From NCBI RefSeq assembly GCF_051955415.1, contig NZ_JBQCGS010000071.1:688-64687 (forward strand): a stretch of DNA of 64,000 nucleotides, given 5' to 3'. The stretch comes from Flexivirga sp. Lineage in GTDB: Bacteria; Actinomycetota; Actinomycetes; Actinomycetales; Dermatophilaceae. The notes under the pieces are model-generated. The model searched no databases, was not told where the DNA came from, and saw only the letters and a list, made by a program, of their open reading frames with translations. Positions 1-64,000 of the stretch are shown here, one piece after another. Numbering within the stretch: position 1 is the first letter of the stretch; the number at the start of each line of letters is the position of its first letter. Both the position numbers and the translations under genes were made by a program.

Positions 1-54
1 GCATCTCGACAACAAGCGGCAGTTCGTCAATCTTGGCTGCATCTCGACAGGACT

Positions 55-2709
55 TTAGAAGTTCTGCGCCATGTTGGTGAACCGTGAGTAGTGCCCTTGG
101 AACGCCACGGTGATCGTGTCGGTTGGACCATTACGGTGCTTGGCGACAATCAGGTCGGCTTCGCCGGCGCGCTCGGACTCGCGGTCGTAGGAATCCTCGC
201 GGTGCAGCAGGATCACCATGTCGGCGTCCTGCTCGATGCTGTTATGGGCGGCAATCCCGTTGGCGATGAAGTTGTGGCTGCCAATCACGGTAGCGTCGAA
301 TACCTCCTCGACACCTTCGAGATCGATCGACACGACGCTGTCCCAGAAAACGTCGTTCACACACATCAGCTCAAGTTCAGCGCTGTCGAGCAGTGTCGCG
401 ACACGACCGAGCCGCTCACGCGAAGGCGCGTGCTTCCACATCGTCGAGCCACAGAACTGCGTGCCCATCGCCGCGGCGAACTCGCGATGCGTCATCCCGC
501 GTTCAGTGAGCACTTCCCTGACGGTGTCCCAAACAGGTGTCGGAACGGTATCTACGTTGGTGTTGGAGCTGGTCTCGCGAACGATGGCGAGCAGCCGGGT
601 AGCGTGCACGCCGCGATCACCAAAGACGCCAATCTCCTGCAGGAACCGGCGTTGACTGTCGGACCCGGAGATGTCAATCGTGTAGCCGTCGCGATATCCG
701 TTCTTCCGGGTGACCCGCGTACGTGTGGAAATGCCGAAGCGCAACAGCAGCAGGCTCAGGTCATCGACCAGCCGCCGCGACGTCGACGCGTAGTAGATGC
801 GACCACCTTTACCGGATTTGTTTACCGTGACCGAGCCGTCCGTCGCCCAAATGTGCTTCAGAAAGAGTGCGATCTGCCGCTTGGAGGCATGGAACATCGA
901 CTCCGGCACGAACTTTTCGTGACTGCGCAGTCCGAATAATCCGAGCCCATCGAGCCACTCCGCAATCGGATTACGGCGCCCGTGCGTCAACCGGTACGGC
1001 GCGCGAAGCCTCAGCGTGGTGACCCTCGCAGCGGCGTAGTCATCCCTGACAGCCACCACCCCGAAACCGCCGAGCGCCGCCTTGCTGACCGCCTCCAGGT
1101 TGTGCTCGTCGATGCTGGCGTATCGGATGGGTTGCTTCTTGACGAAGGATCCGTCACCGATGAGATGTGCCAGAAGGATGACCTTGTCGTCTTCCCACGG
1201 CTCGAACCGTTCGGGAGCGGGAACGTGCCGCGGCACCGCGAGTCGGTCACCAGCGTGCAAGTCTCCCAGCTGCTGCCAGCCGCCATACGTCAGGAAACGG
1301 TGGTTCTCGGTCGCGCGGATCGTCTTGCCCGACCCGAGCGTCATCCGAAAGACCGGCCGCATCCCGGTGGAGAAGGCGTGGGTGAGGGGTCTGACGACAT
1401 ACCGCAGCGAGTCGTCGAGTGCCCAGATCGGGATTTCCTTCTCGCCCGTCCTCGCGAGTTCACCGATCGACACTTCCGCGCCCGTGTCGGCGCGTAGGAG
1501 TCGCGTGTCACCGGTCAGGCAACCGGACTCGCGCAGATCTGACATCTGGGGGCGCTTGTCAGTGCGTTGCTCGGGACCACGGTTCAGCTGGCTGATCGCG
1601 ATGACCGGGACGTTGATCTCCTTGGCCAGTAGCTTCAGCGCACGGGAAAACTCCGACACTTCCTGCTGCCGGGACTCAACGCGCTTGCCCGACGTCATCA
1701 GCTGCAGGTAGTCGATGACCACCAGCTTCAGGTCGTTGCGCTCCTTCAGACGCCGACACTTCGAGCGAATCTCCATCAGCGACATGTTCGGCGAATCATC
1801 AATGAACAATGGCGCATCCGCCACCTTGCCCATCGTGGTCGCCAGCCGCGTCCAGTCCTCGTCGCGCATGGTGCCCTTGCGCATGTGCTGCAGCTGTATC
1901 CCGCCCTCCGCGGACAGCAGCCGCATAGAGATCTCGGTCTTGCTCATTTCCAGCGAGAAGATCGCTGACGCCATACCAGCCTTGATCGAGCACGCCCGGG
2001 CAATGTCTAGACCAATCGTTGACTTGCCCACAGCAGGCCTGGCCGCGATGACGATCATCTGACCCGGGTGCAGACCGTTGGTCAGCGCGTCGAGGTCGGT
2101 GAAGCCGGTGGGCACGCCGACCATCTGACCGTTGGTGCTGCTGGCGGCGTCGATCTCATCGGCGGTCTCGGCGATGATCTCGCCGAGCCGGACGTAGTCC
2201 TCGGCTTCCTTGCCGGCGGTGACGCCGAAGACCTCGGCCTGGGCGGCGTTGATGACGTCCACGACGTCGCCGCCGCCGTCGGCATACCCCATCTGCACGA
2301 TGCGGGTGCCGGCCGTGACCAGGCGACGGAGGACGGCGCGCTCGGCGACGATCTCGGCGTAGTAGCCGGCGTTGGCGGCGGTCGGCACACCCTGGATCAG
2401 CTCGTGCAGGTAGGCCTGGCCGCCGATGCGGCTCAGCTCGCCGCGTTTGGTCAGCTCGTCGGCGACGGTGATCGCGTCGGCCGGCTCCCCGCGCCCGTAG
2501 AGGTCGATGATGGCTTCATAGATCGCCTCGTGCGCCGGCCGGTAGAAGTCGCGCCCGTCCACGGCCTCGGCCGCGTCGGCGATCGCATCCTTGGACAGCA
2601 GCATGCTGCCGAGCACCGACTGCTCCGCTGGAACGTCCTGCGGCGGGACCAATCCGCCCCCGTGGCCACCTTCGTCGGTGTAGTCCGGGGGAAGCTCAGC
2701 AATCGCCAC
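55..2709 (-). CDS. dnaB: Replicative DNA helicase DnaB (intein-containing precursor)
   Basis: ORF 55..2991(-). Exteins read as canonical DnaB (PPQDVPAEQSVLGSML..., Walker A ARPAVGKST, ...QMSDLRESG | SIEQDADMVILLHRED...). Start trimmed to in-frame GTG at 2709 with AAGGAG 7 nt upstream. No ATG lies upstream of the conserved N-terminus. Confidence 0.93.
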   Translation of the reverse strand: MAIAELPPDYTDEGGHGGGLVPPQDVPAEQSVLGSMLLSKDAIADAAEAVDGRDFYRPAHEAIYEAIIDLYGRGEPADAITVADELTKRGELSRIGGQAYLHELIQGVPTAANAGYYAEIVAERAVLRRLVTAGTRIVQMGYADGGGDVVDVINAAQAEVFGVTAGKEAEDYVRLGEIIAETADEIDAASSTNGQMVGVPTGFTDLDALTNGLHPGQMIVIAARPAVGKSTIGLDIARACSIKAGMASAIFSLEMSKTEISMRLLSAEGGIQLQHMRKGTMRDEDWTRLATTMGKVADAPLFIDDSPNMSLMEIRSKCRRLKERNDLKLVVIDYLQLMTSGKRVESRQQEVSEFSRALKLLAKEINVPVIAISQLNRGPEQRTDKRPQMSDLRESGCLTGDTRLLRADTGAEVSIGELARTGEKEIPIWALDDSLRYVVRPLTHAFSTGMRPVFRMTLGSGKTIRATENHRFLTYGGWQQLGDLHAGDRLAVPRHVPAPERFEPWEDDKVILLAHLIGDGSFVKKQPIRYASIDEHNLEAVSKAALGGFGVVAVRDDYAAARVTTLRLRAPYRLTHGRRNPIAEWLDGLGLFGLRSHEKFVPESMFHASKRQIALFLKHIWATDGSVTVNKSGKGGRIYYASTSRRLVDDLSLLLLRFGISTRTRVTRKNGYRDGYTIDISGSDSQRRFLQEIGVFGDRGVHATRLLAIVRETSSNTNVDTVPTPVWDTVREVLTERGMTHREFAAAMGTQFCGSTMWKHAPSRERLGRVATLLDSAELELMCVNDVFWDSVVSIDLEGVEEVFDATVIGSHNFIANGIAAHNSIEQDADMVILLHREDSYDRESERAGEADLIVAKHRNGPTDTITVAFQGHYSRFTNMAQNF
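241..1521 (-). mobile_element. DnaB intein with LAGLIDADG homing-endonuclease domain (427 codons, in frame)
   Basis: Insertion between ...DLRESG and SIEQDAD.... First residue is Cys (codon 1519-1521, CLTGDTRLL). Last residues are His-Asn (241-246, ...IAAHN), followed by Ser. Two LAGLIDADG blocks: LLAHLIGDGS and LKHIWATDGS. Confidence 0.9.
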
Positions 2710-2864
2710 GCACGCTCTCCTTGCGACCGTTTTCGGACATGTGTCTACTGCACCACAAGGGTGTGACAGTGGTTGGCAACCGGGGTGCGTGACACGCGAA
2801 GTGGCCACGCTAGAACCGATTCGCCGCCCCCGCAAACGACCGCTCAGATGCGCTCGGGACAACC

Positions 2865-2929
2865 TGTGGACAACGTGTGGAGGAGTCGGTATGTCGTGTG
2901 CACGAGCCTGGGGACAGCGGTGTGGATAA
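2865..2929 (-). promoter_or_regulatory. DnaA-box pair upstream of dnaB
   Basis: TGTGGACAA (2865-2873) and TGTGGATAA (2921-2929) read TTGTCCACA and TTATCCACA on the - strand. Both are perfect DnaA-box 9-mers about 155-220 nt upstream of the dnaB start. A degenerate TGTGGAGGA lies at 2876-2884. Confidence 0.5.
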
Positions 2930-2991
2930 CCATGTGGGTGTGTCGCCCTCGGCGCGCTGACCTGCGCAAACGCGCGACCGCCGTTGTGCAC

Positions 2992-3022
2992 AAGAAAAAA
3001 GTTTGGCGTGTTTGTGACGCCA
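2992..3022 (-). terminator. Rho-independent terminator after the 3101..4027 gene
   Basis: On the - strand: TGGCGT-CACAAAC-ACGCCA hairpin followed by AACTTTTTTCTT, about 80 nt downstream of the stop at 3101. Confidence 0.6.
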
Positions 3023-3100
3023 GTTACCCACAGCGCCGTGGTGGCGGCGTGCCGCCACAGCGGGTCTGCGGATCGTGCCCGCGCACGGATTGCAGGCGGC

Positions 3101-4027
3101 TCAGCGAACCAGCCGTCCGGTCGCCTCGAGCACCTGGATCGGCTGCGCCGGACCGGTGACCGTAGCCGTGCCTGGAAGGTCGGTGAACGGCCCGCCGTCC
3201 ACCGAGAACTGGCCGCCGTAGACCGTGGTGACCGACGCGCTCACGGTGCCGCGCTGGGCGTAGGTATGCCGCACGTCGCCGTCCGGGTAGCCGCCGCCAC
3301 GAGACTCCGTCGGCCCCAGTGAGGCGCCGTCGCCGAAGTGGAACGTGTTGGACTTCAGCACCGGCTTGATGCGGACCTGGTGACCCAGCAGCGTGACGGT
3401 GCGGACCTCGTCCGGCCCGTAGCCGGCACCGGAGAAGTCGGCGGTGAAGATGTTGGGCAGGTTGACCAGCGTGCGGTTGCCGACCGGCTCCATGGTCGCC
3501 TTCGGTCTGACGAACGGTGTCCTGATGAACTCCGACCGGATCATAGCGACCGTGAGCTCCGGCTTCGACTTGGCTCCCGGAACCAACTTCGGCCAGCACG
3601 TCTCCCCGACGTTGTGCCAGCCGTCCTTTCCCTTCGGTTCCGTCAGACGGCGGAAAACGGTCTTCAACGGGCCCTCCGCGTCCTTGACGTCGATGCACGT
3701 CTTGAACGCCTTCTCGCAACCGACTTCGTTCTTTTCGGGATCATTGTTGGCCGGGCAGGCAAGAGCCACTCGATACTCGTATGGCACGAGTTTCACGACA
3801 TGTTTCTTGCCTTCGGTAACTGTGGACTTTCCCTTTTTCGGCAACCGTGACGTCTGTCCTCGGGACATACCAGCGTAAGTGCCGTCGCCATCCGTCTCGC
3901 CGCAAACACCGTTGATACACTTGCCTCTTGACTGATGCGGCGCCCCTATAGCGGCCGTGGAGTTACTTACGTTAGTCGCCACGATCGCTATTAGGACCGC
4001 CGACGCCAGTCCCCAACCGTTCACCAT
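3101..4027 (-). CDS. Secreted/membrane-anchored Cys-rich hypothetical protein
   Basis: ORF 3101..4081(-). Start moved to ATG at 4027 (MVNGWGLASAVLIAIVATNV, hydrophobic N-terminus), which overlaps the upstream stop (ATGgTGA). Eight Cys in the N-terminal half. I recognise no family. Confidence 0.65.
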   Translation of the reverse strand: MVNGWGLASAVLIAIVATNVSNSTAAIGAPHQSRGKCINGVCGETDGDGTYAGMSRGQTSRLPKKGKSTVTEGKKHVVKLVPYEYRVALACPANNDPEKNEVGCEKAFKTCIDVKDAEGPLKTVFRRLTEPKGKDGWHNVGETCWPKLVPGAKSKPELTVAMIRSEFIRTPFVRPKATMEPVGNRTLVNLPNIFTADFSGAGYGPDEVRTVTLLGHQVRIKPVLKSNTFHFGDGASLGPTESRGGGYPDGDVRHTYAQRGTVSASVTTVYGGQFSVDGGPFTDLPGTATVTGPAQPIQVLEATGRLVR

Positions 4028-4674
4028 GAACTTGAATCTGCTACCTGCATCGAATTCACCCGCCACCCTGCGGCCGTCCACCTTAAATCAATGACCCAGA
4101 TGTACACCGGATCCTTCGGGTAGTGTTTCACAACAGCCCCCGTATCTGCGTCGATCAGGTCCACGTCCATCGGTTCAATCTTCATCCAAACAGCGTTCGC
4201 TCGCCATTCGGACTCAAGGATCTTCCCTTCGGGTCCACTGAATTTCTGGCCGTCCTGGACATTCGACCGCACGGTTTCGGCAAAGTTTCGACATGTCTTA
4301 CAAGAATCCGTCGCCAGTTTTTCGAGCACATCTACTTTGGGTTCCACCGCGGTCTTATTGACGGTGTCCCAGTAATGCCGCGCGAATGCCACTGCACCAG
4401 CCTCCGTGTGCTGCCGCGCGGCGTCCGGCACACCGGGCGCGCCGGCCGCCGTACCGCTCGAGGACGGCGTCGCGGATGACGACGGCGAGGTGGCCGTGGC
4501 GGAACTGCTGGTCGATGTCTGTGGCGGGGCAGGTTCCCCGGAGCTGGTGCCGGGGTTCGTCCTGTGCGATGCGGTCGACGACGAGCCACCGCCGCTCGAA
4601 CCGCCGCTGCAGCCGGCCGCTGCCAGCACCGCGAGCAGCGTCGCGGTGGCGGCCATGGCGCGTGAGTTCCGCAT
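4021..4674 (-). CDS. Lipoprotein, DUF6318-like C-terminal domain
   Basis: ORF 4021..4749(-). Start at ATG 4674 (MRNSRAMAATATLLAVLAAAGCSGG, lipobox LAAAGC) with GGGAGGG 9 nt upstream. S/T/P-rich linker, then AARQHTEAGAVAFARHYWDTVN...C..C... pattern typical of actinobacterial DUF6318 (family name from memory). Confidence 0.75.
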   Translation of the reverse strand: MRNSRAMAATATLLAVLAAAGCSGGSSGGGSSSTASHRTNPGTSSGEPAPPQTSTSSSATATSPSSSATPSSSGTAAGAPGVPDAARQHTEAGAVAFARHYWDTVNKTAVEPKVDVLEKLATDSCKTCRNFAETVRSNVQDGQKFSGPEGKILESEWRANAVWMKIEPMDVDLIDADTGAVVKHYPKDPVYIWVIDLRWTAAGWRVNSMQVADSSSW

Positions 4675-4845
4675 CGGTGACATCCCTCCCTGAGTGGAAC
4701 CTGAGTGCCCCGCGATTATCGGCGCCCTGTCGGGCGCAAAACCGGCCAACCGATTAAAACTTTGGTCAAGAAGCGGCGCGGCGCGGCATACCCGACCCCG
4801 CGATCATGCCAAGCCGATGGGTCACGGCGCAGAAGTTGTCCACAG

Positions 4846-4854
4846 GCACCCACC
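4846..4854 (+). promoter_or_regulatory. Isolated perfect DnaA box TTGTCCACA
   Basis: Exact 9-mer in the spacer between the lipoprotein gene start (4674) and the NlpC/P60 gene stop (5076). Confidence 0.4.
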
Positions 4855-4936
4855 CCGCCCACCGGACCACGCGCGCCGAGCGGTCGATGGATGTCGCCAG
4901 AGCACCGGCTCAGTGCATCGGCTGACCTCTCGGCGC

Positions 4937-5003
4937 CGCGCACCGTCGCTGCGCCGCGCGACGTCGCTGCGCCACGCGACGTCACTGCGCCACGCGATCC
5001 GCC
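4937..5003. repeat. 18-bp tandem repeat, about 3.7 units
   Basis: CGCGCACCGTCGCTGCGC / CGCGCGACGTCGCTGCGC / CACGCGACGTCACTGCGC / CACGCGATCCGCC, head to tail, intergenic. Confidence 0.85.
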
Positions 5004-5016
5004 CGGCATATGCACC

Positions 5017-5052
5017 GCGGCCACGGTCACTCGACGGAGTGACCGTGGCCGC
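5017..5052 (-). terminator. Perfect 16-bp stem hairpin downstream of NlpC/P60 gene
   Basis: GCGGCCACGGTCACTC-GACG-GAGTGACCGTGGCCGC, 24 nt after the stop at 5076. No U-tract, so it is terminator-like only. Confidence 0.55.
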
Positions 5053-5075
5053 GTGGACCGGACGGCGAGCTGCGC

Positions 5076-6167
5076 TCAGCGCAACGTGCCGTAGTTGGTC
5101 GGCGTCGTCCAGATCGTCTGGAGCTTGACCACGTCGCCGGGGACCGGCGCCGCGATCATCATGCCGGGGCTGACGTAGATGCCCACGTGATACGCCGGCG
5201 CACCGAAGAAGACCAGGTCACCCGGCTGCGGGCTGGTCGTCTTCTTCATGTAGGCCTGCTGCTGGCTGGCCGTGCGCGGGATGTAGAGCCCGGCCTGCTT
5301 GTACACGTATGACGTGAGTCCCGAGCAGTCGAAGCCCTGCGACGGGGACGAGCCGCCCCACACGTAGGGCACACCCAGGTACTTCTGCGCGATCGAGACG
5401 ACCGCGGAGAGACCCTGGTTGCTCGACGGCGGCGGTGGGGTCGGCGTCGGCGTCGGGTCGCTGCCACACGGGAAGCCGCCCAGCGCGCTCCAGGTCATCG
5501 GGCCGATGATGCCATCGGCCACCAGACCCTTGCTGGCCTGGAACGCCTTCACCCGCGACAGCGTGTCGGCACCGAAGACACCGTCGACGGACAGACCGCC
5601 GAGGTCCCGCTGCGCGCTCGACACGTAGCCGCCCGTGGCGCCATACCGCAGCACACTGACCTTGCAGGTCGGCGGCGGAGGCGTCGGCGTCGGCGTGGGT
5701 GTCGGCTTCGGCGCCGGGTTCGTGGTGGCCCCCGGGAAACCCCCCAAGGCGTTCCACGTCGCCGGTCCGACGATGCCGTCGACGGCCAGGTGATGCGCAC
5801 GCTGGAAGGACTTCACCTTCGAAAGCGTGAGCGCCCCGAAGACGCCGTCCGTCGCCAGCCCACCCAGCCGCTGCTGCAGCGTCTTGACGTAACTGCCTGT
5901 TGATCCGTAGCGCAGGTAAACCACGGTTGCCGGCGCGGCGGTGCGAACACCACCGGTCGACGCGCTGCTGCGCTGCCCTGACGCGCTCGAGCCGCTGCCG
6001 GGATCGGCATACGACGGAGCAGCCTGCACGAGGCTGGCAACGGTCGCCGGGACGCTGAGGAGCGTTCCGGTCACCGCCAGACCCTTGCGGGAGGTGATCG
6101 CCGGGGCGACCTTGGCTGACAGCCCAGGCCGTGGTTTGCGATGTCTCGGAGTAGTAATCGTGGCCAT
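5076..6167 (-). CDS. NlpC/P60 (C40) peptidoglycan endopeptidase with two PG_binding_1 domains
   Basis: ORF 5076..6386(-). Two copies of LRYGxTGxYV...GGLxxDGVFGxxTxxxVKxFQ...LxxDGIxGPxTWxALG, then the YVWGGSSPSQGFDCSGLTSYVY...HVGIYV catalytic core. Start set to ATG 6167 (MATITTPRHRKP..., GAGAGGG upstream). Confidence 0.9.
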   Translation of the reverse strand: MATITTPRHRKPRPGLSAKVAPAITSRKGLAVTGTLLSVPATVASLVQAAPSYADPGSGSSASGQRSSASTGGVRTAAPATVVYLRYGSTGSYVKTLQQRLGGLATDGVFGALTLSKVKSFQRAHHLAVDGIVGPATWNALGGFPGATTNPAPKPTPTPTPTPPPPTCKVSVLRYGATGGYVSSAQRDLGGLSVDGVFGADTLSRVKAFQASKGLVADGIIGPMTWSALGGFPCGSDPTPTPTPPPPSSNQGLSAVVSIAQKYLGVPYVWGGSSPSQGFDCSGLTSYVYKQAGLYIPRTASQQQAYMKKTTSPQPGDLVFFGAPAYHVGIYVSPGMMIAAPVPGDVVKLQTIWTTPTNYGTLR

Positions 6168-6722
6168 GTGACCCTCTCGGTACTCGTCCAGTCCTGAAAC
6201 GCGCGCAGGGGGATGACACGCGTGCCGTGTCATCCCCCGATGTCGCCTACTCCTTCCCCGAAGAAGGCGCTGCACGAGCACTGATGATGCCGGTGGTTTC
6301 GAACCTGTGAAAGACGCGAATTCTGAGTACGAATGGGCCGTTGTGACGGCTGTGACTGGTGTGATTGCAGTGAATTTGCGGTGCACACGGGGCTGTTGCG
6401 CGCCGGTGTTGCAATTTCAACGAAACTGCGCCGAAGTGGCTGCTTTTAGCAGCTCACGCCGCAAAATGATTCGAACGACACGCCGAACTGAAAGTTTTCA
6501 GGAAACGTCTCATCATATGAGATGTGAGCGTTCTGCAACCAACCTTCCGTCCGGCAGCCGCGTCCGCGCGGGCCGCCGCAGGAGGTATGCCGCGCCTCCC
6601 CGCGCCCACCGGCGGGCGGCTGCCGGCGCCTCCTGTCGCCTCGCGCGCGCATCCACCACGGCCGTGATCGCCGGCCCACAAGCGCTCAGGAGCGCCTTAC
6701 AGGCCGTGTGACGGTAGCGAGA

Positions 6723-6753
6723 AGCCCCGCCGACCAACCGGGTCGACGGGGCT
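6723..6753 (-). terminator. Hairpin downstream of the second NlpC/P60 gene
   Basis: AGCCCCGCCGACC-aaccg-GGTCGACGGGGCT (13-bp stem with one mismatch), 40-70 nt below the stop at 6791. Confidence 0.5.
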
Positions 6754-6790
6754 TTCTCGGACGCGGCGGGACCGCGCTCGCAGGGGGGCC

Positions 6791-7573
6791 TCAGATGCGG
6801 CCGAAGTAGTGGCTGCCCCAGAGGTTCTGGACGCCGACCACGGTGCCGGGACGGCGGGCGGCGATCATCTTGCCGCCACCGAGGTAGATGCCGGTGTGGT
6901 AGGCGGGGTAACCCCAGAAGATCAGGTCACCGGGACGCGGGCTCGAGACCCGGGTGGCACGGGCGGCCTGCGCCGACGCGGTGCGCGGGATGCTCTTGCC
7001 GGCCTGGCGGTAGACGTACTGCGTGAAGCCGGAGCAGTCGAAGCCGGAGCGCGAGTCGCCACCGTAGCGGTATGGCGTGCCGCGCAGACTCATCGCGATC
7101 GACACGATGGAGGACGAGTGCGCCTTCGGTGCGGGCTTCGGGGCCGAGGTGGGGGCGCCGCCGGAGCCGCCGAGCGCTCGCCAGGTGTGCGGACCGACGA
7201 TGCCGTCGGCGGCCAGTCGGTGCGCGCGCTGGAACGACTTGACCTTGCTGCGCGTGCGCGCGCCGAAGATGCCGTCGACGGCCAGGCCATGCAGCTTGCG
7301 CTGGACCGTCTTGACCGCGCTGCCGCGCGAGCCGTAGCGGACGGTCGGGCCGACGCGCACGGTGGCGGCGAGATGGCCGGCGGCCTGGACGTGGCTGGCG
7401 GCGTGCACGGTGGTCGCCCGCACGAGGCCGGCGCCGGGAGCCGCCGAGGCGCTCTCCATGCCGGCGACCGGAACGACGACCGCGCCGACTGCGGCGACGG
7501 CGACGCCACGGCGCCCGAACTTGTTCAGAATCTTCGGCTCACGCTTCAAGTGACGCGGGGAGTACGAACCCAT
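6791..7573 (-). CDS. NlpC/P60 (C40) peptidoglycan endopeptidase with one PG_binding_1 domain
   Basis: 260 aa. N-terminal signal-like segment, VRYGSRGSAVKTVQRKLHGLAVDGIFGARTRSKVKSFQRAHRLAADGIVGPHTWRALG, then YRYGGDSRSGFDCSGFTQYVY...HTGIYLG. Confidence 0.9.
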   Translation of the reverse strand: MGSYSPRHLKREPKILNKFGRRGVAVAAVGAVVVPVAGMESASAAPGAGLVRATTVHAASHVQAAGHLAATVRVGPTVRYGSRGSAVKTVQRKLHGLAVDGIFGARTRSKVKSFQRAHRLAADGIVGPHTWRALGGSGGAPTSAPKPAPKAHSSSIVSIAMSLRGTPYRYGGDSRSGFDCSGFTQYVYRQAGKSIPRTASAQAARATRVSSPRPGDLIFWGYPAYHTGIYLGGGKMIAARRPGTVVGVQNLWGSHYFGRI

Positions 7574-7744
7574 GAATCAAGGGACCCTTCGAATGGACTG
7601 CAGTGACGAACGGGTGCGGGCGCCGTTGCCCCGGAGCGATCCGCCCCCACCCAGGTTGTGCAGCCGACTCCCCGAATTTCGCCGGTGGCACGGTCACTGA
7701 CTATGACGCATGCGGACGCCTTCCCAAAGTCGTTCGCGGATATC

Positions 7745-7771
7745 TGTGGACAACCGTTCAGCTGTGGACGC
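7745..7771 (-). promoter_or_regulatory. DnaA box (perfect) plus a degenerate neighbour
   Basis: TGTGGACAA at 7745-7753 (= TTGTCCACA on - strand) and TGTGGACGC at 7763-7771 (2 mismatches). Both lie in the divergent region between the P60 gene and the MATE gene. Confidence 0.4.
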
Positions 7772-7809
7772 CGGCGCTCGCCCGTTCGGACCGAGTTGGC
7801 CTCGTGATC

Positions 7810-7835
7810 ATTCCGTGATATTCCGCAGCATTCCG
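7810..7835 (+). promoter_or_regulatory. Three ATTCCG hexamers at exact 10-bp spacing
   Basis: ATTCCGtgatATTCCGcagcATTCCG (7810, 7820, 7830). This is a direct-repeat array of the kind bound by response regulators, in a divergent promoter region. Confidence 0.4.
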
Positions 7836-7939
7836 CGGTTCCGGTCGGCGCGCGGCAAACCGGCGCCACCGCACGGGTCCGCGGCAACGGCGAGCCGAAC
7901 CTGAGACGGCGGCGTCTCACATGACAAGACACGATTTAC

Positions 7940-9385
7940 GTGCTCGTCACCCGCGCCGCAGCGGGACGCTCGAGGCGGGCAGGCCGCGCAGCGCGCCGTA
8001 CCCTGGGGGGCGTGCCCGCCAGCCCTCCGTCGTCGCCGCCCGCCGGCACGGACACCCCCTCGCGTTCGACCCATCGGCAGATCCTCGCGCTCGCCGTCCC
8101 GGCGTTCCTCGCACTGGTCGCCGAACCGCTCTTCCTGATGGCCGACTCGGCGATCGTCGGCCACCTCGGCACCGATCAGCTGGCCGGCCTCGGCGTCGCC
8201 AGCGCGGCCCTGCTGACCGCCGCCAACATCTACGTCTTCCTCGCCTACGGCACCACCGCGCTGGTCGCCCGGCGGCTCGGCGCCGGGCAGGACTCGGCGG
8301 CCGTCGGCGCGGGTGTCGACGGCATCTGGCTGTCGGTCTTCCTCGGTGCCATCACCACGGTCGTGGTGGCCGTCTTCGCCGGGCCGATCTGCGACGTCTT
8401 CGGCGCCTCTCCCGCCGTTGCGGACGAAGCCACGATCTACCTGCGGATCAGCGCCTTCGGCATACCCGGGATGCTCGCCGTACTCGCCGCCACCGGCGTG
8501 CTGCGCGGCTTCCAGGACACCCGCACGCCGCTGATCGGCGCCACCACCGGCTTCGCCGCCAACCTGGTCCTCAACGTCGTCTTCGTGTATGGCGCCGGGC
8601 TCGGCATCGCCGGCTCGGCGCTCGGCACGGTCATCGCGCAGTCCGGTCTGGCGGCCGGGCTGCTCCTGGTCGTGCTGCGCCGGGCCCGCCGGCTGGGCAC
8701 CAGCCTGCGGCCGCATCCCGGGCGGGTTCTCGCCGCGGCCCGCTTCGGCGTCCCCCTGCTGGTACGCACGCTGGCGCTGCGGGCCGCGATGCTCGCCAGC
8801 ACCTGGGCCGCCGCCGAACTCGGCGACGTGCCGCTGGCCGCGCACCAGGTCGCGATGACCGTCTTCGGCTTCCTCGCGTTCGCGCTCGACGCGCTGGCCA
8901 TCGCCGCCCAGGCGCTCACCGGCCACACACTCGGCGCGCAGGACCTGGCGGGCACCCGCGCCGCCACCCGGCTGATGCTGTGGTGGGGGTGGTGGATGGG
9001 CGTCGCGCTCGGCGTCGTCGTGGCTGCGACGCACACCGTCGTGCCGGTCCTGTTCACCGGCGACCAGTCGGTCCGGGACGCGCTCTCGGTGGCATTGCTC
9101 GTCGTCGCGCTCGGCCAGCCGGTGGCCGGGCTGGTGTTCGTGCTCGACGGGGTGCTGATCGGCGCCGGCGACGGGCCCGCGCTGGCGTGGCTGCAGGTGG
9201 CGTCGCTGGCGGCATACCTGCCGCTGCTGTGGCTGGTGCACGCGCACGCCGCCACGCTGCGGGCCGGCGGTCCCGGTCATGCGCTGCTGATGTTGTGGTG
9301 GGCGTTCACCGGCTTCATGCTCTTCCGGCTCGTCGGTCTCGGCCTGCGCGCCCGCTCGGAGCGGTGGATGGTGACCGGCGCCTGA
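7940..9385 (+). CDS. MATE family efflux transporter (DinF-like)
   Basis: 481 aa, about 12 TM. Has ILALAVPAFLALVAEPLFLMADSAIVGHLG and a repeated half with AHQVAMTVFGFLAFALDALAIAAQAL. The start may instead be the GTG near 8012. Confidence 0.85.
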   Translation: MLVTRAAAGRSRRAGRAARRTLGGVPASPPSSPPAGTDTPSRSTHRQILALAVPAFLALVAEPLFLMADSAIVGHLGTDQLAGLGVASAALLTAANIYVFLAYGTTALVARRLGAGQDSAAVGAGVDGIWLSVFLGAITTVVVAVFAGPICDVFGASPAVADEATIYLRISAFGIPGMLAVLAATGVLRGFQDTRTPLIGATTGFAANLVLNVVFVYGAGLGIAGSALGTVIAQSGLAAGLLLVVLRRARRLGTSLRPHPGRVLAAARFGVPLLVRTLALRAAMLASTWAAAELGDVPLAAHQVAMTVFGFLAFALDALAIAAQALTGHTLGAQDLAGTRAATRLMLWWGWWMGVALGVVVAATHTVVPVLFTGDQSVRDALSVALLVVALGQPVAGLVFVLDGVLIGAGDGPALAWLQVASLAAYLPLLWLVHAHAATLRAGGPGHALLMLWWAFTGFMLFRLVGLGLRARSERWMVTGA

Positions 9386-9401
9386 GGCGGCGTCGGCGGT
9401 T

Positions 9402-9539
9402 CCCAACCAGCGACCGTTGCCGGTTATGCACCGGCCCCGGCCCGCGAAAGCACCCCCAACCGGCGACCGTCGCCGGTTATGCACGGGTCCCGGCTGCACA
9501 CATGCCCAGAGCTAGCGACCGTTGCCGGTTATGCACCGG
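9402..9539. repeat. Tandem repeat, about 53-bp period, 2.6 units
   Basis: CCCAACCAGCGACCGTTGCCGGTTATGCACCGG (9402-9434), CCCAACCGGCGACCGTCGCCGGTTATGCACGGG (9455-9487) and AGCGACCGTTGCCGGTTATGCACCGG (9514-9539). Confidence 0.85.
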
Positions 9540-9555
9540 TACGCCGCCCATGCGA

Positions 9556-9589
9556 AGAGCCGGCCACCCCACGGGGGATGACCGGCTCT
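9556..9589 (-). terminator. Hairpin downstream of rplI
   Basis: AGAGCCGG...CCGGCTCT stem enclosing CCCC-acg-GGGG, 25-55 nt after the rplI stop. Weak U-tract. Confidence 0.5.
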
Positions 9590-9612
9590 GCGCTGCTGTC
9601 AGCGGCGCGACG

Positions 9613-10062
9613 TCACTTCGCGGCGACGACGTCCAGCGTGACGGTGGCCTCGACCTCGGGGTGCAGCTTGACGCTGACCTCGTGGGTGCCGACGTTGCGG
9701 ATCGGCTGGGCGACCTGCACCGTGCGACGGTCGATCTCGCCCGCACCGGCGGCCTTGACGGCCTCGGCGATCTCGGCGGTGGTAACCGCACCGAACAGAC
9801 GACCGGACTCACCGGCGCGCGCGGCGAGGCGCACGACCGAGGACTCCAGGTTGCCCTTCAGCGACTGGGCCTGCTCCAGCGACTTCACCGCACGGGTGGC
9901 CCGCGCCTTGGTGATCGCGTCGACCTGCTTCTGGCCGCCCTTCGTCCACGGCGTGGCCAAGTGGCGAGGCAGGAGGTAGTTGCGGGCGTAGCCGTCCTTG
10001 ACCTCGACCACGTCACCTGGAGCGCCGAGCGAGGCGACCTCGTGGGTCAGAATGATCTTCAT
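9613..10062 (-). CDS. rplI: 50S ribosomal protein L9
   Basis: [33 protein letters not shown]... is a canonical L9. Synteny rpsF-ssb-rpsR-rplI. Confidence 0.97.
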
Positions 10063-10075
10063 AGCGTTACTTCTT

Positions 10076-10312
10076 TCAGCGCGCGGAGGACGAGTAGGGC
10101 AGCAGGGCCATCTCGCGGGCGTTCTTGACCGCGGTGGCGATCAGCCGCTGCTCCTGCACGGAGACGCCGGTGACCCGACGCGCGCGGATCTTGCCACGGT
10201 CGCTGATGAACTTGCGCAGCAGCGCGACGTCCTTGTAGTCGATCGACTCGACCTTGGCCAGCTTCAGCGGGTTGGCCTTCTTCTTGGGCTTGCGAATGAC
10301 GGGCTTAGCCAT
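10076..10312 (-). CDS. rpsR: 30S ribosomal protein S18
   Basis: 78 aa. [32 protein letters not shown] matches S18. Confidence 0.97.
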
Positions 10313-10385
10313 CGTGGTGCTCTCCTTCGTTTCCGAGAGCCCGAGCCTTCACTCGGGATGGGGTTGTTCTGTGATGTATGACGCT

Positions 10386-10431
10386 GGTCTCGATACGTCG
10401 CTCGCCTAGCGGCTCGCTCCTACTCGACCGG
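10386..10431 (+). repeat. Dispersed repeat family, copy A (ssb-rpsR spacer)
   Basis: GGTCTCGATACGTCGCTCGCCTAGCGGCTCGCTCCTACTCGACCGG. Near-identical to copy B at 29125. Confidence 0.75.
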
Positions 10432-10436
10432 CATCC

Positions 10437-11021
10437 TCAGAAGGGGGGTTCGTCGTAGGACGGGCCGGTGCTCCAGCCGCCGCCCTGACCACCGGACTGC
10501 GGGGCCTGCTGGCCGCCGCCCTGGCCGCCGGTCGCCCACGGGTCGGACTGCTGTCCGCCACCGAAGCCGCCCTGCTGGCCACCGGAGTTGCCGCCGAAAC
10601 CACCGTTGCCGCCGCCGTTGCCGCCGAAACCGCCACCGGGTCCGCCGCCGCGCTGGGTCTTGTTGACCTTCGCGGTTGCGTAACGCAGGGACGGGCCGAC
10701 CTCGTCGACGTCGAGCTCCATGGTGGTGCGCTTCTGGCCGGTCTCCTTGTCGTCCCACGAACGGGACTTCAGGCGACCGGAGACGATCACCCGTGCGCCA
10801 CGGGTCAGCGACTCGGCGACGTTCTCGGCCGCCTCGCGCCATACCGAGCAGCGCATGAACAGCGTTTCGCCGTCCTTCCACTCATTGGTCTGCCGATCCA
10901 TGTAGCGCGGCGTCGACGCAACGGTGAAGTTGGCGACGGCTGCCCCGGACGGCGTGAACCGCAACTCCGGGTCCTGGGTCAGGTTGCCGATGACTGTGAT
11001 GACGGTGTCGCCTGCGGCCAT
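10437..11021 (-). CDS. ssb: Single-stranded DNA-binding protein
   Basis: OB-fold N-terminus ([27 protein letters not shown]), Gly-rich tail, C-terminal DEPPF. Confidence 0.97.
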
Positions 11022-11050
11022 GTCGGAACTCCCTTGCTAGATGTCGAGCT

Positions 11051-11338
11051 TCAGGCGTCCACGCGCAGCAGCTTGGTGCGCATGATCTGCTCGTTGAGCG
11101 ACAGCTGGCGGTCGAGCTCCTTGGCGGTAGCCGACTCGGCGGTCATCGTCACAACGGCGTAGATGCCCTCGGACTTCTTCTTGATGTCGTAGGCAAGACG
11201 GCGACGACCCCAGATGTCGGTGTTGTCGATCTTGCCGCCTTCGGCGGTCACGACCTTGAGCAACTTGTCCAGCGTGGGCTGGACAACGCGCTCGTCGAGC
11301 TCGGGGTCGATGATGATCATCAATTCGTACTGACGCAT
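11051..11338 (-). CDS. rpsF: 30S ribosomal protein S6
   Basis: [16 protein letters not shown]...[13 protein letters not shown] is a canonical S6. Confidence 0.97.
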
Positions 11339-11340
11339 GC

Positions 11341-11400
11341 GTTAACCCACCTCCTTCGGTCTCAAGCGGTCACGGTCTCTCCGTGACAGGAGGGTTGCAG
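11341..11400 (-). promoter_or_regulatory. Putative rpsF 5' leader structure sequestering the SD
   Basis: The - strand reads AACCCUCCU-GUCACGG-agaga-CCGUGAC-...-AGGAGGUGGGUU. An upstream anti-SD pairs with the AGGAGG of rpsF. Confidence 0.4.
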
Positions 11401-11550
11401 CGTGGCCCGCCCCCGGTCGTCACCGTCTCCGGTGTCTCCCGCGAGTATGCCGCCAGGCTCCGACATACGGATACCTACGGCACGGGCCGGACGCGAGTTT
11501 ATCGGTCAACGACCGTCCGGCGTTAATCGAGATCGCGCGATGCGGCACTC

Positions 11551-11597
11551 GGTCTCGATACACCTCCCCCGCTCCGCTCCTCCGGCACTCGACCAGC
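11551..11597 (+). repeat. Dispersed repeat family, copy D
   Basis: GGTCTCGATACACCTCCCCCGCTCCGCTCCTCCGGCACTCGACCAGC, 13 nt beyond the stop of the GT87-like gene and upstream of rpsF. Confidence 0.7.
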
Positions 11598-11609
11598 GTG
11601 CGCCCAGCT

Positions 11610-12902
11610 TCACCGATCAGCGGGGGTGGCCGGGTCGCGCTCCAGGTCCTGGGAGGTCTCCCAGGAGGCCCAGGCGATCCCGACATACGCGATCAGCCGG
11701 ATCAGCAGGAAGAAGGAGTATGCCGCCGCGGGCAGCGCCTTGGCGGTGTTGCTCGGCCCGGCGATGTACATCCAGGTCATGACGAAGTAGACGATCTCGG
11801 CGCCGGCCCACAGCAGGTGTTCGCGCCAGCGCAGCGCAGCCAGCGCCATCAGCGGCAGCACCCACAAGCAGCTCTGCACCGACATCGACTTGCCGGTGAG
11901 CAGCACGATGACCAGCATCGTCAGCGCCAGCGGCGCGAGCTGGGTGCGCTCGACGGGCCGGCCGGTCAGGTAGACACCGAGCAGGAAGGCGACCACCCAG
12001 CCGAGGACCGCGATGATCGACAGCGACGTCGCCGGCAGCGGATGGTGCGCGGCGGTCAGCAGGTAGCCCGGCGAGCCGTAACCGGCGGCCTGGTGCCACC
12101 AGCCGCGGTATGGCGCCAGCGGATCCCCGCCCCACGCGTACGCCACCCCGAAGCAGACCACGATCGCCGCGGCCGCGCCGGTGAGGCAGCGGGCCAGCGG
12201 GCCGCGGGTGCCGTCGCGCAGCGCGATGAGGGTGATCGCGCCGAGCAGCACCAACGGATTGGTCCGGGCCATGACTGCTGCACCGAGGCAGACGCCGGCG
12301 GCTGCCGGGTGCCGGCGCGCCCAGAGCGCCATACCGACGGTCGCGAGGGCGACGCCCAGCACGTCGAAGGAGACCAGGGCCGCGGTGATCAGCACCGGGC
12401 TGAGCGCCACGTGTGCGGCCAGCCATGGGGTGCTGCGCAGCATCGACGCGGTCGCGATCGTGGTCAGCGCGATCAGCAGCGCGATGATCACGGTGCCGAT
12501 CGCGAAGTAGACCTGCTGGGTGCCCAGCGCGCTGCCGCCCGGAGTCAACTGCTTGACGATCCAGTCCAGGATCGCGGTCAGGACCGGCTGGGTGTTGCCC
12601 GCGCCGCCGGACGACCACGGGGTGCCGCCCTTCGGGCCGCCGGAACCCACCGGCAGGTCCGAGTAGCACGCGTGCCACAGGGCACCCGGTGACCCCCAGC
12701 CCTCGCGCACGCAGTGGTTCTTCTGCAGCACGCCGAGCGCGACCAGCACCGACGCCAGCGCCGACAACATCGCCGCGGCATACGTCCAGCCACGGCGGCC
12801 GATCGCCGCGAAACGACCGACCGGCCCACCGATGATCCCGGTCGCGAGCGCGGCGGGCTCCTCCCCGCGGCTGGGTGAGGTCAGGCGTGTGGGCGAAGGC
12901 AC
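11610..12902 (-). CDS. Polytopic membrane protein, GT87/DUF2029-like glycosyltransferase (Rv0051-like position)
   Basis: 430 aa with more than 10 TM segments. Positioned between ponA and rpsF as in mycobacteria. Family call is from overall pattern only. Confidence 0.7.
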   Translation of the reverse strand: MPSPTRLTSPSRGEEPAALATGIIGGPVGRFAAIGRRGWTYAAAMLSALASVLVALGVLQKNHCVREGWGSPGALWHACYSDLPVGSGGPKGGTPWSSGGAGNTQPVLTAILDWIVKQLTPGGSALGTQQVYFAIGTVIIALLIALTTIATASMLRSTPWLAAHVALSPVLITAALVSFDVLGVALATVGMALWARRHPAAAGVCLGAAVMARTNPLVLLGAITLIALRDGTRGPLARCLTGAAAAIVVCFGVAYAWGGDPLAPYRGWWHQAAGYGSPGYLLTAAHHPLPATSLSIIAVLGWVVAFLLGVYLTGRPVERTQLAPLALTMLVIVLLTGKSMSVQSCLWVLPLMALAALRWREHLLWAGAEIVYFVMTWMYIAGPSNTAKALPAAAYSFFLLIRLIAYVGIAWASWETSQDLERDPATPADR

Positions 12903-12981
12903 GGCGCGAGCCTAACCCGCGATTGTCCCTAACCGGTGCCGGGTAACTCGGCTCGTGCTCGGACCTCCAGGAAGGACGATC

Positions 12982-13386
12982 ATGACCACGAACAGCAACA
13001 CGTTCGACCCCGGATCGCTGCAGGGTGTCGACGTCATGGGCGCCGACGGCAGCAAGCTCGGCACGGTCGACGCCGTCTACCTCGACGACGCCACGTCCCA
13101 GCCGCAGTGGGTGGCGGTCGCGACCGAGGGAGCCGACGACGCCACCATGGTGCCTCTCGCCACCGCGCAGTTCGACGGCGAACGGCTCACCGTGCCGTAT
13201 GACGACCAGCAGCTGCGGGACGCACCACACCACGACCCGTCGGGGCGGCTGACGCCCAAGGACGAGCAGGACCTCTACCGCCACTTCGGCGTCGGCGGCG
13301 ATCGCGAGGACCGCGCGGCACCGTATGTCGTCGAAGACCGCGACAAGGACGACGCGCTCATGCAGGAGCGGCCAGACCCGCAGTGA
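12982..13386 (+). CDS. PRC-barrel domain protein
   Basis: ORF 12955..13386. ATG at 12982 preceded by GGAAGGA. VMGADGSKLGTVDAVYLDDATSQPQWVAV...LTVPY matches the PRC-barrel pattern. Confidence 0.7.
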   Translation: MTTNSNTFDPGSLQGVDVMGADGSKLGTVDAVYLDDATSQPQWVAVATEGADDATMVPLATAQFDGERLTVPYDDQQLRDAPHHDPSGRLTPKDEQDLYRHFGVGGDREDRAAPYVVEDRDKDDALMQERPDPQ

Positions 13387-13401
13387 GCCCAGCCGGGTAA
13401 C

Positions 13402-15744
13402 TCAGCGCGTCGGCTGCGGCTCCGACGACCTCGGCTGACCGCCGCCCTGGGTGACCGGCGGCGGCGGAACCGGCAGCGTCGGCCGGGTCGCCGTCGGACG
13501 TGAGGTCGGACTCGGCGGCTGCGTGGTCGTCGTGGTGGTGGTCGGGCTCGGCGGCTGCGTCGTGCTGGTGGTCGAACTCGACGTGCTGCTGGACGGCGTC
13601 GAACTCGAGCTGGTCGAGCTCGGCGTGGACGACGTCGTCGTGGTGGTGCTGGTCGGCGCCTGGGTGGAGGTGACCGGCGGCGCCGAATACGTCGTGGTCT
13701 GCTTGACCTCCTTCGTCTGCGGCAGCGGGGCGACCTTCTGCCCCTTGAGCGCAGCCTGCATGAAGTCCAGCCAGATGGTGGCCGGCGTGTCGCCGCCGTA
13801 GAACGACGCGTTGTGCGTCGCCTTGTCCAGCCCGATGGTGCCGGCCTGCTTGCCGTTGCCGGCATACATGCCGACCGAGACGGTCAGCTGGTCGGGCGTG
13901 AACCCGGTGAACCACGCCGACAGGTAGTGACTGGACGTGCCGGTCTTGCCGGCGGCCGGCCGGTTCAGCTGACCGGCGGTGTGGTGCGCGGTGCCGTCGG
14001 AGTCCGTCAGCGGGCCGGTCATCCCGTTGACCAGGTTGGCGGCGACGTCCTTGGCGATCGCCTGCTGGGTGTTCGGGTGCGCGTCGTAGCTGTAGTCACC
14101 CGCGACGCTGGTGACCTTCTGGATGAAGTAGGGGTCGGCCTTCTTCCCCTCCGCGCTGATGGTGTTGTAGGCGTTGGCCATGTCGATCACCCGCACGGCC
14201 GCACTGCCCAGGATGTCGGTCGGCACCGGGTCGTTCATGCCCGGGGAGCTCTGCGGTATGCCGAGCTGCTGCGCGGCGGCCAGCGTCTTGCCGGTGCCGA
14301 GCGCCTGGTTGAGCCGCACGAACGCCGTGTTGGACGACACCGCGAAGGCGCGCTCGAGGGTGAGCATCCCGAACTGCTCGTGGTTGTCGTTGTAGATCTT
14401 GGTCGTCTTGCCGTTGCCGCGGTGCAGGATCAGCGGCGACGCACCGCTGAACTTGGTCTGCATCGTCATACCGTCCTGCAATGCCGCGGCCAACCCGAAC
14501 GCCTTGAAGCTCGAACCGCCTTGCAGCTGTGCATCGTTCGCGGCGCTGATCTCCTTGGCCGCGTCCTCGCCGCCATACATCGCCACGACCGCACCGTCCG
14601 GCTGCTCGGCGACCAGCCCGGTGTGCAATGCGTCCAGCCGGGCGGTCTGGCTCGGGACGTTCCGGTGGACGGCGTCGACGGCCGCTTTCTGGGAGTTCTT
14701 GTCGATGGTCGTGGTGATGCGCAGCCCGCCCCGGTCGATGTCCTCGTGGGTCAGCTTCAGCTTGTGCTGCAGCTCCGACCGCACGGCCGACACGATGTAG
14801 CCGTTCGGGCCGGAGACCTGCTGCGCGTTGGGGTTGTACTTCTTGAAGTCCGGCATGTGCGCCTTGGCGCGCTGCGCCGGCGTCATCCAGCCCTCCTTGA
14901 CCATGCCGTCCAGCACGTAGGTCATCCGGGCGTTGGCGCGCGCCTTGGCGTCCGCGCCGTACTGCGGGTCGTACAGGCCCGGCGCGTTGATCACCGAGGC
15001 GAGGAACGCGCCCTGGCTGGCGTCCAGCTTGCTGACGTCGACGCCGAAGTAGGCCTGCGACGCTGCCTGTATGCCGTAGGCACCGCGCCCGAAGTAGATG
15101 TTGTTCAGGTAGGCCTGCAGGATGTCGTCCTTGGACATCTTCCGGTCGATCTTCAGCGCGATCATGATCTCCTTGACCTTGCGCTTGACCGACCGGTCCT
15201 GGGTCAGGAAGTAGTTCTTGACGTATTGCTGGGTGATCGTCGAGCCGCCCTGCTCCTGCCCGCCGGACAGCGTGCTCCAGGCGGCGCGGATGGTGCCGCT
15301 GATCGAGACGCCGGAGTTCTTGTAGAAGTTGCGGTCCTCGGCGGCCAGGAATTCGTAGCGGACCGTCTTGGGCACCTGGGCCAGCTTGACGTCCTCGCGG
15401 TTGACCGTGCTGAACCGGCCGAGCTCGGTCTTCCCGTCGCTGTAGTAGACGATCGAGACCTGCTTCGCGGCGTCGGCCTGCGGCTGCGGGATGGGCGTAC
15501 GCAGGTAGATGATGACCAGTGCGACGACCCCGATCAGACCCAGCAGGACGAAGCCCAGCACGGTCCGCCAGAAGACCTTGAAGAACAATCCGTGCTCTTT
15601 CTTCGGGCGCTTCCTGCGGCCCGGCACCGGTCGCGCTGCGGCGCGACGAGGCGCCCCACCCTGCTCATCTGTCACCGGTGCAGGGTAACTGCCGAAGCAG
15701 TGAACCGGGAATCGTGAAGGCCGCTGCACCCATCGACCCGCCAT
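13402..15744 (-). CDS. ponA: Class A penicillin-binding protein (transglycosylase/transpeptidase) with S/T/P-rich tail
   Basis: GT51 motifs (EDRNFYKNSGVS, GGSTITQQYVKN), transpeptidase SSFK and KTGTS. C-terminal about 100 aa are Ser/Thr/Pro-rich. Start uncertain: ATG 15744 or GTG 15675. Confidence 0.92.
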   Translation of the reverse strand: MAGRWVQRPSRFPVHCFGSYPAPVTDEQGGAPRRAAARPVPGRRKRPKKEHGLFFKVFWRTVLGFVLLGLIGVVALVIIYLRTPIPQPQADAAKQVSIVYYSDGKTELGRFSTVNREDVKLAQVPKTVRYEFLAAEDRNFYKNSGVSISGTIRAAWSTLSGGQEQGGSTITQQYVKNYFLTQDRSVKRKVKEIMIALKIDRKMSKDDILQAYLNNIYFGRGAYGIQAASQAYFGVDVSKLDASQGAFLASVINAPGLYDPQYGADAKARANARMTYVLDGMVKEGWMTPAQRAKAHMPDFKKYNPNAQQVSGPNGYIVSAVRSELQHKLKLTHEDIDRGGLRITTTIDKNSQKAAVDAVHRNVPSQTARLDALHTGLVAEQPDGAVVAMYGGEDAAKEISAANDAQLQGGSSFKAFGLAAALQDGMTMQTKFSGASPLILHRGNGKTTKIYNDNHEQFGMLTLERAFAVSSNTAFVRLNQALGTGKTLAAAQQLGIPQSSPGMNDPVPTDILGSAAVRVIDMANAYNTISAEGKKADPYFIQKVTSVAGDYSYDAHPNTQQAIAKDVAANLVNGMTGPLTDSDGTAHHTAGQLNRPAAGKTGTSSHYLSAWFTGFTPDQLTVSVGMYAGNGKQAGTIGLDKATHNASFYGGDTPATIWLDFMQAALKGQKVAPLPQTKEVKQTTTYSAPPVTSTQAPTSTTTTTSSTPSSTSSSSTPSSSTSSSTTSTTQPPSPTTTTTTTQPPSPTSRPTATRPTLPVPPPPVTQGGGQPRSSEPQPTR

Positions 15745-15750
15745 ACAACG

Positions 15751-15775
15751 CCGATGTATCGGTTCGATACATCGG
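15751..15775. promoter_or_regulatory. Perfect 11-3-11 palindrome in ponA/PadR divergent region
   Basis: CCGATGTATCG-gtt-CGATACATCGG, about 70-90 nt upstream of the PadR ATG and just upstream of ponA. Confidence 0.6.
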
Positions 15776-15843
15776 ATGCGCTATGCTCGTGGTCACACCC
15801 CCCGCATCCGCAGGATCCACCGACAGCACCGAGGAGGTCGCCC

Positions 15844-16512
15844 ATGTCACGACGTGGCGCCATACTCGAGCTGGCGATCCTCGGTCTGCTGCACGACCAG
15901 CCGCTGCACGGTTACGAGTTGCGCAAGCAACTGTCCGGGGTGCTGGGCGCGTTCCGTGCCGTGTCGTTCGGCTCGCTCTACCCGTGCCTGCGCGGCCTGG
16001 TCGAGCGCGGCTGGATCAGTGAGCGCAGCTCCGCCGACCAGGACCGGCAGAGCCACCAGGGTCCCGGCCTCGGCGGCAAGCGCGGCAAGATCACCTACGA
16101 GCTGACCGCGGAGGGCAAGGAGCAGTTCCAGACGCTCATGGCCCAGACGGGCCCTGCCTCGTGGGAGGACGAGAACTTCGACGTCCACTTCGCCTTCTTC
16201 GGCCGAGCCAGCAGCGATGTGCGATTGCGCATCCTGGAGGGTCGCCGCAGTCGGCTGGAGGAGCGCCTGGACGACTCGCGGGAGCAGTCCCGTGCGCGTC
16301 GCGAGCGCACCGACAAATACACCGCCGAATTGCACCGCCACGGGCTGGAGTCCACCGAACGTGAGGTGCGCTGGCTCAGTGAGCTGATCGAGACCGAGCG
16401 CTCGGCATACGGCATCACCAATCCCGGCGAGACGGCGCCTGCCGATCAGCCGGTCGATGGGGAGTCTCCGGAGGAACACTCCGGCCCCAGCGGAAAATCC
16501 GACAAGGAGTAG
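15844..16512 (+). CDS. PadR family transcriptional regulator
   Basis: ORF 15754..16512. ATG 15844 preceded by GAGGAGG. ILELAILGLLHDQPLHGYELRKQL...SFGSLYPCLRGLVERGWI is the PadR winged helix. Upstream of ino1 as in mycobacteria. Confidence 0.9.
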   Translation: MSRRGAILELAILGLLHDQPLHGYELRKQLSGVLGAFRAVSFGSLYPCLRGLVERGWISERSSADQDRQSHQGPGLGGKRGKITYELTAEGKEQFQTLMAQTGPASWEDENFDVHFAFFGRASSDVRLRILEGRRSRLEERLDDSREQSRARRERTDKYTAELHRHGLESTEREVRWLSELIETERSAYGITNPGETAPADQPVDGESPEEHSGPSGKSDKE

Positions 16513-16515
16513 GAA

Positions 16516-17607
16516 ATGGGATCCATTCGCGTCGCCATCGTCGGCGTCGGCAACTGCGCGAGCTCGCTCGTGCAGGGTGTTGAGTACTACAAGGACGCGT
16601 CGCCCGACACGACTGTCCCGGGTCTGATGCACGTGAAGTTCGGTGACTACCACGTCGGTGACGTGGAGTTCGTCGCCGCGTTCGACGTCGACGCCAAGAA
16701 GGTCGGCTTCGACCTGGCCGAGGCGATCACCGCCAGCGAGAACAACACCATCAAGATCGCCGACGTCCCGCCGACCGGTGTCACCGTCCAGCGCGGCACC
16801 ACCCTCGACGGCATCGGCAAGTACTACGCCCAGACCATCACCGAGGCCGACAGCGAGCCGGTCGACGTCGTCCAGGCGCTCAAGGACGCCCGGGCCGACG
16901 TGCTCGTCTCCTACCTGCCGGTCGGCTCCGAGCAGGCCGACAAGTTCTACGCCCAGTGCGCCATCGACGCGGGCGTCGCCTTCGTCAACGCCCTGCCGGT
17001 CTTCATCGCCTCCGACCCGGAGTGGGCCAAGAAGTTCGAGGACGCCGGTGTCCCGATCGTCGGCGACGACATCAAGAGCCAGGTCGGCGCGACCATCACC
17101 CACCGCGTCATGGCCCGCCTCTTCGAGGACCGCGGGGTCACGCTGGACCGCACCTACCAGCTGAACGTCGGCGGCAACATGGACTTCAAGAACATGCTCG
17201 AGCGCGAGCGCCTGGAGTCCAAGAAGGTCTCCAAGACCCAGGCCGTGACCTCCAACCTGAGCGGCCCGCTGGCCGGCATCAAGGACGGCCGCAACGTGCA
17301 CATCGGCCCGTCGGACTACGTGCAGTGGCTGGACGACCGCAAGTGGGCCTACGTGCGCCTCGAGGGCCGCGCCTTCGGTGACGTTCCGCTGAACCTGGAG
17401 TACAAGCTCGAGGTCTGGGACTCCCCGAACTCCGCCGGCATCATCATCGACGCCATCCGGGCCGCGAAGATCGCCAAGGACCGCGGCATCGGCGGCCCGC
17501 TGCTGTCGGCCTCGTCCTACCTGATGAAGTCCCCGCCGGAGCAGCGCGAGGACAGCCTCGGCCGCGCCAAGCTCGAAGCCTTCATCAAGGGCGACGAGAC
17601 TCGTTGA
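16516..17607 (+). CDS. ino1: myo-Inositol-1-phosphate synthase
   Basis: 363 aa. [26 protein letters not shown]...[17 protein letters not shown]...SKKVSKTQ is the actinobacterial Ino1 type. Confidence 0.95.
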
Positions 17608-17647
17608 CCTGACCCTCTCGCCGAGAGGACAGGAAACATACTGAGAG

Positions 17648-17690
17648 GACAGGCAATTCGGGCTCTGATCGCCCGATTTGCCTGTCTTTT
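17648..17690 (+). terminator. Rho-independent terminator of ino1
   Basis: GACAGGCAAtTCGGGC-tctgatc-GCCCGAtTTGCCTGTC followed by TTTT. Flanked by an outer inverted repeat CTCGCCGAGAGGACA (17615-17630 / 17701-17716), so probably bidirectional. Confidence 0.75.
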
Positions 17691-17719
17691 CGGCATTTAG
17701 GTGTCCTCTCGGCGAGAAG

Positions 17720-18589
17720 TCAGCTCTCGTATGGCGGGAGGGGGCGGCTCGGCTCGAAGCGACCGGCGTTGGGCTGCGGCTGCGTGCCGTCGAGGTCGGT
17801 GACGCCATACGCCACCGCCAGCTCGCCCACGTCGACCACCTGGCCGCTGAAGCGCTGCACGTCCGGGTCGGTCGCGAGCGCGACCATCACGCGCGCGGCA
17901 TACCGGGGTGACTCGGTGTTGCCGGCGAGATCCTCGGCGGGGACCTTTGCCTCCATCAGCTCGGTGCGCATCCAGCCGGGTGCCACCGCGATCGCCGGAA
18001 TCCCGTGCGGCTGAAGGTGATACGCGAGCGCATAGACCAGCCGGTTCTTGGCGGCCTTGCTCGACTCGTAGGGCAGCCAGGCGGGCGGTTCGGGCATGTG
18101 CCAGGTCGAGGTGAGGATCAGGCCCTTCCCTTCCGGTGCCATCGCGAGCTTCAGCGTGAGCATCGACGTGACGAAGTCCGAGTAGGCACCGCCGAGCAGC
18201 ATCGCGCGGAACTGATCCATCGGCTCGTCCCACACCTCCTCGCCACCCGGGTCGTCGTGGTGGTCGTGGCCGCCCCACGCGTTGTTGACGAGTATGTCGA
18301 TGTGCCCGTGCCGCTCGACCAGGTCGCGCACCAGGGCCTCCACCTGCGTCGGATCCGTGTGGTCACAGCGGTGCCACTCGCCCTTCCCGCCGTGCGCGGC
18401 CACCTCCTCGAGCGTCCGCTCCAGCGTGAGGTCAGCGGGCTGCGCGTGGGTCGGTGCGTCGCGGGTGCTGCGGCCGGTGCAGACGACATACGCACCGGCC
18501 GCGGCGAACTCGATCGCGCACGCCCGGCCGAGGCCGCGCGATGCGCCGGCGATCAGGACGACCTGCCCGGCCAATGGTTCGGTATCCAT
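17720..18589 (-). CDS. SDR family oxidoreductase
   Basis: ORF 17720..18670(-). ATG 18589 gives MDTEPLAGQVVLIAGASRGLGRA (TGxxxGxG-type). NNAWGG and the YESSKAAK catalytic motif are present. Confidence 0.85.
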   Translation of the reverse strand: MDTEPLAGQVVLIAGASRGLGRACAIEFAAAGAYVVCTGRSTRDAPTHAQPADLTLERTLEEVAAHGGKGEWHRCDHTDPTQVEALVRDLVERHGHIDILVNNAWGGHDHHDDPGGEEVWDEPMDQFRAMLLGGAYSDFVTSMLTLKLAMAPEGKGLILTSTWHMPEPPAWLPYESSKAAKNRLVYALAYHLQPHGIPAIAVAPGWMRTELMEAKVPAEDLAGNTESPRYAARVMVALATDPDVQRFSGQVVDVGELAVAYGVTDLDGTQPQPNAGRFEPSRPLPPYES

Positions 18590-18789
18590 CGTTCGAGCAT
18601 GCCGCAGCGGGCACGCGGCCTGCTTGATCAGGTTTGCGCTGTTCGTGCGCCCCGGCGGCGCCGGTGACATCGCCGAAAGGCCCCCGAATGATCGAGCGGA
18701 CCTCCGATTTCGGGGAAAACGGGGCCAAATCGAGGGGCCGGTGGGCGAACGGGGGGCCTCTCGGCAAAGAGGGGAGCGGGTCGCTGCCC

Positions 18790-19593
18790 TCAGGCCCGAG
18801 CGGCGAAGACCGGTAGATAGCCCTTCGCGTGGCCGTCCGCGGTCGGGTGGTAGGACTCCTCCAGGTGCAGGAAGTTGACCGAGTGCAGCCAGCGGCCCGA
18901 GTCGCAGATCTCGTGGCCCGAGAACGCGCCGCGCACGTCGCCATACGTGAATCCGGCCCTGCTGGCCGCAGTGCTGGTGATCGAATCAATCACATCGATG
19001 CCGCTGTCGATGGCGGTGCGGGACTCCTGGCTGATGCCGACGCAGTCCTTGCTCAGGTCGTAGAAATCGGGGTAGCCGAGCACGACGACGTGCGCGTTGG
19101 GCGCCTTGGACCGGATCGCGCTGTAGACGCCCGCCAACTTGCCCGGCAGGTTCGCCTTCGCGTCTGCCTTGGCGTTGTTCACCTCGTTCACGCAGGTCGT
19201 CGTGCCGTCCAGGATGCAGTCCTGCATGATGCTGCTGAAGCCGACGTCGTTGCCGCCGATGGTGATGCTCACCAAGGTGGTGCTCGCCGACAGCACCCCC
19301 AGCTGATTGGCAATGACGTCAGTGGTTCTCGCGCCCGAGCAGGCGACGGAGACGTATGCCGACGGGCTGTGCTGCTGGGCCCACAGCGCCGAGTAGGCGT
19401 TGGGGCTGCGATCGCAGTCGCCGCTGCTGCCGAGGTAGTCGCCGGCCCCGACACCAGAGGAATAGGAGTCCCCGAGCGCCGCATAGTTGACGCCGGCGGC
19501 CCGCGCAGACAGCGCCGGCACCAGGGACATGGCCAGCGCGGTGGCGCCGACGCCGAGCTTGAGGGTGAGGGACGAGCGGGTCATGCGGGTCAT
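18790..19593 (-). CDS. Secreted SGNH/GDSL hydrolase (lipase/esterase)
   Basis: ORF 18790..19689(-). ATG 19593 preceded by AGGAG. Signal peptide ...ALSARA, block I YAALGDSYSSG, block III ITIGGND, C-terminal HP. Confidence 0.85.
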   Translation of the reverse strand: MTRMTRSSLTLKLGVGATALAMSLVPALSARAAGVNYAALGDSYSSGVGAGDYLGSSGDCDRSPNAYSALWAQQHSPSAYVSVACSGARTTDVIANQLGVLSASTTLVSITIGGNDVGFSSIMQDCILDGTTTCVNEVNNAKADAKANLPGKLAGVYSAIRSKAPNAHVVVLGYPDFYDLSKDCVGISQESRTAIDSGIDVIDSITSTAASRAGFTYGDVRGAFSGHEICDSGRWLHSVNFLHLEESYHPTADGHAKGYLPVFAARA

Positions 19594-19838
19594 GCGTGGG
19601 CTCCTGTCGGTCATGGCAGAGATGTGTGCCACCACCGGATAGTGGCCCTGTCGACGGCGCAGCGGGGGTTTGGTTCCCGACCCGGCCAAAGGTTTGCCGT
19701 GGCGATGCCGAAGCCATACCGCCGCGAGGCGCGGCGTTTACCTTTCCGGCGGGCGCCAGGCGCGTCGGCCGCGACGCGTGCGCGTGCGCGTGCGAATTTC
19801 ACTGGTGGCCGCCGCTCCGGCGCCCTAGCGTCGGTGCC

Positions 19839-20243
19839 ATGTCCCCCGCAGTCCGCCTCATCCGGTCCGACCAGCTGGCGCCGGCGCCCTACGCGTATGC
19901 CGCCACGGCACCCTCCGGCAGCCGGGTGATCCAGCTGGCCGGCGCGTGTCCCCTGCACTCCGACGGCACCATCGCGGCGGTCGGGGATGTGGCCGGCCAG
20001 GCGCGAAAGTGCCTGACCAACTTGGAGATCGCGCTCGCCGCGGCCGGCGCGGAGCTGACCGACGTGCTGAGCACGCGCGTCCTGGTCGCGACCACCGACC
20101 GGGCCGAACTGGTGGCCGCCTGGGATGTCGTGGCCGCGCACTTCGGCACCCATGACGTGCCGAGCACCCTGGTCGGTGTCGCGGTGCTCGGCTATCCCGA
20201 CCAACTGGTGGAGATCGAGGCCGTCGCCGCCGTCGCCGGCTGA
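19839..20243 (+). CDS. RidA/YjgF/L-PSP family protein
   Basis: 134 aa from ATG 19839. ...GDVAGQARKCLTNLEIALAAAGAELTDVLSTRVLV...LVEIEAVA. Confidence 0.85.
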   Translation: MSPAVRLIRSDQLAPAPYAYAATAPSGSRVIQLAGACPLHSDGTIAAVGDVAGQARKCLTNLEIALAAAGAELTDVLSTRVLVATTDRAELVAAWDVVAAHFGTHDVPSTLVGVAVLGYPDQLVEIEAVAAVAG

Positions 20244-20279
20244 GGCGCGGCCCGCCATACCCGCACTAGGGTCGGCAAC

Positions 20280-21182
20280 ATGAGTGATGCGCGCGTCGCG
20301 GTCTACATCGACTTCGACAACATGGTGATCTCGCGGTACGACGCCGTGCACGGCTCCGGCCGGTGGCGCAAGGACAACGCCCGCGATCACACGCCCGCGG
20401 AGGAGGGTGAGGTGTCGCGTCGCCTCATCGAGGCCGAGGTCGACCTGGGCGCGATCATCGACTACGCCTCGTCGTTCGGCACCGTGGCCTTCACCCGCGC
20501 GTATGCCGACTGGTCGGTGCCGGCCAATGCGGCATACAAGCGGCAGCTGACCGACCGCGCCGTCGATCTGGTGCAGCTCTTCGCGACGTCGGGGACCAAG
20601 AACGGCGCCGACATACGCCTGTCGATCGATGCGGTCAACGATCTCTTCCAGCACGCCGACATCACGCATGTCGTGGTGGTGGGCGGGGATTCGGACTACA
20701 TCGCGCTGGCGCAGCGCTGCAAGCAACTCGGCAGGTTCGTCGTCGGCATCGGCGTCACCGGGTCGACGAGCCGCGCGCTCGTGGCTGCGTGCGACGACTT
20801 CAGCTCGTACGGCGACCTGCCCGGCGTCTCCGACGACGCCGCAGCAGAGGCGCCCGGAGCGGATGCCGGACCCGTGGCCAGCACACCTGCGAAGCCGGTC
20901 AAGAAGGCTGCCGCCAAGTCCGCGAAAGCGCGAAAGACCGCCACGAGCAAGGAAGCTCAGGCCACCGCGTTGTTGCGCCGCGCGATCCGGATCGGCGCCG
21001 AGAAGAGCGACGACGGCTGGCAGCACTCGTCCAGCCTGAAGAGCCAGATGCAGCGCCTGGACTCGACCTTCAAGGAGAAGTCGCTCGGGTTCTCGTCGTT
21101 CCGCGCGTTCGTGGAGAGTCACGACAAGCTGGTGGAGACCAAGCTGCTGGACAATGGGCAGCTGGCCGTCCGGCTCCGGTGA
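20280..21182 (+). CDS. NYN (LabA-like) domain protein with C-terminal OST-HTH/LOTUS domain
   Basis: VAVYIDFDNM...GADIRLSIDAVNDL...VVVVGGDSDYIALAQRCKQLGRFVVGIG is the NYN part. KSQMQRLDSTFKEKSLGFSSFRAFVESH is the OST-HTH part. Confidence 0.8.
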   Translation: MSDARVAVYIDFDNMVISRYDAVHGSGRWRKDNARDHTPAEEGEVSRRLIEAEVDLGAIIDYASSFGTVAFTRAYADWSVPANAAYKRQLTDRAVDLVQLFATSGTKNGADIRLSIDAVNDLFQHADITHVVVVGGDSDYIALAQRCKQLGRFVVGIGVTGSTSRALVAACDDFSSYGDLPGVSDDAAAEAPGADAGPVASTPAKPVKKAAAKSAKARKTATSKEAQATALLRRAIRIGAEKSDDGWQHSSSLKSQMQRLDSTFKEKSLGFSSFRAFVESHDKLVETKLLDNGQLAVRLR

Positions 21183-21237
21183 CCTCCGCACATACGTATG
21201 GCGCGGCTCCCCCGGATGCCGCGCCATACTTCGTCGC

Positions 21238-21924
21238 TCAGATGGTGAGCTCCGAGTCCCCTCCGGGTCCGAACTTCTCGGTCAGGAAGCGGTGGTTGGC
21301 CAGCAGTTCGTCGGTGCCGAGCCGGGCCGCACGGTGCAGGTGCGCGGCGACCTGATTGAGCAGCAGATCGAGCTGCTCGATGATCAATTGGTGACCGGTT
21401 TTGCCGTCCAGCACCTCGGTCGTGTCCGCACTGCCTGGCGCCAGCGCCAGGTAGGACCGCAGCGCCTGCGGGCCGAAGTCGGTCTGGATCTGCTCGACCT
21501 CGAAGACCTGCGCGGTCGGCGCGCCGTGCTTGCGTAGGTACGTCAGCGTCTCGGAGCATTCGTGTTCCAGCCGCTGCGCGCGCTGGCGCACGTCGGTCGG
21601 CAGGTCGGACAGCGCGGTCAGGCTGGTGAGGGTGTCCGGCTCCTGCTTGGCCAGGTCCACCCGTGGCGCCGGCTGCGGCGTCGCGACGGTGTGCCGCTGC
21701 TCCCAGGGCGCCTGGCCGGCCTGGAAATGCTGCTGGTGGCGCTCCTCGTGGTCGCGCCGGCACTGCAACCTCGCCGCCCGCCCGTGCCGGGACATCCCCG
21801 TGCCGAGGAACACCGTCAACAGGACCATCGGCAGGACCAGCCAGTGACCGACGACGCCGACCAGCGCCCAGCCGGCGGGGATCAGCAGCCACCAGTGGGA
21901 CCGGTGCAGCCGGATCGATGTCAT
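21238..21924 (-). CDS. Hypothetical membrane protein (2 N-terminal TM; possibly XpaC/PF10112-like)
   Basis: 228 aa. WWLLIPAGWALVGVVGHWLVLPMVLLTVFLG followed by a helical soluble domain. Family assignment is tentative. Confidence 0.55.
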   Translation of the reverse strand: MTSIRLHRSHWWLLIPAGWALVGVVGHWLVLPMVLLTVFLGTGMSRHGRAARLQCRRDHEERHQQHFQAGQAPWEQRHTVATPQPAPRVDLAKQEPDTLTSLTALSDLPTDVRQRAQRLEHECSETLTYLRKHGAPTAQVFEVEQIQTDFGPQALRSYLALAPGSADTTEVLDGKTGHQLIIEQLDLLLNQVAAHLHRAARLGTDELLANHRFLTEKFGPGGDSELTI

Positions 21925-22038
21925 TGTGCTCGCCTTCCTGATGTGTCTCCGCGATGACCTTCACGGTAGGTCGGCGTCCGGCCGGGCACCTGTGCCGAAT
22001 GTCATGACTCGGGCCGTCGTTCGGTCATGGGCGGCCAT

Positions 22039-22110
22039 GCCGACTGACGCATTTGCCGACGAGTGACGCCGTTGCAAATGCGTCAGTCGGCACCAAGTGC
22101 GTCAGTCGGC
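22039..22110. repeat. 18-bp inverted repeat plus a third direct copy
   Basis: GCCGACTGACGCATTTGC (22039-22056) / 17-nt loop / GCAAATGCGTCAGTCGGC (22074-22091), then GTGCGTCAGTCGGC (22097-22110). Lies just downstream of the ABC operon stop and may act as its terminator. Confidence 0.75.
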
Positions 22111-22129
22111 GAGGGGAGTGCCAACCGAC

Positions 22130-23053
22130 TCAGGCGTCCGCGCGCAGCTCGTGCGCCAGCTCGGCCAGCTCGTCGCCGCCGGCCATCTGCTCGGTCAGCT
22201 GCTCGACGGTGATGTCGTCGCGGGAGGCGTCCAGCGCCATCTCGCCCAGTTTGAGGATGACGAAGTGGTCGCCCACCAGGAAGGCGTGGTGGGGATTGTG
22301 CGTGATGAAGACGACGCCTAGGCCGGACTCGGCGGCGCGGGCGACATACTTCAGCACCACGCCCGACTGCTTCACACCGAGCGCGGCCGTCGGCTCGTCC
22401 AGGATCAGCACCTTCGCGCCGAAGTAGATGGCCCGAGCGATGGCCACACACTGCCGCTGGCCACCGCTGAGCGAGCCCACCGGACGGTCCACATCCGGCA
22501 GGTCGATGCCCATCTTGGCCAGCTCGTCGCGGGTGATCTGCTTCATCCGGGCCGAGTCCAGCAGCCGCAGCGGACCCTTGCGCAGCTCGTGGGCGAGGAA
22601 GAAGTTGCGCCATACCGACATCAGCGGCGCGAGCGCCAGATCCTGGTAGACCGTCGCGATGCCCGCCTCGACGGCCTCCCGGGGGCTGCCGAACTTCCGC
22701 GGCGTGCCCTCCACCAGCATGGTGCCGGACGTGTGCTCGTGCAGCCCGGCCATGATCTTGATCAGCGTCGACTTGCCGGCACCGTTGTCGCCCAGCACGC
22801 AGGTCACCTCGCCGGCGCGCACCGCCAGGTCGATGCCGGTCAGCGCGCGCACGGTGCCGTAGGTCTTGCCGACGCCCTGAAGCTGTATGACGGGAGCGGT
22901 CTCGTCCGGTTCGGTGGTCTCGATACGCGGCTCGTCCCTCGCCGCTACTCGACCAGCGAGCTCATCGTCCCTCGCCGCTACTCGACCAGCTTGGTCGTCC
23001 GAGGTCTCGATACGCTCGTTCCTCGCTACTCGACCAGCTTTTGGCTCACTCAT
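22130..23053 (-). CDS. Sugar ABC transporter ATP-binding protein with repeat-encoded N-terminal extension
   Basis: Walker A GDNGAGKST, signature LSGGQRQ, Walker B ILILDEPT. Start ATG 23053 overlaps the permease stop (ATGA). The first ~57 codons are encoded by the repeat cluster at 22916-23038. Confidence 0.9.
   Translation of the reverse strand: MSEPKAGRVARNERIETSDDQAGRVAARDDELAGRVAARDEPRIETTEPDETAPVIQLQGVGKTYGTVRALTGIDLAVRAGEVTCVLGDNGAGKSTLIKIMAGLHEHTSGTMLVEGTPRKFGSPREAVEAGIATVYQDLALAPLMSVWRNFFLAHELRKGPLRLLDSARMKQITRDELAKMGIDLPDVDRPVGSLSGGQRQCVAIARAIYFGAKVLILDEPTAALGVKQSGVVLKYVARAAESGLGVVFITHNPHHAFLVGDHFVILKLGEMALDASRDDITVEQLTEQMAGGDELAELAHELRADA
22916..23038 (+). repeat. Dispersed repeat family, cluster C (three units, one 5'-truncated)
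   Basis: Units at 22916-22957, 22958-22990 and 23003-23038. An exact 26-nt stretch TCGTCCCTCGCCGCTACTCGACCAGC recurs 33 nt apart. Confidence 0.8.
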
Positions 23054-24102
23054 CGGCGTTCCGCCTGTCGTCGTACCCACATGTTGATCAGCGTCGCGAG
23101 CACCAGCATGATGCCGAGGAAGGTCTTCAGCCAGTCGACGTTCCAGCCGGCATACGTGATGCCCAGGTTGGTCATGCCGTAGATCAGCGCGCCGATCGAG
23201 GCACCGATCACCGACCCGAAGCCGCCGGTCAGCAGGCAGCCGCCGACGACCGCGGCGATGATGTAGATGAACTCGTTGCCGACGCCCTGGTTGGACTGCA
23301 CCGTCGCGAAATTGAGCAGCGTGTGCATGCCCAGCAGCCAGGCGCAGAAACCGACGAAGAGGAAGAGCCCGATCTTGGTGCGCACCACCGGCACGCCGCT
23401 GGCCCGCGCCGCCTCGGCGTCGCCGCCGGCCGCGAAGATCCAGTTGCCGGCACGGGTGCGGGTCAACACCACCGCGGCGACCACGGTCAGCACGACCCAG
23501 AAGAGCACCGAGATGTTGATCGTGATGCCCTCGAACGAGCCGGACTTGAAAAAGGTGTGGCTGGAGGCGAACACCGCGTGCGCGGAGTCGAATCCGGCCA
23601 TGTCGTCGATCTTCGGCGACGTGACGTTGTTGTCGATCAGCCGCGGCACCGCGAGGTTGGCACCCTGCAGCACAAAGTAAGTGCCGAGTGTGACCAGGAA
23701 GCTGGGCAGCCGGGTGTGGTGCAGCAACCAGCCGTTGGCGAAGCCGACGGCCAGCGCGACCGCCAGCGCCAGCAGGACGCCGACCCAGACATTGAAGTTG
23801 AACTCCCAGGCCAGCATCGACGCGGCGAGCGCCGAACTGGTCACCGCGACACCGGCTGACAGGTCGAACTCTCCGCCGATCATCAGCAGCGCCACGGGCA
23901 CGGCCATGATGCCGATCGCCGAGGACTGGTAGAGGATCGTCCCGACGTTGGCCAGCCCGCGGAACGCCGGCGCGACCGACAGGAAGAGCACGCAGATCGC
24001 GACCGCACCGATCAGTGCACCGACCTCCGGCTTACCGAGCAGCGCGGCGATCGGCGACCTGGGCGCCGTCCGGGTGTCGGTGGTGGAGACCGCGCCGGCC
24101 AT
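23050..24102 (-). CDS. Sugar ABC transporter permease (RbsC/AraH-type)
   Basis: About 10 TM, typical of ribose/xylose/fructose-type permeases. ATG 24102 overlaps the SBP stop by 1 nt. Confidence 0.9.
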   Translation of the reverse strand: MAGAVSTTDTRTAPRSPIAALLGKPEVGALIGAVAICVLFLSVAPAFRGLANVGTILYQSSAIGIMAVPVALLMIGGEFDLSAGVAVTSSALAASMLAWEFNFNVWVGVLLALAVALAVGFANGWLLHHTRLPSFLVTLGTYFVLQGANLAVPRLIDNNVTSPKIDDMAGFDSAHAVFASSHTFFKSGSFEGITINISVLFWVVLTVVAAVVLTRTRAGNWIFAAGGDAEAARASGVPVVRTKIGLFLFVGFCAWLLGMHTLLNFATVQSNQGVGNEFIYIIAAVVGGCLLTGGFGSVIGASIGALIYGMTNLGITYAGWNVDWLKTFLGIMLVLATLINMWVRRQAERR

Positions 24103-25094
24103 CAACGCGTGCCCTTGCCGGCGTATTCGGCGATCTTGTCGACGTTGCTCTTGTCCACGAACGCCGGCCCGGTCAGCGTCGGCTTGCCGCCGCCGACGGT
24201 GTCACCGTTGGTGCGGTAGAGCCACAGCGCGTCGATCGCCAGGTAGCCCTGCAGCCACGGCTGCTGGTCGACGGCGAACTGCACCGTGCCGTCCTGGATC
24301 GCCTTGACGATGCCGGCGTTGGTGTCGAAGGTGCCGATCTTGGCCTTCGATCCGGTGGCCTGCACCGCCTTGACGGCGTTCAGCGACACGTCGCCCTGCA
24401 GGCCGACGATCCAGTCGATCTGCTTGTCCTGCTGCAGTTTCGCGGTGATCGTGGAGCGCACCGACGGCAGGTCGGCGCCGTTGACGTAGACGACCTGGGT
24501 GCTCGGCACCTTCTCCTTCACGCCCTTGCAGCGGTCGTTCAGACCGACGTTGCCCTGCTCGTGGATGATGCAGATCGGGTGCTGCGCGCCCGCCTGCTCC
24601 AGGCGCTCGCCGGCCGCCTCGCCCGCGACCAGCTCGTCCTGCCCGAAGAAGCCGATCAGTCCCATCGGGCCCATCTGGTCGGTGCCGGAGTTCAGGCCGT
24701 CGACCGGTATGCCGGCCGCCTCGGCGTTCTTGACCGCGCCCTTGAGCGCGTCCGGCTTGGCGAGGGTGACCGCGATGCCGCCGACCTTCTTGTCGACCGC
24801 GGCCTGCACCAGGCTCGCCTGCTTGGACGCGTCCGGGTCGGCGTAGTACTGCAGGTCGACATTGTCCTTGTCGGCCGCCGCCTGGGCACCCTTGCGGACC
24901 ATGTCCCAGAACGTGTCGCCGGGCGCGGAGTGGGTGATCAGCGCGGCGGTGAAGCGCGGGGTGTTGGCGTGCCCGCCCTTGCCCGCCTGCTGCTCGGTGG
25001 CCTTCTTGCCGCCGGTGCTGCTGCAGCCGGTCAGGGCCAACGCGCCGACCGCCACGACTGCGGCGAGTCGCGCGCACCTACCGTTGATCCTCAC
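24102..25094 (-). CDS. Sugar ABC transporter substrate-binding lipoprotein (RbsB-like)
   Basis: ORF 24102..25277(-). GTG 25094 preceded by AGGAAGG gives (M)RINGRCARLAAVVAVGALALTGCSS with a lipobox. Periplasmic-binding-protein type I pattern. Confidence 0.85.
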   Translation of the reverse strand: MRINGRCARLAAVVAVGALALTGCSSTGGKKATEQQAGKGGHANTPRFTAALITHSAPGDTFWDMVRKGAQAAADKDNVDLQYYADPDASKQASLVQAAVDKKVGGIAVTLAKPDALKGAVKNAEAAGIPVDGLNSGTDQMGPMGLIGFFGQDELVAGEAAGERLEQAGAQHPICIIHEQGNVGLNDRCKGVKEKVPSTQVVYVNGADLPSVRSTITAKLQQDKQIDWIVGLQGDVSLNAVKAVQATGSKAKIGTFDTNAGIVKAIQDGTVQFAVDQQPWLQGYLAIDALWLYRTNGDTVGGGKPTLTGPAFVDKSNVDKIAEYAGKGTR

Positions 25095-25157
25095 GAGTCT
25101 GGCCTTCCTGGTCCCGGTACGGACGGCATGGGGTGGTGCCGTGTCCGAGGTGCCTGC

Positions 25158-25176
25158 ATGTATCGACTTGATATAT
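25158..25176. promoter_or_regulatory. Imperfect copy of the ponA/PadR palindrome upstream of the ABC operon
   Basis: ATGTATCG-act-TGATATAT versus ATGTATCG-gtt-CGATACAT at 15754-15772: same 3-nt spacer, 14/16 arm positions identical. Confidence 0.45.
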
Positions 25177-25264
25177 CGAGGCATAGTAACCCGTCGTAGC
25201 GCCGTGCGTGAGTATGCCGAACCGCACGCGTCGCGTGCCGGTCGTGTTGTGCTACCCATCACCC

Positions 25265-26068
25265 ATGACCTGCGCACCGCAGCCGGACTGCTCCCTGGCG
25301 TCCGACGCCACCGTCGCCGACCTCGCCCGGGCCGGGACCGTCGTGCTCGACTCCTGGCACCTGGCCGACGGTGCGAGTGTCGCGATCGACCGGCACCGCG
25401 GGCGCTTCACCCGGCAGGTCGGTGAGGTGTTCGGGATCACCGGGCAGGAGTCGCGGGCGGCATACGACCACGCGCTGGCGCACCTGCCGGTCGAGGGCTC
25501 GTGGTTCCCCGGCTTCGTCTGGACGGCGTCCGGGCTACGGCTGCTCCTGCGACCGTTTCCCGTGGAACACCTCCGGACCACGACGGCGCTCCTGCTGCGC
25601 GGGACACCGGATGCTCGAAAACGTCCGGATGTCAAGGGATTCGACCACCTGTCCCAGCTCTATGCACAGCAGCAGGCGCTCGACGCCGGGTATGACGACC
25701 AGGTCCTCGTCACCGGCGACGGCACGCTGAGCGAGGCAGTCTTCGCGACCGTGGTCATCGCCCGCAACGGCGAACTCGTGGTTCCGGACGGTCCGCGACT
25801 CGACAGCGTCACCCTCGCCGTGCTGCGCGAGCACGGGGACCGGCCGGTGCGCACCGCGACCGTGACGGCGTCGCACCTGCTGGCCGCACCGGCGGTCTTC
25901 ACCCTCTCCGCGCTGCACGGTGTGCGGCTGGTCGAACGCGTGAACAGCACGACATACCAGCCGAATCCGTCCTTGCGCGATCGCTTGCAGTCGGCCGTCG
26001 AGGGTGCCCGGCGACCCGTCGCCGAGCTGCTGCCGGACGGAGGGCGGCTGCCGTGCGCGTCCTGCTGA
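25265..26068 (+). CDS. pabC: Aminotransferase class IV / aminodeoxychorismate lyase-like
   Basis: ORF 25208..26068. Fold-type IV pattern (KGFDHLSQLYAQQQALDAGYDDQVLV...GTLSEAVFATVV). Overlaps the downstream pabAB start by 16 nt. Start uncertain. Confidence 0.65.
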   Translation: MTCAPQPDCSLASDATVADLARAGTVVLDSWHLADGASVAIDRHRGRFTRQVGEVFGITGQESRAAYDHALAHLPVEGSWFPGFVWTASGLRLLLRPFPVEHLRTTTALLLRGTPDARKRPDVKGFDHLSQLYAQQQALDAGYDDQVLVTGDGTLSEAVFATVVIARNGELVVPDGPRLDSVTLAVLREHGDRPVRTATVTASHLLAAPAVFTLSALHGVRLVERVNSTTYQPNPSLRDRLQSAVEGARRPVAELLPDGGRLPCASC

Positions 26069-28143
26069 TCGACAACCACGACAGCTTCACGCACAACCTG
26101 CTGCAGTTGCTGCGGGAGTTCGCCGCGGTGACCGTGGAGGTGGTCCGCAACGACGAGCCGCTGCCGCTGGGCTGGACCGCCCGCTTCGACGCCGTCGTCA
26201 TCTCACCCGGCCCTGGCCACCCCGGCGTGCCGGCCGATGTCGGGACGTCGCGGCAGGTGCTCGAACACAGCGAGCTGCCGGTCCTCGGGGTGTGCCTGGG
26301 CCATCAGCTGCTCGGGCTGCTGCACGGCTGCCCGGTGGAGCGATCCGATCACCCGAGACACGGCGAATCATCGGTGATCTCGCACGCCGGCGATCCGTTG
26401 TTCGACGGCATACCAGGCGAATTCACCGCCGTGCGCTATCACAGCCTCGAGGTCACGACCGTCGTCGCGCCCATCGAACCGCTGGCGTATGCCGACGACG
26501 GCACGCTGATGGCGCTGCGTGTCGCGGGCCGGCCCCGCTGGGGCGTGCAGTTCCACCCCGAGTCGATCGAGAGCAGCTTCGGGTCGACCCTGATCGGCAA
26601 CTTCCTGCGGCTCGCGGCGAGCGCCGACGACCCGGCCGGCTCACGCCTGCCGAGCCGGCAACGATCGCTCCGGCTCGACCGGCCGCTGACGGTCGAGCAG
26701 GTGCTGCGGCTGTGCCCGACGGCGCCGGACGTCGTGCTGGACGGCATCTCGACGGCATACCGCGGCAGCTGCACCGTGATCGGCTGGACCGATGCGCACT
26801 GCGGCCACCGACTGCTCGGCACGGTCGGCGACGGCACCCGGCTGGTGCGGGACGGCACGGTCACCGACCTGCCGACCGGGATCCTGGACACCTTGCAACG
26901 CCGGCTGCGCGCTGCAGCCGGGCGGCTGGAGACCGTCGGCGACGACCCCGGCGTGGTGCTCGGGTATGCCGGCTACTTCGGCTACGAGGTCGGCACGGAA
27001 CTGGTCGGGCTGCCGGCATCGCATCCACGAGGCGCGCACGACTGGCCGGATGCCTGGTGGCTGCTGGTCACCCGCGCAGTGGTGGTGGACGACGAGAACC
27101 GTTGCCATCTGGTCGGTCTGGACGATCCGGACGACGCCTCGGCGGTCGCCTCGCTGGATCGGTGGCGCGCCGAGCTGCACCCGCTGCTGGCGGGCGACAT
27201 ACCGGCGGCGGACGATGCCGAGCCCCGGACCGGGTCGGCCGCGCTCGAGCAGGTCGAGGACGCCACGTCAGCCGAGGGCTACCTGCGGCTGGTCGGCGAC
27301 TGCCAGCAGGCGATCGCCCGGGGTGAGTCCTACGAGTTGTGCCTCACCCGCCGGATCCGCGGCCGTTTCACCGGCGACCCGCTGCGACTCTTCGGCTCGG
27401 TGCGCGCGGCCGGTGCGGTGCCGCACGCGGCATACCTGCGCCTGGATGACCGGCGGACCGTCGTGTCCGCCTCGCCCGAGCTGTTCCTGCGGGTCGACGC
27501 CCGCGGGCACGCGGTGAGTGCCCCGATCAAGGGCACCCGGCGCAGCAGCGGGGACCCCGCCCGCGACGCGGCGAGCGCCGCCGAGCTGGCCCGCTCCGCC
27601 AAGGATCGCGCCGAGAACCTGATGATCGTGGATCTGGTCCGCAACGACCTCAACCGGATCGCCGTGCCGGGCAGCACGCGGGTCACCGAGCTGTATGGCG
27701 TCCGGCGCTTCCCCACCGTCATACAACTGGTGAGCACGATCGAGTGCGAACTGCCGGCCGACCGTGACGCGCTGGATCTGGTGCGGGTGGCGTTCCCGCC
27801 GGGCTCGATGACCGGTGCGCCGAAGGAGCGCTCGGTGCAGCTGCTCGGGCGTCTGGAGGCGGAGCGGCGCGGCGTCTACTCCGGATCCATCGGGCTGCTG
27901 GGGCTGGACGGCACGGCCACGCTCAATGTGGCGATCCGCACCGTGCAGCTGACCGGTGACCGCTTCGTGCTCGGCGTCGGCGGTGCGATCACCCGGTTGT
28001 CCGACCCGGACGCCGAGTGGCAGGAGACGGTCGACAAGGCGCAGTCGATGCTGCGGGCGATGGCGGCAGCGCCCGGACCACCCGAGCGTCGGGCCGGCGA
28101 CTCCCGTTTACCGACCGGACACGAACGGGCTGACCGGACATGA
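26053..28143 (+). CDS. pabB: Aminodeoxychorismate synthase, fused glutamine amidotransferase + component I (PabAB)
   Basis: N-terminal GATase (VLLIDNHDSFTHNL, GVCLGHQ, QFHPES) and C-terminal chorismate-binding domain (SPELFLR...PIKGT...AENLMIVDLVRND...PPGSMTGAPK...GGAI). Confidence 0.85.
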   Translation: MRVLLIDNHDSFTHNLLQLLREFAAVTVEVVRNDEPLPLGWTARFDAVVISPGPGHPGVPADVGTSRQVLEHSELPVLGVCLGHQLLGLLHGCPVERSDHPRHGESSVISHAGDPLFDGIPGEFTAVRYHSLEVTTVVAPIEPLAYADDGTLMALRVAGRPRWGVQFHPESIESSFGSTLIGNFLRLAASADDPAGSRLPSRQRSLRLDRPLTVEQVLRLCPTAPDVVLDGISTAYRGSCTVIGWTDAHCGHRLLGTVGDGTRLVRDGTVTDLPTGILDTLQRRLRAAAGRLETVGDDPGVVLGYAGYFGYEVGTELVGLPASHPRGAHDWPDAWWLLVTRAVVVDDENRCHLVGLDDPDDASAVASLDRWRAELHPLLAGDIPAADDAEPRTGSAALEQVEDATSAEGYLRLVGDCQQAIARGESYELCLTRRIRGRFTGDPLRLFGSVRAAGAVPHAAYLRLDDRRTVVSASPELFLRVDARGHAVSAPIKGTRRSSGDPARDAASAAELARSAKDRAENLMIVDLVRNDLNRIAVPGSTRVTELYGVRRFPTVIQLVSTIECELPADRDALDLVRVAFPPGSMTGAPKERSVQLLGRLEAERRGVYSGSIGLLGLDGTATLNVAIRTVQLTGDRFVLGVGGAITRLSDPDAEWQETVDKAQSMLRAMAAAPGPPERRAGDSRLPTGHERADRT

Positions 28144-28166
28144 ATACTCACCGGTAGCGGACTGAT

Positions 28167-28250
28167 TTTCGTGTCCCGTCGGTGTTCTTTGTGTCCGCTC
28201 GGTGGTGGGGGCTCGCTGGTGTGGGCTCGCTGGTGGGCTCGGCGGCGAGC
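28167..28250. repeat. Array of short degenerate tandem repeats ending in a palindrome
   Basis: TTTCGTGTCCCGTCGGTG / TTTGTGTCCGCTCGGTG / GGGGCTCGCTGGTG / TGGGCTCGCTGGTG / GGCTCG-gcgg-CGAGCC, between convergent pabAB and TetR genes. Confidence 0.65.
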
Positions 28251-28256
28251 CAACGA

Positions 28257-28937
28257 TCAGGCGTTCGGCGCTCCGAAGCGGAGGCCGTCGTAGATGAGGT
28301 CGACGACGGCGAGTGAGGTCTCCTGGCCTTCCGGGGTGGTCGAGGCCAGACATACGCCGCCGAGGGCGCGGGTCAGCTCCATCGGGGTGGCGTCCGGGCG
28401 GATGACGCCCGCGTCGATCGCCGGCTGGAGCACCCGGGCGGCGGACTCGCGCATGCGGTTGCGGGCCGACTCGAAGGTCTCCGGGTTGCCCTGCATCATC
28501 GAGCGCAGCAGGTTGATCAGGCCCATCTTGACGGCGTAATAGCCGACGAAGCCGCGCATCCACTCATGCAGGGCCTCGCCCGGCTCGAGCTCCTTCGGCA
28601 GGTCGTAGGAGCGTTGTTCCAGCGCCGCGACCTGGTCGCCATACACCGCGAGCACGAGGTCGCAGCGGGTCGGGAAGTGCCGGTAGAGGGTGCCGATGCC
28701 GACGCCGGCGCGCTTGGCGATCTCATCCAGCGTGGTGTCGACGTCGTCGGTGAAGGCCGTGGTCGCGACGTCGATCAGCTTCTGCCGGTTGCGGGCGGCA
28801 TCCGCGCGCAACGGCTTGCCGCACGCACCCAGCGCCGACGAATCCGTTGATCTGTCAACGTTTTCCGATCCATCGGACGCCGTCTTGGACGAGCGCTTCG
28901 ACGCCGTTGCCGAGCCGCTTGTGGCCATCGTTCTCAC
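28257..28937 (-). CDS. TetR family transcriptional regulator
   Basis: HTH TLDEIAKRAGVGIGTLYRHFPTR. Divergent from an MFS gene. Start GTG 28937 or ATG 28928. Confidence 0.9.
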   Translation of the reverse strand: MRTMATSGSATASKRSSKTASDGSENVDRSTDSSALGACGKPLRADAARNRQKLIDVATTAFTDDVDTTLDEIAKRAGVGIGTLYRHFPTRCDLVLAVYGDQVAALEQRSYDLPKELEPGEALHEWMRGFVGYYAVKMGLINLLRSMMQGNPETFESARNRMRESAARVLQPAIDAGVIRPDATPMELTRALGGVCLASTTPEGQETSLAVVDLIYDGLRFGAPNA

Positions 28938-28965
28938 ACCTCATGGCAATCCCCGGTTGCTAAAC

Positions 28966-29007
28966 CGGAGGATTCCTCCGTATAGTTCTAAACGGAGATC
29001 ATCTCCG
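28966..29007. promoter_or_regulatory. Two 15-bp palindromes, candidate TetR operators
   Basis: CGGAGGA-T-TCCTCCG (28966-28980) and CGGAGAT-C-ATCTCCG (28993-29007) in the TetR/MFS divergent spacer. Confidence 0.6.
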
Positions 29008-29050
29008 CTTCTATTCATGGTACGCCTCGCTCTCGCGAAGGACACAACTC

Positions 29051-30667
29051 GTGACCATTACTACCAAGTCTCGCCGCACCGCGGCGGGCACAACCAACAA
29101 CAACTCGGCATCAGAAAACGGTCGGGTCTCGATACGTGCTCGCCTAGCGGCTCGCCCCACTCGACCAGCGACCGGCGGCGAGGCCAAGCGCCTGGTGCTG
29201 ACGGCCGTGCTCGTCACCCAGCTGATGCTGGTGCTCGACGCCGCGATCGTGAACATCGCCCTGCCGGACATCGGCTCCGAACTGCACATGAGCTCCACCT
29301 CGCTGTCGTGGATCGTCAACGCCTACACGCTCGCCTTCGGCGGCCTCCTGCTGCTGGGCGCCCGCGCCGGCGACCTGGTCGGGCGGCGCGTCACCTTCCT
29401 CGCCGGTATGGCGGTCTTCGTCGCCGCTTCGTTCGCCGGCGGCCTCTCCCAGGGGGAGGCACTGCTGCTGGCCTCGCGGGCCCTGCAGGGTGCCGGCGCG
29501 GCCTTCGCCGCACCGTCCGCCCTCGCCATCCTGATGTCCCTCTACAAACCCGGCGCCGAGCAGACCCGCGCCATCGGCTGGTACACCGTCGTCTCCGCCT
29601 CCGGCGCCGCCACCGGGCTGCTCGCCGGCGGCATCCTGACCTCGGTCGCGTCCTGGCGCTGGGTCTTCTTCGTCAACGTCCCGATCGGTGTGGCCGTGCT
29701 GGTCGCGGGCTTCCGGGCGCTCTCCCGGGAGAAGGGCGCCCCGGGATCCGCGAGCGCACCGGGCAGGGGATCGGTCGACGTGACCGGTGCGCTGCTGGTC
29801 ACCGTCGGCATGACGTCCGTCGTCTACGGATTCATCCGGGCCGCGTCCGACGGCTGGACCGACGGCGGCACGCTCGCCGCATTCGGGCTGGGCCTGGTGC
29901 TGCTGGCCATCTTCGTCGCGGTCGAGTTGCGGGCAGCGGCGCCGGTGATGCCGCTGCGGCTCTTCGCCGACCGGGATCGGGCCACGGCATACCTGGCCCG
30001 GCTGATGCTGGTGGCGGGCTCGCTCGGGTCGTTCTTCTTCATGAGCCAGTACATGCAGATCGTGCTCGGCTGGACGCCGTGGCAGTCCGGGGTGGCATTC
30101 CTGCCCTTCCCGGTGACGATCTTCATCAGCTCGCAACTGGTGGCCCGGGTCATCTCCAACCACTACTCGACCAAGGCGATCGCCGCCGTCGGCACCCTGC
30201 TGTCGACCATCGGCATGCTGATGCTGACGACGCTGACCGAGCACACCTCCTATCTGCAGATGCTGCCGGCGTTCGTCGTCTTCGCCCTCGGCAACGGCAT
30301 CGCGTTCGTGCCGCTGACCACGGCCGGGCTGTCCCGGGTGGAGCCGTCCGACACCTCGGTCGCCTCGGGCCTGGTCAACGTCACCCAGCAGTTGGGCGGC
30401 GCGCTCGGACTCGCGGTGCTGGTGACGGTCTTCGCCACGGCCGGCAAGGACCCGGCGGTCGCGCCCGGCGCGAGCCAGCACGCCATACACACCTTCGTGA
30501 CCGGCGCGGATCGCGGATTCCAGGTCGGCGGCGTGATGCTCTTCATCGCCTTCGCGCTGGTGATGCTGGTGATGCGGCGCCCGTCGAAGGACGCGGCGTC
30601 CCGCGACACGGCAGCGCCGGTGGAGCAGCTGCGCGACACCGAGGAGATCGCCCTGGAGGTCGGGTGA
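29051..30667 (+). CDS. MFS transporter, DHA2 (EmrB/QacA, 14-TM) family
   Basis: LDAAIVNIALPDI, WIVNAYTLAFGGLLLLGARAGDLVGRR, about 14 TM. The GTG start at 29051 puts repeat copy B in frame. A later GTG (near 29195) would place it in the leader. Confidence 0.85.
   Translation: MTITTKSRRTAAGTTNNNSASENGRVSIRARLAARPTRPATGGEAKRLVLTAVLVTQLMLVLDAAIVNIALPDIGSELHMSSTSLSWIVNAYTLAFGGLLLLGARAGDLVGRRVTFLAGMAVFVAASFAGGLSQGEALLLASRALQGAGAAFAAPSALAILMSLYKPGAEQTRAIGWYTVVSASGAATGLLAGGILTSVASWRWVFFVNVPIGVAVLVAGFRALSREKGAPGSASAPGRGSVDVTGALLVTVGMTSVVYGFIRAASDGWTDGGTLAAFGLGLVLLAIFVAVELRAAAPVMPLRLFADRDRATAYLARLMLVAGSLGSFFFMSQYMQIVLGWTPWQSGVAFLPFPVTIFISSQLVARVISNHYSTKAIAAVGTLLSTIGMLMLTTLTEHTSYLQMLPAFVVFALGNGIAFVPLTTAGLSRVEPSDTSVASGLVNVTQQLGGALGLAVLVTVFATAGKDPAVAPGASQHAIHTFVTGADRGFQVGGVMLFIAFALVMLVMRRPSKDAASRDTAAPVEQLRDTEEIALEVG
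29125..29169 (+). repeat. Dispersed repeat family, copy B
   Basis: GGTCTCGATACGTGCTCGCCTAGCGGCTCGCCCCACTCGACCAGC. Confidence 0.75.
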
Positions 30668-30885
30668 GTCCGTAGCACCTAGCTGCGGGGTAATCGGCGC
30701 GGTCCGGGATCGGGGGTCTCGGGCCGCGCTGAGCCTTCTGCCTTCGCTCCTCGCGGGCTAGCGGCAGCCCAAACCCGGTGTCGCAAAGTCATCGGGCCCG
30801 AATATGTTGGTGCCGTGGCGGATCGGCGCACTGCCGGAGACGCGTGCCACCGGTCCGAGGGACGCGGCGAGCACGAAGGTGGCGC

Positions 30886-31668
30886 ATGCGCATGAGACTG
30901 CACGGCAGCTTCGCACTCGTCACCGGCAGCAGTGGCGGCCTGGGTGCCGCCGTCGCCGCTGAGCTCCACCGCCACGGTGTGCGGGTCGTCGTCCACGGCC
31001 GGGATCCGCAGCGCACCGGCGACGTCGCCCGCGAGCTCGGAGCCCACCATGTGCTGGCCGATCTGGCCGACCCGACCCAGCACGAGCGCCTCGTCGCCGA
31101 GGCCACCGCGGCGCACGGCCGGCTCGACCTGGTCGTGCACAACGCCGGCGTCGGCTGGCAGGGGGCGTTCGACAGCATGCCGCCCGAGCGCATCCCCCAC
31201 CTCATCGCGACCGATCTCACCGCCCCGATCGCGCTGACCCGTCGGGTGCTGCCCGGAATGCTCGCCGCCGGACACGGACAGCTGTGCTTCGTCACCAGCA
31301 TCGCCGGACGCACCGGGGTCGCCGGCGAGGCCGTGTATGCCGCCACCAAGGCCGCCCTGGACGCCTTCGCCGACTCGTTGCGGCTGGAAGCGGCCGGGAC
31401 CGGTGTCGAGGTCACCACGTTCGTCCCGGGCGTCGTCGACACCGACTTCTTCACCCGGCGTGGCACCCCCTACCAACGCCGACGGCCCCGCCCGCGGGAC
31501 GTGGAATCCGTTGCCCGGCAGGTCGTTTCGCTGATCGCATCCGGACGGCCCGAACGGTTTGCCGACCCAGCCCTCCGGGTAGCACCGGTCGTGCGGTCGG
31601 CATGGCCGGCGGCATACACGCGGTTGGCCGGGCGTTGGGGCGAGAAGACCCGGTTAGGAGACGACTGA
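30886..31668 (+). CDS. SDR family oxidoreductase
   Basis: ORF 30778..31668. ATG 30886. ALVTGSSGGLGAAV, NAG, YAATKAAL motifs. Confidence 0.85.
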   Translation: MRMRLHGSFALVTGSSGGLGAAVAAELHRHGVRVVVHGRDPQRTGDVARELGAHHVLADLADPTQHERLVAEATAAHGRLDLVVHNAGVGWQGAFDSMPPERIPHLIATDLTAPIALTRRVLPGMLAAGHGQLCFVTSIAGRTGVAGEAVYAATKAALDAFADSLRLEAAGTGVEVTTFVPGVVDTDFFTRRGTPYQRRRPRPRDVESVARQVVSLIASGRPERFADPALRVAPVVRSAWPAAYTRLAGRWGEKTRLGDD

Positions 31669-32571
31669 ATGCTGTGGCTGGTCCTCCTGCTCGCCTGTGC
31701 GGCCGCGTTCGCGTTCGCGCTGTCGGCGATGCTCGAGCAACGCGCCGCCTCGCAGGCCACCGGCGAACACTCACTGGGCACCGTGCACGGCTTCTCGGCG
31801 TTCGTGCGTGCGCTGGTCCGCCGCAAGCTGTGGCTGACCGGTTTCGTGATCAACAACCTCGGCTTCGTGATCCAGGCCGCGGCGCTGCACCTCGGCAGTG
31901 TCGCCCTGGTCCAGCCGGTGATGGTCAGCCAGGTGCTCTTCGCGCTGCTGCTGACCGGTGTGGGCAGTCGGCTGACCCCGGGCCTGAAGGACTGGGCCTA
32001 CGTGTTGTGCATCTGCGCCGGCCTCATCGTCCTGCTGTCGGTCGGCGGCGCCGCGCCCCTGCACGGCACCCCCAACCGGGAGCAGGTCATCTGGGTACTG
32101 CTGGCGATGGTCGCCGTGGTCGTGCTGCTGGTCCTCTTCGCGCGGCAGCAGAGCGACCCGCGCGCGTCCAGCCTGATGCTGGCCGTCGCGGCCGGAGTCT
32201 GCTTCGCCGGCAACGCCGTGCTCACCAAGCTGACCACCGAGGATCTCTTCGGTCCGGGAGTGCTGCACACCGCGCTGGACTGGCCGGGCTACAGCCTCGC
32301 GGTCGCCACCGCGTCCGGCCTGCTGATCGAGCAGGCCGCCTTCGCCAACGGCTCGCTGCCGTGGGCCGTTGCGGCGATGAGCATCACCAACCCGGTGATC
32401 AGCTACCTGGCCGGCATCTTCGGCTTCCACGTCACCGCCCCGCACACGCCGGGCGCGCTCGCCGCGGTGTCGGTGACCGCGGTGCTCATCGGCATCGGCA
32501 TCGCCGGTCTGGCCCATTCACCGCTCACTCGCAGTGAAACACGGGACCACTCACAGGTGGCGGTGACATAG
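31669..32571 (+). CDS. DMT-superfamily-like (NIPA/EamA-like) membrane protein
   Basis: 300 aa, about 9 TM. Its ATG immediately follows the SDR stop (TGAATG). Confidence 0.6.
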   Translation: MLWLVLLLACAAAFAFALSAMLEQRAASQATGEHSLGTVHGFSAFVRALVRRKLWLTGFVINNLGFVIQAAALHLGSVALVQPVMVSQVLFALLLTGVGSRLTPGLKDWAYVLCICAGLIVLLSVGGAAPLHGTPNREQVIWVLLAMVAVVVLLVLFARQQSDPRASSLMLAVAAGVCFAGNAVLTKLTTEDLFGPGVLHTALDWPGYSLAVATASGLLIEQAAFANGSLPWAVAAMSITNPVISYLAGIFGFHVTAPHTPGALAAVSVTAVLIGIGIAGLAHSPLTRSETRDHSQVAVT

Positions 32572-32579
32572 TGTGATAC

Positions 32580-33245
32580 ATGCCTTCGCGACCAGTAGCG
32601 CAGCAGGGGGCCTGCGCCCTGATCATCGACCGGGAGTTCGTGCGCACCTCCGCGTTACGGGCGGGTCGGATGTTGCTCGAGGCGGTCGTCATACCCGCCC
32701 TCATCCTGTATGCCGCGCTGGCCACCGTCGGCCAGCTCTGGGGGCTGATCTCGGTGCTGGTGTGGTCCGGCCTGATCGTCGCGGTGCGGCTGCGGACGCA
32801 GTCGTCGGTGCCGCGCACGCTCCTCATGGCGGTGCTGATGCTGGTCGGGCGCACCACACTCTCGCTGGCGTTGTCCAGCGTCTACATCTACGTGCTGCAG
32901 CCGATCGCCGGATCCTTGCTGATGGCCTTGATCTTCCTGGGCAGCGCGGCCATCGGACGGCCGATCACCAAGCACCTGGCCCGCGACTTCATCGCGCTGC
33001 CGCAGATGCTGATGCACGACAAACGGGCACACCGGATGTTCAGCCAGGTCTGCATCCTGTGGGGCGCGTCCCGGCTCATCGACGTCGGCATGAGCATGGG
33101 CTTCCTGCAGTTCGGCGCGCGCAACGCCATCCTGTCGCGCGGCGTCTTCAGCACGTCGCTGACACTGCTGACCGTCGCCGTCTGCATCGCCTGGGGCTGG
33201 AGCCGGTTGCGCCGGATGCCCGAGTTCTCGATCTCGTTCGCTTAG
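32580..33245 (+). CDS. Hypothetical polytopic membrane protein
   Basis: 221 aa, about 5-6 TM, 8 nt after the previous gene. No family recognised. Confidence 0.6.
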   Translation: MPSRPVAQQGACALIIDREFVRTSALRAGRMLLEAVVIPALILYAALATVGQLWGLISVLVWSGLIVAVRLRTQSSVPRTLLMAVLMLVGRTTLSLALSSVYIYVLQPIAGSLLMALIFLGSAAIGRPITKHLARDFIALPQMLMHDKRAHRMFSQVCILWGASRLIDVGMSMGFLQFGARNAILSRGVFSTSLTLLTVAVCIAWGWSRLRRMPEFSISFA

Positions 33246-33270
33246 CGGTGCCGTTCGGCGGTGCCTCGCC

Positions 33271-35304
33271 GTGAGCGCCACCCAGGACCACCGCCATCAC
33301 CCGGTGCACCTGCCCTCGCTGCACTGGCCCGCCGTGCCACGCGCACACCGGCCGCGGTTGCGCACCGAGCTGCTGGGCGGGCTCGCGCTCTTCGTGGTCT
33401 ACCTGTTGGTCGACGCGCTCAACGGCCCGTCGCGCGCCGCCGTGGCGAAGACGCACGCCGAGCGCGTCATACAGCTGGAGCAGTGGTTGCACCTCGACAT
33501 CGAGGGGTCGCTCAACTCCTGGCTGGCCGCGCGGCCCGGGCTGATGACGGCGGCCAACTACGAATACGCCTCGACCTACATCGTCTCGGCCGCCCTGCTG
33601 CTGGTCATCACCTACGTGTGGACGCCGGCGCTCTACCGGCAGGCACGCAACTCCTTCGCGCTGCTCAACCTGATGGCGTTCGGCTGTTTCGCGTTGCTGC
33701 CGCTGATGCCGCCACGGATGATGCCGGGGTTCGTCGACACCGTGGCGACCGGTGGCTCGGTCGGTTCGTGGGGTTCCCCGATCGTGGCCGGCGCCAACCA
33801 GTTGGCGGCGATGCCGTCCCTGCACATCGCCTGGGCGCTGTGGGTCAGCGTGATGCTGGCCCGGATGTCGCGCCGCCGATGGCTGCAGGTGGCGAGCGCG
33901 TTCCACGTGGCCGTGACGCTGTATGTCGTGGTCGCGACCGCCAACCACTACGTGCTCGACGCGGTCGGGGCGGGCATCGTCGTGGTGGCCGCGGTCGCGC
34001 TCACCGAATGGCGCGCACGACGCCGCCCGGGTGCGGCGCTGCCCACCGCCGACGCGTTCTTCCTGGACGTCGAGCGCCCCGGGCATGCGCAGAACGTCGG
34101 CGGGTTGGCGCTGCTCGGACCGACGGCACCCACCCTGCAGGACCTGCACGAGACGCTGGCCGCCCAGCTGGGCCGGTTGCCGCACTTCACCGACCGGCTC
34201 GCGTCACCTGCACTGCACCGCTGGGTGCCCGCCGGGCCGATCGACTGGTCGCACCACCTGGTCGAGCGGTCCCTGCCGGACGGCGCCGGTCCGGCGGCGC
34301 TGGACGAGCTGGTCGGGCAGCTCACCTCCGAGGAACTGCCGCGCGACCGGCCGCTGTGGCGGGCCTGGCTGATCCACGGCCTCGGTGACGAAGCGGCCTT
34401 CTGCATCGTGATGCACCACTGCATGGCCGATGGCATCGGAGCCGTCGCGAAGCTGCTGCACATCCTGCAACCGCCCTATCGACTGCCGATCCCCGACCGG
34501 GACGGCCCATCGGCGCTGCAGCGCGGAGCGGGCGTCATACAGGGACTGGCGCAGCTGGCGACCGACGGCAGACCGGCGGCCCAACTGCCTCGCGGCGGGA
34601 CACGGCGCGGGTTCGCCACCCTCGAGGTGCCGCTGGAGCAGGTCCGCGCCGCCGCCCGCGCGCACCGGATGCGGGTCACCGAGCTGCTGCTGGCCGCCAC
34701 CGGGAGCGCCCTGGCACACACCGATCCGAACCTCGCGAGATCGTGCGCCGGGCAGCTGCGCGTGTCCGTCCCGGTCATGCTTCGCGCGCCCGCTGACAAC
34801 AGCGACGACACCGGCAACGACACCGACGGCGGCAACCTGACCGGGGCGGTCATCGTCGACACCCCGGCCCGCGACGCACCGATCGCCGCGCTACGCGATG
34901 AGGTTCGTGACCACGCGAGCGCCATCCGCACACCGACCCGGGCGCTCGCCTCACGGTGGGTGATGGCCACGGCGCTGCGTGCCGTGCCCCACGCGGGCCG
35001 GCGGTGGTTCGCCCGAACGGTCTACGGCCCCCAGTATTTCCAGGCGATCGTGTCGAACATGCCCGGCCCGGACCAGCGGTTCACCCTCGCCGGTGCTCCG
35101 GTCGGACGGGTGCAGCCGATCCTGCCCCCGGCACCCGGCATCCCGCTGACCATCGGGGCGCTGAGCTGGTGCGGATCGCTCGGCATCACGGTGGTCACCG
35201 ACGCGGACCTGCTGGATGCGCGCGACTTCGCCGACGCACTCGGCGAACGACTCGCCACGGCGGTGAGCGACCTCGTCGCCGAGCCCGGCTCTACGAGAGT
35301 CTGA
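33271..35304 (+). CDS. Fusion: PAP2_C (IPC/sphingomyelin-synthase-like) membrane domain + WS/DGAT acyltransferase
   Basis: The N-terminal ~250 aa are polytopic with AMPSLHIAW and ATANHYVLDAVG motifs. The C-terminal ~420 aa carry the WS/DGAT active site VMHHCMADGIG. Single uninterrupted ORF. Confidence 0.8.
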   Translation: MSATQDHRHHPVHLPSLHWPAVPRAHRPRLRTELLGGLALFVVYLLVDALNGPSRAAVAKTHAERVIQLEQWLHLDIEGSLNSWLAARPGLMTAANYEYASTYIVSAALLLVITYVWTPALYRQARNSFALLNLMAFGCFALLPLMPPRMMPGFVDTVATGGSVGSWGSPIVAGANQLAAMPSLHIAWALWVSVMLARMSRRRWLQVASAFHVAVTLYVVVATANHYVLDAVGAGIVVVAAVALTEWRARRRPGAALPTADAFFLDVERPGHAQNVGGLALLGPTAPTLQDLHETLAAQLGRLPHFTDRLASPALHRWVPAGPIDWSHHLVERSLPDGAGPAALDELVGQLTSEELPRDRPLWRAWLIHGLGDEAAFCIVMHHCMADGIGAVAKLLHILQPPYRLPIPDRDGPSALQRGAGVIQGLAQLATDGRPAAQLPRGGTRRGFATLEVPLEQVRAAARAHRMRVTELLLAATGSALAHTDPNLARSCAGQLRVSVPVMLRAPADNSDDTGNDTDGGNLTGAVIVDTPARDAPIAALRDEVRDHASAIRTPTRALASRWVMATALRAVPHAGRRWFARTVYGPQYFQAIVSNMPGPDQRFTLAGAPVGRVQPILPPAPGIPLTIGALSWCGSLGITVVTDADLLDARDFADALGERLATAVSDLVAEPGSTRV

Positions 35305-35387
35305 GGCAGAGCTCCTCCCTGGTGGCCTGGTCCTCATGCGCAGGTCGTCGGTCCACGAAAGATCCTGCAGCGGGCGATCCCGCCGGG

Positions 35388-36647
35388 TCACTCCGGCGGT
35401 GGGCCCCACACCAGCGCCAGGAACAGCTGCGCGCGCTGCGCCGGGTCGTCCAGCGCCGCACCGAAGATGTCGCGCAACTGGTCGAGGCGGTAACGGACGG
35501 TCTGCGGATGGATGTGCAGCTCGGCGGCCACGGCGCGTCGCGACCCGAAGTGCCGCAGCCAGCTGGTCAGCGTTTCCGCCAGCCGCTCGCGCGTCCCGTC
35601 GGGCAGCCGGTCCAGCGGCGCAAGCACACGGGCGCGCAACGCGGCCAGCAGCTCCGGGTTGCGGTGCACCAGCATCGTGTCGATGTGTTCGGGCACGAAG
35701 ATCATCCGGTTGGGCAGGGCGCCGGCGTCCTGCAGCCGGCGGGCGCTGCGGGCCACCCGCATACTGCGCCGGGCGTCGGTGACCGGCACCGGCGGGCCGA
35801 CGACCGCCGGCAGCTCGCCGAGTGCTCGTTGCAAACGGGGCTCGATCCCGGCCACCCAGGGCACCAGCCAGCCGACGACGTCTCCCACGTGCACCACCAG
35901 CCACTCCGGGTCCAGCCGCGGTCGCGTCGGCAGCGGCGGGTCGTCCTGGTCGCGCAGGAGCACGAAGGCGAGTTCGTCCGGCACCGCCCAGCCGGCTTGG
36001 TCGGCGGCGAGCAGCACGCCGTTGCGGTCGGGAAGGGTCGACATCAGCAGGCCGGACAGCTCACCACGGGCTCGGTGCGAGACCAGCCCACGCTCGGACT
36101 GCTCGCGCACGTAACCATCGGTCGTGCGTGCCGAGATGTCGTGGGTGAGCATGAAGAGCGTCTCGGCCAACCGGGACAGCCGGCGGATGTCCAGCCCGAC
36201 CTGCATCGCCTCGTGCGAGATGTGCGCCCACGCCACCCGGGCGCCCGCCTGGTATGCCGTCAGGATGCCGTTGAGGTCACGCCCCTGCTGGAATTGCGCC
36301 CGGCCCAGCTGATCGAACATCGCCACCAGCAACGGGTCGAGTTCGGGCGCTGTCGCCGGCAGCGTCAGCGCATCCTGGGTGACCGCGCCGATCAGCCGGG
36401 ACACGACCTGCTCGGCGGTGTCGGCGAGTTCGGTGCCGCGGTCCGCGGCGAACTCCAGGCAGGCCGGCCACAGCACTTGGAGTTCCTGGGCGACCGACAT
36501 CATGATCTGCGGGAATCCGGCCACCAGGCGTGCCTGCAGCAGACGCAGCTCGGCCGGCTGTGGCCCGGGCAGGTCAGCGACGCTCGCAGTGGTCCCCACG
36601 ATCATCAGGTCTATCACTTGGTGACAAACAACGGCAGTCAGCGCCAC
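35388..36647 (-). CDS. PucR family transcriptional regulator
   Basis: C-terminal PucR HTH: LAETLTSWLRHFGSRRAVAAELHIHPQTVRYRLDQLRDIFG. Divergent from hpnC. Confidence 0.85.
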   Translation of the reverse strand: MALTAVVCHQVIDLMIVGTTASVADLPGPQPAELRLLQARLVAGFPQIMMSVAQELQVLWPACLEFAADRGTELADTAEQVVSRLIGAVTQDALTLPATAPELDPLLVAMFDQLGRAQFQQGRDLNGILTAYQAGARVAWAHISHEAMQVGLDIRRLSRLAETLFMLTHDISARTTDGYVREQSERGLVSHRARGELSGLLMSTLPDRNGVLLAADQAGWAVPDELAFVLLRDQDDPPLPTRPRLDPEWLVVHVGDVVGWLVPWVAGIEPRLQRALGELPAVVGPPVPVTDARRSMRVARSARRLQDAGALPNRMIFVPEHIDTMLVHRNPELLAALRARVLAPLDRLPDGTRERLAETLTSWLRHFGSRRAVAAELHIHPQTVRYRLDQLRDIFGAALDDPAQRAQLFLALVWGPPPE

Positions 36648-36695
36648 ACATTTCGGTGCAGCGCTTCACGATTCACCCGGGGCAAGCTGAGACCA

Positions 36696-37556
36696 ATGCT
36701 CGACGCAACCAGCCCCTCCGGCGTCAGCACCGCTGACGCTGCGCCCAGCGCCGCGACCGAGAACTTCCCGGTTGCGTTGCGGATGCTGCCTGCTCGTCGC
36801 CGTCGGGCACTGTTGGCCGTCTACGACGTCGCACGCCACATCGACCAGCTGGGTGACGCTGCCCCGGGCAACCGCACCCAGCAGCTGCTGACGTTTCGCG
36901 CCGACCTGCAACGGTTAGTGGACGGTGGGACGCCGCAGCATCAGGTGTTGCGCGACCTCGCGCCATACGCACGCGATTGTGCCCTGCCACTGCAGGCATT
37001 CGACGACTTGATCGAGGCGAACCTGATGGACCAGGAGGTCACGCGCTACGCGGACCTGCCTGCGCTGCTCGAATACTGCGCACTGTCGGCGCACCCGATC
37101 GGCCGGCTCGTGCTGGCAGTGTTCGGCCAGTCCACGCCGGGACGTGTCGACCGCAGCGACACCGTCTGCGCGGCACTGCAGATCCTCGAACACTGTCAGG
37201 ACGTCGTCGAGGATCACCGGGCCGGACGCGTCTACCTGCCGCAGGACCAGTTGTCCGCTGCCGGGCTGACCGACACGACGATGCTCGCTCCCGACCATGC
37301 GGCCGCGCTGCGGTCCGTGGTGCTGGCGCAAGTCCTCACCTGCCGCCAAATGCTCTCTGCCGGAACGACACTCGTGGGAGAGTTGCGCGGCTGGGCCCGG
37401 ATCGCGGTCGCCGGATATGTCGCCGGAGGTCTCGCGACGGCCGATGCGCTGCAGCGCGCCGGTGGTGAGGTCACCGGTGCCCAGACGGTCCGGCCACGAC
37501 GAGCAACGTTGCTGCGGCACGGTATTCGGCTGTTGCTCACTTCGGGGAGGCGATGA
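36696..37556 (+). CDS. hpnC: Squalene synthase HpnC
   Basis: Last 286 codons of ORF 34956..37556. ENFPVALRMLP...YDVARHIDQLGD...RVYLPQD. Confidence 0.85.
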   Translation: MLDATSPSGVSTADAAPSAATENFPVALRMLPARRRRALLAVYDVARHIDQLGDAAPGNRTQQLLTFRADLQRLVDGGTPQHQVLRDLAPYARDCALPLQAFDDLIEANLMDQEVTRYADLPALLEYCALSAHPIGRLVLAVFGQSTPGRVDRSDTVCAALQILEHCQDVVEDHRAGRVYLPQDQLSAAGLTDTTMLAPDHAAALRSVVLAQVLTCRQMLSAGTTLVGELRGWARIAVAGYVAGGLATADALQRAGGEVTGAQTVRPRRATLLRHGIRLLLTSGRR

Positions 37557-37557
37557 C

Positions 37558-38436
37558 GTGACAGAGCTGACGAGGGACGCGGCGATGGCGGAGGCCGAGC
37601 AGATCACCCGCACCGAGGCGCGCAACTTCTACTACGGCATCCGGTTGTTGCCCACGCCCAAGCGGCAGGGCCTGTGCGCGCTCTACGCGCTGGCCCGCCG
37701 CATCGACGACATCGGCGACGACGACGCACCCGTGGAGACCAAACGTGCTTCGTTGGCACTGGTGCGCAAACAGCTGTCCGACATCGACGCTTCCACCGAT
37801 CCCGTCATGGCGGCGGTCGCCCAGACGGCACGCCGTTTCCCGGTGCCGCTGGAAGCCTTCGAGGAGTTGCTGGACGGCGTCGAGATGGACCTGAGCGGCG
37901 CGACCTACGAAACCTTCGAGGACCTGCGGCTCTACTGCCGATGCGTCGCCGGGTCGATCGGCCGGCTGTGCCTGTCGATCTTCGGCAACGGCACGGCCCG
38001 CACCGATCCACGGGCCCCGCTCTTCGCCGACCAGCTCGGGATCGCGTTGCAGCAGACCAACATCCTGCGTGACATCCGTGAGGACCTGCTGATCGGCCGG
38101 GTCTACCTGCCGCGCGAGGAGCTGGAGCGCTTCGGCGTCCGGCTGCAACTGGACGACACCGGCGCGCTGCACGACCCGGACGCGCGACTGGCGGCATACA
38201 TCTGCTTCGCCGCGGACCGCGCGCAGGCCTGGTACGACCTCGGGTTGCGGTTGCTGCCGCAACTGGACCACCGCAGCACCGCGTGCTGTGCGGCGATGGC
38301 CGGCATCTATCACCACCTGCTGCTGCGCATCCGCGACAACCCGACGGCCGTCTACGAACGCCGAATGTCGTTGCCGCCGCACGAGAAGGGCCGTGTCGCA
38401 CTGATGTCGCTCGTCAAGGCGGTGTTGCCGGTATGA
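37558..38436 (+). CDS. hpnD: Presqualene diphosphate synthase HpnD
   Basis: GTG 37558 with GGGGAGG 7 nt upstream. RNFYYGIRLLP...YALARRIDDIGDD...RVYLPREE. Confidence 0.85.
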   Translation: MTELTRDAAMAEAEQITRTEARNFYYGIRLLPTPKRQGLCALYALARRIDDIGDDDAPVETKRASLALVRKQLSDIDASTDPVMAAVAQTARRFPVPLEAFEELLDGVEMDLSGATYETFEDLRLYCRCVAGSIGRLCLSIFGNGTARTDPRAPLFADQLGIALQQTNILRDIREDLLIGRVYLPREELERFGVRLQLDDTGALHDPDARLAAYICFAADRAQAWYDLGLRLLPQLDHRSTACCAAMAGIYHHLLLRIRDNPTAVYERRMSLPPHEKGRVALMSLVKAVLPV

Positions 38437-40907
38437 CGCACTCCGCACTCCCTGCCGCACGCCGGGCCGTCTGTGTCATCGGCGGGGGCCTCGCCGGGAT
38501 CACCGCGGCACTGGACCTGGCCGACCGTGGCCTGGAGGTCACCCTGCTGGAGTCACGGGCCCGCCTCGGCGGCCTGACGCACTCCTTCCGCCGCGGAGAA
38601 CTGTGGGTGGACGGCGGCCAGCACGTGTTCCTGCGGTGCTGCACGTCCTACCTCGGCCTGCTCGACCGGCTCGGCGTGCGACACCTGACCTACCTGCAGG
38701 AGCGCCTCGACGTACCCATCGCCAGCGAACGATCCGCCGACCGGACCCTCCTGCGCCGCAACGACCTGCCCGCCCCGCTGCACCTGAGCGCGGCCTTGCT
38801 CCGACACCGCTGGATGCCGCTGCGGCAACGACTGGCCGTCGGTCGCGTCGCACTGGCTCTCGGCCGGCTGGACCCCGCCGACCCGCAGGTCGACGCCCAG
38901 AGCTTCGGCGGGTGGCTGCGGCAGCACGGCGCCGACGACCGGTCGATCGAGGTGCTCTGGGAGCTGATCGGCAAAGCCACGCTCAACGCCGACGCGGACC
39001 GCTGCTCACTGGCGCTGGCAGCGACCGTCTTCCAGCTCGGCATGCTCGCCGACAAGGGCGCCGCGGACATCGGATGGTCCCGTGTCCCGTTGCAGCAGTT
39101 GCACGGGGACGCCGCCGACCGCGCCCTGGCGGAGGCCGGCTGCACGGTGCGGCTACGCAGCAAGGTCAGCGCGGTGGTGCCCGGCGACACGGGCGTCCGG
39201 GTGGTCGCCCACGCGGGCGAGGAGACGTATGACGCCGTGGTGCTCGCCGTCCCGCCAGCCGCATTGGAGCGGATGATCGACCCGATCGCGCTCGGGCTGC
39301 CCGCCGACCTGGCCGACGGCCTCGGTGTCTCCCCGATCGTCAACGTGCACGTGGTGTTGGACCGGCCGGTGCTGGACACGGATTTCGTTGCCGCGGTGGA
39401 CAGTCCATTGCAATGGGTCTTCGACCGCAGCGCCGCCGCCGGGATCCAGGACCGGCGCCAGTGTCTCGCGGTCTCGGTCTCGGCCGCCGACGAACTCATC
39501 GGGATGACAGCCGCGCAACTACGGGACTGGGCACTGCCGCACCTTTGCGACCTGCTGCCGGGCATGGCCGGCGCGCAGGTGCTGGACTTCTTCGTGACGC
39601 GGGAGCCGGAGGCGACCTTCCGCGCGGCGCCGGGAAGCGCTCGGCTGCGGCCGGGCGCGGCGACCAGTCGGCCGGGTGTCGCCCTGGCCGGTGCGTGGAC
39701 CGACACCGGCTGGCCGGCCACGATGGAGGGCGCGGTCCGCAGCGGGCACGCGGCCGCCACCGTGCTCCTTGCGGGTCTGCCGGCCGATCTACCGGCCAGT
39801 CTGCCGGCCCGGTCGACCCGGCACTCGGTCGGCGGCTCGACGCCGGCGGTCCGGCGCTCGGCCGCTGATCCCGTCCCGGCACCGGCGGACCGTGACGACG
39901 GTCCACGGGTGCTGCTGCACGCGCAGGAGTTGACCCAGACGTTGGTGACTCCGGCACTGCGCAAGGCGGTGGACACCCTCGACGGGCTCGAACACCTGGT
40001 GGTCGCCTACCACCTCGGCTTCGTGGACAAGCGCGGCAACCCGGTCCGCGAGGACGGCGGCAAGAAGTTGCGCCCGATGCTGGCGCTGCTGGCGGCGCAG
40101 GCGGTCCGTGCCGACCCGGCGCAGGCGGTCAGCGGCGCGGCGGCGCTGGAGCTGCTGCACAACTTCTCGCTCGTGCACGACGACATCATGGATCGCGACC
40201 GCACCCGCCGGCATCGTGAGACGGTCTGGTCGGTCTGGGACGAAGCGACCGCGATCCTCGGCGGTGACGCGATGCACGCCCTCGCCTTCGAGACCGTGCT
40301 GGCCGACCCCGGACCACACGCCGCGGAGGCCGGACACCTGCTCGCCGCCACCACCCGCGACCTCATCCGCGGACAGATCCTCGACATGGGATTCGAGCAA
40401 CGCCACACGGTTTCACTGGGCGAATGCCGCGCCATGGCCGCTGCCAAGACCGGTGCGCTGCTGCGCTGCAGCACCGAACTGCCGGCGGTGCTGCTGGGCG
40501 CCTCCCACGACCAGCGCACGGCGCTGGCGACATACGGCCGGGCGGTCGGGGATGCCTTCCAACTGGTCGACGACCTCCTCGGGATCTGGGGAGTGCCGAG
40601 CGTCACCGGCAAGTCCAACCACTCCGACCTGCGCGCCAAGAAGCGGTCGCTGCCGGTCACCTGGGCACTGGAGCAGCCCGGACAGCGGGCACTCGCCGCG
40701 TGGGTCGACTCCGGCGAGCCGACCGACTCCGAAGTCGCCCGCATCGCAACGCAATTGGACCAGCTCGGTGCCAGACAGTGGTGCCGGGAGAGCGCCGACG
40801 CAGCCATCTGCGAAGCCGTCGACGCGCTGCACCGGGCCGATCTCGACGAGACGGCCGTCACCGGACTGACCGAGGTGGCGCACTACGTCGCCGGAAGGGA
40901 CATGTGA
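38433..40907 (+). CDS. hpnE: Fusion: HpnE (FAD-dependent hydroxysqualene dehydroxylase) + polyprenyl diphosphate synthase
   Basis: ATGA overlap with hpnD. N-terminal VCVIGGGLAGITAALDLA... to ...WPATMEGAVRSGHAAA. About 60-aa linker, then KKLRPML, LVHDDIMD and FQLVDDLLG motifs. No stop between the parts. Confidence 0.8.
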   Translation: MTHSALPAARRAVCVIGGGLAGITAALDLADRGLEVTLLESRARLGGLTHSFRRGELWVDGGQHVFLRCCTSYLGLLDRLGVRHLTYLQERLDVPIASERSADRTLLRRNDLPAPLHLSAALLRHRWMPLRQRLAVGRVALALGRLDPADPQVDAQSFGGWLRQHGADDRSIEVLWELIGKATLNADADRCSLALAATVFQLGMLADKGAADIGWSRVPLQQLHGDAADRALAEAGCTVRLRSKVSAVVPGDTGVRVVAHAGEETYDAVVLAVPPAALERMIDPIALGLPADLADGLGVSPIVNVHVVLDRPVLDTDFVAAVDSPLQWVFDRSAAAGIQDRRQCLAVSVSAADELIGMTAAQLRDWALPHLCDLLPGMAGAQVLDFFVTREPEATFRAAPGSARLRPGAATSRPGVALAGAWTDTGWPATMEGAVRSGHAAATVLLAGLPADLPASLPARSTRHSVGGSTPAVRRSAADPVPAPADRDDGPRVLLHAQELTQTLVTPALRKAVDTLDGLEHLVVAYHLGFVDKRGNPVREDGGKKLRPMLALLAAQAVRADPAQAVSGAAALELLHNFSLVHDDIMDRDRTRRHRETVWSVWDEATAILGGDAMHALAFETVLADPGPHAAEAGHLLAATTRDLIRGQILDMGFEQRHTVSLGECRAMAAAKTGALLRCSTELPAVLLGASHDQRTALATYGRAVGDAFQLVDDLLGIWGVPSVTGKSNHSDLRAKKRSLPVTWALEQPGQRALAAWVDSGEPTDSEVARIATQLDQLGARQWCRESADAAICEAVDALHRADLDETAVTGLTEVAHYVAGRDM

Positions 40908-40920
40908 GTGAGCACCCCAC

Positions 40921-40965
40921 CAAGTCTTCCCTGCTTCGCTCCTCCGATACTTCGCGAGGACCCCG
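40921..40965 (+). repeat. Dispersed repeat family, degenerate copy F
   Basis: CAAGTCTTCCCTGCTTCGCTCCTCCGATACTTCGCGAGGACCCCG aligns with part of copy E (41633-41676). Confidence 0.5.
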
Positions 40966-40966
40966 C

Positions 40967-43012
40967 ATGACGCAGGTCTCCACACGCTCATCGACCGGCA
41001 CTTCGACCGATCCCATGGCCGCCAGGGCCCGCGAGACGCTGGAGCGCGCCACCCGACGGCTGCTCGAGCTGCAGCTGCCCAGCGGCGCCTGGAAGGGCGA
41101 GCTGGAGACCAACGTCACCATGGACGCCGAAGACATGATGCTGCGTGTCTTCCTCGGCATCGACACCGCCGAGACCCGCGAGCAGACCGCCCGGTGGATC
41201 CGCAGCCGGCAGCGCGCGGACGGCACCTGGGCGACCTTCGCCGGCGGACCGGCGGACCTGTCCACCACGGTCGAGGCCTGGATCGCCTTACGGATGGCGG
41301 GCGACAAACCAGGCGCCGAGCACATGGCCGCCGCGCGTGAATTCGTCCTGTCCCAGGGCGGTCTGCAGCAGACCCGGGTGTTCACCCGGATCTGGTGCGC
41401 CCTCTTCGGCTGGTGGGACTGGGCGGACCTGCCCGCCATGCCGCCGGAGTTGATGTATCTGGGCAAACATGTCCCGCTCAACATCTACGACTGGGGCTGC
41501 TGGGCGCGCCAGACCATCGTGCCGCTGACCATCGTGTGCACCCTGCGACCGAAGCGACGGATGAAGTGGGATCTGTCGGAGATCACCTGCACGCCCACCG
41601 GCGAACCAACTGCATCTCGGTCTCGGTCTCGACACATGCTTCCCCGCTCCGCTCCGCGGAATACGTCGCGGGGCCCCGAGCCCGCTCCTCGCGACAATCG
41701 ACCGGCGAGCCTTTTCAGCGGCCTGGACAAGGCCCTGCACGCCTACCATCGGCACGCGGTCGGACCGGTCCGCCGCAACGCCCTGCGCCGGGCAGCGGAG
41801 TGGATCATCGCGCGGCAGGAGGCCGATGGCGGCTGGGGCGGCATCCAGCCGCCGTGGGTCTACTCGATCCTCGCGCTGCACGCCCTGGGCTACCCACTGG
41901 ACCATCCCGTGCTGCGCGCGGGCATCGAGGGTCTCGAGGGGTTCGTCATCACCGAGGACACCGCGGACGGTCCGGTGCGCCGGCTGGAGGCCTGCCAGTC
42001 GCCGGTCTGGGACACCGGTCTGGCGATCAACGCACTGCTCGACGCCGGTGTGGATCCTCGTGATCCGGCCTTGCGCCGCGCCGCGGACTGGCTGATGCAG
42101 GAGCAGATCACCGTGCCCGGCGACTGGACGGTGCGGCACCCCAAGCTGCCGCCCGGCGGCTGGGCCTTCGAATACGCCAACGACAACTATCCGGACACTG
42201 ACGACAGCGCCGTGATCGTCATGGGCCTGCGCCGCGTGATCACCACCCACGGTCCGTTGCACGAACAGGCGGTGTCCCGTGGCATCGCCTGGACGGCGGG
42301 CATGCAGTCCAAGGACGGAGGCTGGGGCGCCTTCGACATCGACAACACCAGCAAGTGGCCCGCGAAGCTGCCGTTCTGCGACTTCGGTGCCGTCACCGAC
42401 CCGCCGTCCGCCGACGTCACGGCCCACGTCGTGGAAATGCTTGCTGCGGTGGGCCGTTCGCGGGGTGCGCGGTGTCAGCGCGGTGTGCAGTGGCTGCTGG
42501 ACCACCAGGAGCCGGACGGGTCCTGGTTCGGCCGGTGGGGCGCCCACCACATCTACGGCACCGGGGCGGTGGTGCCCGCGCTCGTGGCAGCCGGTGTCTC
42601 CCCGGCGGCGGGACCGATCCGCTCGGCGGTCCGCTGGCTGGAGACCCACCAGAACGCCGACGGCGGCTGGGGCGAGGACCTGCGATCGTATGACGACCCG
42701 GCCTGGATCGGACGCGGTGAGTCGACGCCGTCGCAGACCGCCTGGGCGCTGATGGCCCTGGTGGCCGCCGGTGAACTCGGCGAAAGCCTCCAACGCGGCA
42801 TCGACTACCTCGCCGAAACACAACTCCCGGAAGGTGATTGGACCGAAGACCGATTCACCGGCACCGGTTTCCCCGGCGACTTCTACATCGCCTACCACCT
42901 CTACCGGCTCATCTTCCCCGTCTGGGCGCTCGGCCGCGCGGTCCGGGCCATGAGCCAGATCGATCAGGGTGACCGCCCCGATCTCGGTCTCGTCGCGAAG
43001 GTCGCGACATGA
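40967..43012 (+). CDS. shc: Squalene-hopene cyclase
   Basis: ORF 40424..43012. QW repeats, DxDD-type motif (YPDTDDSAV), GGWGA/GSWFGRWG. ATG 40967 is preceded by GAGGA. Alternative GTG 40904 overlaps the upstream stop (GTGA). Confidence 0.9.
   Translation: MTQVSTRSSTGTSTDPMAARARETLERATRRLLELQLPSGAWKGELETNVTMDAEDMMLRVFLGIDTAETREQTARWIRSRQRADGTWATFAGGPADLSTTVEAWIALRMAGDKPGAEHMAAAREFVLSQGGLQQTRVFTRIWCALFGWWDWADLPAMPPELMYLGKHVPLNIYDWGCWARQTIVPLTIVCTLRPKRRMKWDLSEITCTPTGEPTASRSRSRHMLPRSAPRNTSRGPEPAPRDNRPASLFSGLDKALHAYHRHAVGPVRRNALRRAAEWIIARQEADGGWGGIQPPWVYSILALHALGYPLDHPVLRAGIEGLEGFVITEDTADGPVRRLEACQSPVWDTGLAINALLDAGVDPRDPALRRAADWLMQEQITVPGDWTVRHPKLPPGGWAFEYANDNYPDTDDSAVIVMGLRRVITTHGPLHEQAVSRGIAWTAGMQSKDGGWGAFDIDNTSKWPAKLPFCDFGAVTDPPSADVTAHVVEMLAAVGRSRGARCQRGVQWLLDHQEPDGSWFGRWGAHHIYGTGAVVPALVAAGVSPAAGPIRSAVRWLETHQNADGGWGEDLRSYDDPAWIGRGESTPSQTAWALMALVAAGELGESLQRGIDYLAETQLPEGDWTEDRFTGTGFPGDFYIAYHLYRLIFPVWALGRAVRAMSQIDQGDRPDLGLVAKVAT
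41612..41710 (+). repeat. Dispersed repeat family, copy E (two degenerate units) inside shc
   Basis: GCATCTCGGTCTCGGTCTCGACACATGCTTCCCCGCTCCGCTCCGCGGAATACGTCGCGG...GCTCCTCGCGACAATCGACCGGCGAGC. Encodes ASRSRSRHMLPRSAPRNTSRGPEPAPRDNRPAS. Confidence 0.6.
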
Positions 43013-44487
43013 ACGCCCCACGAAGTGGCCAGCTGCTGACGCCCCTGCGGATCGAACGCCTCGCCCTCGAACGCGGAATGCGCACGGCGCCATACGTCTC
43101 CGGCCGTGGCCCGCGTGGCCGGGCACCACGGACCGACGTCCCGACGGTGCTCGCCGGCGTCGCCGGCGCACTGGCGCCGCAAGTGCGCCCGGGCGACCTG
43201 GTCGTCGCCGACCGACTACGCGCCGACGGTCGCGAGTTCGCGCTGCCGTCGGCGCCGGTCGTCGCCGGCGAGTTGCGCCGTGCCGGCCTGACCGTGCACG
43301 TCGGCACCATCGAGAGCACCGACCACGTCGTGACCGGTGACGAACGCGCCGCGCTCGCCGCAGGCGGCGGATTGGCGGTGGACACCGAGTCCGCTTTTCT
43401 GGCAGCGGAACTCGAGCCCAGGACGTTGGTGGTCGTGCGGGCGATCGTCGACACCGCGGCCGACCCGTTGGTGCATCCCGGCACGCTGCGCCGTGGTGTG
43501 ACCGCACTGCGTTCGCTGCGCCGTGCCGGGCCGGTGCTGCAGCAGTGGCTCGACGCCTGCGCCCCGCACACCGTCCTGCGCGCCGAACCCCAATCGGTCT
43601 GTGCAGGTGTCGAGCGGGCCATCGAGAACGTCGAACGCGCCCTGGCCAAGCACGGCGCACCCGTCTACGTCCGCCGGCAGATCGTGCACAACACCCACGT
43701 GGTCGCCGAGCTCGAACGCAGCGGCGCCGTCTTCGTGCAGGAGCTGGACGAGGTGCCCGAGGGCGCGACCGCAGTGCTGGCCGCGCACGGTGTCGCTCCG
43801 TCGGTGCGGGTGCAGGCCACCGAACGCCGCCTGCAGGTCATCGATGCGACCTGTCCCCTGGTCGCCAAGGTGCACCAGGAGGTGCACCGCTTCTCCACCG
43901 CGGGCCGCACCGTCTTCCTGATCGGACACGCCGAGCACGAGGAGGTGGTGGGCACCCGCGGAGAGGCGCCCGACGACGTCGTGGTGATCGAGACCGTGGC
44001 GGACGCCCGCAGTGTGCACGTGGCCGACCCGTCGCAGGTCTCCTATGTCATGCAGACCACCCTGTCGGTGGAGGAGGCGGAGGAGATCGCCGGCGTCTTG
44101 CGCGAACGATTCCCCGCGCTGCAGGGCCCGCGGCGCGACGACATCTGTTACGCCACCAGCAACCGCCAGCACGCCATCCGCGAGGTCGCCGCAGCCAGCG
44201 ACCTGGTGCTGGTCGTCGGCTCGGCCAACTCGTCCAACTCGATGCGGCTGGTCGAGGTCGCGGCGGCCCATGGGACCCCGGCGCACCTGGTGGAGGACGC
44301 CTCCGACATACGGCTGGAGTGGCTGCGCGACGTGCGCACCATCGGCGTCAGCGCGGGCGCCTCCGCCCCCGCAGCACTGGTCGAACAGCTCGTCGAAGCA
44401 CTCGCCGCCCTCGGCGAGCTGGAGATCGGCCGACGCGGCGGCATCACCGAGACCATGCAATTCACCCTGCCCAGAGAGGTCGTCTGA
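43009..44487 (+). CDS. ispH: Fusion: HpnG-like phosphorylase/nucleosidase + IspH (HMBPP reductase)
   Basis: ATGA overlap with shc. The N-terminal ~175 aa are PNP/UDP-like (VAGALAPQVRPGDLVVAD...DTESAF). The rest is IspH (SVCAGVERAI, IVHNTHVV, DATCPLVAKVH, GHAEHEEVVG, SNSMRLVEV). Confidence 0.8.
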   Translation: MNAPRSGQLLTPLRIERLALERGMRTAPYVSGRGPRGRAPRTDVPTVLAGVAGALAPQVRPGDLVVADRLRADGREFALPSAPVVAGELRRAGLTVHVGTIESTDHVVTGDERAALAAGGGLAVDTESAFLAAELEPRTLVVVRAIVDTAADPLVHPGTLRRGVTALRSLRRAGPVLQQWLDACAPHTVLRAEPQSVCAGVERAIENVERALAKHGAPVYVRRQIVHNTHVVAELERSGAVFVQELDEVPEGATAVLAAHGVAPSVRVQATERRLQVIDATCPLVAKVHQEVHRFSTAGRTVFLIGHAEHEEVVGTRGEAPDDVVVIETVADARSVHVADPSQVSYVMQTTLSVEEAEEIAGVLRERFPALQGPRRDDICYATSNRQHAIREVAAASDLVLVVGSANSSNSMRLVEVAAAHGTPAHLVEDASDIRLEWLRDVRTIGVSAGASAPAALVEQLVEALAALGELEIGRRGGITETMQFTLPREVV

Positions 44488-44489
44488 CC

Positions 44490-45494
44490 ATGCCCCACAT
44501 GCCCTTCCACCAGTCCGTCCGCCTCGGGCAGTACCTGCTGAAGCAGAAGCTCGCCGGACGGGACAAATACCCGCTGCTGGTGGAGCTCGAGCCGCTCTTC
44601 GCCTGCAACCTCAAGTGCGTCGGCTGCGGCAAGATCCAGGAGCCGGCCTCCATGCTCAAACAACGCATGCCGGTCGAACAGGCGGTGGCCGCCATCGAGG
44701 AGTGCGGCGCACCGATGGTCTCCATCGCCGGCGGTGAACCGTTGATGCACCCGCAGATCCACGAGATCGTGCAGGAGCTGCTGGACCGCAAGAAGATCGT
44801 CTTCCTGTGCACCAACGCGTTGCTGATGAAGCGGCACATCGACAAGTTCACGCCGCACCGCAACTTCTCCTGGATGGTCCACGTCGACGGGATGAAGGAG
44901 CGGCACGACGCGTCGGTCAGCCACGAGGGCGGTTTCGAGGCAGCCATCGAGGCGATCAAGCTGGTCCAGTCGCGCGGCTTCCGGGTGATGACGAACACCA
45001 CTGTGTTCAATAGTGATTCACCGCAGGACGTCATCGACGTCCTCAACTACCTCAATGACGAGGTCAAGGTCGACAACATGCAGATCGCCCCCGGCTACGC
45101 CTACTGGAAGGCCCCGGACCAGGAGGGCTTCCTCGGTGTCGAGGAGACCCGCACGCTCTTCGCCAAGGCCTTCGGCGAGGGCCGCCGCAAGAAGTGGCGG
45201 CTCAACCACTCGCCACTCTTCCTCGACTTCCTGGAGGGCAAGGTCGACTACGAGTGCACGCCGTGGGCCATCCCGTCATACAGCCTCAAGGGATGGCAGC
45301 GTCCTTGCTACCTGCTCGACGACGGCTACGTGTCGACCTATGAGGAGCTCATCCAGGACACCGACTGGGAGGCGTTCGGCCGCGGCAAGGACGAGCGTTG
45401 CGCGAACTGTATGGCGCACTGCGGCTACGAACCCACCGCGGTGATCGCCACCACCAACTCGTTGCGGCAGACCATCCGGGCGGCGGTGGCGTGA
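44490..45494 (+). CDS. hpnH: Adenosyl-hopene transferase HpnH (radical SAM)
   Basis: Last 334 codons of ORF 43545..45494. LEPLFACNLKCVGCGKI radical SAM cluster motif. C-terminal CANCMAHCGYEP. Confidence 0.9.
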   Translation: MPHMPFHQSVRLGQYLLKQKLAGRDKYPLLVELEPLFACNLKCVGCGKIQEPASMLKQRMPVEQAVAAIEECGAPMVSIAGGEPLMHPQIHEIVQELLDRKKIVFLCTNALLMKRHIDKFTPHRNFSWMVHVDGMKERHDASVSHEGGFEAAIEAIKLVQSRGFRVMTNTTVFNSDSPQDVIDVLNYLNDEVKVDNMQIAPGYAYWKAPDQEGFLGVEETRTLFAKAFGEGRRKKWRLNHSPLFLDFLEGKVDYECTPWAIPSYSLKGWQRPCYLLDDGYVSTYEELIQDTDWEAFGRGKDERCANCMAHCGYEPTAVIATTNSLRQTIRAAVA

Positions 45495-47305
45495 TGTCGT
45501 CGCCGGACCTGTTGCGTCACGTCACCTCACCCGGTGACCTCAAGGTGCTGCCGGAGACGGCGCTCCCCGAGCTGGCCGCACAGATCCGGCGGCGACTGAT
45601 CGACGTCGTCACCCGCACCGGCGGCCACCTGGGTCCCAACCTCGGCGTCGTCGAGCTCACCATCGCGCTGCACCGCACGTTCGACGCCCCGCACGACGCC
45701 ATCGTGTGGGACACCGGACACCAGAGTTACGTGCACAAGATGCTCACCGGCCGGGACGACCGTCTCGAGCAACTGCGGTCCGCGGGCGGCCTGTCCGGCT
45801 ATCCGTGCCGCGGGGAGAGCGACTGCGACATCGTTGAGAACTCCCACGCCTCCACGGCCCTGTCGTATGCCGACGGGCTGTCGCGCGGTTCCGAGCTGAT
45901 CGGGCGCGGTCGACGGGTGGTCGCCGTGATCGGCGACGGCGCGCTCACCGGAGGTATGGCGTGGGAGGCTCTCAACAATCTCGGCGCGAGCAACCGGTCG
46001 GTGGTCGTGGTGCTCAACGACAACGGACGCTCCTACGACCCGACCGTCGGCGCCATGGCGCACCACCTGCACCAGCTGCGCGAGGGCACCGCCTCGTCGA
46101 ACCTGCTGGAAGCACTGGGTTTCCACTACATCGGCCCCGTCGACGGACACTGCTTCAAGGCACTGCACCGGGCACTGGACGAGGCGCGTGCCCAGTCCGG
46201 CCCGGTCGTGGTGCACGTGCTGACCCGCAAGGGCAAGGGTCATCCGCCGGCGGAGCAGGACCAAGCGGACCGGATGCACAGCGTGAGTCCAGCACCGATC
46301 CCTTCAGCAGTGAGCCGCGGTGCGGTCGGAGCCGCCCGATCCGAAGCGTGGACAACGGTTTTCGGTGCCGAGCTGGCAGCCATCGGCGAGGAACGCTCCG
46401 ACGTCGTCGCCCTCACCGCGGCGATGCGCCTGCCGACCGGGCTCGGGCCCTTCGGGGAGCGTTTCCCGCACCGGATCGTCGACGTGGGCATCGCCGAGCA
46501 GCACGCCGTCACCTGTGCGGCGGGGCTGGCCACCTCGGGCCTGCACCCGGTGGTGGCGATCTACTCCACCTTCCTGGGTCGAGCCTTCGACCAGGTGCTG
46601 ATGGATGTCGGATTGCACCGGCTGCCAGTCACTTTCGTGCTCGACAGATCGGGCATCACCGGCCCGGACGGTCCGTCGCACCACGGAATCTGGGACGTGT
46701 CGATGCTGCGCGGCGTGCCCGGCATCCGGATCGCGGCGCCGCGTGACGCCATACGCCTCCGGGAGCTGCTGCGGGAGGCGCTGGCCCACGACGACGGACC
46801 CACGGTGCTGCGCTATCCCAAGGGCAGTGCGCCGCAACCGGTGAGTGTGCACACCCGGCTCGGCCCGGTCGACCTGCTGACGCCGCATCACGCGGACGCC
46901 CAGGTGCTCCTGGTCTCCAGCGGTCCGCTGGCGACGGTCGCGGTCGACGCTGCCCGGCGGCTGGCCGGCATGGGCGTGTCGGTCACGGTCGCCGACCCGC
47001 GCTGGATCCACCCGGTGGCGCCGGAGCTGATGTCCCTGGTCGCGGAGCACAAGGTGGCGATCACGTTGGAGGACAACGCGATTGGTGGTGGTCTGGGAGC
47101 GGCGCTGTCCATGGCGGCACACCAGGAGGGCCTGTCGACCCGCGTCATACCGCTCGGCGTGCCGGTGGAGTTCGTCCCCGCCGGCGAGCGGTCCACGCTG
47201 CTGGCCGACTACGGCCTGGACACCGACCATGTCGTCGACACCGTGCTCGCGGCGCGCTGGCGGCGGGGGTCGAAGCATGCGGCACCCACCCTGGTCAGCG
47301 GCTGA
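45494..47305 (+). CDS. dxs: 1-Deoxy-D-xylulose-5-phosphate synthase
   Basis: GGHLGPNLGVVELTIALH, VIGDGALTGGMAWEALNN, GIAEQHAVT. The ATG shares one nucleotide with the hpnH stop (TGATG). Confidence 0.95.
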   Translation: MSSPDLLRHVTSPGDLKVLPETALPELAAQIRRRLIDVVTRTGGHLGPNLGVVELTIALHRTFDAPHDAIVWDTGHQSYVHKMLTGRDDRLEQLRSAGGLSGYPCRGESDCDIVENSHASTALSYADGLSRGSELIGRGRRVVAVIGDGALTGGMAWEALNNLGASNRSVVVVLNDNGRSYDPTVGAMAHHLHQLREGTASSNLLEALGFHYIGPVDGHCFKALHRALDEARAQSGPVVVHVLTRKGKGHPPAEQDQADRMHSVSPAPIPSAVSRGAVGAARSEAWTTVFGAELAAIGEERSDVVALTAAMRLPTGLGPFGERFPHRIVDVGIAEQHAVTCAAGLATSGLHPVVAIYSTFLGRAFDQVLMDVGLHRLPVTFVLDRSGITGPDGPSHHGIWDVSMLRGVPGIRIAAPRDAIRLRELLREALAHDDGPTVLRYPKGSAPQPVSVHTRLGPVDLLTPHHADAQVLLVSSGPLATVAVDAARRLAGMGVSVTVADPRWIHPVAPELMSLVAEHKVAITLEDNAIGGGLGAALSMAAHQEGLSTRVIPLGVPVEFVPAGERSTLLADYGLDTDHVVDTVLAARWRRGSKHAAPTLVSG

Positions 47306-47309
47306 CCAC

Positions 47310-48836
47310 CTACTCGGCACCTTCTTCGGCCCACCAGCGCAGCAACTCCGCGCGGGCGGCGTCCTGCCCCACCGGGCCGTTGTCGAGACGGAACGCCAGC
47401 AGGTGCTGGTAGGCCCGGCCGAGCACCGGGCCGGGCCGGATGCCGAGCGTCTCGGCGATCTGGTTGCCGTTCAGCTCGGGGCGGACGGCGTCCAGCTCCT
47501 CCTGCTCGCGCAGCGCGGCGATCCGCACCTCCAGGCTGTCGTATGCCGCCGACAGCGCCGCCGCCTTACGGCGGTTGCGGGTCGTGCAGTCGGACCGGGT
47601 GAGCAGATGCAGCCGGGACAGCAGCGGCCCCGCATCGGTGATGTACCGGCGCACGGCCGAGTCGGTCCACTGCGAGTCGACGCCGCCCGAGCGGTCCCGG
47701 GAGGGGACGCCCGGGCCGCCATACCCGTGGAACCGCAGGTGCAGCTCGGTCAGCCGGGACACCTGCTTGATCGTCTCCTTGTCGAAGCGCAGCTCCCGCA
47801 GCCGCTTGCGGACCAGCTTGGCCCCGACCATCTCGTGGTGGTGGAAGGAGACCCCGCCGCCCTTCTCGAAGCGGCGCGTCGCCGGTTTGCCGATGTCGTG
47901 CAACAGCGCCGCCAGCCGCAGGACCAGGTCCGGACCGGGCACCAGCTCCGGCTCCTCCAGACCCGGCACGACCCGCGGTCCCTCCAGCGCCATCGCCTGC
48001 TCGAGCACGGTCAGCGAGTGTTCGTAGACGTCCTTGTGCCGGTGGTGCTCGTCCACCTCCAGCCGCAGGGCGGGCAGCTCGGGCAGCACGTGGTCGGCGA
48101 TGCCGGTGTCGACCAGCAGGGTCAGCCCGGCCCGCGGGTCCGGCGCGAGCAGCAGTTTCATCAGCTCGTCGTGCACCCGCTCGGCGGAGATCATCTCGAT
48201 CGACCCGGCCAGCTCGGTCATCGCCGCACGCACCCGGGGGTCGACGGTGAAGCCCAGCTGGGCAGCGAACCGTGCCGCCCGCATCATCCGCAGCGGGTCG
48301 TCCCCGAAGGACACCTGCGGCGTCGACGGCGTCATCAGCGAGCGCGCAGCGAGCGCGCCCATCCCGTCATACGGGTCGACGAACTCCAGGTCGGGCAGAC
48401 GCAGCGCCATCGCGTTGACGGTGAAATCCCGGCGCACCAGGTCCTCGGTCAACGAGTCGCCGAAGCTCACCACCGGCTTGCGGGTCTGCCGGTCGTAGGC
48501 GTCGGCGCGGTAGGTCGTCACCTCGACGATCGTGTCGCCCTTGCGGGCGCCGATGGTGCCGAAGTCGCGCCCGATGTCCCAGGTGGTGTCGGCCCAGGGC
48601 TCGAGCAGGGCCTCGATCCGGTCGGGTCGTGCGGAGGTCGTCAGGTCCAGGTCGGTCGACTCCCGTCCCAGGAACGCATCGCGCACCGGGCCGCCCACCA
48701 GTGCCACCTCGTGACCGTCGGCGGTGAAGATGCCGCCGAGCTCCTGCAGCAGCGGCAGCACCGGTGCCAGGTGCGCGACCGCGCGTCGCTGCAGCTGGGT
48801 TGCGGCGGTCGTCCGGGGTGTCGTCGGGGGTGTCAC
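47310..48836 (-). CDS. cca: CCA tRNA nucleotidyltransferase / poly(A) polymerase family with HD domain
   Basis: ORF 47310..49445(-). LVGGPVRDAFLGR..DLDLTT, RRDFTVNAMA, HRHKDVYEHS, LLHDIGKP. Start set to GTG 48836 so it does not overrun the divergent NUDIX gene. Approximate. Confidence 0.85.
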   Translation of the reverse strand: MTPPTTPRTTAATQLQRRAVAHLAPVLPLLQELGGIFTADGHEVALVGGPVRDAFLGRESTDLDLTTSARPDRIEALLEPWADTTWDIGRDFGTIGARKGDTIVEVTTYRADAYDRQTRKPVVSFGDSLTEDLVRRDFTVNAMALRLPDLEFVDPYDGMGALAARSLMTPSTPQVSFGDDPLRMMRAARFAAQLGFTVDPRVRAAMTELAGSIEMISAERVHDELMKLLLAPDPRAGLTLLVDTGIADHVLPELPALRLEVDEHHRHKDVYEHSLTVLEQAMALEGPRVVPGLEEPELVPGPDLVLRLAALLHDIGKPATRRFEKGGGVSFHHHEMVGAKLVRKRLRELRFDKETIKQVSRLTELHLRFHGYGGPGVPSRDRSGGVDSQWTDSAVRRYITDAGPLLSRLHLLTRSDCTTRNRRKAAALSAAYDSLEVRIAALREQEELDAVRPELNGNQIAETLGIRPGPVLGRAYQHLLAFRLDNGPVGQDAARAELLRWWAEEGAE

Positions 48837-48980
48837 GGAATCGTCGGGGTGGGGCGTCGGCACCACCACAGGGTAGGGGCGCCCGAGCGACTCGTGATAC
48901 AGGCCCCGAGGCGGGTGCGGGCAGCCGTCCCGTTCGTCGGATCGGCTCACGTCCCGGCGAGTCCGGTTTAGAGTGTCGAG

Positions 48981-49466
48981 ATGAGCCTCTATCCACCGCG
49001 CACCGACCGCCCCGTGCGGCGGCTGCCTGCCGTGGAGGAGACCTCGGCCGGTGGCGTCATCATCGACGTGGCGGGTGGTTACGCCTGGATCGCGCTCATC
49101 GCGCGGCACAACCGGGCCGGCCGATTGGAGTGGTGCCTGCCCAAGGGCCACGTGGAGCCGGGCGAAACACTGGTCGAGACGGCGGTTCGCGAAGTCCAGG
49201 AGGAAACAGGCATCATCGGACGTGCCCTGGTCACCCTGGGCACGATCGATTATTGGTTCAGCACCCCGCAGTTGCGCATTCACAAGCGGGTCCATCACTA
49301 CATGTTGGAGGCACTCGGTGGCGAGATCAGCATCGACGGCGACCCCGATCACGAGGCCGTCGACGCGCGCTGGTTCCGCCTGGACCGTGTGCAGCGGAAG
49401 CTGACCTTCCCCAATGAGCGACGCATCGTCCAAACAGCCTGGCAATACCTGGCGCCGACGGCCTGA
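48981..49466 (+). CDS. NUDIX hydrolase (MutT4-like position)
   Basis: Nudix box GHVEPGETLVETAVREVQEETGI. Confidence 0.9.
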   Translation: MSLYPPRTDRPVRRLPAVEETSAGGVIIDVAGGYAWIALIARHNRAGRLEWCLPKGHVEPGETLVETAVREVQEETGIIGRALVTLGTIDYWFSTPQLRIHKRVHHYMLEALGGEISIDGDPDHEAVDARWFRLDRVQRKLTFPNERRIVQTAWQYLAPTA

Positions 49467-51978
49467 CCACCGGCCGGGTCACCCACTCGCTCTCGGGGCC
49501 GCCCTGCTCGCGCTCCTGCTCGGACTGTTCGCCGCTGGTGTCACTGCAGGTATGTCGCCCGCCGCTGCTGCGCCCTCCGCGGCCGCGACGGCGGCGCCGA
49601 AGTCGTCGACTGCCCGGATCAGCCTGGGCGCCAACCTGCCGGCCGTCTCATCCGCCGGGCAGGCGGTCACCGTCACCGGCACCATCACCAACATCGGGTC
49701 GGCCACCCTGGACAACCCGATGGTGCACGTCTCGGTCAGCGGCGACCACCTGCTCGACACACGCAGCGCCGCGGACGGCTGGATCTCGGGGACGCTCGAC
49801 GTCCCATTGACCGAGGTCGCGTCCGGCAGGGCCGGCGCCCTGGCGCCCGGCAGCAGCACGCCGTTCTCGGTCACCATCCCCGGCAAGAAGCTGTCCTACG
49901 ACTACGGCCTGGCCTCCTTGCCGATGACCGTCACGGTCACCGACGGCGGGCCGGCCGCCTCCGCCATACGGGGTATGGCGCGCAGCGCCCTGCAGCTGCA
50001 GAACTCCGCGGTCACGTCGCCGTTGCGGGTGAGCATCGTCGTGCCGCTGACCCTGCCGGCCGATCCGGACCTCTTCGGGCCGACCGGGTCCGCGCGGGCG
50101 GCGGCGTGGGAGCGCGCGGTCGGACCCGACTCGCTGGTGCAACGCACCTTGGACGCGTTGGCCGGCGACCCGGTCGTCTTCGCGGTGGACCCGGCGCTGA
50201 TCGACCCCCCGGCACCCTCCGACGACAACGTCCCCTCCGCCGCGGCCAGTGCCTCGAGCCCCTCGTCGAGCCCCTCGTCGAATTCGTCGGCGGGGTCGCC
50301 GTCCGGCGCCACGGGATCGCCGGAGCAGTCGTCGTCCCCGGCGTCGACCGGAGCATCGGCGGGATCGACCGGTGCGGGGTCCACCGGCCGGGCCTCCGGC
50401 AGCGGCGGCACGCCCGACCCGACGAGCACCGCATCGGGCGCGGCGAGCGGCTCGGGCACGCCGTCGTCGTCGGCTTCGTCACCATCTTCCTCCTCGTCCT
50501 CTTCCTCGTCGTCACCGTCGCCCTCCTCCTCGCAGACCAGCACCCCGCCGGACACCCCCCAGGGCCGGATCGACGCGGCGGTGGACGGGCTCACCGACCG
50601 GCTCACCGGGCTGGGCTCCGAGCAGTCGGTGTGGTGGCTGCCCTCGGACGACCCGGACCTGACCGCGTTGCACGGACTGGGCAAGCCGGGGCAGTCGCTG
50701 GTGTCGCGTGACTTCGCGCGCGTCCTGCCCGACCGGGTCACCGCGCTCGGTGACGTCCGGCTCGTCTGGCCGACCGGCGACCTGCCCGGCGCGGCCGTCA
50801 GTTCCTACACCACGCAACTCGCCGCCGGCAGCAAGGCCCGAGCAGTCGCCCTGCTGCCCCAACGCGCCGTCCGGCGACCGGACGCCCCGACCGCCATCTA
50901 TCGCGCCGCCGGCACCTCCGGTGTCCTGACGTATGACGAGTCGCTGTCCGGTGTCTTCAGCGGGGCCAGCACTTCGCCGGGCGCGCAGACCGGTCGGCTA
51001 CTGACCCAGCTGCTCGCTCTCTACCAGCAGTCACCGGGCACACCGCGGTCGATCGCACTGGTGGCGCCCCGTTCCGGCGGTGCCAACCCGACCCAGCTGG
51101 CGGCCCGGATCGACGCGCTCCAGACGGCCGGTTGGGTGGGCCTGCGGACCGGCGCGCAGTCGACCGCTGCCCTGCGCACGGCTCCGGTGACCACCCTGTT
51201 GAAGACCCCTGCCCAGGGCGGCTCGACACCGACCGTCCCGGCGAAAGCCGTCACGGCCGACGAGCTCGCCGCCCTGCACGATGCTCGGGCGGACCTGTCC
51301 GCCCTGCAGAGCGTTCTGGTCGGCGGTGACGACGTCATGCCCGAACGGAAGCGGGCACTGGACATCATCGGCTCCACGCGCTGGCGCGGCGGCGCCGCGA
51401 AGTTGCACGTCGTCGCCGATCGGGACCATGCCGCGGTCGTGGCCATGCTGCACAAGCTGAGCATCCGCTCGTCCACGATCAATTTCTTCGCCGACTCCGG
51501 CGACATCAGCCTCACCGTCTCCAACGAACTCAACCGGCCGGTGCACGACGTCCAGGTGGAGCTGCAACGGCGCAAGTACCTCGTCCGGGTCACCGACTCG
51601 CCGCAGCAGGTCGACATCGGTGCCGGTGCCCGCGCCGCCGTCCATTTCCACATCGAGGCGGTCGGTGGCGGCACGGTGCCGCTGGACGCGGTGCTGCGGG
51701 CACCCGACGGGACGGCGTTGACCGACACGGACGCGCCGGCACAGCTGAAGATCAACGTGCACCCGACCTCCGGGTGGATCATGTGGGTACTCGGCGTCCT
51801 CGCCGCACTGATCCTCGCGATCGGCCTGTGGCGCGCCGTACGCCGAGGTCCGCGGACCGCCTCCGAGCAGCCGGTGGCCACGGACGCGCCGACCCCGGAG
51901 GACGCCATCGTCGATGCCGGCGAGACCACCGCACAGCAGACCACAGATCGAGGCGAGGGCAGCGACACCGATGACTGA
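49414..51978 (+). CDS. Large secreted/membrane-anchored conserved protein (DUF6049-like, Rv3909 position)
   Basis: 854 aa. N-terminal signal/TM, a ~100-aa Ser/Pro-rich insert, C-terminal TM (GWIMWVLGVLAALILAIGLW). Sits upstream of murJ as in other actinomycetes. Confidence 0.7.
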   Translation: MSDASSKQPGNTWRRRPDHRPGHPLALGAALLALLLGLFAAGVTAGMSPAAAAPSAAATAAPKSSTARISLGANLPAVSSAGQAVTVTGTITNIGSATLDNPMVHVSVSGDHLLDTRSAADGWISGTLDVPLTEVASGRAGALAPGSSTPFSVTIPGKKLSYDYGLASLPMTVTVTDGGPAASAIRGMARSALQLQNSAVTSPLRVSIVVPLTLPADPDLFGPTGSARAAAWERAVGPDSLVQRTLDALAGDPVVFAVDPALIDPPAPSDDNVPSAAASASSPSSSPSSNSSAGSPSGATGSPEQSSSPASTGASAGSTGAGSTGRASGSGGTPDPTSTASGAASGSGTPSSSASSPSSSSSSSSSSPSPSSSQTSTPPDTPQGRIDAAVDGLTDRLTGLGSEQSVWWLPSDDPDLTALHGLGKPGQSLVSRDFARVLPDRVTALGDVRLVWPTGDLPGAAVSSYTTQLAAGSKARAVALLPQRAVRRPDAPTAIYRAAGTSGVLTYDESLSGVFSGASTSPGAQTGRLLTQLLALYQQSPGTPRSIALVAPRSGGANPTQLAARIDALQTAGWVGLRTGAQSTAALRTAPVTTLLKTPAQGGSTPTVPAKAVTADELAALHDARADLSALQSVLVGGDDVMPERKRALDIIGSTRWRGGAAKLHVVADRDHAAVVAMLHKLSIRSSTINFFADSGDISLTVSNELNRPVHDVQVELQRRKYLVRVTDSPQQVDIGAGARAAVHFHIEAVGGGTVPLDAVLRAPDGTALTDTDAPAQLKINVHPTSGWIMWVLGVLAALILAIGLWRAVRRGPRTASEQPVATDAPTPEDAIVDAGETTAQQTTDRGEGSDTDD

Positions 51979-53818
51979 CGAGAGCCGACCCAGCCTGGGC
52001 CAGCTGTACGCCGAGTCGGACCTGCGCGCCCAGGTCCAGCAGAACGCGCCCGAAAGCCAGGGCAGCCTCGGTTCGCTGTATGCCGCCTGGATGGGCGAGG
52101 ACTCCGGCTATCTGCCGATGCCCGACCCGGAGGTCGTCCGGGCCCGCCGGGACGCGATCGCCCGGGGTGCGGACCCGGATGCGCTGCCGCAGGCGCCCGC
52201 CGCGGCGGCACCGGCACCGGCGCCCGAGGGGGGCATCGGCCGGGCCAGCGCGGTGATGGCCGCGGGCACCCTGGTCTCCCGCGCGCTCGGCTTCGTGCGC
52301 ACCATCCTGATGGCCGCGGTCATCATCGGCGTGGCCGGCAACGTCTGGGAGACCTCCAACAAGATCCCGAACCAGATCTATCTGCTGCTGGCCGGCGGCG
52401 TCATCAACGCGGTGCTGGTCCCGCAGATCACCCGCGCGCTGAAGGACCCGGACGGAGGCAAGGCCTACACCGACCGGATCCTCACGCTCGCCATGTCGAT
52501 CCTGCTCGGCGCGACCGTGCTCTTCATGGTGGCTTCCCCGCTGGTCTTCAAGATCGGCTACGTCCATGCCAGCGGCGACACCTGGCGTCTGGGCATCCTT
52601 TTCACCCTCATCTGTATGCCGCAGCTGTTCTTCTACGGTCTCTACACTCTGCTCGGCGAGATCCTCAACGCCCGCAGCCGGTTCGGCGCACTCATGTGGT
52701 CCCCGGCACTGGCGAACGTCTTCGCGATCGCCGGCATCGTCTGGCTGCTCGCACAGCACCATCGGGAGGTCGGCGACCCGTCCCGGTGGACGACGTCGAT
52801 GGTGGTGATCTTCGCCGGATCGGCGACACTGGGCATCGTCGCCCAGGCGGTGGTGCTGATCATCCCGTTGCGACGGTCCGGCTACACCTGGGCGCCCAAC
52901 TTCTCCTTCCGCGGGGTGGGGTTGCGCAACACGTCCACGATCGCGGGGTGGGCGTTCGCGGCGGTCATCGTGCAGCAGCTCGGCGTCTTCCTGGTCACCG
53001 GAAACCTGCTCAACGGGATCGGCTCGGCCAACCAGGCGCAGGGTTACGCATTCCTCTTCTTCATGCTGCCCCACTCCTTGGTGACCCTCAGCCTGGTCAC
53101 CGCGCTCTTCACCCGCATGTCACGAGCCGCCCATGAGGGACGCACCCGCGCAGTGGCCCAGGACACCGAGTTCAGCCTGCGGTTGTCCTCCGTGGCGACC
53201 ATGCCGGCGACCTTCGGTGCGTTGGTGGCCGCCGGGCCGCTGGCCGCCGCCTTCTACCCGCCCATCGCCACCGCGGTCGAGCGACAGACGATCGCGCTGC
53301 TGATCGGCCTGGTGCCGTTCACGGTGTGCGTCGTCGTGCAGCGCGCGCTCTTCGCCTACCAGGACGCCAAGACGCCGTTCAAGATGCAGGTGTGGTGCAC
53401 CATCATCACCAGTGTGCTGGCCGTGCCGTGCGTCCTACTGCCGGACGACTGGCGGGGTTTCGGCGTCTGCCTGGCCGGATCGATCGCCTACTTCGTCGAG
53501 GCGACCATCGGCTACCGCTGGCTGCGGGACCAGCAGCTGCCCGGCTTGCGGATGGTCGGCGTCGCGCAGACGTGGGCCCGTCTCGCCGTCGCCTCGGTGA
53601 TCGCGGTGGCGATCGCGTTCGCCGCCCGGTACGGCACCGGACTGGTCACCGGCCACGACACTCGCATCGCCAACTTCATCGTCTTCGCCGTCGCCGCGGC
53701 CGTCTTCCTCGTCCTCTATGTGCTGTTCTCCCGTCGGCTGCACGTGAAGGAGGTCGAGGAACTCATCGGCGCGGTGTCCGGCCGGCTCGGCGGCGTACGA
53801 CGACTGATCGGTCGCTGA
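51971..53818 (+). CDS. murJ: Lipid II flippase MurJ (MviN)
   Basis: ORF 51914..53818. ATG 51971 overlaps the upstream gene by 8 nt. SRALGFVRTILMAAVIG...PQITRA... and 14-TM pattern. Confidence 0.9.
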   Translation: MTDESRPSLGQLYAESDLRAQVQQNAPESQGSLGSLYAAWMGEDSGYLPMPDPEVVRARRDAIARGADPDALPQAPAAAAPAPAPEGGIGRASAVMAAGTLVSRALGFVRTILMAAVIIGVAGNVWETSNKIPNQIYLLLAGGVINAVLVPQITRALKDPDGGKAYTDRILTLAMSILLGATVLFMVASPLVFKIGYVHASGDTWRLGILFTLICMPQLFFYGLYTLLGEILNARSRFGALMWSPALANVFAIAGIVWLLAQHHREVGDPSRWTTSMVVIFAGSATLGIVAQAVVLIIPLRRSGYTWAPNFSFRGVGLRNTSTIAGWAFAAVIVQQLGVFLVTGNLLNGIGSANQAQGYAFLFFMLPHSLVTLSLVTALFTRMSRAAHEGRTRAVAQDTEFSLRLSSVATMPATFGALVAAGPLAAAFYPPIATAVERQTIALLIGLVPFTVCVVVQRALFAYQDAKTPFKMQVWCTIITSVLAVPCVLLPDDWRGFGVCLAGSIAYFVEATIGYRWLRDQQLPGLRMVGVAQTWARLAVASVIAVAIAFAARYGTGLVTGHDTRIANFIVFAVAAAVFLVLYVLFSRRLHVKEVEELIGAVSGRLGGVRRLIGR

Positions 53819-53995
53819 CGGCTGCCGATCCGCCGTCCGCGCCGCGGATCGGGCTTCCCGGCGCGTGTCCCCGCCGGACTGCGCCGGTCGGCCTTTTAGG
53901 ATGTGGCCGATGCGTGCGCGGCGGCGACGGGCACGGATCACCATGGGAGCCGCGCCGACGCGGCACACGAACGGCGAACAGGGAGCGTTGGTCAG

Positions 53996-55795
53996 GTGCA
54001 AGCCATCGGCGAGAACACCGTGCTGGCGCAGCGCTACACGCTGACCCGCAAGCTGGCGGGACGTGGTGACCAGGAGTTGTGGATCGCCACCGACGCCACG
54101 TTGGGCCGGGAAGTGACCGCCACCGTCTTCGCAGCGGACTCCGACCACGCCGAAGCGGCCCTGGACAGTGCCCGCCGCGCCGCGGGTGTGGAGGACCGTC
54201 ACCTGCCGCGCGTGCTCGACGTCGGCACGCAGGACGGGACGGCATACGTCATCACCGAGGCGCTGCACGGCGCCGACTCGATCGCCGCCATGCTGCAGTT
54301 CGACCCGTTGCCCCCCGAGGAGGTGCGCCGGATGGTCGGCGAGGCCGCCAGTGGTCTCGGCGCCGCCTCGGCGCGCGGTCTGCACCACCTGCAGCTGACA
54401 CCGCACGACATCGTCACCTCACCCGACGGTGCCGTGTCCGTGCTCGGCCTGCCCACCGACGCCGCCCTCGCCGGCGCGGACGAACTCTCCTCGGAGGAAG
54501 CCTCCCGCGCCGACACCGTGGCGCTCGTGCAGATCGTGTATGCCGGGCTGACCCGCCGCTGGCCGGGTGAGGAGTCGGTGCCCGGTCTGCAGGACGTCAC
54601 CCGCCGCGCGGACGGCGAGCTCCCGGCTCCCAGCGAGCTGGTGTCCGGAGTGCCCGGCGACCTGGACACGCTGTGCCGGACCACGCTGGGCGCCGACGAG
54701 GGCCCCCGCACTCCGGGCGAGCTCGCCCGGCAGCTGGCACCCTGGTCCTCCGAGCGGGTGACCACCTCGACCCGCCGGACGACCGGCTCGGGTCGCCGGC
54801 CCGGTGCGACCCTGGCCGCCGTGCCCGGTGGCGGCCGCGGGGCGCTCGCCGGGACCGGCTCGGCCGACGACGATCGAGCTCTCGAGGAGCGGGCCCACGA
54901 CGAGGCACCGGCCACCGAGGCCGTCCCGACCCGGACCGCGCTGCCGCGGGCCGGCGTGGCCACGGCCGCCGGCAATGGCAGCACCGACACCGGCGACGAG
55001 ACGGCGCAGATCTCCGGCGCCGATCTGGCGCGGGCCCGCGCACGCGCCGCAGCGCCGCGGGACGATCTGGACGACGATTTCGGTGGCGACCCCAGGGGCG
55101 ACTACGACCCGTCGTTCACCGATCTCGAACCACCGGTTCCCGGCCTGGACGGTCACTTCGAGGCCGACAACCAGAGCAGCCGGCTGGCGCTGGTGATCGT
55201 CGGCCTGCTGGTCGTCGTCGCCGTGGTCTTCGCTGCGATCGGGCTGCGCGGCATCGGCGGCTCGTCCAAGCCCTCGACCAGCAGTACCTCCGCGGGCGCC
55301 GCCACGTCGTCGGGGAGTGCCTCGGCACCGGCGTCCAGGACCACGAGCGCAAAGCCCACACCGACCGCCACACCGGTGACCATCCAGCGCGTGACGTCAT
55401 ACGGCATCAACGGCGGCGACAACTCCCGACTGGCCGCCAAGGCCGCCGACGAGGACCCCGGTTCCTACTGGCAGAGCTACGACTACAGCACCGCCGACGG
55501 CCGCGGCGGCGGCCAGGGCACCGGGCTCCTGCTCGACCTGGGGAGCGTGCAGACCGTCGGCAGCGTGAAGATCACCACCACCGGTGGTCCGTCGACGATC
55601 AAATTCTTCGTCAGCGACCACATCGAGCCGGTGAGCTCGCGTGACCCGGAGACCACGTTGACCGGCCAGGGCACCCAGACCGCGCAGCTGAACGGCGTCC
55701 AGGCGAGATACATCACCCTCTGGGTCACCAAGCTCAGCAAGCAGGACAACGGCCGGTTCCAGGAGCGCATCAACGACGTCAAGGTCTACCCGTGA
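53996..55795 (+). CDS. Pseudokinase with TM and extracellular discoidin/carbohydrate-binding-like domain
   Basis: ORF 53903..55795. GTG 53996 preceded by AGGGAG. Kinase-like fold lacking HRD/DFG (GLHHLQLTPHDIV, VLGLP). TM LALVIVGLLVVVAVVFAAIGL. C-terminal PGSYWQS...ARYITLWVTKL. Confidence 0.75.
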   Translation: MQAIGENTVLAQRYTLTRKLAGRGDQELWIATDATLGREVTATVFAADSDHAEAALDSARRAAGVEDRHLPRVLDVGTQDGTAYVITEALHGADSIAAMLQFDPLPPEEVRRMVGEAASGLGAASARGLHHLQLTPHDIVTSPDGAVSVLGLPTDAALAGADELSSEEASRADTVALVQIVYAGLTRRWPGEESVPGLQDVTRRADGELPAPSELVSGVPGDLDTLCRTTLGADEGPRTPGELARQLAPWSSERVTTSTRRTTGSGRRPGATLAAVPGGGRGALAGTGSADDDRALEERAHDEAPATEAVPTRTALPRAGVATAAGNGSTDTGDETAQISGADLARARARAAAPRDDLDDDFGGDPRGDYDPSFTDLEPPVPGLDGHFEADNQSSRLALVIVGLLVVVAVVFAAIGLRGIGGSSKPSTSSTSAGAATSSGSASAPASRTTSAKPTPTATPVTIQRVTSYGINGGDNSRLAAKAADEDPGSYWQSYDYSTADGRGGGQGTGLLLDLGSVQTVGSVKITTTGGPSTIKFFVSDHIEPVSSRDPETTLTGQGTQTAQLNGVQARYITLWVTKLSKQDNGRFQERINDVKVYP

Positions 55796-56349
55796 CCGAG
55801 CTGGCCGGGACCAACGACCGGGACCTGCTGGCGGCACACTGTGCGGGCGATCCCGACGCGTTCGGCGAACTCTTCCGGCGGCACAAGGACCGCATGTGGG
55901 CGGTCGCGCTGCGCACCACCCGCGACCCGGAGATCGCCGCCGACGCCGTCCAGGACGGCTTCATCTCGGCGTTCCGCCGCGCAGACTCCTTCCGCGGCGA
56001 CGCTCAGGTGACGACCTGGCTGCACCGCATCATCGTCAACGCCTGCCTGGACCGGCTGCGCCGGATCAAACCGACCTCGGAGCTACCGGAGTACGACCTG
56101 GCCGACCGGCACGACGTGCACGGCAGCACGGTCGTGCGGTTGGACGTGCAGGAGGCGCTGGGCAAGATCCCCGAGGGACAGCGGCTGGCGCTGACGCTGG
56201 TGGACATGCAGGGTCTGCCGGTGGCCGAGGCCGCGCAGGTGCTCGGCGTCGCCGAGGGCACCATCAAGTCCCGGTGCGCACGCGGCCGTTCGGCACTGGC
56301 CGAGCTGCTGCGCGACAAGCACGGGGACGGTTACGCCGGCGGCACCTGA
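55792..56349 (+). CDS. sigM: ECF sigma factor (SigM-like)
   Basis: Region 2 (RMWAVALRTTRDPEIAADAVQDGFISAFR, WLHRIIVNACLD) and region 4 (LTLVDMQGLPVAEAAQVLGVAEGTIKSRCARGR). GTGA overlap with the upstream stop. Confidence 0.85.
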   Translation: MTELAGTNDRDLLAAHCAGDPDAFGELFRRHKDRMWAVALRTTRDPEIAADAVQDGFISAFRRADSFRGDAQVTTWLHRIIVNACLDRLRRIKPTSELPEYDLADRHDVHGSTVVRLDVQEALGKIPEGQRLALTLVDMQGLPVAEAAQVLGVAEGTIKSRCARGRSALAELLRDKHGDGYAGGT

Positions 56350-56490
56350 TGAGGGAGGGAACCGCAGGGTCCGCTCGCACGTCGGACCCTGGACTGATGG
56401 TGGTCTCCTCACCACCGGACTGCCCCGGGGCAGCACGGAACCATGCCCTGGCATTCGTCGTCCCAGCTACTGAACCGATTGGAGGAAGCC

Positions 56491-57198
56491 GTGAGGACAC
56501 CTCCCGATGACGACTTCGAGAACGATCCGACAGGTATGCGCGACCTGTTGCGTTCGCTGCCCGCTCCCGGGCCGATGCCGCAGGATGTCCAGGACCGGAT
56601 CACCGCTGCCCTGGCGCAGGAACGCACCGGCGGCCAGCAGGAGCACCACAACGTCACCCCGCTGACCCGCACCGGGCGCTCCGGCGACCGGTCGGGCCGG
56701 CGACGCTGGATGCCGGCCGTCGGTGGTCTGGTGGCCGCGGCCGCTGTGGCAGCCGTGGCGGTGGTCGGTGTCAACGCGCTGCGGCACGACAACGCGCCGG
56801 TGACGGCCCTCCCGTCCGGGAGCGCCCAGCACACCATCAGCACCGCCCAGCTCGCCGATCGCGTGCAGGTGGAGAGCACCGGCACCCATTACACCGGGGC
56901 GTCCTTCGACACCCAGGCGGCGAGTATGGCGAACGGCACGGCCGGCCAATCTCCGGACGCCTCGCTGCTGGCGCAGTTCGGTGCGCTCGCCAAACCGCAG
57001 GCCATCGTGCAGTGCGTACGCACCATCGGTGGCTCGCTGCTGGACGATCCGTCGAGCATCAAGGTCGATCTGGCCACGTATGACGGCAAGCCCGCCTTGA
57101 TCATCGTGGTCACCAACCACGGCGCGAAGACCGCGTTCGCGGTTTCGTCCAGCTGCAGCAAGGACTCCCGGCCCTACGCAGCGCCGCGCGCACTCTGA
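56491..57198 (+). CDS. Anti-sigma factor (anti-SigM-like, single TM)
   Basis: ORF 56443..57198. GTG 56491 preceded by [31 protein letters not shown]. The C-terminal ...[22 protein letters not shown] resembles the mycobacterial anti-SigM C-terminus (from memory). Confidence 0.6.
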
Positions 57199-57303
57199 GC
57201 CCCTCGAACGACGTCGCTGCACGTTCCCCTGCACTCCGGACGGTCACACCGCCCGGCGTCCGTCTGCGGTGAGAACACCACGCCGGGAGCACATGTACGG
57301 CAC

Positions 57304-57329
57304 GGAACATTCCCGACATACCATCTGTT
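57304..57329 (+). promoter_or_regulatory. SigR/SigH-type promoter GGAAC-N18-GTT upstream of trxB
   Basis: GGAAC (57304-57308), an 18-nt spacer, then GTT (57327-57329), about 85 nt upstream of the trxB GTG. Confidence 0.5.
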
Positions 57330-57415
57330 GTGCTCTACGAGCCCGCCGAGCGGGCGGACCACCGCCGACCCGGTCGGGCGCAGCCCCGACCAACTGCCGA
57401 AAGTTAGGACACTCC

Positions 57416-58393
57416 GTGAGCGAGCCTCGCAACCTGATCATCATCGGTTCCGGGCCGGCCGGTTACACCGCCGCCGTGTATGCCGCCCGCGCCAACCTGC
57501 ACCCGCTGGTGTTCGAGGGGTCGGTCACCGCCGGCGGTGCGCTGATGAACACCACCGAGGTCGAGAACTACCCGGGTTTCGCCGGGGGCATCATGGGACC
57601 CGAGCTGATGATGCAGATGCGCGAACAGGCTGAACGCTTCGGCGCCGACCTCGTCCGCGACGACGTCACATCGGTCGACCTGACCGGAGACATCAAGCGG
57701 ATCACCGACGGCGAGGGCAACGTGCACGAGGCGCACGCGGTCATCCTCGCCATGGGTTCGGCCTACCGCGAGCTCGGACTGGAGGACGAGAAGCGGCTGT
57801 CCGGTCACGGCGTCTCGTGGTGCGCCACCTGTGACGGCGCCTTCTTCCGCGATCAGGACATCATGGTCGTCGGTGGCGGCGACTCGGCCATCGAGGAAGC
57901 CACCTTCCTGACCCGCTTCGCCCAGAAGGTCACCGTGGTGCACCGCCGCGACGAGCTGCGCGCATCCAAGATCATGGCCGACCGCGCCCTGTCGCACGAC
58001 AAGATCGACTTCGCCTGGAACAGCCAGGTCACCGGCATCCACGGCGACCCGAAGGTCAGCTCGGTGACTCTCACCGACACTCGCACCGGCGAGACCCGCG
58101 AGGTCGACACCTCCGCAGTGTTCGTCGCCATCGGGCACCTGCCGCGCAATGAGCTTGTCGTGGGTCAGGTGGACACTGACGACGAGGGTTACGTGCTGGT
58201 CGCTCAGGGCACCACGGCGACCAACCTGCCGGGCGTCTTCGCCTGCGGCGACCTGGTCGACCACACCTACCGTCAGGCGATCACCGCTGCCGGCACCGGC
58301 TGCTCGGCGGCGCTCGACGCCGAGCGTTTCCTGGCCGCGCGGGACGAGGCGGGCGCACCCTCTGCGGACGCCGCCCAGACCGTCAACGCCTGA
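57416..58393 (+). CDS. trxB: Thioredoxin-disulfide reductase
   Basis: ORF 57269..58393. GTG 57416. [18 protein letters not shown], redox-active [18 protein letters not shown]. Confidence 0.95.
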
Positions 58394-58452
58394 AACCTCT
58401 TATTTCCCAAGGCCTTTCGGCATACATCATCACAATGAAAGGAACATCCGAC

Positions 58453-58782
58453 ATGGGTGCGAACACCAAGGACACCTCCGACGCCACCTTCGAGGCCGAC
58501 GTTCTCAAGAGCGACAAGCCGGTGCTCGTCGACTTCTGGGCGCCCTGGTGCGGACCGTGCAAGATGATCGCTCCGATCATCGACGAGATTGCCGAGGCGA
58601 ACGCCGACAAGCTGACCGTCGTCAAGCTCAACACCGACGACAACCCGGCCACCTCCGCCAAGTACGGCATCACCGGCATCCCGACGCTGAACGTCTACCA
58701 GAACGGTGAGGTCGTCAAGAGCATCGTCGGCGTCATGCCGAAGCCGAAGCTGGTCAAGGAGCTCGAGCCCTTCATCGGCTGA
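58453..58782 (+). CDS. trxA: Thioredoxin
   Basis: WCGPC active site. The second ATG (58453) has AAAGGAA 9 nt upstream. The ORF track start is 58435. Confidence 0.95.
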   Translation: MGANTKDTSDATFEADVLKSDKPVLVDFWAPWCGPCKMIAPIIDEIAEANADKLTVVKLNTDDNPATSAKYGITGIPTLNVYQNGEVVKSIVGVMPKPKLVKELEPFIG

Positions 58783-58799
58783 GTCCCTCTCGCTCCACC

Positions 58800-58840
58800 A
58801 GCGGTGTCCCCGAATTGTGTTGGGGGACACCGCTTTTCGC
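58800..58840 (+). terminator. Rho-independent terminator of trxBA
   Basis: AGCGGTGTCCCC-gaattgtgtt-GGGGACACCGCT followed by TTTTCGCTT. Confidence 0.85.
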
Positions 58841-58973
58841 TTGTCCTGCAGCAACGGTCCGCCGGATGTGATGTGAGTGGGTTGCGAGGTGGCCAACTCG
58901 CCACCCCTCGGTGCTCACCTCGTCCTGTTGGCCATCACGCGTGGTCTCGAGCTGCTGCTTCGTCGCTCCTCGA

Positions 58974-60116
58974 TCAGCGTTCGCTGTGGACGCCGAGCTG
59001 GTCCATGATGCGGTTCAGATCCTCGACGCTGGCGAACTCGACGGTGAGCTTGCCGCGGCTCTTGCCGAGGGAGATCTTGACCCGGGTGTCGAGCTGATCC
59101 GACAGGCTTGCCGCCAGATTGTCCAGCTGCGGGTGGTGCTGGCCGGCGCGCGGCGACCGCCGGGTGGCACGCTCCTTGTCACCGCCGAGCGCGACGATCT
59201 CCTCCGTGCTGCGGACAGACAGGCCCTCGGCAACAATGCGCTGGGCGAGGCGCTCCATCGCGGCCGCGTCCGGCAACCCGAGCAGGGCGCGGGCGTGCCC
59301 GGCGGACAGCACACCGGCGGCAACGCGTCGCTGCACCAGCGCGGGCAACTTCAGCAGGCGCAGGGTGTTGCTGATCTGCGGGCGGGAGCGGCCGATCCGG
59401 CCGGCGAGTTCCTCGTGCGTGCAGTCGAAGTCGTCCAGCAGTTGGCCGTATGCCGCGGCTTCCTCCAGCGGGTTCAGTTGGGCACGATGCAGGTTCTCCA
59501 GCAACGCGTCGCGCAGCATGTCGTCGTCGTCGGTGCTGCGGATGATGGCGGGGATCGTCGCCTTCTCCGCACCCCGGCTGGCGCGCAGCCGGCGCTCGCC
59601 CATGATGAGCTCGTACCCGACGCCCGCCTCGGCGGCATCAGCGGCGGTCAGCTTCCGCACCACGATCGGCTGGAGCACGCCGATCTCACGCACACTGTGC
59701 ACCAGCTCGGCCAGTTCGTCCTCGTCGAAGACGGTCCGCGGTTGGCGCGGGTTGGGCCGGATCTGGTCTACCGGCAGCTCGGCGAAGGTCGCGCCGGGCA
59801 CTTCCTGCAACTGGTCGTCAGAGGCGTTGGTCGCCGTCGACGGATCCTCCCCCTCGTTCGTGCCGGCGTCGAGCATCGCCGAGCCTTCGGGCGCCGCACC
59901 GGTGATCGAGTCCGCCGCTGCGCTTTCCGCAACTGCGGACCGCGCCATGTTTCCCGTGAAACGCTCACTGGAATCCTGGTGCTGGGCGGTGGTAGCCACC
60001 GAACCACCGCCGGGGAAGAAGACGTCGGACGGTCGGGGCGTGCCGGTGGTCGGTGCGGGTGCCGTCGGTATCAGTGCGCCCAGCCCACGTCCGAGGCCGC
60101 GTCGTTTTTCGCTCAC
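58974..60116 (-). CDS. parB: Chromosome partitioning protein ParB
   Basis: [49 protein letters not shown] overlap with the parA stop. Confidence 0.95.
59948..59963. promoter_or_regulatory. parS-like site inside parB
   Basis: TGTTTCCCGTGAAACG versus consensus TGTTTCACGTGAAACA (2 mismatches). Confidence 0.65.
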
Positions 60117-61273
60117 TGGTCGATCGTAGTGCCTTGTGCGGCGAGCTCCTTGGCAGCCTCCGCGTACGAAAGCGCGCCGCTGCTCGACGGATCGTACGTG
60201 AGCACGGTCTGCCCGTGGCTCGGCGCTTCCGAGATGCGCACCGAGCGCGGGATCGAGGCCCTCAGGACCTGATCGGTGAAGTGGGCACGCACTTCCTCGG
60301 CCACCTGTGCGGACAGTCGCGTGCGGGCGTCATACATGGTCAGCAGGATGGTGGAGACGTGCAGCCGAGGGTTGAGGTGCGCGCGGATCAGTTCGATGTT
60401 CTTCAGCAACTGGCTCAACCCCTCCAGCGCGTAGTACTCGCACTGGATGGGGATGAACACTTCCTCGGCCGCAACGAAGGCGTTCACGGTCAGCAGGCCG
60501 AGGCTGGGCGGGCAGTCGATCAGGATGAAGTCGAAGCGTCCCGCCGGGCCGGGGTCCGCCTGATACTGATCGATGGCCCGCTTCAGCCGTGATTCACGTG
60601 CCACTAGTGACACCAGCTCGAGCTCGGCGCCGGCCAGATCGATCGTCGCCGGCGCGCACCACAGGCCGGGTATGTCCGGGCACTCCTGCAGCACGCCGGC
60701 GAGTTCGTCGTCGTCGACCACGACGTCGTAAATGCTCGGGACCTCGGCGTGATGCGGTATGCCGAGCGCCGTGCTCGCGTTGCCCTGCGGGTCGATGTCG
60801 ATGACCAGCACGCGCAGACCGAACTGGGCCAGTGCGGCCGCCACATTGACCGTCGTCGTGGTCTTGCCCACCCCGCCCTTCTGGTTCGAGATGGTGAGGA
60901 TCCGCGGTTGCGCGGGCGCGTGGACAGCGCCCTGCGCCAGCCGCTCGCGCCGCCGCGCCTCGTCCACCAGTTGATCGGCGAGCGGGGATGCGGTGGGCGT
61001 CTCCGTGACAGGAGGCACGGTCGCTATGTCCTCGGCCGCGCCCGCGACGGTGGTTTCACGGGAAACGCTCGACGGCACCGTTTCACGGGAAACATCACCA
61101 GAAGCCGGGACGACGTGTCGCGCTGCTTCGGTCGCCCCCGCGGGCACGGGGTACAGAGCGCCGACTTCGACCGTCGGCGCGAGCCGGGCGGCGTTACGCC
61201 AGCCGACCGGCTCGGGACTCGTCGATACGTCTGCAGGTCCCTGCCAGCCCGTGGGCAGCGAGAGTGTGCTCAC
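60113..61273 (-). CDS. parA: Chromosome partitioning ATPase ParA (long N-terminal extension)
   Basis: Deviant Walker [17 protein letters not shown] start at 61273. A shorter isoform start is possible. Confidence 0.9.
61052..61094. promoter_or_regulatory. Two parS-like sites, 27 nt apart, inside the parA 5' region
   Basis: GGTTTCACGGGAAACG (61052-61067) and CGTTTCACGGGAAACA (61079-61094). They encode the duplicated peptide VSRET. Confidence 0.65.
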
Positions 61274-61351
61274 CGTTCGCCTTCCGTTCGTCGTCCTGCA
61301 GCGAAGCGATATCGCTCACCGCCGTGTTGAGTAGTGGCGCAGCATCCGCGG

Positions 61352-62119
61352 TCAGCGCGTGCGGCGAGCGCCGGAACGCGCCACGTGCTTCGAGGACCGT
61401 GTGCCGCCGCCCTTCTTCGCGCCGCTCTTGCTCAGCCGGCGCGGTGTGCCGATCGTCAAACGCGCGACCGTGGTGGGCTCGTCCAGCACATCACCACCGC
61501 ATTCCACCACCTCGACCGCAGTGACGCCGACTGACGTCAGCAGTTCACGACTCGCGTCGATCTCCTCGGCCACGGTGGAGCCCTTCATCGGCAACCACCA
61601 GCCGCCAGGACGAACCAGCGGGACGGACCAGACGGCAAGGTTCTCCAGTGCCGACACGGCGCGTGAGGTCACCACGTCGGCCGGGCCGACGTCGTCCCAG
61701 AGCGCCTCGGCGCGTCCTCGGGCCACCGTCACGTTGGACAGCGAGAGCGTCTGCACCACCTCGTCCAGCCAGCGCACCCGGCGCAGCAACGGCTCGACCA
61801 ATGTCACGGTCAGATCAGGGCGGCGGATCGCGATCACCAGGCCCGGCAGCCCGGCGCCGCTGCCGACGTCCACCACCGTGCTGCCGGTGTCGATCAGCTC
61901 GGTGATCACCGCGCAGTTGAGGATGTGCCGTTCCCATAATCGCGGCGCCTCGCGTGGCCCCAGCAGTCCGCGGATGACGCCGGAGCCCGCCAACAACTCC
62001 GCATACTGCTGCGCGATGGGCAGCCGGTCGCCGAAGAGACGCGCCGCGGCAGCGGGCGCCGCAGGGACCGGGGCAGTCTCCAGCGGCCGAGAGCCGTGCG
62101 CGGAGTGTTCGTGTTTCAC
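61352..62119 (-). CDS. rsmG: 16S rRNA (guanine527-N7)-methyltransferase RsmG (GidB)
   Basis: VVDVGSGAGLPGLVIAI, LVEPLLRRVRWL, TSRAV. Basic C-terminal tail. Confidence 0.9.
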   Translation of the reverse strand: MKHEHSAHGSRPLETAPVPAAPAAAARLFGDRLPIAQQYAELLAGSGVIRGLLGPREAPRLWERHILNCAVITELIDTGSTVVDVGSGAGLPGLVIAIRRPDLTVTLVEPLLRRVRWLDEVVQTLSLSNVTVARGRAEALWDDVGPADVVTSRAVSALENLAVWSVPLVRPGGWWLPMKGSTVAEEIDASRELLTSVGVTAVEVVECGGDVLDEPTTVARLTIGTPRRLSKSGAKKGGGTRSSKHVARSGARRTR

Positions 62120-62127
62120 GTGGAACG
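62112..62127. promoter_or_regulatory. parS-like site overlapping the rsmG start codon
   Basis: TGTTTCACGTGGAACG (2 mismatches to TGTTTCACGTGAAACA). Confidence 0.65.
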
Positions 62128-62130
62128 CGG

Positions 62131-62691
62131 TCAGTCGTCCGAGGGCAGAACCACCACGAAGCGACGTGGTTCGGCGCCCTCCGACTCGGAGCGCAGGCCC
62201 TCGGCGAGCACCGCGTCGTGCACGACCTTGCGCTCGAACGCCGACATCGGGTCCAGCGCCACGCGCTGACCGTCGCCCTTGACCGAGGTGACCGCGTCTT
62301 GGGCGATCTTGACCAACTCCGCGCGCCGATCCGCGCGGAAGCCGGCGACGTCCAACATCAGTCGGCTGCGGTTGCCGGTCTCGGCCTGCACCGCCAGGCG
62401 AGTGAGTTCCTGCAGCGCGTCGAGCACCTTGCCGTTCTGGCCGACCAGGCGACGAGGCACCCGCCCGTCTTCGGAGTCCACGATGGACACCGAGGCCCGG
62501 TCACCATCCACGTCGACGTCGATGTCGCCGTCCAGGTCGGCGATATCGAGCAGTGTCTCCAAGAAGTCCGCGGCGACCTCACCCTCGCGGTCCAGGTCCA
62601 CGGCCTTGGTCGAGACGGCCGGAGCTGCAGCGCTCGATTCGGTCGCTGCATCGTCGGCCGCGGGGGCATCGTCGGTGGTCACGTCAGTCAT
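62131..62691 (-). CDS. jag: Jag/KhpB-type RNA-binding protein (KH + R3H)
   Basis: LVGQNGKVLDALQELTRLAV (KH-like) and DPMSAFERKVVHDAV (R3H). Positioned between yidC and rsmG. Confidence 0.85.
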   Translation of the reverse strand: MTDVTTDDAPAADDAATESSAAAPAVSTKAVDLDREGEVAADFLETLLDIADLDGDIDVDVDGDRASVSIVDSEDGRVPRRLVGQNGKVLDALQELTRLAVQAETGNRSRLMLDVAGFRADRRAELVKIAQDAVTSVKGDGQRVALDPMSAFERKVVHDAVLAEGLRSESEGAEPRRFVVVLPSDD

Positions 62692-62823
62692 TCTTCACTC
62701 CCGGGTGCATTGAACGTGCGTCGAACGTGTAGGGAACACGAAGTCTGTGGCGCCGGCCCTGACGCAAGTGCGGTGACCGGGCTTCGCCCACCGCCTCGTC
62801 GCCGGCGCCGTTGACAAGTGGGG

Positions 62824-63819
62824 CTAGCGTTTGCGCTTCTTGTTGTTGTTGCGCTTGGGTTGCACGCGCTGGCCGCCCGCCTTTCCGGCGGTGCCGCCGT
62901 CGGCGGTGACCAGGCCCGGCGTGCCGGGTGGTGTCTTGGACTTGGCCAGCTCGACGGACGCATCCGCAGGCTCCTCGTCCTCGGTCTTGTGCAGGCCGGG
63001 GATGCTCAGCTTGGTGATCGGCTTGCCCTTGGCGGCCCGACGCGCCTCGAGCGCCTTCTCCGCCTCGGATCCGGGCGCCGGCATCCGGCGGATCGTGTAG
63101 AACTGCTGGCCCATGGTCCACAGGTTGGTGGTCACCCAGTAGAGCAGCACACCGATCGGGAAGTTCACGCCGGAGATCGCGAAGAACACCGGCATGATGT
63201 ACATGATGTATTTCTGCTGCTTGGCCATCGGGTTGTCGAGGGCCGACGCGGGCATGTTCTTGCGCATCAGCTGGTGCTGAGTGGTGAAGACCGTGACCGA
63301 CATGATGATGATCAGCGCGATGCACAGCGTGCGCACCGCCGCGACGGGCGACTCGCCCGGGTGCAGGAACGCCGAGGACAACCGGACGTTGAACAGCGTC
63401 GACTGCTCGGCCTGACGCGCCAGGCTCTGCGTCATCCAGCCGATCGGGTCGTGGTGGCCGGAGCCGATGTCCTTGAGTCGGTCCAGGACGCGGAACAGCG
63501 CGAAGAAGAACGGCGACTGCAGCAGCATCGGCATACAGGAGGAGAACGGGTTAGTGCCCGCCTTCTTGTAGAGCTCCATCGTCTCCTCAGTCATCTTCTG
63601 ACGAGACTCGGCGTCCTTCTTGCCCTTGTACTTCTTCTGGATCTTCTGGATCTCGGGCTGGATGAGCTGCATCCGCCGCGACGACTTGATCTGCTTGACG
63701 AACAGCGGGATCAGCATGATGCGCAGCACGAGCACGAGGCCCACGATCGACAGCGCCCACGTCCAGCCATTGGCGGCCGGCAGACCGATGGCGGTGAAGA
63801 TCTTGTGGAAACCCACCAT
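62824..63819 (-). CDS. yidC: Membrane protein insertase YidC
   Basis: LIPLFVKQIKSSRRMQLIQPEIQKIQKKYKGK, GTNPFSSCMPMLLQSPFFFALF. The conserved N-terminus continues upstream of this ATG (see finding on a possible ATC start at 63876). Confidence 0.9.
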   Translation of the reverse strand: MVGFHKIFTAIGLPAANGWTWALSIVGLVLVLRIMLIPLFVKQIKSSRRMQLIQPEIQKIQKKYKGKKDAESRQKMTEETMELYKKAGTNPFSSCMPMLLQSPFFFALFRVLDRLKDIGSGHHDPIGWMTQSLARQAEQSTLFNVRLSSAFLHPGESPVAAVRTLCIALIIIMSVTVFTTQHQLMRKNMPASALDNPMAKQQKYIMYIMPVFFAISGVNFPIGVLLYWVTTNLWTMGQQFYTIRRMPAPGSEAEKALEARRAAKGKPITKLSIPGLHKTEDEEPADASVELAKSKTPPGTPGLVTADGGTAGKAGGQRVQPKRNNNKKRKR

Positions 63820-63888
63820 GACGAAGGCGACGAACCATTCGAGCGGGTACAGGATCGTGTCGAAGAAGTTGTAGATGGCGGGGTCCTT

Positions 63889-64000
63889 CTATTTGAGCGG
63901 CGCCGGCGCAGGTGCACCGGAGTCGTCCGCAGTGACAACAGGCGGAACGTGGTCCACGCCGCCAGGGTTCCATGGGTGGCATCGAGCGAGCCGGCGCACG
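63889..64000 (-). CDS. yidD: Membrane protein insertion efficiency factor YidD (3' part; 5' end outside window)
   Basis: My own translation of the - strand gives ...VRRLARCHPWNPGGVDHVPPVV...PLK*, which contains the YidD signature RCHPxxxGGxDxVP. TAG stop at 63889-63891. Confidence 0.8.
   Translation of the reverse strand, partial: VRRLARCHPWNPGGVDHVPPVVTADDSGAPAPAPLK

Follow-up and report, generated by a model that had tools for sequence, protein, structure and literature searches.

CGNCATAC, an over-represented degenerate word and putative self-DNA recognition tag in Flexivirga and related actinobacteria

Introduction

Short tag words let some bacteria recognise self-DNA. The closest described systems are the DUS of Neisseriaceae, the USS of Pasteurellaceae and the cyanobacterial octamer HIP1. 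For the latter, Elhai reportedly proposed a methyl-directed repair ratchet. To our knowledge, no comparable word has been described in Actinobacteria, and natural competence is undocumented for the genera Flexivirga and Rudaeicoccus. One-mismatch forms of the uptake words are themselves enriched, about 3-fold for USS and about 5.8-fold for DUS (H. influenzae and N. gonorrhoeae, respectively; PMC1939737, Table 1). HIP1 is over-represented 15-300-fold, and Xu et al. argued for a chromosome-structuring role (PMC5861425). [quoted passage not shown] Known Chi sites show a few-fold enrichment at about one per 5 kb (PMC5861425, introduction).

Results

The window, i.e. the whole 64-kb stretch analysed here, is origin-proximal chromosome of Flexivirga sp. 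(Dermacoccaceae). The following gene block places oriC just past its right end, and hence all 64 kb on one replichore:

58974..63819, minus strand: parB-parA-gidB-jag-yidC (gene table of L081, same DNA)

A preliminary description had counted about 44 exact copies of the octamer CGGCATAC. All 15 of its example coordinates were correct, and 45 exact copies (22 on the plus and 23 on the minus strand) are present where about one is expected; dinucleotide-preserving shuffles (n=100) averaged 1.06 copies and never exceeded 5, so that the excess is real. However, the octamer is one form of a degenerate unit, CGNCATAC/GTATGNCG, with 112 sites of 8 bases each (62+/50-), 2.5 times as abundant as had been counted. 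The related words that had also seemed frequent belong to this same motif: CGCCATAC occurs 31 times, CGTCATAC 20 times and CGACATAC 16 times. Of all 122 CATAC occurrences in the window, 112 directly follow CGN, and CATAC without this context stays at the control level of 0.15/kb. The sites are as follows (start, strand of CGNCATAC, base at N):

Sites 1: 1281+C; 1395+A; 1969+C; 2280+G; 2889-A; 3264-G; 4784+G; 5307-T; 5639+C; 6005+G; 6585-G; 7070-C; 8458+G; 8587-C; 9210+G; 10376-T; 10837+C; 11445-G; 11461+A; 11681+A
Sites 2: 11718-G; 12108-C; 12327+C; 12776+G; 13197-T; 13323-A; 13860+G; 14256-G; 14464+T; 14571+C; 15069-G; 15739+C; 15858+C; 16403+G; 17729-C; 17803+C; 17896+G; 18292-A; 18484+A; 18939+C
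Sites 3: 19354-G; 19895-G; 20253+C; 20501-G; 20530+G; 20609+A; 21196-C; 21222+C; 22342+A; 22608+C; 22885-T; 23148+G; 24707-G; 25212-G; 25458+G; 25690-T; 25950+A; 26406+G; 26487-G; 26753+G
Sites 4: 26964-G; 27195+A; 27428+G; 27693-C; 27717+T; 28637+C; 29406-C; 29985+G; 30481+C; 31335-G; 31610+G; 32687+T; 32708-G; 33465+T; 33921-A; 34533+T; 36252-G; 36961+C; 38192+G; 38431-T
Sites 5: 39227-T; 40528+A; 42688-T; 43088+C; 44304+A; 45274+T; 45409-C; 45865-G; 45954-C; 46747+C; 47143+T; 47541-G; 47717+C; 48365+T; 49550-A; 49962+C; 49973-C; 50931-T; 52078-G; 52614-G
Sites 6: 54240+G; 54538-G; 55395+T; 56924-C; 57078-T; 57314+A; 57478-G; 58418+G; 59448-G; 60328+T; 60757-G; 63529+G

Neither a Markov model nor synonymous codon choice reproduces these counts. 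An order-1 model expects 4.7 CGNCATAC sites (a 24-fold excess) and an order-3 model 5.4 copies of CGGCATAC; the order-5 figure of 28.5 'predicted' copies is circular, since the GGCATA hexamer itself lies inside the octamer in 45 of 47 cases. Shuffling synonymous codons within genes yielded 7.6 +/- 2.5 sites (maximum 14) against 87 observed genic sites, a shortfall of more than 10-fold. In a GC-matched Actinomycetota panel of about 1.53 Mb the word occurs at about 0.035-0.036/kb, compared to 1.75/kb in the window, and this 46-fold excess is of the same order as that of HIP1. The 21 one-mismatch words pooled stand at 1.03x control, with an order-1 Markov ratio of about 0.8.

The excess is not a local fluctuation. 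The murJ locus of eight further genomes has a like density, and CGNCATAC reaches 1.2-2.1/kb in seven other sampled Flexivirga genomes, Rudaeicoccus and an Intrasporangiaceae-like metagenomic contig. Like densities were also found in a Flexivirga locus that lies 0.88 Mb or more away from the origin (L212) and in the unrelated nuo/pepN locus of another lineage (L295). In the chromosome of Flexivirga and a few relatives this amounts to about one site per 600 bases. No enrichment was detected in Dermacoccus or in the GC-matched panel.

Orientation is balanced in the window (62/50, p = 0.30, single replichore), in the pooled sites from one replichore (188/169, p = 0.34) and with respect to the gene strand (43 same-strand, 44 antisense). 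Density is 1.79/kb in genes vs 1.62/kb elsewhere, with 87 of the 112 sites (about 78%) being genic. The flanks hold at most 0.16 bit of information and spacing is roughly exponential (CV 0.86), with no regular placement at window scale; both features point to a bare 8-bp word and not to a mobile element. A REP- or MITE-like repeat, which would be an extragenic imperfect palindrome of 20-40 bp spreading by insertion, was rejected on the genic location of 87/112 sites, the unconserved flanks and the lack of indels at aligned sites. The preliminary description had likewise seen no strand skew, no conserved flanks and sites in coding and non-coding DNA, and it had set the word apart from Chi/KOPS, which are indeed poor models, as neither replichore nor transcription-strand skew is present.

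Within genes, whichever strand they lie on, CGNCATAC is read in four frames and captures rare codons: 21 of the 36 ATA and 32 of the 57 TAT codons of the window lie in its sites, and NCA codons are forced too. Two sites whose codons had already been read correctly illustrate this:

26406..26413, plus strand: ATA-forcing site in pabAB (GAC GGC ATA CCA), with a rare Ile codon
16403..16410, plus strand: site in a PadR-family gene, read in the frame TCG GCA TAC

The two frames in which the word dictates a whole tripeptide (R-H-T and V-[C/W]-R) are used by only 4 of the 87 genic sites, i.e. the choice of frame tracks protein cost. The use of four frames on both gene strands and the failure of the codon null support the earlier view that the cause acts on DNA and not on codons or peptides.

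The number of close CGNCATAC pairs is approximately that predicted from Poisson spacing, and 22 of them are inverted vs five direct (p = 0.0015), some forming strong intergenic hairpins. Four pairs are listed (no strand assigned):

21196..21229: inverted pair in a 12-bp-stem hairpin, GTATGGCGCGGC-N10-GCCGCGCCATAC (DNA fold -17.7 kcal/mol, z = -3.95)
20501..20537: inverted pair GTATGCCG-N21-CGGCATAC within the NYN-domain gene (folding energy -15.3 kcal/mol, z = -2.3)
49962..49980: head-to-head pair CGCCATAC-GGG-GTATGGCG inside the DUF6049 gene, kept in four Flexivirga genomes
11445..11468: intergenic inverted pair GTATGCCG-N8-CGACATAC upstream of rpsF

The first pair sits between two convergent genes, the NYN/OST-HTH gene ending at 21182 and a minus-strand gene at 21238-21924, and looks terminator-like. 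In the DUF6049 gene the N positions vary among the four genomes while the pair itself is kept. For the pair upstream of rpsF, DNA folding gave no significant hairpin.

In alignments the sites arose by point substitution from diverse outgroup precursors, and no site showed an indel. They were conserved in 304 of 651 comparisons vs 112 expected, 2.7x the phase-matched local background, while the N position drifts and the conserved sites carry disfavoured codons. CGNCGTAC is a frequent alternative state of CGNCATAC at orthologous positions, with transitions between the two. Flexivirga and Rudaeicoccus have almost no sites in common at the same density, which means that the force continues to operate in the two genera. 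A single locus, a 10-kb plasmid/ICE-like segment, holds no site (P about 5e-6), compared to 12 in the adjoining 4 kb. This segment belongs to a 21-kb stretch that is 99.98% identical between two Flexivirga species, and it was transferred recently.

Among 4-mers, GTAC shows the strongest depletion (0.35x; 2.8-fold) in every motif-rich genome and contig. Dermacoccus, the control panel and the mobile segment lacking the motif show no such depletion. The preliminary description had missed this depletion. GTAC alternates with ATAC/GTAT in 9 of 39 cases vs 3 of 59 equivalent changes of the control CATG (p = 0.011). The depletion of CGNCGTAC (0.46) is not stronger than that of GTAC overall, and the motif alone, at 1.64/kb, is denser than CGNCGTAC and CGNCATAC taken together in control genomes (0.69/kb).

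Discussion

CGNCATAC is a lineage-specific word that acts at the level of double-stranded DNA and is held at about 1.6/kb in the genera Flexivirga and Rudaeicoccus and in one or more Intrasporangiaceae-like lineages. Under a directional force, point substitution makes sites where the protein tolerates them, and the same force then keeps them, against the strong GC and codon bias of the genome. As the most likely mechanism we tentatively propose that the word tags self-DNA for recognition, in the manner of DUS, USS and HIP1. Some sequence-specific factor in DNA uptake or in the ensuing recombination would favour DNA that bears the word, perhaps recognized only when methylated, as reported for HIP1, and word-bearing alleles from kin would be preferentially taken up and recombined into the chromosome. 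Such a molecular drive would build up the word on both strands, genic and intergenic alike, with site turnover at constant density, and would leave it absent from recent conjugative DNA from outside the clade.

The proposed tag agrees with the 46-fold (panel) and 24-fold (Markov) excess, strand symmetry, equal genic and non-genic density, captured rare codons, frame use by protein cost, a bare word without flanks, substitution origin, 2.7x conservation, turnover at equal density, the site-free transferred segment, the inverted-pair bias with its hairpins and the transformation precedent of HIP1. Against it stand the one-mismatch variants at 1.03x control, undocumented competence, the lack of competence, pilin and methyltransferase genes in the 64-kb window, and a length of seven specified bases, shorter than DUS or USS. 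Moreover, GTAC depletion is not predicted, and a word found in separated lineages and not in Dermacoccus fits a mobile R-M or methyltransferase determinant no worse than an uptake receptor passed on vertically.

Instead, a non-palindromic methyltransferase encoded on a mobile gene (Type IIG, Type III or orphan) could have CGNCATAC as its target. The word would then be enriched via a selected methylation-dependent function or a methyl-directed repair ratchet, and GTAC depletion would be the mark left by GTAC-specific restriction in the same lineages. Such enzymes typically recognise asymmetric words of this build (seven specified bases, one internal N); their targets, however, are normally unenriched and often avoided. 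We judge this explanation unlikely, even though it would account for GTAC depletion confined to motif-rich genomes and contigs, the GTAC alternation and the patchy range (Flexivirga, Rudaeicoccus and the Intrasporangiaceae-like contig, not Dermacoccus), and can invoke HIP1 (PMC4390886; 10.64898/2026.06.24.733823). No methyltransferase was seen within the 64 kb. A single-step ratchet conflicts with the size of the precursor pool and the weaker depletion of CGNCGTAC, and a ratchet from GTAC with the frames C-GNC-ATA-C and GT-ATG-NCG, which are not synonymously derivable from it. The methyltransferase and tag models are mutually compatible.

Quite unlikely, in our estimate, is a binding site of an abundant lineage-specific nucleoid or chromosome-organising protein, with density under purifying selection. 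We know of no nucleoid protein that requires some 8,000 exact 7-base sites, and no candidate was identified. Conservation above background, similar density in eight genomes despite turnover and symmetry by strand and gene are consistent with such a site, and the sharp on/off specificity without a mismatch halo is expected of a selected binding site rather than of a graded drive. Xu et al. argued for such a chromosome-structuring role in the case of HIP1 (PMC5861425). The near-random spacing (CV 0.86) speaks against it, and it predicts neither the inverted-pair bias nor GTAC depletion.

Chi-like self-protection, in which CGNCATAC would weaken the action on host DNA of a nuclease or helicase (a defence nuclease, or an enzyme of the RecBCD or AdnAB type) and be selected across the core genome, matches an 8-bp non-palindromic, core-enriched word that is absent from recently acquired mobile DNA, but is improbable given that known Chi and KOPS are co-oriented with replication (here 62/50 and 188/169) and that Chi enrichment is only few-fold. 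A neutral by-product of context-specific mutation or repair bias (e.g. GTACG deamination to GTATG) or of codon or dipeptide usage would fit the frequent CGNCGTAC/CGNCATAC exchange and GTAC depletion, but is very improbable and already largely refuted by the more than 10-fold failure of the codon-aware null, equal coding and non-coding density, diverse outgroup precursors, a motif density above the entire precursor pool of control genomes, 2.7x conservation despite disfavoured codons and non-CGN CATAC at control level.

Returning to the tag, we consider it possible, if rather doubtful, that Flexivirga, Rudaeicoccus and some Intrasporangiaceae-like bacteria have an uptake or kin-recognition system that uses CGNCATAC, maybe read through methylation and maybe coupled to GTAC-specific restriction. 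If true, no uptake-type signal would have been described before it in Actinobacteria or in any other Gram-positive organism, and the coupling would explain the co-travelling k-mer anomalies and the patchy trait.

Comparison with known systems

The resemblance to DUS, USS and HIP1 proposed in the preliminary description holds in gross anatomy and fails in the enrichment of mismatch variants. Like DUS and USS, CGNCATAC is a short, non-palindromic, lineage-specific word at about one per kb, equal on both strands and in genic and intergenic DNA, originating by point substitution in the cheapest frames, with some inverted pairs in hairpins that may act as terminators, and missing from recent imports. 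In contrast, DUS and USS specify 9-12 bases vs seven, and their one-mismatch forms are enriched 3-6x vs 1.03x. Also unlike them, CGNCATAC resides in a Gram-positive high-GC actinobacterium with undocumented competence and DUS-type receptor, has no AT-rich or extended flanking consensus and is accompanied by GTAC depletion.

Chi, KOPS and AIMS share the 8-bp non-palindromic form, and KOPS (GGGNAGGG) also has seven specified bases and one N, but they are 10-50 times less frequent and strongly biased towards the direction of replication, whereas CGNCATAC is unskewed on a single replichore. A minority of intergenic sites at the base of GC-rich hairpins recalls the GTAG head of RAYT-associated REP/BIME elements; most sites (about 78%), unlike these, are single genic 8-mers without palindrome or insertion footprint.

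With HIP1 (GCGATCGC), CGNCATAC shares an octamer length, a large excess (tens- to hundreds-fold, at up to one per 350 bp, in HIP1), spread by substitution, conservation beyond codons and a polyphyletic, patchy distribution. The function of HIP1 was long obscure and is now reportedly tied to methylation-dependent transformation. HIP1 is a perfect palindrome that holds methyltransferase sites (GATC, CGATCG), whereas CGNCATAC is non-palindromic with a free internal base, has no known methyltransferase and belongs to a different phylum.

Definition of the motif

The 64-kb window contains 45 copies of the octamer CGGCATAC (22 forward, 23 reverse), which the preliminary description had put at about 44; 100 dinucleotide-preserving shuffles averaged 1.06 copies and never exceeded 5. 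All example coordinates listed for the octamer were correct. The octamer is the most common form of a degenerate word rather than the unit itself. CATAC is preceded by CGN in 112 of its 122 window copies, with G (45), C (31), T (20) or A (16) at the N position; hence the true unit is CGNCATAC/GTATGNCG, and the related words that had also seemed frequent belong to the same motif. It has 112 sites, one per 570 bp, where an order-1 Markov model would give 4.7, and members of the CGNCATAC family ranked first at k = 7, 8 and 9 in an unbiased k-mer scan of the window. With an information content of 14 bits the word is sharply defined. An order-5 Markov model expects 28.5 copies of CGGCATAC, which is no refutation, since a model of such high order re-uses the motif itself (45 of the 47 GGCATA hexamers fall within the octamer).

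Coding anatomy

Window genes were taken as long ORFs with GC3 > 0.8 and GC1 > GC2; these are crude calls, many of them checked against Pfam. On this basis 87 sites are genic (1.79/kb) and 25 non-genic (1.62/kb). Shuffling synonymous codons gene by gene left 7.6 ± 2.5 sites (maximum 14 in 200 shuffles) against the 87 observed, although this null is generous because it retains the rare codons brought in by the motif, which accounts for 21 of the 36 ATA and 32 of the 57 TAT codons in window genes. The failure of the synonymous shuffle and the equal non-coding density rule out codon or dipeptide usage. The genic sites are divided between gene strand (43) and antisense (44), and most of them occupy four reading frames.

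Reading frames of the genic CGNCATAC sites in the window
Frame; orientation or requirement; sites
nCG-NCA-TAC; gene strand; 20
C-GNC-ATA-C; gene strand; 21
G-TAT-GNC-G; antisense; 31
GT-ATG-NCG; antisense; 11
CGN-CAT-ACn; requires Arg-His-Thr; 2
GTA-TGN-CGn; requires Val-[Cys/Trp]-Arg; 2

This pattern matches the expectation for a force at the DNA level with protein cost filtering the placement of sites, and thus bears out the DNA-level cause originally proposed from the use of several frames and rare codons. The flanks, as had been described, are unconserved: among 401 pooled sites the information at any of the ±20 positions reaches at most 0.16 bit and reflects only the 3-base coding periodicity, which disposes of a hidden bipartite (Type I-like) partner or an extended consensus. 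Spacing of sites in the window is near-exponential (CV 0.86).

Distribution across lineages

The control panel consisted of 80 Actinomycetota loci from a Dxs search (1.53 Mb, GC 65–75%), all located around one gene family. Pooled CGNCATAC density was 1.64/kb in the motif-rich clade, composed of Flexivirga and Rudaeicoccus, and 0.036/kb in the controls, a 46-fold difference. The word is real and clade-restricted.

Density of CGNCATAC at murJ loci and in the control panel
Locus; sites per kb
Flexivirga MAG, murJ ±10 kb; 1.65
F. endophytica, murJ; 1.60
F. alba, murJ; 1.83
F. caeni, murJ; 1.46
F. meconopsidis, murJ; 1.28
Flexivirga sp. ID2601S, murJ; 1.23
Rudaeicoccus suwonensis, murJ (MurJ 55% identical); 2.14
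Dermacoccus, murJ (MurJ 48% identical); 0.05
80 diverse Actinomycetota loci; 0.035 (maximum 0.23)

A metagenome search with a highly specific three-site pattern returned several high-GC contigs with the full signature among unrelated low-GC repeats. The best of them, L295 (14.6 kb, GC 0.70), carries 21 sites throughout its length (1.43/kb) and encodes ABC exporters, PepN, HtpX and NuoL/M/N. Its PepN is nearest to uncultured Actinomycetota (69–70%) and also near Tetrasphaera, Knoellia and Phycicoccus (59–65%), not Flexivirga. Going by this affinity and the site density, a second lineage, Intrasporangiaceae-like, is also enriched in the word, and at a chromosomal location that has nothing to do with the origin. 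Most of the other three-site matches were low-GC repeat clusters and irrelevant; L218, L226, L238, L239, L262 and others (Ga0056124, Ga0209052, Ga0209562) bear overlapping palindromic word clusters at the ends of low-GC contigs, which probably represent a family of repeats from some unrelated organism.

Chromosomal setting and strand symmetry

The MurJ encoded in the window and the MurJ of Flexivirga sp. GCA_054778955.1 share 100% identity. The gene order is dnaB (with intein), rplI-ssb-rpsF, ponA, ino1, pabAB, a hopanoid cluster, cca-nudix-DUF6049-murJ and parB-parA-gidB-jag-yidC; the last group places oriC just past the right end and the entire window on one replichore. On this single replichore the sites are split 62 forward to 50 reverse (p = 0.30), and pooled over eight syntenic loci 188 to 169 (p = 0.34). 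The absence of strand skew noted at the outset thus holds, and it excludes a polarity of the Chi, KOPS or AIMS type. Genes for methyltransferases, restriction, competence or transposases were not found within the 64-kb window. Further features of the window are:

55-2991, reverse strand: dnaB, into which an intein carrying a LAGLIDADG homing-endonuclease domain is inserted (about nt 240-1488)
33271-35304, forward strand: one ORF joining a PAP2_3 phosphatase domain and a WS/DGAT wax-ester synthase
37297-47305: hopanoid-type cluster with squalene/phytoene synthase, an amine-oxidase plus polyprenyl-synthase ORF, squalene-hopene cyclase, a PNP_UDP-LytB fusion, a radical-SAM DUF3463 protein and a second Dxs

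The intein makes the first 4 kb of the window GC-poor and nonetheless holds two motif sites (1281, 1395). The Dxs of the cluster is a divergent paralog and shares no more than 60% identity with any Dxs of the best 80 genome matches listed.

Sites beyond the origin and in imported DNA

The origin-distal half of the window holds 71 sites and the origin-proximal half 41. A Flexivirga locus reached through the NlpC/P60 paralog P0149 (L212) is very motif-rich in part; it lies on a contig other than that of the origin, with a distance to murJ of 0.88 Mb or more. The window halves, this locus and L295, the latter two off-origin, argue against a local fluctuation and dismiss an effect confined to the origin.

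F. meconopsidis and Flexivirga sp. ID2601S share a 21-kb stretch (positions 1-21074 of L212 and of its counterpart L211) at 99.98% identity, although their core genes are only about 83% identical; the stretch is hence read as recently transferred DNA. It occupies nearly the same offset (about 35.8 kb) in its two contigs (618 and 681 kb), which points to horizontal transfer that is very recent or to a large replicon common to both. Within the stretch, the first 10 kb encode DUF4192, a sortase, an extra NlpC/P60 protein and numerous small ORFs, and resemble plasmids of Nocardioides and Pimelobacter only faintly. They contain no motif site (P about 5×10⁻⁶ at the local rate) at a normal GTAC density (2.4/kb); the next 4 kb, with the NlpC/P60 paralog and a copper ATPase, contain 12. 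At this one locus, recently imported DNA is without the word.

Turnover of sites

In an alignment of the cca–nudix–DUF6049–murJ block from eight motif-rich genomes and Dermacoccus, no indel coincides with a motif site, and the word is created by substitution. Some sites are common to seven or eight genomes with N varying, e.g. CGT/CGG/CGC-CATAC in one column, and many others are lineage-specific. A frequent alternative at site columns is CGNCGTAC, one transition off, and the outgroup shows diverse states. With all ordered pairs of genomes taken together, 304 of 651 cases retained every one of the seven specified bases, 2.7 times the 112 expected from nearby windows (±600 nt) in matching codon phase. 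Flexivirga and Rudaeicoccus compared with each other show only background conservation (1–3 of 10–14 sites), with density equal or higher. Sites are thus kept above neutral expectation between close relatives and exchanged for others between distant ones, at a density that stays the same; this implies that the force still operates in each lineage and the word is still being renewed.

One-mismatch words and depletion of GTAC

One-mismatch forms of USS and DUS are over-represented about threefold in H. influenzae and 5.8-fold in N. gonorrhoeae, respectively (Bakkali, PMC1939737, Table 1). For CGNCATAC, the 21 one-mismatch words pooled occur at 1.03 times the control density, so specificity is all-or-none. 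The sole clearly low neighbour is CGNCGTAC (0.46 times control), as part of a general GTAC effect. In the clade no 4-mer is depleted more strongly than GTAC (0.35 times the control panel) and no 6-mer more strongly than GGTACC (0.12 times). GTAC density is 0.6–1.14/kb in all eight motif-rich genomes and 0.4–1.3/kb in signature-positive metagenomic contigs, compared with 2.13/kb in Dermacoccus and a control minimum of 1.36 and median of 2.57. The GTAC-depleted sequences are exactly the CGNCATAC-rich set (the window, the loci L083-L088 and L090, and L295, L284, L285 and L252), and no such depletion is seen in Dermacoccus, in the mobile segment without the motif or in 76 control loci. Word enrichment and GTAC depletion therefore co-occur in independent lineages, and we regard their link as real.

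Simple conversion of GTAC to ATAC does not account for the motif: CATAC lacking the CGN context stays at the level of the controls (0.15/kb), the motif (1.64/kb) exceeds the precursor-plus-product pool of controls (0.69/kb), two of the four used frames are not synonymously derivable from GTAC, and GTAC↔ATAC/GTAT alternation within the clade is raised only modestly (9/39 compared with 3/59 for a control word, p = 0.011). Single-step hypermutation of GTACG to GTATG fails likewise, as the motif amounts to 2.4 times the total precursor-plus-product pool in controls, the precursor is depleted no more than GTAC generally and outgroup states are diverse. The association suggests that the determinant of the motif is linked to a restriction system acting on GTAC (perhaps GGTACC) or to some other process directed at GTAC; the simplest guess is that a GTAC-specific restriction-modification system accompanies that determinant.

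Close pairs and hairpins

Adjacent sites at most 60 nt apart are roughly as numerous as Poisson spacing predicts, so that inverted pairs, raised as a check in the preliminary description, stand out by orientation but not by number. All seven close pairs in the window are inverted, as are 22 of 27 across the clade loci (p = 0.0015), some of which are orthologous and so not independent. Several form strong intergenic hairpins; others lie in ordinary coding sequence with no significant fold.

Hairpins formed by close pairs
Location; stability
Window 21196–21229, between convergent genes; −17.7 kcal/mol, z = −3.95
L088 (clade locus), 3' of trxA; 17-bp stem, −23.3 kcal/mol, z = −8.3
L085 and L090 (clade loci); further strong intergenic examples

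Viral and phage matches

The three-site pattern, applied to viral sequences, led to three related IMG/VR contigs with GC 0.65 and low GTAC (L344 4532-4690; L345, on the same contig as L311, 10790-10948; L346 3286-3444), in which arrays of eight copies of GAGTATGACGAG occur; this longer repeat includes CGTCATAC. The arrays, about 150 bp long with copies in both orientations and a small hairpin, lie directly 3' of a primase-polymerase/helicase gene and, to judge from their layout, look like the iteron origin of an integrative replicon. They are best read as an origin that happens to contain CGTCATAC, and were set aside as evidence on the chromosomal motif. A phage-like contig (L175 1-7831, GC 0.57; portal, capsid and terminase-like ORFs) has 6 of its 7 CATAC in CGNCATAC context (0.77/kb) and could be a phage of a motif-bearing host. 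An inverted-pair search of viral sequences gave mostly chance matches and one conserved phage gene start, M..YADGAA.YRAAY.., containing GTATGCCG-N21-CGGCATAC in 24 viral loci (L095, L098, L101, L109, L124, L126 etc.); it is unrelated to the chromosomal phenomenon.

Interpretation and relation to known systems

DUS/USS and HIP1 are the known systems with such an anatomy, and by analogy with them we tentatively favour a self-DNA tag, which would be read in DNA uptake or the ensuing recombination and may spread by molecular drive. A mechanism centred on a methyltransferase, itself compatible with the self-DNA tag, has a modest chance of being correct. The selected binding site of a lineage-specific nucleoid protein would best account for the missing mismatch halo, yet appears unlikely overall. 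Chi-like protection is highly improbable given the lack of skew, and neutral mutation bias or codon usage is effectively excluded.

To our knowledge, sequence-specific DNA uptake has been shown experimentally only in two proteobacterial families. It is a realistic prospect that the word is the mark of a sequence-specific system for DNA uptake or kin recognition, which would be the first of any Gram-positive phylum. The word is sharply defined and clade-restricted, is missing from the sister genus Dermacoccus and occurs in cultivable type strains, so that the reader protein should be discoverable and the hypothesis of uptake can be tested directly. The word is also a sensitive marker of native versus imported DNA in motif-rich genomes and may be needed for the genetic tractability of motif-bearing bacteria.

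Hyper-abundant short words are rare, and USS, DUS, Chi, KOPS and HIP1 each exposed a basic DNA-handling machine; no such word is known to have been reported from Actinobacteria. HIP1 was long enigmatic, with recent indications of a role in sequence-specific uptake. A full-text literature search yielded, in the text available from it, no mention of CGGCATAC as a genomic feature, the sole match being an unrelated paper on VNTR typing of Ralstonia, and nothing on Flexivirga genome architecture or an actinobacterial uptake sequence. A hyper-abundant, lineage-specific DNA word is of a known kind, and this example is new. The likeness to DUS, USS and HIP1 drawn in the preliminary description holds for strand symmetry and for occurrence in genic and intergenic DNA, but not in two respects: the one-mismatch halo of DUS and USS is absent for CGNCATAC, which is not counted as a member of that class, and CGNCATAC, unlike HIP1, is not a palindrome and so is not HIP1. 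Nor does it belong to Chi, KOPS or REP.

Follow-up and report, generated by a model that had tools for sequence, protein, structure and literature searches.

Repeats in a Flexivirga genomic region belong to a small hairpin element that is probably mobile and resembles the REP/BIME repeats of Escherichia coli

The repeats scattered along a 64-kb stretch of Flexivirga lutea DNA (the whole stretch analysed, hereafter the window) are true copies of a small hairpin element that resembles the REP/BIME repeats of E. coli and is probably mobile. The six window copies supported by a covariance model (CM) fit the pattern GGTCTCGATAC-[variable]-ACTCGACCAGC. Read on the + strand, the element, ~30-60 nt in size, comprises GGTC, the 5' half of an outer helix, followed by an invariant loop strand (TCGATAC) and a variable GC-rich hairpin enclosed between G and C; on the 3' side of the hairpin come a second invariant loop strand (TACTC), the 3' half of the outer helix (GACC), AGC, and a purine-rich tail. 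The opposite strand, GCTGGTCGA-GTAG-hairpin-CGTATCGAGACC, forms a palindrome headed by GTAG, as REPs do. Twenty-two flanking bases, which we call the clamp, recur unchanged in many Actinobacteria, Chloroflexi, and Armatimonadota. On balance, we favour the view that the element is a small non-autonomous palindromic repeat of the REP/BIME (REPIN) kind.

The CM was built solely from copies in other genomes and run with filters off. Its six matches in the window all lie on the + strand (Table 1), and the best match beyond them reached 13.6 bits (E 0.26). Exact GGTCTCGATAC boxes occur at 10386, 11551, 22916, 23003, and 29125, all on the + strand, and exact ACTCGACCAGC boxes at 11587, 22947, 22980, 23028, and 29159, whereas by our own arithmetic ~0.03 exact 11-mer matches are expected by chance per 128 kb of both strands. 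These boxes and the CM hits confirm as a genuine family what an initial annotation of the window had described as a dispersed repeat family occupying operon spacers and, in frame, the interior of genes, and the contexts of copies A to D are those that it gave. Four of its six loci (10386, 11551, 22916-23038, and 29125) are firm, but those at 40.9 and 41.6 kb are weak, decayed remnants, the first of them missed by the CM, whose nearest match lies at 40975-40999 (10.5 bits, E 1.8). Likewise, two of the three units that it counted in the ATPase gene hold (22916-22957 and 23003-23038), but the one between them carries the 3' box only. The copy at 58943 lies outside the range that it covered.

Table 1. 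Copies and remnants of the element in the window
Feature	Position	Strand	Support	Structure	Context
Copy A	10386..10432	+	CM 30.1 bits, E 1e-5	interior GTCGCTCGCCTAGCGGCTCGCTCCT; stem degenerate; 1 mismatch in 3' box, boxes otherwise intact	ssb-rpsR spacer, 4 nt past ssb stop
Copy B (B-type)	11551..11597	+	CM 31.3 bits; nhmmer E 2.9e-15	interior ACCTCCCCCGCTCCGCTCCTCCGGC; stem absent	12 nt past stop of membrane-protein gene (11610..12902, - strand); 213 nt upstream of rpsF
Copy C1	22916..22957	+	CM 52.1 bits	4-bp stem GCGG/CCGC; fold z -1.6	in frame, N-terminal tail of sugar ABC transporter ATPase (22130..23053, - strand); peptide AGRVAARDEPRIET
Half unit C2	22958..22990	+		3' half of stem and ACTCGACCAGC box only	in frame, same ATPase tail; peptide AGRVAARDDEL
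Copy C3	23003..23038	+	CM 58.8 bits	minimal interior GCTCGTTCCTCGC	in frame, same ATPase tail; peptide AGRVARNERIET
Copy D	29125..29169	+	CM 33.3 bits	interior resembles copy A	15 codons in frame, N-terminal tail of MFS transporter (29051..30667, + strand)
Weak remnant	40926..40951	+	nhmmer E 0.009, 12.3 bits	resembles B-type interior, without boxes	60-nt spacer between stop of hpnE-polyprenyl synthase fusion (40907) and shc start (40967)
Decayed B-type copy	41625..41706	+	nhmmer 41625-41656, E 0.013	boxes with 1 and 2 mismatches, 82 nt apart	in frame, surface loop of squalene-hopene cyclase (SHC)
New copy	58943..58978	+	CM 27.5 bits, E 5e-5	GGTCTCGAGCTGCTGCTTCGTCGCTCCTCGATCAGC	between convergent genes; 5-nt overlap with 3' end of ORF 58974..60116 (- strand)

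Taken alone, the 3' box (CTCGACCAGC, Leu-Asp-Gln) turns up often in GC-rich coding sequences (CDS), with 90 matches against 33 expected at ≤2 mismatches; orphan 3' boxes are numerous, and the locus at 40921-40965 is equally weak. Such similarities could arise with no element at all, from codon usage, low complexity, or conserved peptide linkers in GC-rich CDS, but we give this explanation hardly any credence, given the correctly spaced pairs of exact 11-mers, CM E-values down to 1e-13, the predominance of intergenic copies, the same clamp in three phyla, and the lack of the corresponding peptide segments in orthologues. For the six model-supported copies it is already refuted.

The element folds as a clamp plus a hairpin, and both helices covary. 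The outer helix (4 bp, GGTC/GACC) shows compensatory changes from G-C to A-T: among 301 copies (878 kb of loci), its second pair is G-C in 253 and A-T in 39, and its fourth C-G in 284 and T-A in 14. An invariant internal loop encloses the variable hairpin, where covariation is strong, with 1172 Watson-Crick pairs versus 57 non-pairs. In the model-fitted alignment, 96.8% of the cells pair, as opposed to 14-54% in slid-alignment controls, and 125 cells are compensatory versus 37 in shuffles, none of 500 shuffles reaching 125. About 85% of the 301 copies have the GTAG head (its T), and 115 of 116 the closing C. The initial annotation had seen no convincing terminal inverted repeat or hairpin and had on that ground set classical REP and MITE aside; the lack of a hairpin fits most window copies, whose stems are degenerate, but not the family as a whole. 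Among the six window copies, a clear stem survives only at 22916-22957, and copy A folds as RNA no better than shuffles; canonical copies fold with z ~ -2.3. We propose that the window copies are mostly old or stem-poor variants with an intact clamp. Stemless Flexivirga variants (B-type and A/D type) occupy several unrelated sites, near-identical B-type interiors being found elsewhere in F. alba, F. endophytica, F. caeni, and a Flexivirga MAG, which suggests that the hairpin may be dispensable for spread. The interior of copy C3 is identical to those of copies at two Microterricola loci, and tandem half-unit arrays like C2 occur at four other loci. Purines prevail in the 3' flank: one occupies +1 in 91% of the copies, and the richness in G/A extends to +4. 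G and T are abundant in the 5' flank. Direct repeats of 2-5 bp flanking the copies never exceed chance at any offset. With a terminal inverted repeat of only 4 bp (GGTC/GACC) and no target-site duplication, the element does not belong to the MITE class.

A scan beyond the window yielded further copies in many genera of three phyla, where the element occupies non-orthologous sites. The exact-pattern scan of the sequence collection returned at least 120 loci spanning Gordonia, Flexivirga, Nocardioidaceae, Microbacteriaceae, Intrasporangiaceae, Chloroflexota, and Armatimonadota. Among the matches listed, Rathayibacter accounts for 21, other Microbacteriaceae for 28, Gordonia for 16, Propionibacteriales for 18, Chloroflexota for 19, and Armatimonadota for 2, with no loci from Streptomyces or Mycobacterium; as far as sequence matches tell, the distribution is patchy. 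Copy counts range from 6-8 in the 64-kb window up to ~10 in single 8-kb loci. Rfam 15 gave no match in the window at the gathering score and, in 16 loci rich in canonical copies, a single one, to the unrelated L17 leader; the E-value mode added only far-sub-threshold matches to miRNA, CRISPR, and one sRNA model. A full-text literature search with the box sequences retrieved unrelated papers only and no description of the element, in agreement with the earlier remark that no described family was known.

The element accumulates in insertion-tolerant places, namely 3' intergenic regions (especially convergent ones), operon spacers, disordered tails, and surface loops. Among 226 classified copies, 194 are intergenic, 19 lie inside CDS, and 13 overlap CDS. 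Convergent spacers represent 25% of the intergenic bases and hold 40% of the copies; occupancy is 40% for convergent, 20% for co-directional, and 11% for divergent spacers. Copies are enriched just past stop codons, many of them beginning 4-20 nt after one, and they occur in ribosomal-protein operon spacers in three lineages.

Copy number changes by tandem duplication and orientation flips in place between related species. At one Rathayibacter site there are three copies in one locus (L060) and five in another (L089), a Gordonia dimer is inverted between species, and the ATPase tail contains from zero to three units across Flexivirga. In orthologous DNA of the MFS tail, copy D is absent from F. 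alba and the Flexivirga MAG and survives as a remnant in strain B27. This is the one usable case of a filled versus an empty site, no clean pair with exact junctions having been obtained, and the empty site bears a GGTCGACC-like palindrome, so that homology-driven insertion is also compatible. In the SHC loop, Flexivirga sp. B27 has an intact copy, and F. alba and a Logan assembly have inverted ones, the F. alba copy being opposite in orientation to those of F. lutea and B27 at the same chromosomal site; the loop lacks the insertion in F. endophytica and in the other 13 aligned insertion-free orthologues. Judging from the aligned orthologues, as the initial annotation had proposed to do, the in-frame copies of the ABC ATPase, MFS, and SHC genes are lineage-specific insertions and not ancestral linkers, since the segments are missing outside a few Flexivirga species. 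That the copies bring in no stop means little: of the six frames across the boxes, five are open, and the sixth (CTG GTC GAG TAG) terminates the upstream gene at seven loci elsewhere.

The element forms inverted dimers and alternating arrays: neighbours at most 200 nt apart comprise 123 inverted and 16 direct pairs, with gap sizes peaking at ~10, 20, 30, and 49 nt, and one locus contains an alternating array with nine exact matches and a repeated spacer. These arrangements are seen family-wide, not within the window, where the single orientation reported for all copies is indeed true. The six model-supported copies and both weak remnants lie on the + strand, which is C-rich (lagging) along the whole window, with rpsF-ssb-rpsR-rplI-dnaB on the other strand. 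This arrangement recalls a replication-oriented polar sequence, either a strand-specific chromosomal signal or an element whose insertion depends on the lagging-strand template, with one orientation per replichore. We consider this highly improbable, since the pattern was spotted post hoc and involves five firm independent loci, or seven with the weak ones (two-sided p 0.06-0.016, own arithmetic), and does not extend to the family. Besides the dominance of inverted neighbours, copies are split 149 versus 152 relative to local GC skew (a noisy proxy over 8 kb), both strands are used within single 8-kb loci, F. endophytica carries an inverted pair, two F. alba loci 90 kb apart on one contig (L010 and L055) have opposite orientations, and the SHC-loop copy is flipped between F. 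alba and F. lutea. The absence of strand preference is as expected of a DNA-level element.

The invariance of loop and clamp across phyla, the covariation of both helices, the many copies that closely follow a stop codon or supply one themselves, and the occupation of convergent and ribosomal-protein operon spacers would also suit a cis-acting structured RNA. [quoted passage not shown] TRIT offers a precedent for a conserved hairpin at actinobacterial gene ends: found at gene ends in Mycobacterium, to which it is reportedly restricted, it was read as a terminator, its authors suggesting a protein factor (PMC3152330). TRIT, a high-copy motif, and the element are both conserved actinobacterial palindromes located tightly at or over stops, largely bidirectional, and without a classical U-tail (PMC3152330), but TRIT was taken as a terminator whereas the present findings favour a DNA-level repeat. 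The GCUGG... strand folds on average ~2 kcal/mol better and is richer in G.U pairs, the surplus lying in the constant part; in the variable stem, however, G:T and A:C mismatches are equally frequent (14 versus 12). On the GCUGG...GAGACC strand, the loop can be drawn as a kink-turn-like motif, with tandem G.A pairs beside a 3-nt bulge, but the drawing is our own and, because the loop never varies, lies beyond the covariation test. Orientation relative to transcription shows no preference (43 sense versus 55 antisense copies in co-directional spacers), and the arrangement at rpsM is opposite in two loci (L011 and L022). Inverted dimers, arrays, and in-place inversion are behaviours of DNA; copies also sit within coding regions and co-transcribed operons, most window copies fold no better than shuffles, and Rfam has no match. 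Unlike an intrinsic (Rho-independent) terminator, neither strand has a U-tract or T run beside the copies; mycobacterial RNA polymerase requires a U-tract at such terminators (PMC3993855).

If the element is indeed of the REP/BIME kind, the invariant clamp would be recognised by a trans-acting enzyme, possibly a RAYT/IS200-like HUH transposase or another recombinase, that cleaves and joins the folded single strand. This would explain an identical clamp while the hairpin drifts and compensates, and effects on host mRNA (a 3'-end hairpin, a supplied stop codon) would be by-products. No transposase or RAYT was found near the copies in 131 loci (~1 Mb of flanks), where the only recurring protein family was an ordinary ABC ATPase. 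ORFs bracketed by inverted copies encode rpsM, an HNH protein, and an Ada-like protein. The element lacks a replication-strand bias of the type reported for IS200/IS605-type elements. Moreover, since classical REPs are species- or genus-specific, a clamp identical across phyla could mean a conserved host function instead. More tentatively, a putative enzyme spreading horizontally among scattered Actinomycetota, Chloroflexota, and Armatimonadota might recognise the 22-nt clamp and mobilise and flip the hairpins, in a REPIN-like manner outside Proteobacteria where the flanks, not the stem, are specific; it would thereby remodel proteins, inserting short disordered segments in tails and surface loops, and supply stops.

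REP/REPIN elements and their RAYT partners have been studied mostly in Proteobacteria. Like them, the element is a short GC-rich stem-loop palindrome with GTAG at the stem foot on one strand, mostly extragenic, with sub-families distinguished by complementary stem changes; inverted dimers prevail, with 'GTAG outside' the commonest form, clusters of two sub-types alternate in orientation, and head-to-tail pairs are few (PMC3733652). Unlike REPs, what is conserved is the flanking clamp (22 nt plus the closing G-C) and not the stem, and three phyla share one and the same clamp, while REP families are specific at levels from species to order; further differences are the lack of an identified RAYT near the copies and the frequency of in-frame protein copies. 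The survey of GTAG repeats by Di Nocera et al. (2013) covers Proteobacteria, Cyanobacteria, Chloroflexi, and PVC, and does not list Actinobacteria (PMC3733652).

The initial annotation had pointed to two other analogies. Rickettsia palindromic elements (RPEs) are ~100-150 bp long, confined to Rickettsia, and inserted in frame at tolerant CDS sites. The comparison is apt for in-frame insertion at such sites, which adds peptide segments that orthologues lack, but the sequence is unrelated, the size (30-60 nt) and taxa differ, and CDS copies are a minority here (~10-14%), so that this behaviour alone is shared and the element is not an RPE. Mycobacterial MIRUs follow the orientation of their operon, have small ORFs that overlap the adjacent genes, and lack a clamp-plus-hairpin architecture. 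The likeness extends to operon spacers, copy number changing by tandem duplication, and ends that may overlap the upstream stop, but not to the unrelated sequence or to the mixed orientation relative to co-directional genes, which, with no Mycobacterium among the matches listed, sets the element apart from MIRUs.

If this reading is correct, the element would represent a REP-like family across phyla, with a clamp identical base for base in Actinomycetota, Chloroflexota, and Armatimonadota. An identical clamp around a varying hairpin would then imply a conserved or horizontally shared, as yet unnamed recognition machinery, which could be traced by comparing the phylogenetic distribution of the element with that of genes. 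For protein evolution, the SHC loop, the ABC ATPase tail, and a phage portal-like protein clearly illustrate, outside Rickettsia, how palindromic repeats become inserted in frame in enzymes. In genome annotation, the element yields spurious ORFs and N-terminal extensions ('AGRVAARDEPRIET', 'VSIR...LLDQ', 'GLDT...YSTSG') and supplies stop codons. As copy number differs between close relatives, it could also serve as a typing marker.

The very small nested dispersed repeats of cyanobacteria that Elhai et al. are said to have described in 2008 reportedly form hairpins and insert into one another and into conserved sequence. Their sequences and taxa differ from those of the clamp-hairpin element, and we know of no established mechanism for either. 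A comparable nesting is seen in Anaerolineales (Chloroflexi), where the element lies at the centre of a different repeat family (GATTGCTTCG...CTCGCAATGAC).

The two conserved 11-mers that bound the ~45-nt repeat described in the initial annotation are real. The window contains five exact matches to the 5' box GGTCTCGATAC (10386, 11551, 22916, 23003 and 29125, each on the + strand) and five to the 3' box ACTCGACCAGC (11587, 22947, 22980, 23028 and 29159), plus a further 3'-box match with one mismatch at 10422. By our own arithmetic, an exact 11-mer is expected ~0.03 times on both strands of 64 kb, so these counts lie far beyond chance. R1, a covariance model of the invariant 22-nt clamp (the two boxes) and the variable hairpin that it flanks, recovers with filters off all five complete units at 30-59 bits, always on the + strand, and a sixth copy (see the table); beyond these six, no match in the window exceeds 14 bits. 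The repeat had been reported at six loci, among which the five complete units stand, whereas 40921-40965 was missed by R1, and there and at 41.6 kb a profile of the B-type, a stemless Flexivirga variant, gave marginal matches only (40926-40951, E 0.009; 41625-41656, E 0.013), which we treat as decayed remnants.

Copies of the element and derived features (L numbers designate loci with copies gathered from other genomes and viral contigs)
Feature	Location	Strand	Basis or details
Complete unit	window 10386-10432	+	box pairing; R1; CTCG-motif loop
Complete unit	window 11551-11597	+	box pairing; R1; B-type
Complete unit	window 22916-22957	+	box pairing; R1
Half unit, half-unit array	window 22958-22990		box pairing
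Complete unit	window 23003-23038	+	box pairing; R1; CTCG-motif loop
Complete unit	window 29125-29169	+	box pairing; R1; CTCG-motif loop
Degenerate candidate unit	window 41625-41706		box pairing
Sixth R1 copy	window 58943-58978	+	27.5 bits, E 5e-5
Predicted ATPase-tail in-frame peptide			AGRVAARDEPRIET
Predicted MFS-tail in-frame peptide			VSIRARLAARPTRPA
B-type copy	L122 7662-7824		
B-type copy	L004 1941-1987		
B-type copy	L124 7637-7684		
B-type copy	L137		SHC loop
CTCG-motif loop	L011 5238-5282		
CTCG-motif loop	L012 7650-7693		
CTCG-motif loop	L049 4741-4837		
Half-unit array	L021 ~2200-2460		
Half-unit array	L029 ~3030-3090		
Half-unit array	L040 ~400-510		
Half-unit array	L132 ~1370-1470		

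With at most two mismatches tolerated per box, the loci (878 kb in total) yielded 301 copies. Their boxes enclose a GC-rich hairpin whose sequence varies between copies (e.g. GCCCC-TGC-GGGGC, GCGCC-TGC-GGCGC and GTCCCGAT-TTTA-TCGGGAC), and its variable stem comprises 1172 Watson-Crick pairs, 14 G:T, 12 A:C and 31 others, the wobble pairs showing no strand asymmetry. Box position 2 and its partner are G-C in 253 copies, A-T in 39 and otherwise in 9, G->A being matched by C->T, and position 4 and its partner are C-G in 284 and T-A in 14, C->T being matched by G->A. Because these positions covary with their partners, the outer helix is GGTC/GACC; a TCGA/TCGA pairing of the boxes, favoured by RNAfold in GATC variants, was ruled out by the covariation in favour of GGTC/GACC. 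R1 yields 238 matches in 100 loci; 96.8% of the cells in its alignment, which is fitted to the model, are paired, and independent pair counts over the 301 copies agree. This alignment contains 125 compensatory double-change cells, whereas shuffles have 37 and none of 500 attains 125; slid controls pair at 14-54%. The element is GGTC, TCGATAC, G-[hairpin]-C, TACTC, GACC and AGC, then purines (base +1 is a purine in 91% of copies), and its opposite strand reads GCTGGTCGA-GTAG-[hairpin]-CGTATCGAGACC. Many hairpin loops share a recurrent CTCG...CTCG motif, the two CTCG being 3-8 nt apart and the loops identical across genera (CTCGTTCCTCG, CTCGTCCCTCG, CTCGCCTAGCGGCTCG, CTCGCTGGCGCTCG and CTCGCAAGCTCG); both boxes too contain CTCG. 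That no hairpin had been seen at first is explained by the poor folding of the window copies: 22916-22957 is the sole one with a clear stem (fold z -1.6) and the others fold no better than shuffles, canonical copies of other genera reaching z ~ -2.3. The earlier impression is thus correct for most window copies but not for the family, which has a covarying hairpin.

An exact scan for GGTCTCGATAC-N(8-38)-ACTCGACCAGC, with one genome per species, gave at least 120 loci. Among the matches listed are 21 loci from Rathayibacter, 28 from other Microbacteriaceae, 18 from Nocardioidaceae/Propionibacteriales, 16 from Gordonia, 4 from Flexivirga, 3 from Intrasporangiaceae, 9 from unclassified Actinomycetota, 19 from Chloroflexota (Anaerolineales and Dehalococcoidia) and 2 from Armatimonadota; since none of the matches listed comes from Streptomyces or Mycobacterium, the distribution is wide yet patchy. 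A viral reservoir was rejected, with just 11 matching stretches in 2.9 million viral contigs, and plasmids provided a single match, on a Rathayibacter plasmid. One viral contig (L135, IMGVR_UViG_3300026516_000003) encodes at ~3060-5730 a phage portal/head-morphogenesis-like protein containing GLDGLDTAAAAYSTSGGAAAAYSTSGGEGKPG, the in-frame translation of element copies, and five related viral contigs have its gene set in common, with the element present in each. The initial annotation knew of no described actinobacterial family with this sequence, and we likewise found none in Rfam 15 or in the searchable full text, which covers the literature partially. Rfam returned nothing relevant (gathering threshold on the window and 16 loci; E-value mode on two arrays), the box sequences retrieved from full-text literature only primers and unrelated papers, and literature searches gave no match for REP/RAYT in Actinobacteria and nothing relevant for broader repeat and taxon terms.

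The placement of copies was surveyed in high-GC loci with our own crude GC3-based gene caller, which gave a CDS fraction of 0.77 and therefore missed genes; on these calls, 194 copies fall between genes, 19 within ORFs and 13 across an ORF end. The flanking genes of the intergenic copies are convergent in 77 cases, co-directional in 98 (43 sense, 55 antisense) and divergent in 19. Convergent spacers hold 40% of copies versus 25% of intergenic bases, and spacer occupancy is 40% for convergent, 20% for co-directional and 11% for divergent genes. Many copies, including those at 10386 and 11551 in the window, start 4-20 nt 3' of a stop codon, and at seven loci the stop of the upstream gene is exactly the TAG of GCTGGTCGAG-TAG. 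In the main rival explanation, the element would act as RNA at the 3' ends of mRNAs, like TRIT (PMC3152330); this reading is weakened by an orientation that is not biased relative to transcription and by behaviour at the DNA level, including inversion and alternating arrays. No T-run was found 3' of the copies in either orientation. The window spans the rpsF-ssb-rpsR-rplI-dnaB region, where copies bracket rpsF-ssb (10386-11597); rpsM is bracketed in Nocardioides (L011 4663-5282) and in a Microbacteriaceae MAG (L022 1900-2926), in opposite arrangements. Ribosomal-protein operon spacers appear to be repeatedly occupied in distant lineages.

The single chromosomal orientation claimed for all copies holds within the window but not across the family. 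The + strand of the window is C-rich throughout, therefore the lagging strand, and bears the element at every independent locus (5 firm ones, 7 once the remnants are added). The two-sided p for this post hoc pattern is 0.06 to 0.016. In the family as a whole, by contrast, local GC skew reveals no replication-strand bias (149 vs 152), an inverted pair is present in F. endophytica, the F. alba chromosome has opposite orientations at two loci separated by 90 kb, and neighbouring copies at most 200 nt apart are inverted in 123 cases versus direct in 16. The preferred gaps between neighbours are ~10 nt in one arrangement and ~20, 30 and 49 nt in the other. An Aeromicrobium locus (L075) carries, directly 3' of a stop codon, an array of alternating copies (nine exact matches) with a repeated 48-nt spacer, and in Rathayibacter two sub-types alternate, with GATC/GATC versus GGTC/GACC outer helices. 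At one site, two Rathayibacter strains have 3 and 5 copies, the difference being a dimer unit, and two Gordonia species possess the same dimer between the same flanking genes, inverted relative to each other. Aligned PBP-upstream spacers differ in copy number and offer no clean empty-site junctions; neither target-site duplication nor extended flank pairing was found. Orphan boxes are more often 3' (118) than 5' (33), many of the former being chance Leu-Asp-Gln codons. The interior of the Flexivirga-specific B-type, ACCTCCCCCGCTNCGCTCCTCCGGC, is stemless, and its opposite strand is purine-rich with two GGAGG motifs; it recurs almost unchanged at unrelated sites in five species, so this stemless form seems to spread or be maintained.

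Several loci contain half-unit tandem arrays with a period of ~30-35 nt, made of spacer, 3' stem half and ACTCGACCAGC box without the 5' box. In Anaerolineales MAGs, the clamp element is found mid-way in a second repeat family (L009 95-150, L042 1057-1100 and L003 2928-2961) with flanks GAGATTGCTTCG...CTCGCAATGAC or ATGTCATTACGAG...TTGCAATGACAT, and a miniature clamp, GGTCTCGAAAAACACTCGACC, forms the L042 'hairpin', repeats being nested in repeats.

For the copies inside genes, ancestral linkers had been considered as the alternative to insertion, and comparison of ATPase, MFS and squalene-hopene cyclase (SHC) orthologues shows, by the test that the initial annotation had itself set, that they are insertions. 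In F. lutea (the window species), F. alba and Flexivirga sp. B27, the start codon of the ABC ATPase and the stop codon of the permease overlap as ATGA. The tail next to this start contains units derived from the element, AGRVA[A]RDEPRIET or parts of it, which vary in number among four Flexivirga genomes and are absent from an 88%-identical metagenomic homologue and from all other genera. Given the conserved start MTITTKSR, the copy at 29125 lies in the N-terminal tail of the MFS protein, where 15 codons are missing in F. alba and a Flexivirga MAG and a remnant persists in B27. The empty site is GGTCGACC or a close variant, a hint that palindromes of this kind may be insertion targets. SHC orthologues that lack an insertion (F. 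endophytica and 13 more in the alignment) have a short loop (...DELR-TG...); the loop contains an intact B-type copy in sense orientation in B27, a decayed copy oriented likewise in F. lutea and, in F. alba and a Logan assembly, oppositely oriented B-type copies together with a second copy. These aligned loops show that orientation varies at one fixed chromosomal site.

Structure, distribution, organisation and turnover of the element are matters of observation; as for how it works, we file it by analogy as REP/REPIN-like because its traits combine as in the summary of REP, BIME and REPIN traits by Di Nocera et al. (PMC3733652). Like these repeats, it is a GTAG-headed GC-rich palindrome, extragenic with a 3'-end preference, with sub-families that differ by complementary stem changes and a predominance of inverted dimers and alternating clusters, head-to-tail pairs being few. 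In contrast with them, it conserves a 22-nt clamp rather than the stem, this clamp is identical across three phyla, and neither a RAYT nor another such enzyme was seen near its copies. Membership of the REP/REPIN superfamily is thus supported by four structural features, the defining enzyme not being among them. Actinobacteria are not among the phyla listed with GTAG repeats in the Di Nocera survey (PMC3733652), and the 2025 RepRanger paper includes three Actinomycetota genomes in a table, the passages of it considered here being without such a sequence. In a REP/REPIN-like mechanism, a putative trans-acting enzyme would bind folded single-stranded DNA, recognising the clamp, and would move or flip the element; this would keep the clamp invariant, whereas the hairpin would need only to pair. 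Against it stand the lack of exact junctions, of an enzyme near copies and of replication-strand bias, and the occurrence of stemless Flexivirga variants at several unrelated sites.

Neighbour-gene enrichment brought out no transposase: only ABC ATPases recur near copies, together with phage genes common to the five viral contigs. ORFs between inverted copies, considered as RAYT candidates, corresponded to rpsM, an HNH/DUF222-like protein and an Ada-like protein, and no convincing candidate emerged for a long autonomous element bounded by both boxes. In Rathayibacter sp. VKM Ac-2857 (L036 1780-3211), a DUF222/13E12-repeat-type HNH endonuclease, identified by eye from motifs, is flanked by two inverted copies separated by 1.4 kb; no other nuclease was seen adjoining copies, and its position is probably coincidental. 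Integron attC sites, hammerhead, hairpin, twister and pistol ribozymes, CRISPR repeats, tRNA-like minihelices and parS/dif/KOPS-type sites were considered and dropped for want of a sequence match.

The region has other features. Between the MatE gene and rplI, a 53-nt tandem repeat unrelated to the clamp element (9402-9540; 2.6 copies, 80% matches; unit CCCAACCAGCGACCGTTGCCGGTTATGCACCGGTCCCGGCCCGCGAAAGCACC) holds in its unit a small inverted repeat, GCCGGT...ACCGGT. The dnaB gene (window 55-2991, - strand; L001 18243-20585) contains an intein with a LAGLIDADG homing-endonuclease domain (Pfam matches). Directly 5' of shc, a single 874-aa ORF (38283-40907) combines amine-oxidase/HpnE-like and polyprenyl synthase domains; the gene calls of F. 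endophytica, B27 and F. alba include the same fusion.

Follow-up and report, generated by a model that had tools for sequence, protein, structure and literature searches.

A conserved actinobacterial operon ending in a PAP2_3::WS/DGAT fusion accompanies hopanoid genes and is a candidate side-chain tailoring module

We found that four tightly packed genes in a 64,000-nucleotide stretch of Flexivirga sp. DNA (the window; contig NZ_JBQCGS010000071.1 of assembly GCF_051955415.1) form an operon that accompanies the hopanoid gene cluster in many actinobacteria and therefore probably serves in hopanoid decoration. The last gene encodes a fusion of a PAP2_3 membrane domain to a WS/DGAT acyltransferase domain. 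On the reading we favour, to which we give roughly even chances, the four genes are an accessory module for hopanoid side-chain tailoring, in which the SDR would reduce ribosylhopane and the fusion protein would acylate and add a phospho-head group.

The coordinates and spacing claimed for these same-strand genes in a first-pass annotation matched the open reading frames exactly (Table 1): the ATG of the DMT-like gene directly abuts the stop codon of the SDR gene, 8 nt separate the DMT-like gene from the VC0807-like gene, and a further 25 nt precede the fusion ORF. An RBS-like sequence, GAAGGTGG, lies upstream of the SDR ATG. The packing is operon-like, and the gene order is also conserved across families. 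In a protein atlas, the DMT-like protein fell among DMT/NIPA/EamA clusters and the VC0807-like protein among VC0807/DUF3159/IspA(YciB)-like clusters. The gene for a PucR-type regulator, convergent with the fusion gene and divergent from hpnC, is a conserved hinge linking the operon to the hopanoid operon, which encodes HpnC, HpnD, HpnE::polyprenyl synthase, squalene-hopene cyclase (SHC), HpnG-like::IspH, HpnH and Dxs (NCBIfam TIGR03464, TIGR03465, TIGR03467, TIGR01507, TIGR03468 (weak), TIGR03470 and TIGR00204).

Table 1 Features of the operon and its surroundings (positions in the window)
Feature	Position	Strand	Basis
SDR (classical short-chain dehydrogenase/reductase), 260 aa, operon gene 1	30886..31668	+	adh_short 1e-45
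DMT-superfamily (NIPA/EamA-like) polytopic membrane protein, 300 aa	31669..32571	+	NCBIfam DMT_1, 102 bits (cut-off 50)
VC0807/DUF3159/YciB(IspA)-like membrane protein, 221 aa, 5-6 TM	32580..33245	+	NF041646, 63 bits (just under the cut-off of 65)
PAP2_3::WS/DGAT fusion, 677 aa, last operon gene	33271..35304	+	Pfam, AF2 model
Aur1/IPC-synthase-like six-TM phosphotransferase domain (by likeness), residues 30-251	33358..34023	+	PF14378, 7e-45
Predicted triad H185, H226, D230	33823-33825, 33946-33948, 33958-33960	+	conserved positions in PAP2_3 domain
WS/DGAT acyl-CoA-dependent O-acyltransferase domain, residues 259-662	34045..35256	+	PF03007, PF06974
HHxxxDG, residues 382-388	34414-34434	+	WS/DGAT motif
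PucR-type HTH regulator	35388..36647	-	PF13556 HTH_30, 1e-20
Hopanoid operon (context)	36696..47305	+	NCBIfam matches

The fusion is genuine and is neither an assembly nor a frameshift artefact. Its architecture (Pfam PAP2_3 at residues 65-243, WS_DGAT_cat at 259-398 and WS_DGAT_C at 521-662) recurs in more than 100 database clusters among the matches listed, relatives were found in at least 568 GTDB species genomes of Actinomycetota, and an alignment of 80 sequences shows no variation at the catalytic residues of either domain. The AF2 model has a pLDDT of 89.4 and a pTM of 0.84. All three motifs noted earlier (AMPSLHIAW, ATANHYVLDAVG and VMHHCMADGIG) are present in the 677-aa translation. 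The two halves had been assigned to PAP2_C and WS/DGAT; the WS/DGAT assignment held, with both of its Pfam domains detected, whereas PAP2_C (PF14360) was rejected at 15.7 bits against a cut-off of 27, and PAP2_3 (PF14378) fits. Because PAP2_3 is the Aur1/IPC-synthase family, the description 'IPC-synthase-like' stands. Literature searches found no paper on the fusion and no characterized enzyme with this architecture, in line with the first-pass annotation, which knew of none.

By its likeness to Aur1 and IPC synthase, the N-terminal half is probably a phospho-head-group transferase. The best structural matches (VIA-align) were IPC synthase (9vj4_A, Z 18.9) and Aur1 (9ivc_A, Z 17.8), in alignments of 211-219 residues that take in all six core TM helices as well as those lying between TM1 and TM2; both scored above PAP2 phosphatases, with LpxE at Z 15.3. 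Fungal Aur1 (PDB 9ivc, 9vj4) and animal SMS/SMSr (8ijq) belong to the same Pfam family, and the triad spacing is the same as in Aur1 (H255/H294/D298), although identity is about 14-15%, Aur1's two N-terminal helices are missing and a PDB sequence search with the domain gave no match. The motifs PPR147-149, PSLH182-185 and NHxxxD225-230, invariant in the 80 sequences, lie in predicted extracytoplasmic loops, the positive-inside rule places both ends of the domain inside (N-in, C-in), and the His-His-Asp site is thus predicted at the outer membrane face. The Aur1 triad is likewise near the luminal face, with both termini cytosolic (PMC12122681). Unlike Aur1, the fusion carries a WS/DGAT domain, and it is accompanied in the genome by hopanoid and not sphingolipid genes. 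We know of no Kei1 subunit for the fusion protein, nor, to our knowledge, are its hosts known to make ceramide.

NCBI and UniRef give the fusion the generic name 'bifunctional phosphatase PAP2/O-acyltransferase', which implies a Kennedy-pathway enzyme whose PAP2 domain would convert phosphatidic acid to diacylglycerol and whose DGAT domain would convert this to triacylglycerol. The same pairing of PAP2-superfamily and WS/DGAT enzymes is seen in Streptomyces (Lpp-type PAP2) and Rhodococcus (atf), and Streptomyces coelicolor PAP2 enzymes are reported to serve triacylglycerol synthesis as phosphatidate phosphatases (PMC3599759). We consider this explanation improbable, as the fusion differs from these enzymes in subfamily, motifs, predicted active-site face and genomic context. 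Its N-terminal domain is a PAP2_3 domain with a fold nearest the IPC synthase transferases, and its sequence has neither the motif C1 lysine (KxxxxxxRP) nor the motif C3 Ser-Arg (SRxxxxxHxxxD) of classical lipid phosphate phosphatases. The inner leaflet is where phosphatidic acid is synthesized, whereas the active site is predicted to face outwards, and the hopanoid synteny, SDR, DMT and VC0807 would be left unexplained. In Rhodococcus jostii, moreover, expression of the PAP2 homologues is minimal while fat accumulates, and HAD-type enzymes have been proposed in their place (PMC4850399).

The C-terminal half resembles Marinobacter Ma-WS/DGAT (6chj) and Acinetobacter AtfA/WSD1 (7nxg), which were its sequence matches in the PDB and its best fold matches (Foldseek, 2.6e-21 and 1.1e-18). 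It shares with them both Pfam domains and the motifs HHxxxDG, PLW (residues 361-363) and SNxPGP (SNMPGP, 595-600), whose residues are invariant or almost so across the 80 aligned sequences; it differs in its identity of about 20%, its position in a separate clade and its tethering to the membrane by a six-TM domain, and it scores 171 bits against the TIGR02946 cut-off of 310. This acyl-CoA-dependent domain is predicted to be cytoplasmic, which would put the two active sites on opposite sides of the membrane. Any lipid shared between them would therefore have to flip. The suggestion that head-group transfer and acylation are coupled on one lipid fared in two ways: it is plausible and is favoured by a sibling fusion described below, but it carries the cost of this flip.

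The suspected link to the hopanoid locus proved much stronger than first thought, with conserved synteny and a nested phylogenetic distribution. In 43 of the 54 fully flanked loci (those with at least 9 kb on each side of the fusion), hpnD and SHC lie within 10 kb. This synteny takes at least three forms: SDR>DMT>VC>FUS> PucR< hpnC>...; the Actinomadura type, FUS> hpnH< shc<...; and VC>FUS>hpnC...hpnH> (L047, L078), in which the opposite end of the cluster, past hpnH, carries SDR and DMT. In 59 of 75 loci a DMT-like gene is found no more than 1.5 kb upstream of the fusion; a VC0807-like gene immediately precedes the fusion in 40 of 77, and a PucR-type regulator lies within 1 kb downstream in 49 of 73. 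The proposed connection to ino1 was not upheld: none of 80 loci has a homologue within 10 kb of the fusion. SHC was present in all 15 genomes with a fusion-type match, compared with 92 of the 401 sampled Actinomycetes overall. In this class sample, every VC0807-like match at E<=1e-32 came from an SHC-positive genome that also had a fusion-type match, and most of these genes neighboured SHC; another three, weaker at E 1e-26 to 1e-29, were located elsewhere.

The partner most tightly tied to hopanoid genes is the SDR. Its orthologues (E<=1e-38) occur in 64 of the 401 sampled genomes; 60 of these 64 have SHC, and in 40 the SDR lies within 10 kb of it. In genomes that lack the fusion, the SDR is 15-70 nt from hpnH or first in the hpnC operon. 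We regard this SDR as a candidate hopanoid side-chain reductase. We know of no acyltransferase or phosphotransferase with an assigned part in hopanoid tailoring. Proteobacterial HpnI/HpnK/HpnJ, HpnO and the uncharacterized HpnA and HpnB are also accessory genes clustered with hpnH and shc for C35 side-chain decoration, but they belong to unrelated families and none is in the window's cluster, in which an NCBIfam search for HpnO, HpnI, HpnJ and HpnK found none. HpnA is an SDR-superfamily protein whose role is not characterized, and the enzyme that converts ribosylhopane to bacteriohopanetetrol (BHT) 'has not yet been established' (PMC12583986). In some Actinomycetota, HpnH occurs without the known downstream tailoring enzymes (PMC12324291). 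If our reading is right, the SDR is the ribosylhopane-to-BHT reductase, filling a hopanoid step that has no assigned enzyme.

In the proposed mechanism, the SDR would act on the ribosylhopane that HpnH and HpnG make and reduce it to BHT, and the WS/DGAT domain would esterify a side-chain hydroxyl with a fatty acyl-CoA at the cytoplasmic face, giving a lipid with two tails and a shape like that of diacylglycerol or ceramide. The DMT-like and YciB-like proteins may assist this lipid, or a donor phospholipid, to the outer leaflet, where the PAP2_3 domain would move a phospho-head group from a phospholipid onto the hopanoid lipid and free diacylglycerol; phosphatidylinositol would be the obvious donor in actinobacteria. 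The known substrates of WS/DGATs are diacylglycerol and fatty alcohols, and we know of no phospho-hopanoid that has been described. Acylated hopanoids do occur in nature (PMC8537080).

The locus also adjoins HpnC, HpnD, HpnE and polyprenyl synthase, from which a different product can be imagined: HpnD or the polyprenyl synthase would supply a prenyl or presqualene (di)phosphate, the PAP2_3 domain would dephosphorylate it, and the WS/DGAT domain would esterify the alcohol (or, in a sphingolipid variant, ceramide, to yield 1-O-acylceramide). Phosphatases of prenyl and presqualene diphosphates are found among PAP2 enzymes, and isoprenoid alcohols are substrates of some WS/DGATs. Both forms of this idea strike us as very unlikely: the N-terminal domain looks more like a transferase than a phosphatase in fold and motifs, prenyl diphosphates occur in the cytoplasm while the PAP2_3 site is predicted to face outwards, and the module follows most closely hpnH, the gene for the C35 side-chain step, which the SDR abuts.

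Several observations count against a tailoring module. SHC was not found with the query used in Mycolicibacterium elephantis and M. palauense, both of which have DMT and the fusion. Nor is the fusion close to the hopanoid genes in Nocardia, where its neighbours encode a monooxygenase, an esterase and an acyl-CoA synthetase. A DMT homologue (44% identity) also sits upstream of stand-alone PAP2_3 orthologues, and such pairs occur without hopanoid genes close by. Streptomyces-type genomes had no fusion, although 31 of 31 had SHC, and their SDR matches are not adjacent to it. Finally, opposite-side active sites would require a bulky tetrol lipid to flip. The synteny could instead reflect co-regulated membrane remodelling and not a shared substrate. 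In the form we find possible, though clearly less probable than tailoring, the outward PAP2_3 domain would cleave phospholipid, passing the head group to some acceptor or to water (as phospholipase C does), and the diacylglycerol would flip spontaneously and be turned into triacylglycerol by the fused cytoplasmic DGAT domain, a step that would make the reaction irreversible and clear a membrane-disturbing by-product; the hopanoid link would be regulatory, with hopanoids replacing phospholipid. This uses the canonical chemistry of both domains, poses no topological problem for diacylglycerol and suits the Mycolicibacterium and Nocardia loci. WS/DGAT enzymes, among them the best structural matches 6chj and 7nxg, use diacylglycerol, and Aur1 and SMS-type enzymes release it (PMC12122681).

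Such a phospholipid-to-fat conversion would leave the SDR without a role, in a genome that already has two ordinary WS/DGAT paralogues elsewhere, and it fits poorly with the sibling modules, which swap PAP2_3 for a GT28 glycosyltransferase or for nothing while retaining the SDR and membrane partners. A stand-alone WS/DGAT (49% identity) holds the fusion's slot in the hopanoid cluster without PAP2_3 (SDR>VC>WS/DGAT> PucR< hpnC...). In other actinobacteria, GT28 (MGDG-synthase-like)::WS/DGAT fusions adjoin hpnH and have genes for a DMT-like protein and an SDR (56% identity) downstream of them; these loci share SDR (45-56% identity), DMT-like and VC0807-like partners and likewise abut shc. The GT28-fused WS/DGAT domains fall in the sister clade of the PAP2_3-fused ones (SH-aLRT 96 for the union), and the wider clade holds PAP2_3-fused, GT28-fused and short stand-alone forms sitting in hopanoid clusters. 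Glycosyl transfer frees no diacylglycerol. As GT28 transfers sugars in the cytoplasm and is not an outward-facing phosphotransferase, both active sites of that fusion would lie on one side of the membrane, and under hopanoid tailoring these modules would add a sugar in place of the phospho-head group.

The SDR, the DMT-like and VC0807-like membrane proteins and the 677-aa fusion protein are encoded by four closely spaced genes, and the positions proposed for this operon in the first-pass annotation matched our ORF calls exactly. All four frames were backed by a third-position G+C of 0.82–0.93 in a window with a G+C content of about 70%, and window proteins were 74–82% identical to Flexivirga (Dermacoccaceae) proteins. 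The motifs quoted in that annotation were all found in the 677-aa translation, and its assignment of the C-terminal domain to the WS/DGAT acyltransferases held, as both Pfam domains were matched (PF03007, 79 bits; PF06974, 56 bits). For the N-terminal domain, the description as IPC-synthase-like was retained, whereas the family label PAP2_C was discarded because its Pfam score fell below threshold; the domain instead matched PAP2_3 (PF14378), the Pfam family of Aur1/IPC synthase, with 153.6 bits against a cut-off of 27 over profile positions 2–189 of 190. Searching the SDR against the PDB gave generic FabG-like matches only and no clue to its substrate, and protein atlas searches with the DMT-like and VC0807-like proteins returned generic family names only. 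A promoter and terminator scan of 30500–36900 was uninformative, with no promoter-like and one terminator-like site, the same as in shuffled sequences. The TetR regulator and DHA2-type MFS pump just 5′ of the operon are kept only in Flexivirga (loci L001 and L052); weaker MFS homologues lie beside the fusion in Nocardia, but on the downstream side. Elsewhere in the window, an 854-aa ORF has coding-like third-position G+C and no NCBIfam match at 1e-10.

Positions of the operon genes and of related features in the window and in compared loci (L), genomes (G) and contigs (C); entries without a prefix are window positions
Feature	Position	Strand	Remarks
TetR regulator and DHA2-type MFS pump	28257-30667		just 5′ of operon
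SDR	30886-31668	+	adh_short 1e-45 (Pfam)
DMT-like 300-aa membrane protein	31669-32571	+	ATG abuts SDR stop; DMT_1, 102 bits (NCBIfam)
VC0807-like 221-aa membrane protein	32580-33245	+	8-nt gap before; VC0807 family, 63 bits, just below cut-off of 65 (NCBIfam)
Fusion, 677-aa ORF	33271-35304	+	25-nt gap before; PAP2_3 7e-45, WS_DGAT_cat, WS_DGAT_C
PucR-type regulator	35388-36647	-	just 3′ of fusion
HpnE with polyprenyl diphosphate synthase	38433-40907		one 824-aa ORF
HpnG-like (PNP_UDP_1)::IspH gene	43009-44487; L085:10282-11748; L087:15502-17025
854-aa ORF	49414-51978
SDR orthologue near hpnH/hpnC	L088:10190-10945
SDR orthologue near hpnH/hpnC	L089:11530-12159
SDR orthologue near hpnH/hpnC	L092:10767-11357
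SDR orthologue near hpnH/hpnC	L093:7202-7822
SDR orthologue near hpnH/hpnC	L091:14283-14903
Fusion gene of Flexivirga alba	L052:10001-11904		broken into two frames near 10759-10762
Nocardia cerradoensis neighbourhood of DMT and fusion	L021:12152-20500
Micromonosporaceae MAG, DMT>VC>DMT>FUS	L038:285-2867
Split module L082	G088:C3:784000-803000
Paralogues in the window's own genome, G000	C81:53334-54026; C56:9344-10012; C91:25826-27055; C94:3349-4626		two stand-alone PAP2_3, two ordinary WS/DGAT

The first-pass annotation had allowed that the fusion might be an artefact of assembly or frameshift, which we could rule out because the same architecture recurs across hundreds of genomes. Of the 120 best database clusters, only two did not show all three Pfam domains; the clusters came from Flexivirga, Allobranchiibius, Nocardioides, Marmoricola, Nocardia, Rhodococcus and Aldersonia. 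When a single genome of each GTDB species was scanned, at least 568 proved to encode a relative, which added Mycolicibacterium, Micromonosporaceae, Amycolatopsis, Actinomadura, Kribbella, Kineosporia and Frankiales to the carriers, and in an even sample of Actinomycetes the full-length fusion was present in 13 of 401 genomes, with partial forms in 2 more. Among 80 aligned fusions, PPR147–149, PSLH182–185, N225-H226, D230, PLW361–363, HH382–383, DG387–388 and SN595–596 were invariant or nearly so. No publication on this architecture was found in literature searches, although the databases (NCBI and UniRef) do name the protein, as a 'bifunctional phosphatase PAP2/O-acyltransferase family protein'. 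The only true frameshifted copy that we found is in Flexivirga alba, where the split gene is either a pseudogene or a sequencing error; the split accounts for P0029, a 415-aa database entry with 'WS/DGAT only'.

Several features set the N-terminal domain apart from classical PAP2 phosphatases. These enzymes (PgpB, LPP and LpxE) carry the KxxxxxxRP, PSGH and SRxxxxxHxxxD signature of Stukey and Carman, whereas the fusion has PPR147–149 without the lysine seven residues upstream, PSLH182–185 in place of PSGH, and VVATANH226xxxD230 without Ser-Arg. The triad H185, H226 and D230 was unchanged across the 80 fusion sequences, and when more distant stand-alone PAP2_3 proteins were included in the alignment, H185 was still invariant and H226 and D230 nearly so. 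Its spacing of 41 and 4 residues resembles the 39 and 4 of the H255/H294/D298 triad of Aur1. Aur1 itself moves inositol phosphate from phosphatidylinositol onto ceramide and depends on a Kei1-type subunit. Single-sequence and profile searches of the N-domain against the PDB gave no real matches, and only a fold search was informative. AlphaFold2 modelled the full-length protein as two confident domains (pLDDT 89.4, pTM 0.84), but Foldseek returned only the WS/DGAT/condensation fold for this model, and we therefore modelled the N-domain alone (pLDDT 89.3). Its best fold match was IPC synthase (9vj4_A; Z 18.9, rmsd 2.9, 211 residues aligned), alongside Aur1 (9ivc_A; Z 17.8, 219 aligned), whereas LpxE (Z 15.3 over 164 residues) and the Bacillus subtilis PAP2-type PGP phosphatase 5jki (Z 13.3) gave lower and shorter matches; glucose-6-phosphatase and SMSr scored Z 13.1 and 12.9.

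Hydropathy and the positive-inside rule predict six transmembrane helices with both termini inside, Arg-rich loops 119–127, 197–204 and 246–252 on the inner side, and the PPR, PSLH and NHxxxD motifs in outside loops. The Aur1 triad is close to the luminal surface, with the two termini in the cytosol (PMC12122681), and by prediction the fusion N-domain shares this arrangement of a six-helix core, a non-cytosolic site and cytosolic termini. The predicted topology would place the acyl-CoA-dependent domain in the cytoplasm, and the two active sites, which the earlier annotation had asked about as possibly facing the same leaflet, are thus predicted to lie on opposite faces of the membrane. The C-domain matched the Marinobacter and Acinetobacter WS/DGAT structures in sequence and fold, and the residues H382, H383, D387 and G388 of its HHxxxDG site were invariant among the 80 aligned fusions. 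Enzymes of this family use acyl-CoA to esterify diacylglycerol or fatty alcohols. Against TIGR02946, the full-length WS/DGAT subfamily, the protein scored 171 bits where the cut-off is 310, and its acyltransferase belongs to a divergent branch of the family. A phosphatidate phosphatase of the Kennedy pathway, as the database name suggests, fits worst: it is the poorest match to the subfamily, the motifs and the predicted active-site face, as well as to the genomic context described below, and the phosphatases that are induced in Rhodococcus are not its PAP2 homologues (PMC4850399).

The window proteins were compared with those of 80 loci that included flanks of up to 10 kb on both sides. In 59 of 75 loci a DMT gene preceded the fusion by no more than 1.5 kb; a VC0807 gene lay directly upstream in 40 of 77, an SDR upstream in 42 of 68, and a PucR-type regulator just downstream in 49 of 73. 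The suspected link to the hopanoid locus was borne out, with hpnD and squalene-hopene cyclase (SHC, shc) both within 10 kb in 43 of the 54 loci having at least 9 kb on each side, whereas ino1, which the annotation had also placed nearby, was absent from the flanks of all 80 loci and was dropped. The most common order was SDR>DMT>VC0807>fusion> PucR< hpnC>..., whereas Actinomadura and Spirillospora have fusion> hpnH< shc<..., and two Frankiales-like genomes (L047 and L078) have VC0807>fusion>hpnC...hpnH> with the SDR and DMT genes on the other side of the cluster, beyond hpnH. The adjacency of fusion and hopanoid genes therefore withstands rearrangement, in three or more arrangements. The cyclase was present in all 15 genomes with a fusion-type match versus 92 of 401 overall, which is a pattern and not a P value as related genomes are not independent. 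Streptomyces-type genomes had the cyclase in 31 of 31 and the fusion in none, and in two Mycolicibacterium genomes with the fusion the cyclase was not found with the query used. Nocardia loci hold DMT and fusion without the rest of the module, and the cyclase lies elsewhere in the same genomes. Around this pair, Nocardia cerradoensis and other Nocardia share a distinct conserved neighbourhood that includes an MFS pump, a TetR regulator, a flavin (Baeyer-Villiger-type) monooxygenase, an esterase (alpha/beta-hydrolase), an acyl-CoA synthetase, an unknown 203-aa protein and sometimes an SDR. A Micromonosporaceae MAG has two DMT copies around VC0807.

The SDR is the member of the four genes most widely tied to the hopanoid cluster. 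Its orthologues (E ≤ 1e-38) occurred in 64 of 401 genomes, 60 of them with the cyclase, and in 40 of the 64 the SDR lay within 10 kb of the cyclase on the same contig; the fusion is missing from many of these genomes. Four genomes without a fusion nearby have the SDR gene convergent with hpnH at 15–70 nt; in another fusion-less genome it heads the hpnC operon, and a further one has 2.7 kb between the SDR and hpnH. No WS/DGAT, PAP2_3, DMT or VC0807 homologue was present in any of these six regions. The hopanoid operon of the window encodes HpnC, HpnD, HpnE::polyprenyl synthase, the cyclase, HpnG-like::IspH, HpnH and Dxs, and none of HpnO, HpnI, HpnJ and HpnK; a 2025 preprint describes some Actinomycetota with HpnH that lack downstream modification enzymes, apparently all known ones for side-chain tailoring (PMC12324291). 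The enzyme that converts ribosylhopane to bacteriohopanetetrol (BHT) 'has not yet been established' (PMC12583986), and a 2026 review draws this step as non-enzymatic (PMC13459092). Given this unassigned step, the content of the operon and the linkage of the SDR to the cyclase and hpnH, the SDR can reasonably be regarded as a candidate for the missing BHT reductase, or as an enzyme acting on the same side chain.

The module also varies in its domains. Stand-alone PAP2_3 orthologues (about 50% identity) also follow a DMT homologue (44%), in surroundings that lack hopanoid genes. Among 1.8 billion representatives, the nearest relatives of the WS/DGAT domain were PAP2_3 fusions, short stand-alone forms (41–49% identity) and MGDG-synthase/GT28::WS/DGAT fusions. 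In a midpoint-rooted tree of 125 WS/DGAT domains from the best 150 matches, the PAP2_3-fused and stand-alone forms made up one clade (SH-aLRT 99), whose sister, meaning the nearest among these sequences, was a clade with five GT28 fusions (SH-aLRT 96 for the union); both were apart from the other sampled WS/DGATs. The gene order is SDR>VC0807>stand-alone WS/DGAT> PucR< hpnC...hpnH in locus L085, and GT28::WS/DGAT>DMT-like>SDR> (56% identity) followed by convergent hpnH<...hpnC< in L087, and L084 and L086 have the same partners as these modules. VC0807 matches at E ≤ 1e-32 in the Actinomycetes sample were all in SHC-positive genomes with a fusion-type match, mostly beside the cyclase, and three weaker matches (E 1e-26 to 1e-29) were located elsewhere. 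At the split locus L082, the gene beside PucR and the hopanoid operon encodes WS/DGAT alone (42% identity), a divergently transcribed PAP2_3 gene shows weak similarity (33%), and VC0807 and SDR genes lie at the opposite end of the hopanoid operon. In the window's own genome, PAP2_3 occurs in addition as two stand-alone paralogues (37% and 32% identity) and WS/DGAT as two paralogues of the ordinary kind; no DMT_1 homologue adjoins any of the four. These variants bear on a reading in which diacylglycerol is the shared intermediate, released from phospholipid by one domain and converted to triacylglycerol by the other. Such a route agrees with textbook chemistry and with the fusion carriers in which no cyclase was found, but it accounts for neither the SDR nor the GT28 swap, and we downgraded it from leading model once siblings with GT28 or with no head-group domain, and a separate link of the SDR to hpnH, had come to light. 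If it were true, the fusion would be a phospholipid-to-triacylglycerol converter relevant to oleaginous actinobacteria and mycobacterial lipid storage.

We infer instead a hopanoid-tailoring mechanism in which the SDR would make BHT, the WS/DGAT domain would esterify this tetrol at the cytoplasmic face to give a two-tailed lipid, the DMT-like and VC0807/YciB-like proteins would aid its passage across the bilayer, and the PAP2_3 domain would add a phospholipid-derived phospho-head group at the outer face, releasing diacylglycerol. In the GT28 siblings, a sugar would be added at the inner face in place of the phospho-head group. The two-tailed product would resemble the natural acceptors ceramide (Aur1) and diacylglycerol (MGDG synthase). 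This model assigns a role to every module component and explains why two distinct head-group transferases are found on one acyltransferase clade. Spelled out in full, it states that the SDR is an NAD(P)H-dependent ribosylhopane-to-BHT reductase and that the fusion builds a lipid class not described before, a hopanoid-backboned phospholipid analogue (a glycolipid in the GT28 sibling), in which BHT replaces glycerol or sphingosine and bears one acyl ester and one phospho-head group from phosphatidylinositol; we consider this full version unlikely. Prenyl-alcohol or ceramide esters are unlikely products of the fusion. To our knowledge there are no known phospho-hopanoids. Hopanoids with acyl groups do occur in nature, N-acyl aminotriols and N-acylglucosaminyl-BHT among them (PMC8537080). 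Our literature searches found no publication joining PAP2 or WS/DGAT to hopanoids, and none citing PF14378.

Hopanoids are to bacteria what sterols are to other organisms, and the most abundant molecular fossils derive from them. If the tailoring model is true, new composite hopanoids are predicted, which would alter the reading of hopanoid biomarkers from soils, and one polypeptide would couple chemistry on both membrane faces. The four or five genes of the module are candidates for a reductase, an acyltransferase, a head-group transferase and their two partners in the membrane. New here are the full four-to-five-gene module and its swap variants, the core pair of DMT and PAP2_3, and the independent link between SDR and hpnH. 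The hopanoid operon of the window has fused genes of its own. HpnE and polyprenyl diphosphate synthase form one ORF here and in Flexivirga loci L001 and L052 and have a gene each in most other loci; the best match for the synthase half, to the encapsulin-cargo polyprenyl transferase model NF041169, stayed under the cut-off of that model. The HpnG-like::IspH gene is not specific to the window and follows shc in many actinobacterial loci, with a matching ORF cluster in 25 of the 80 loci.
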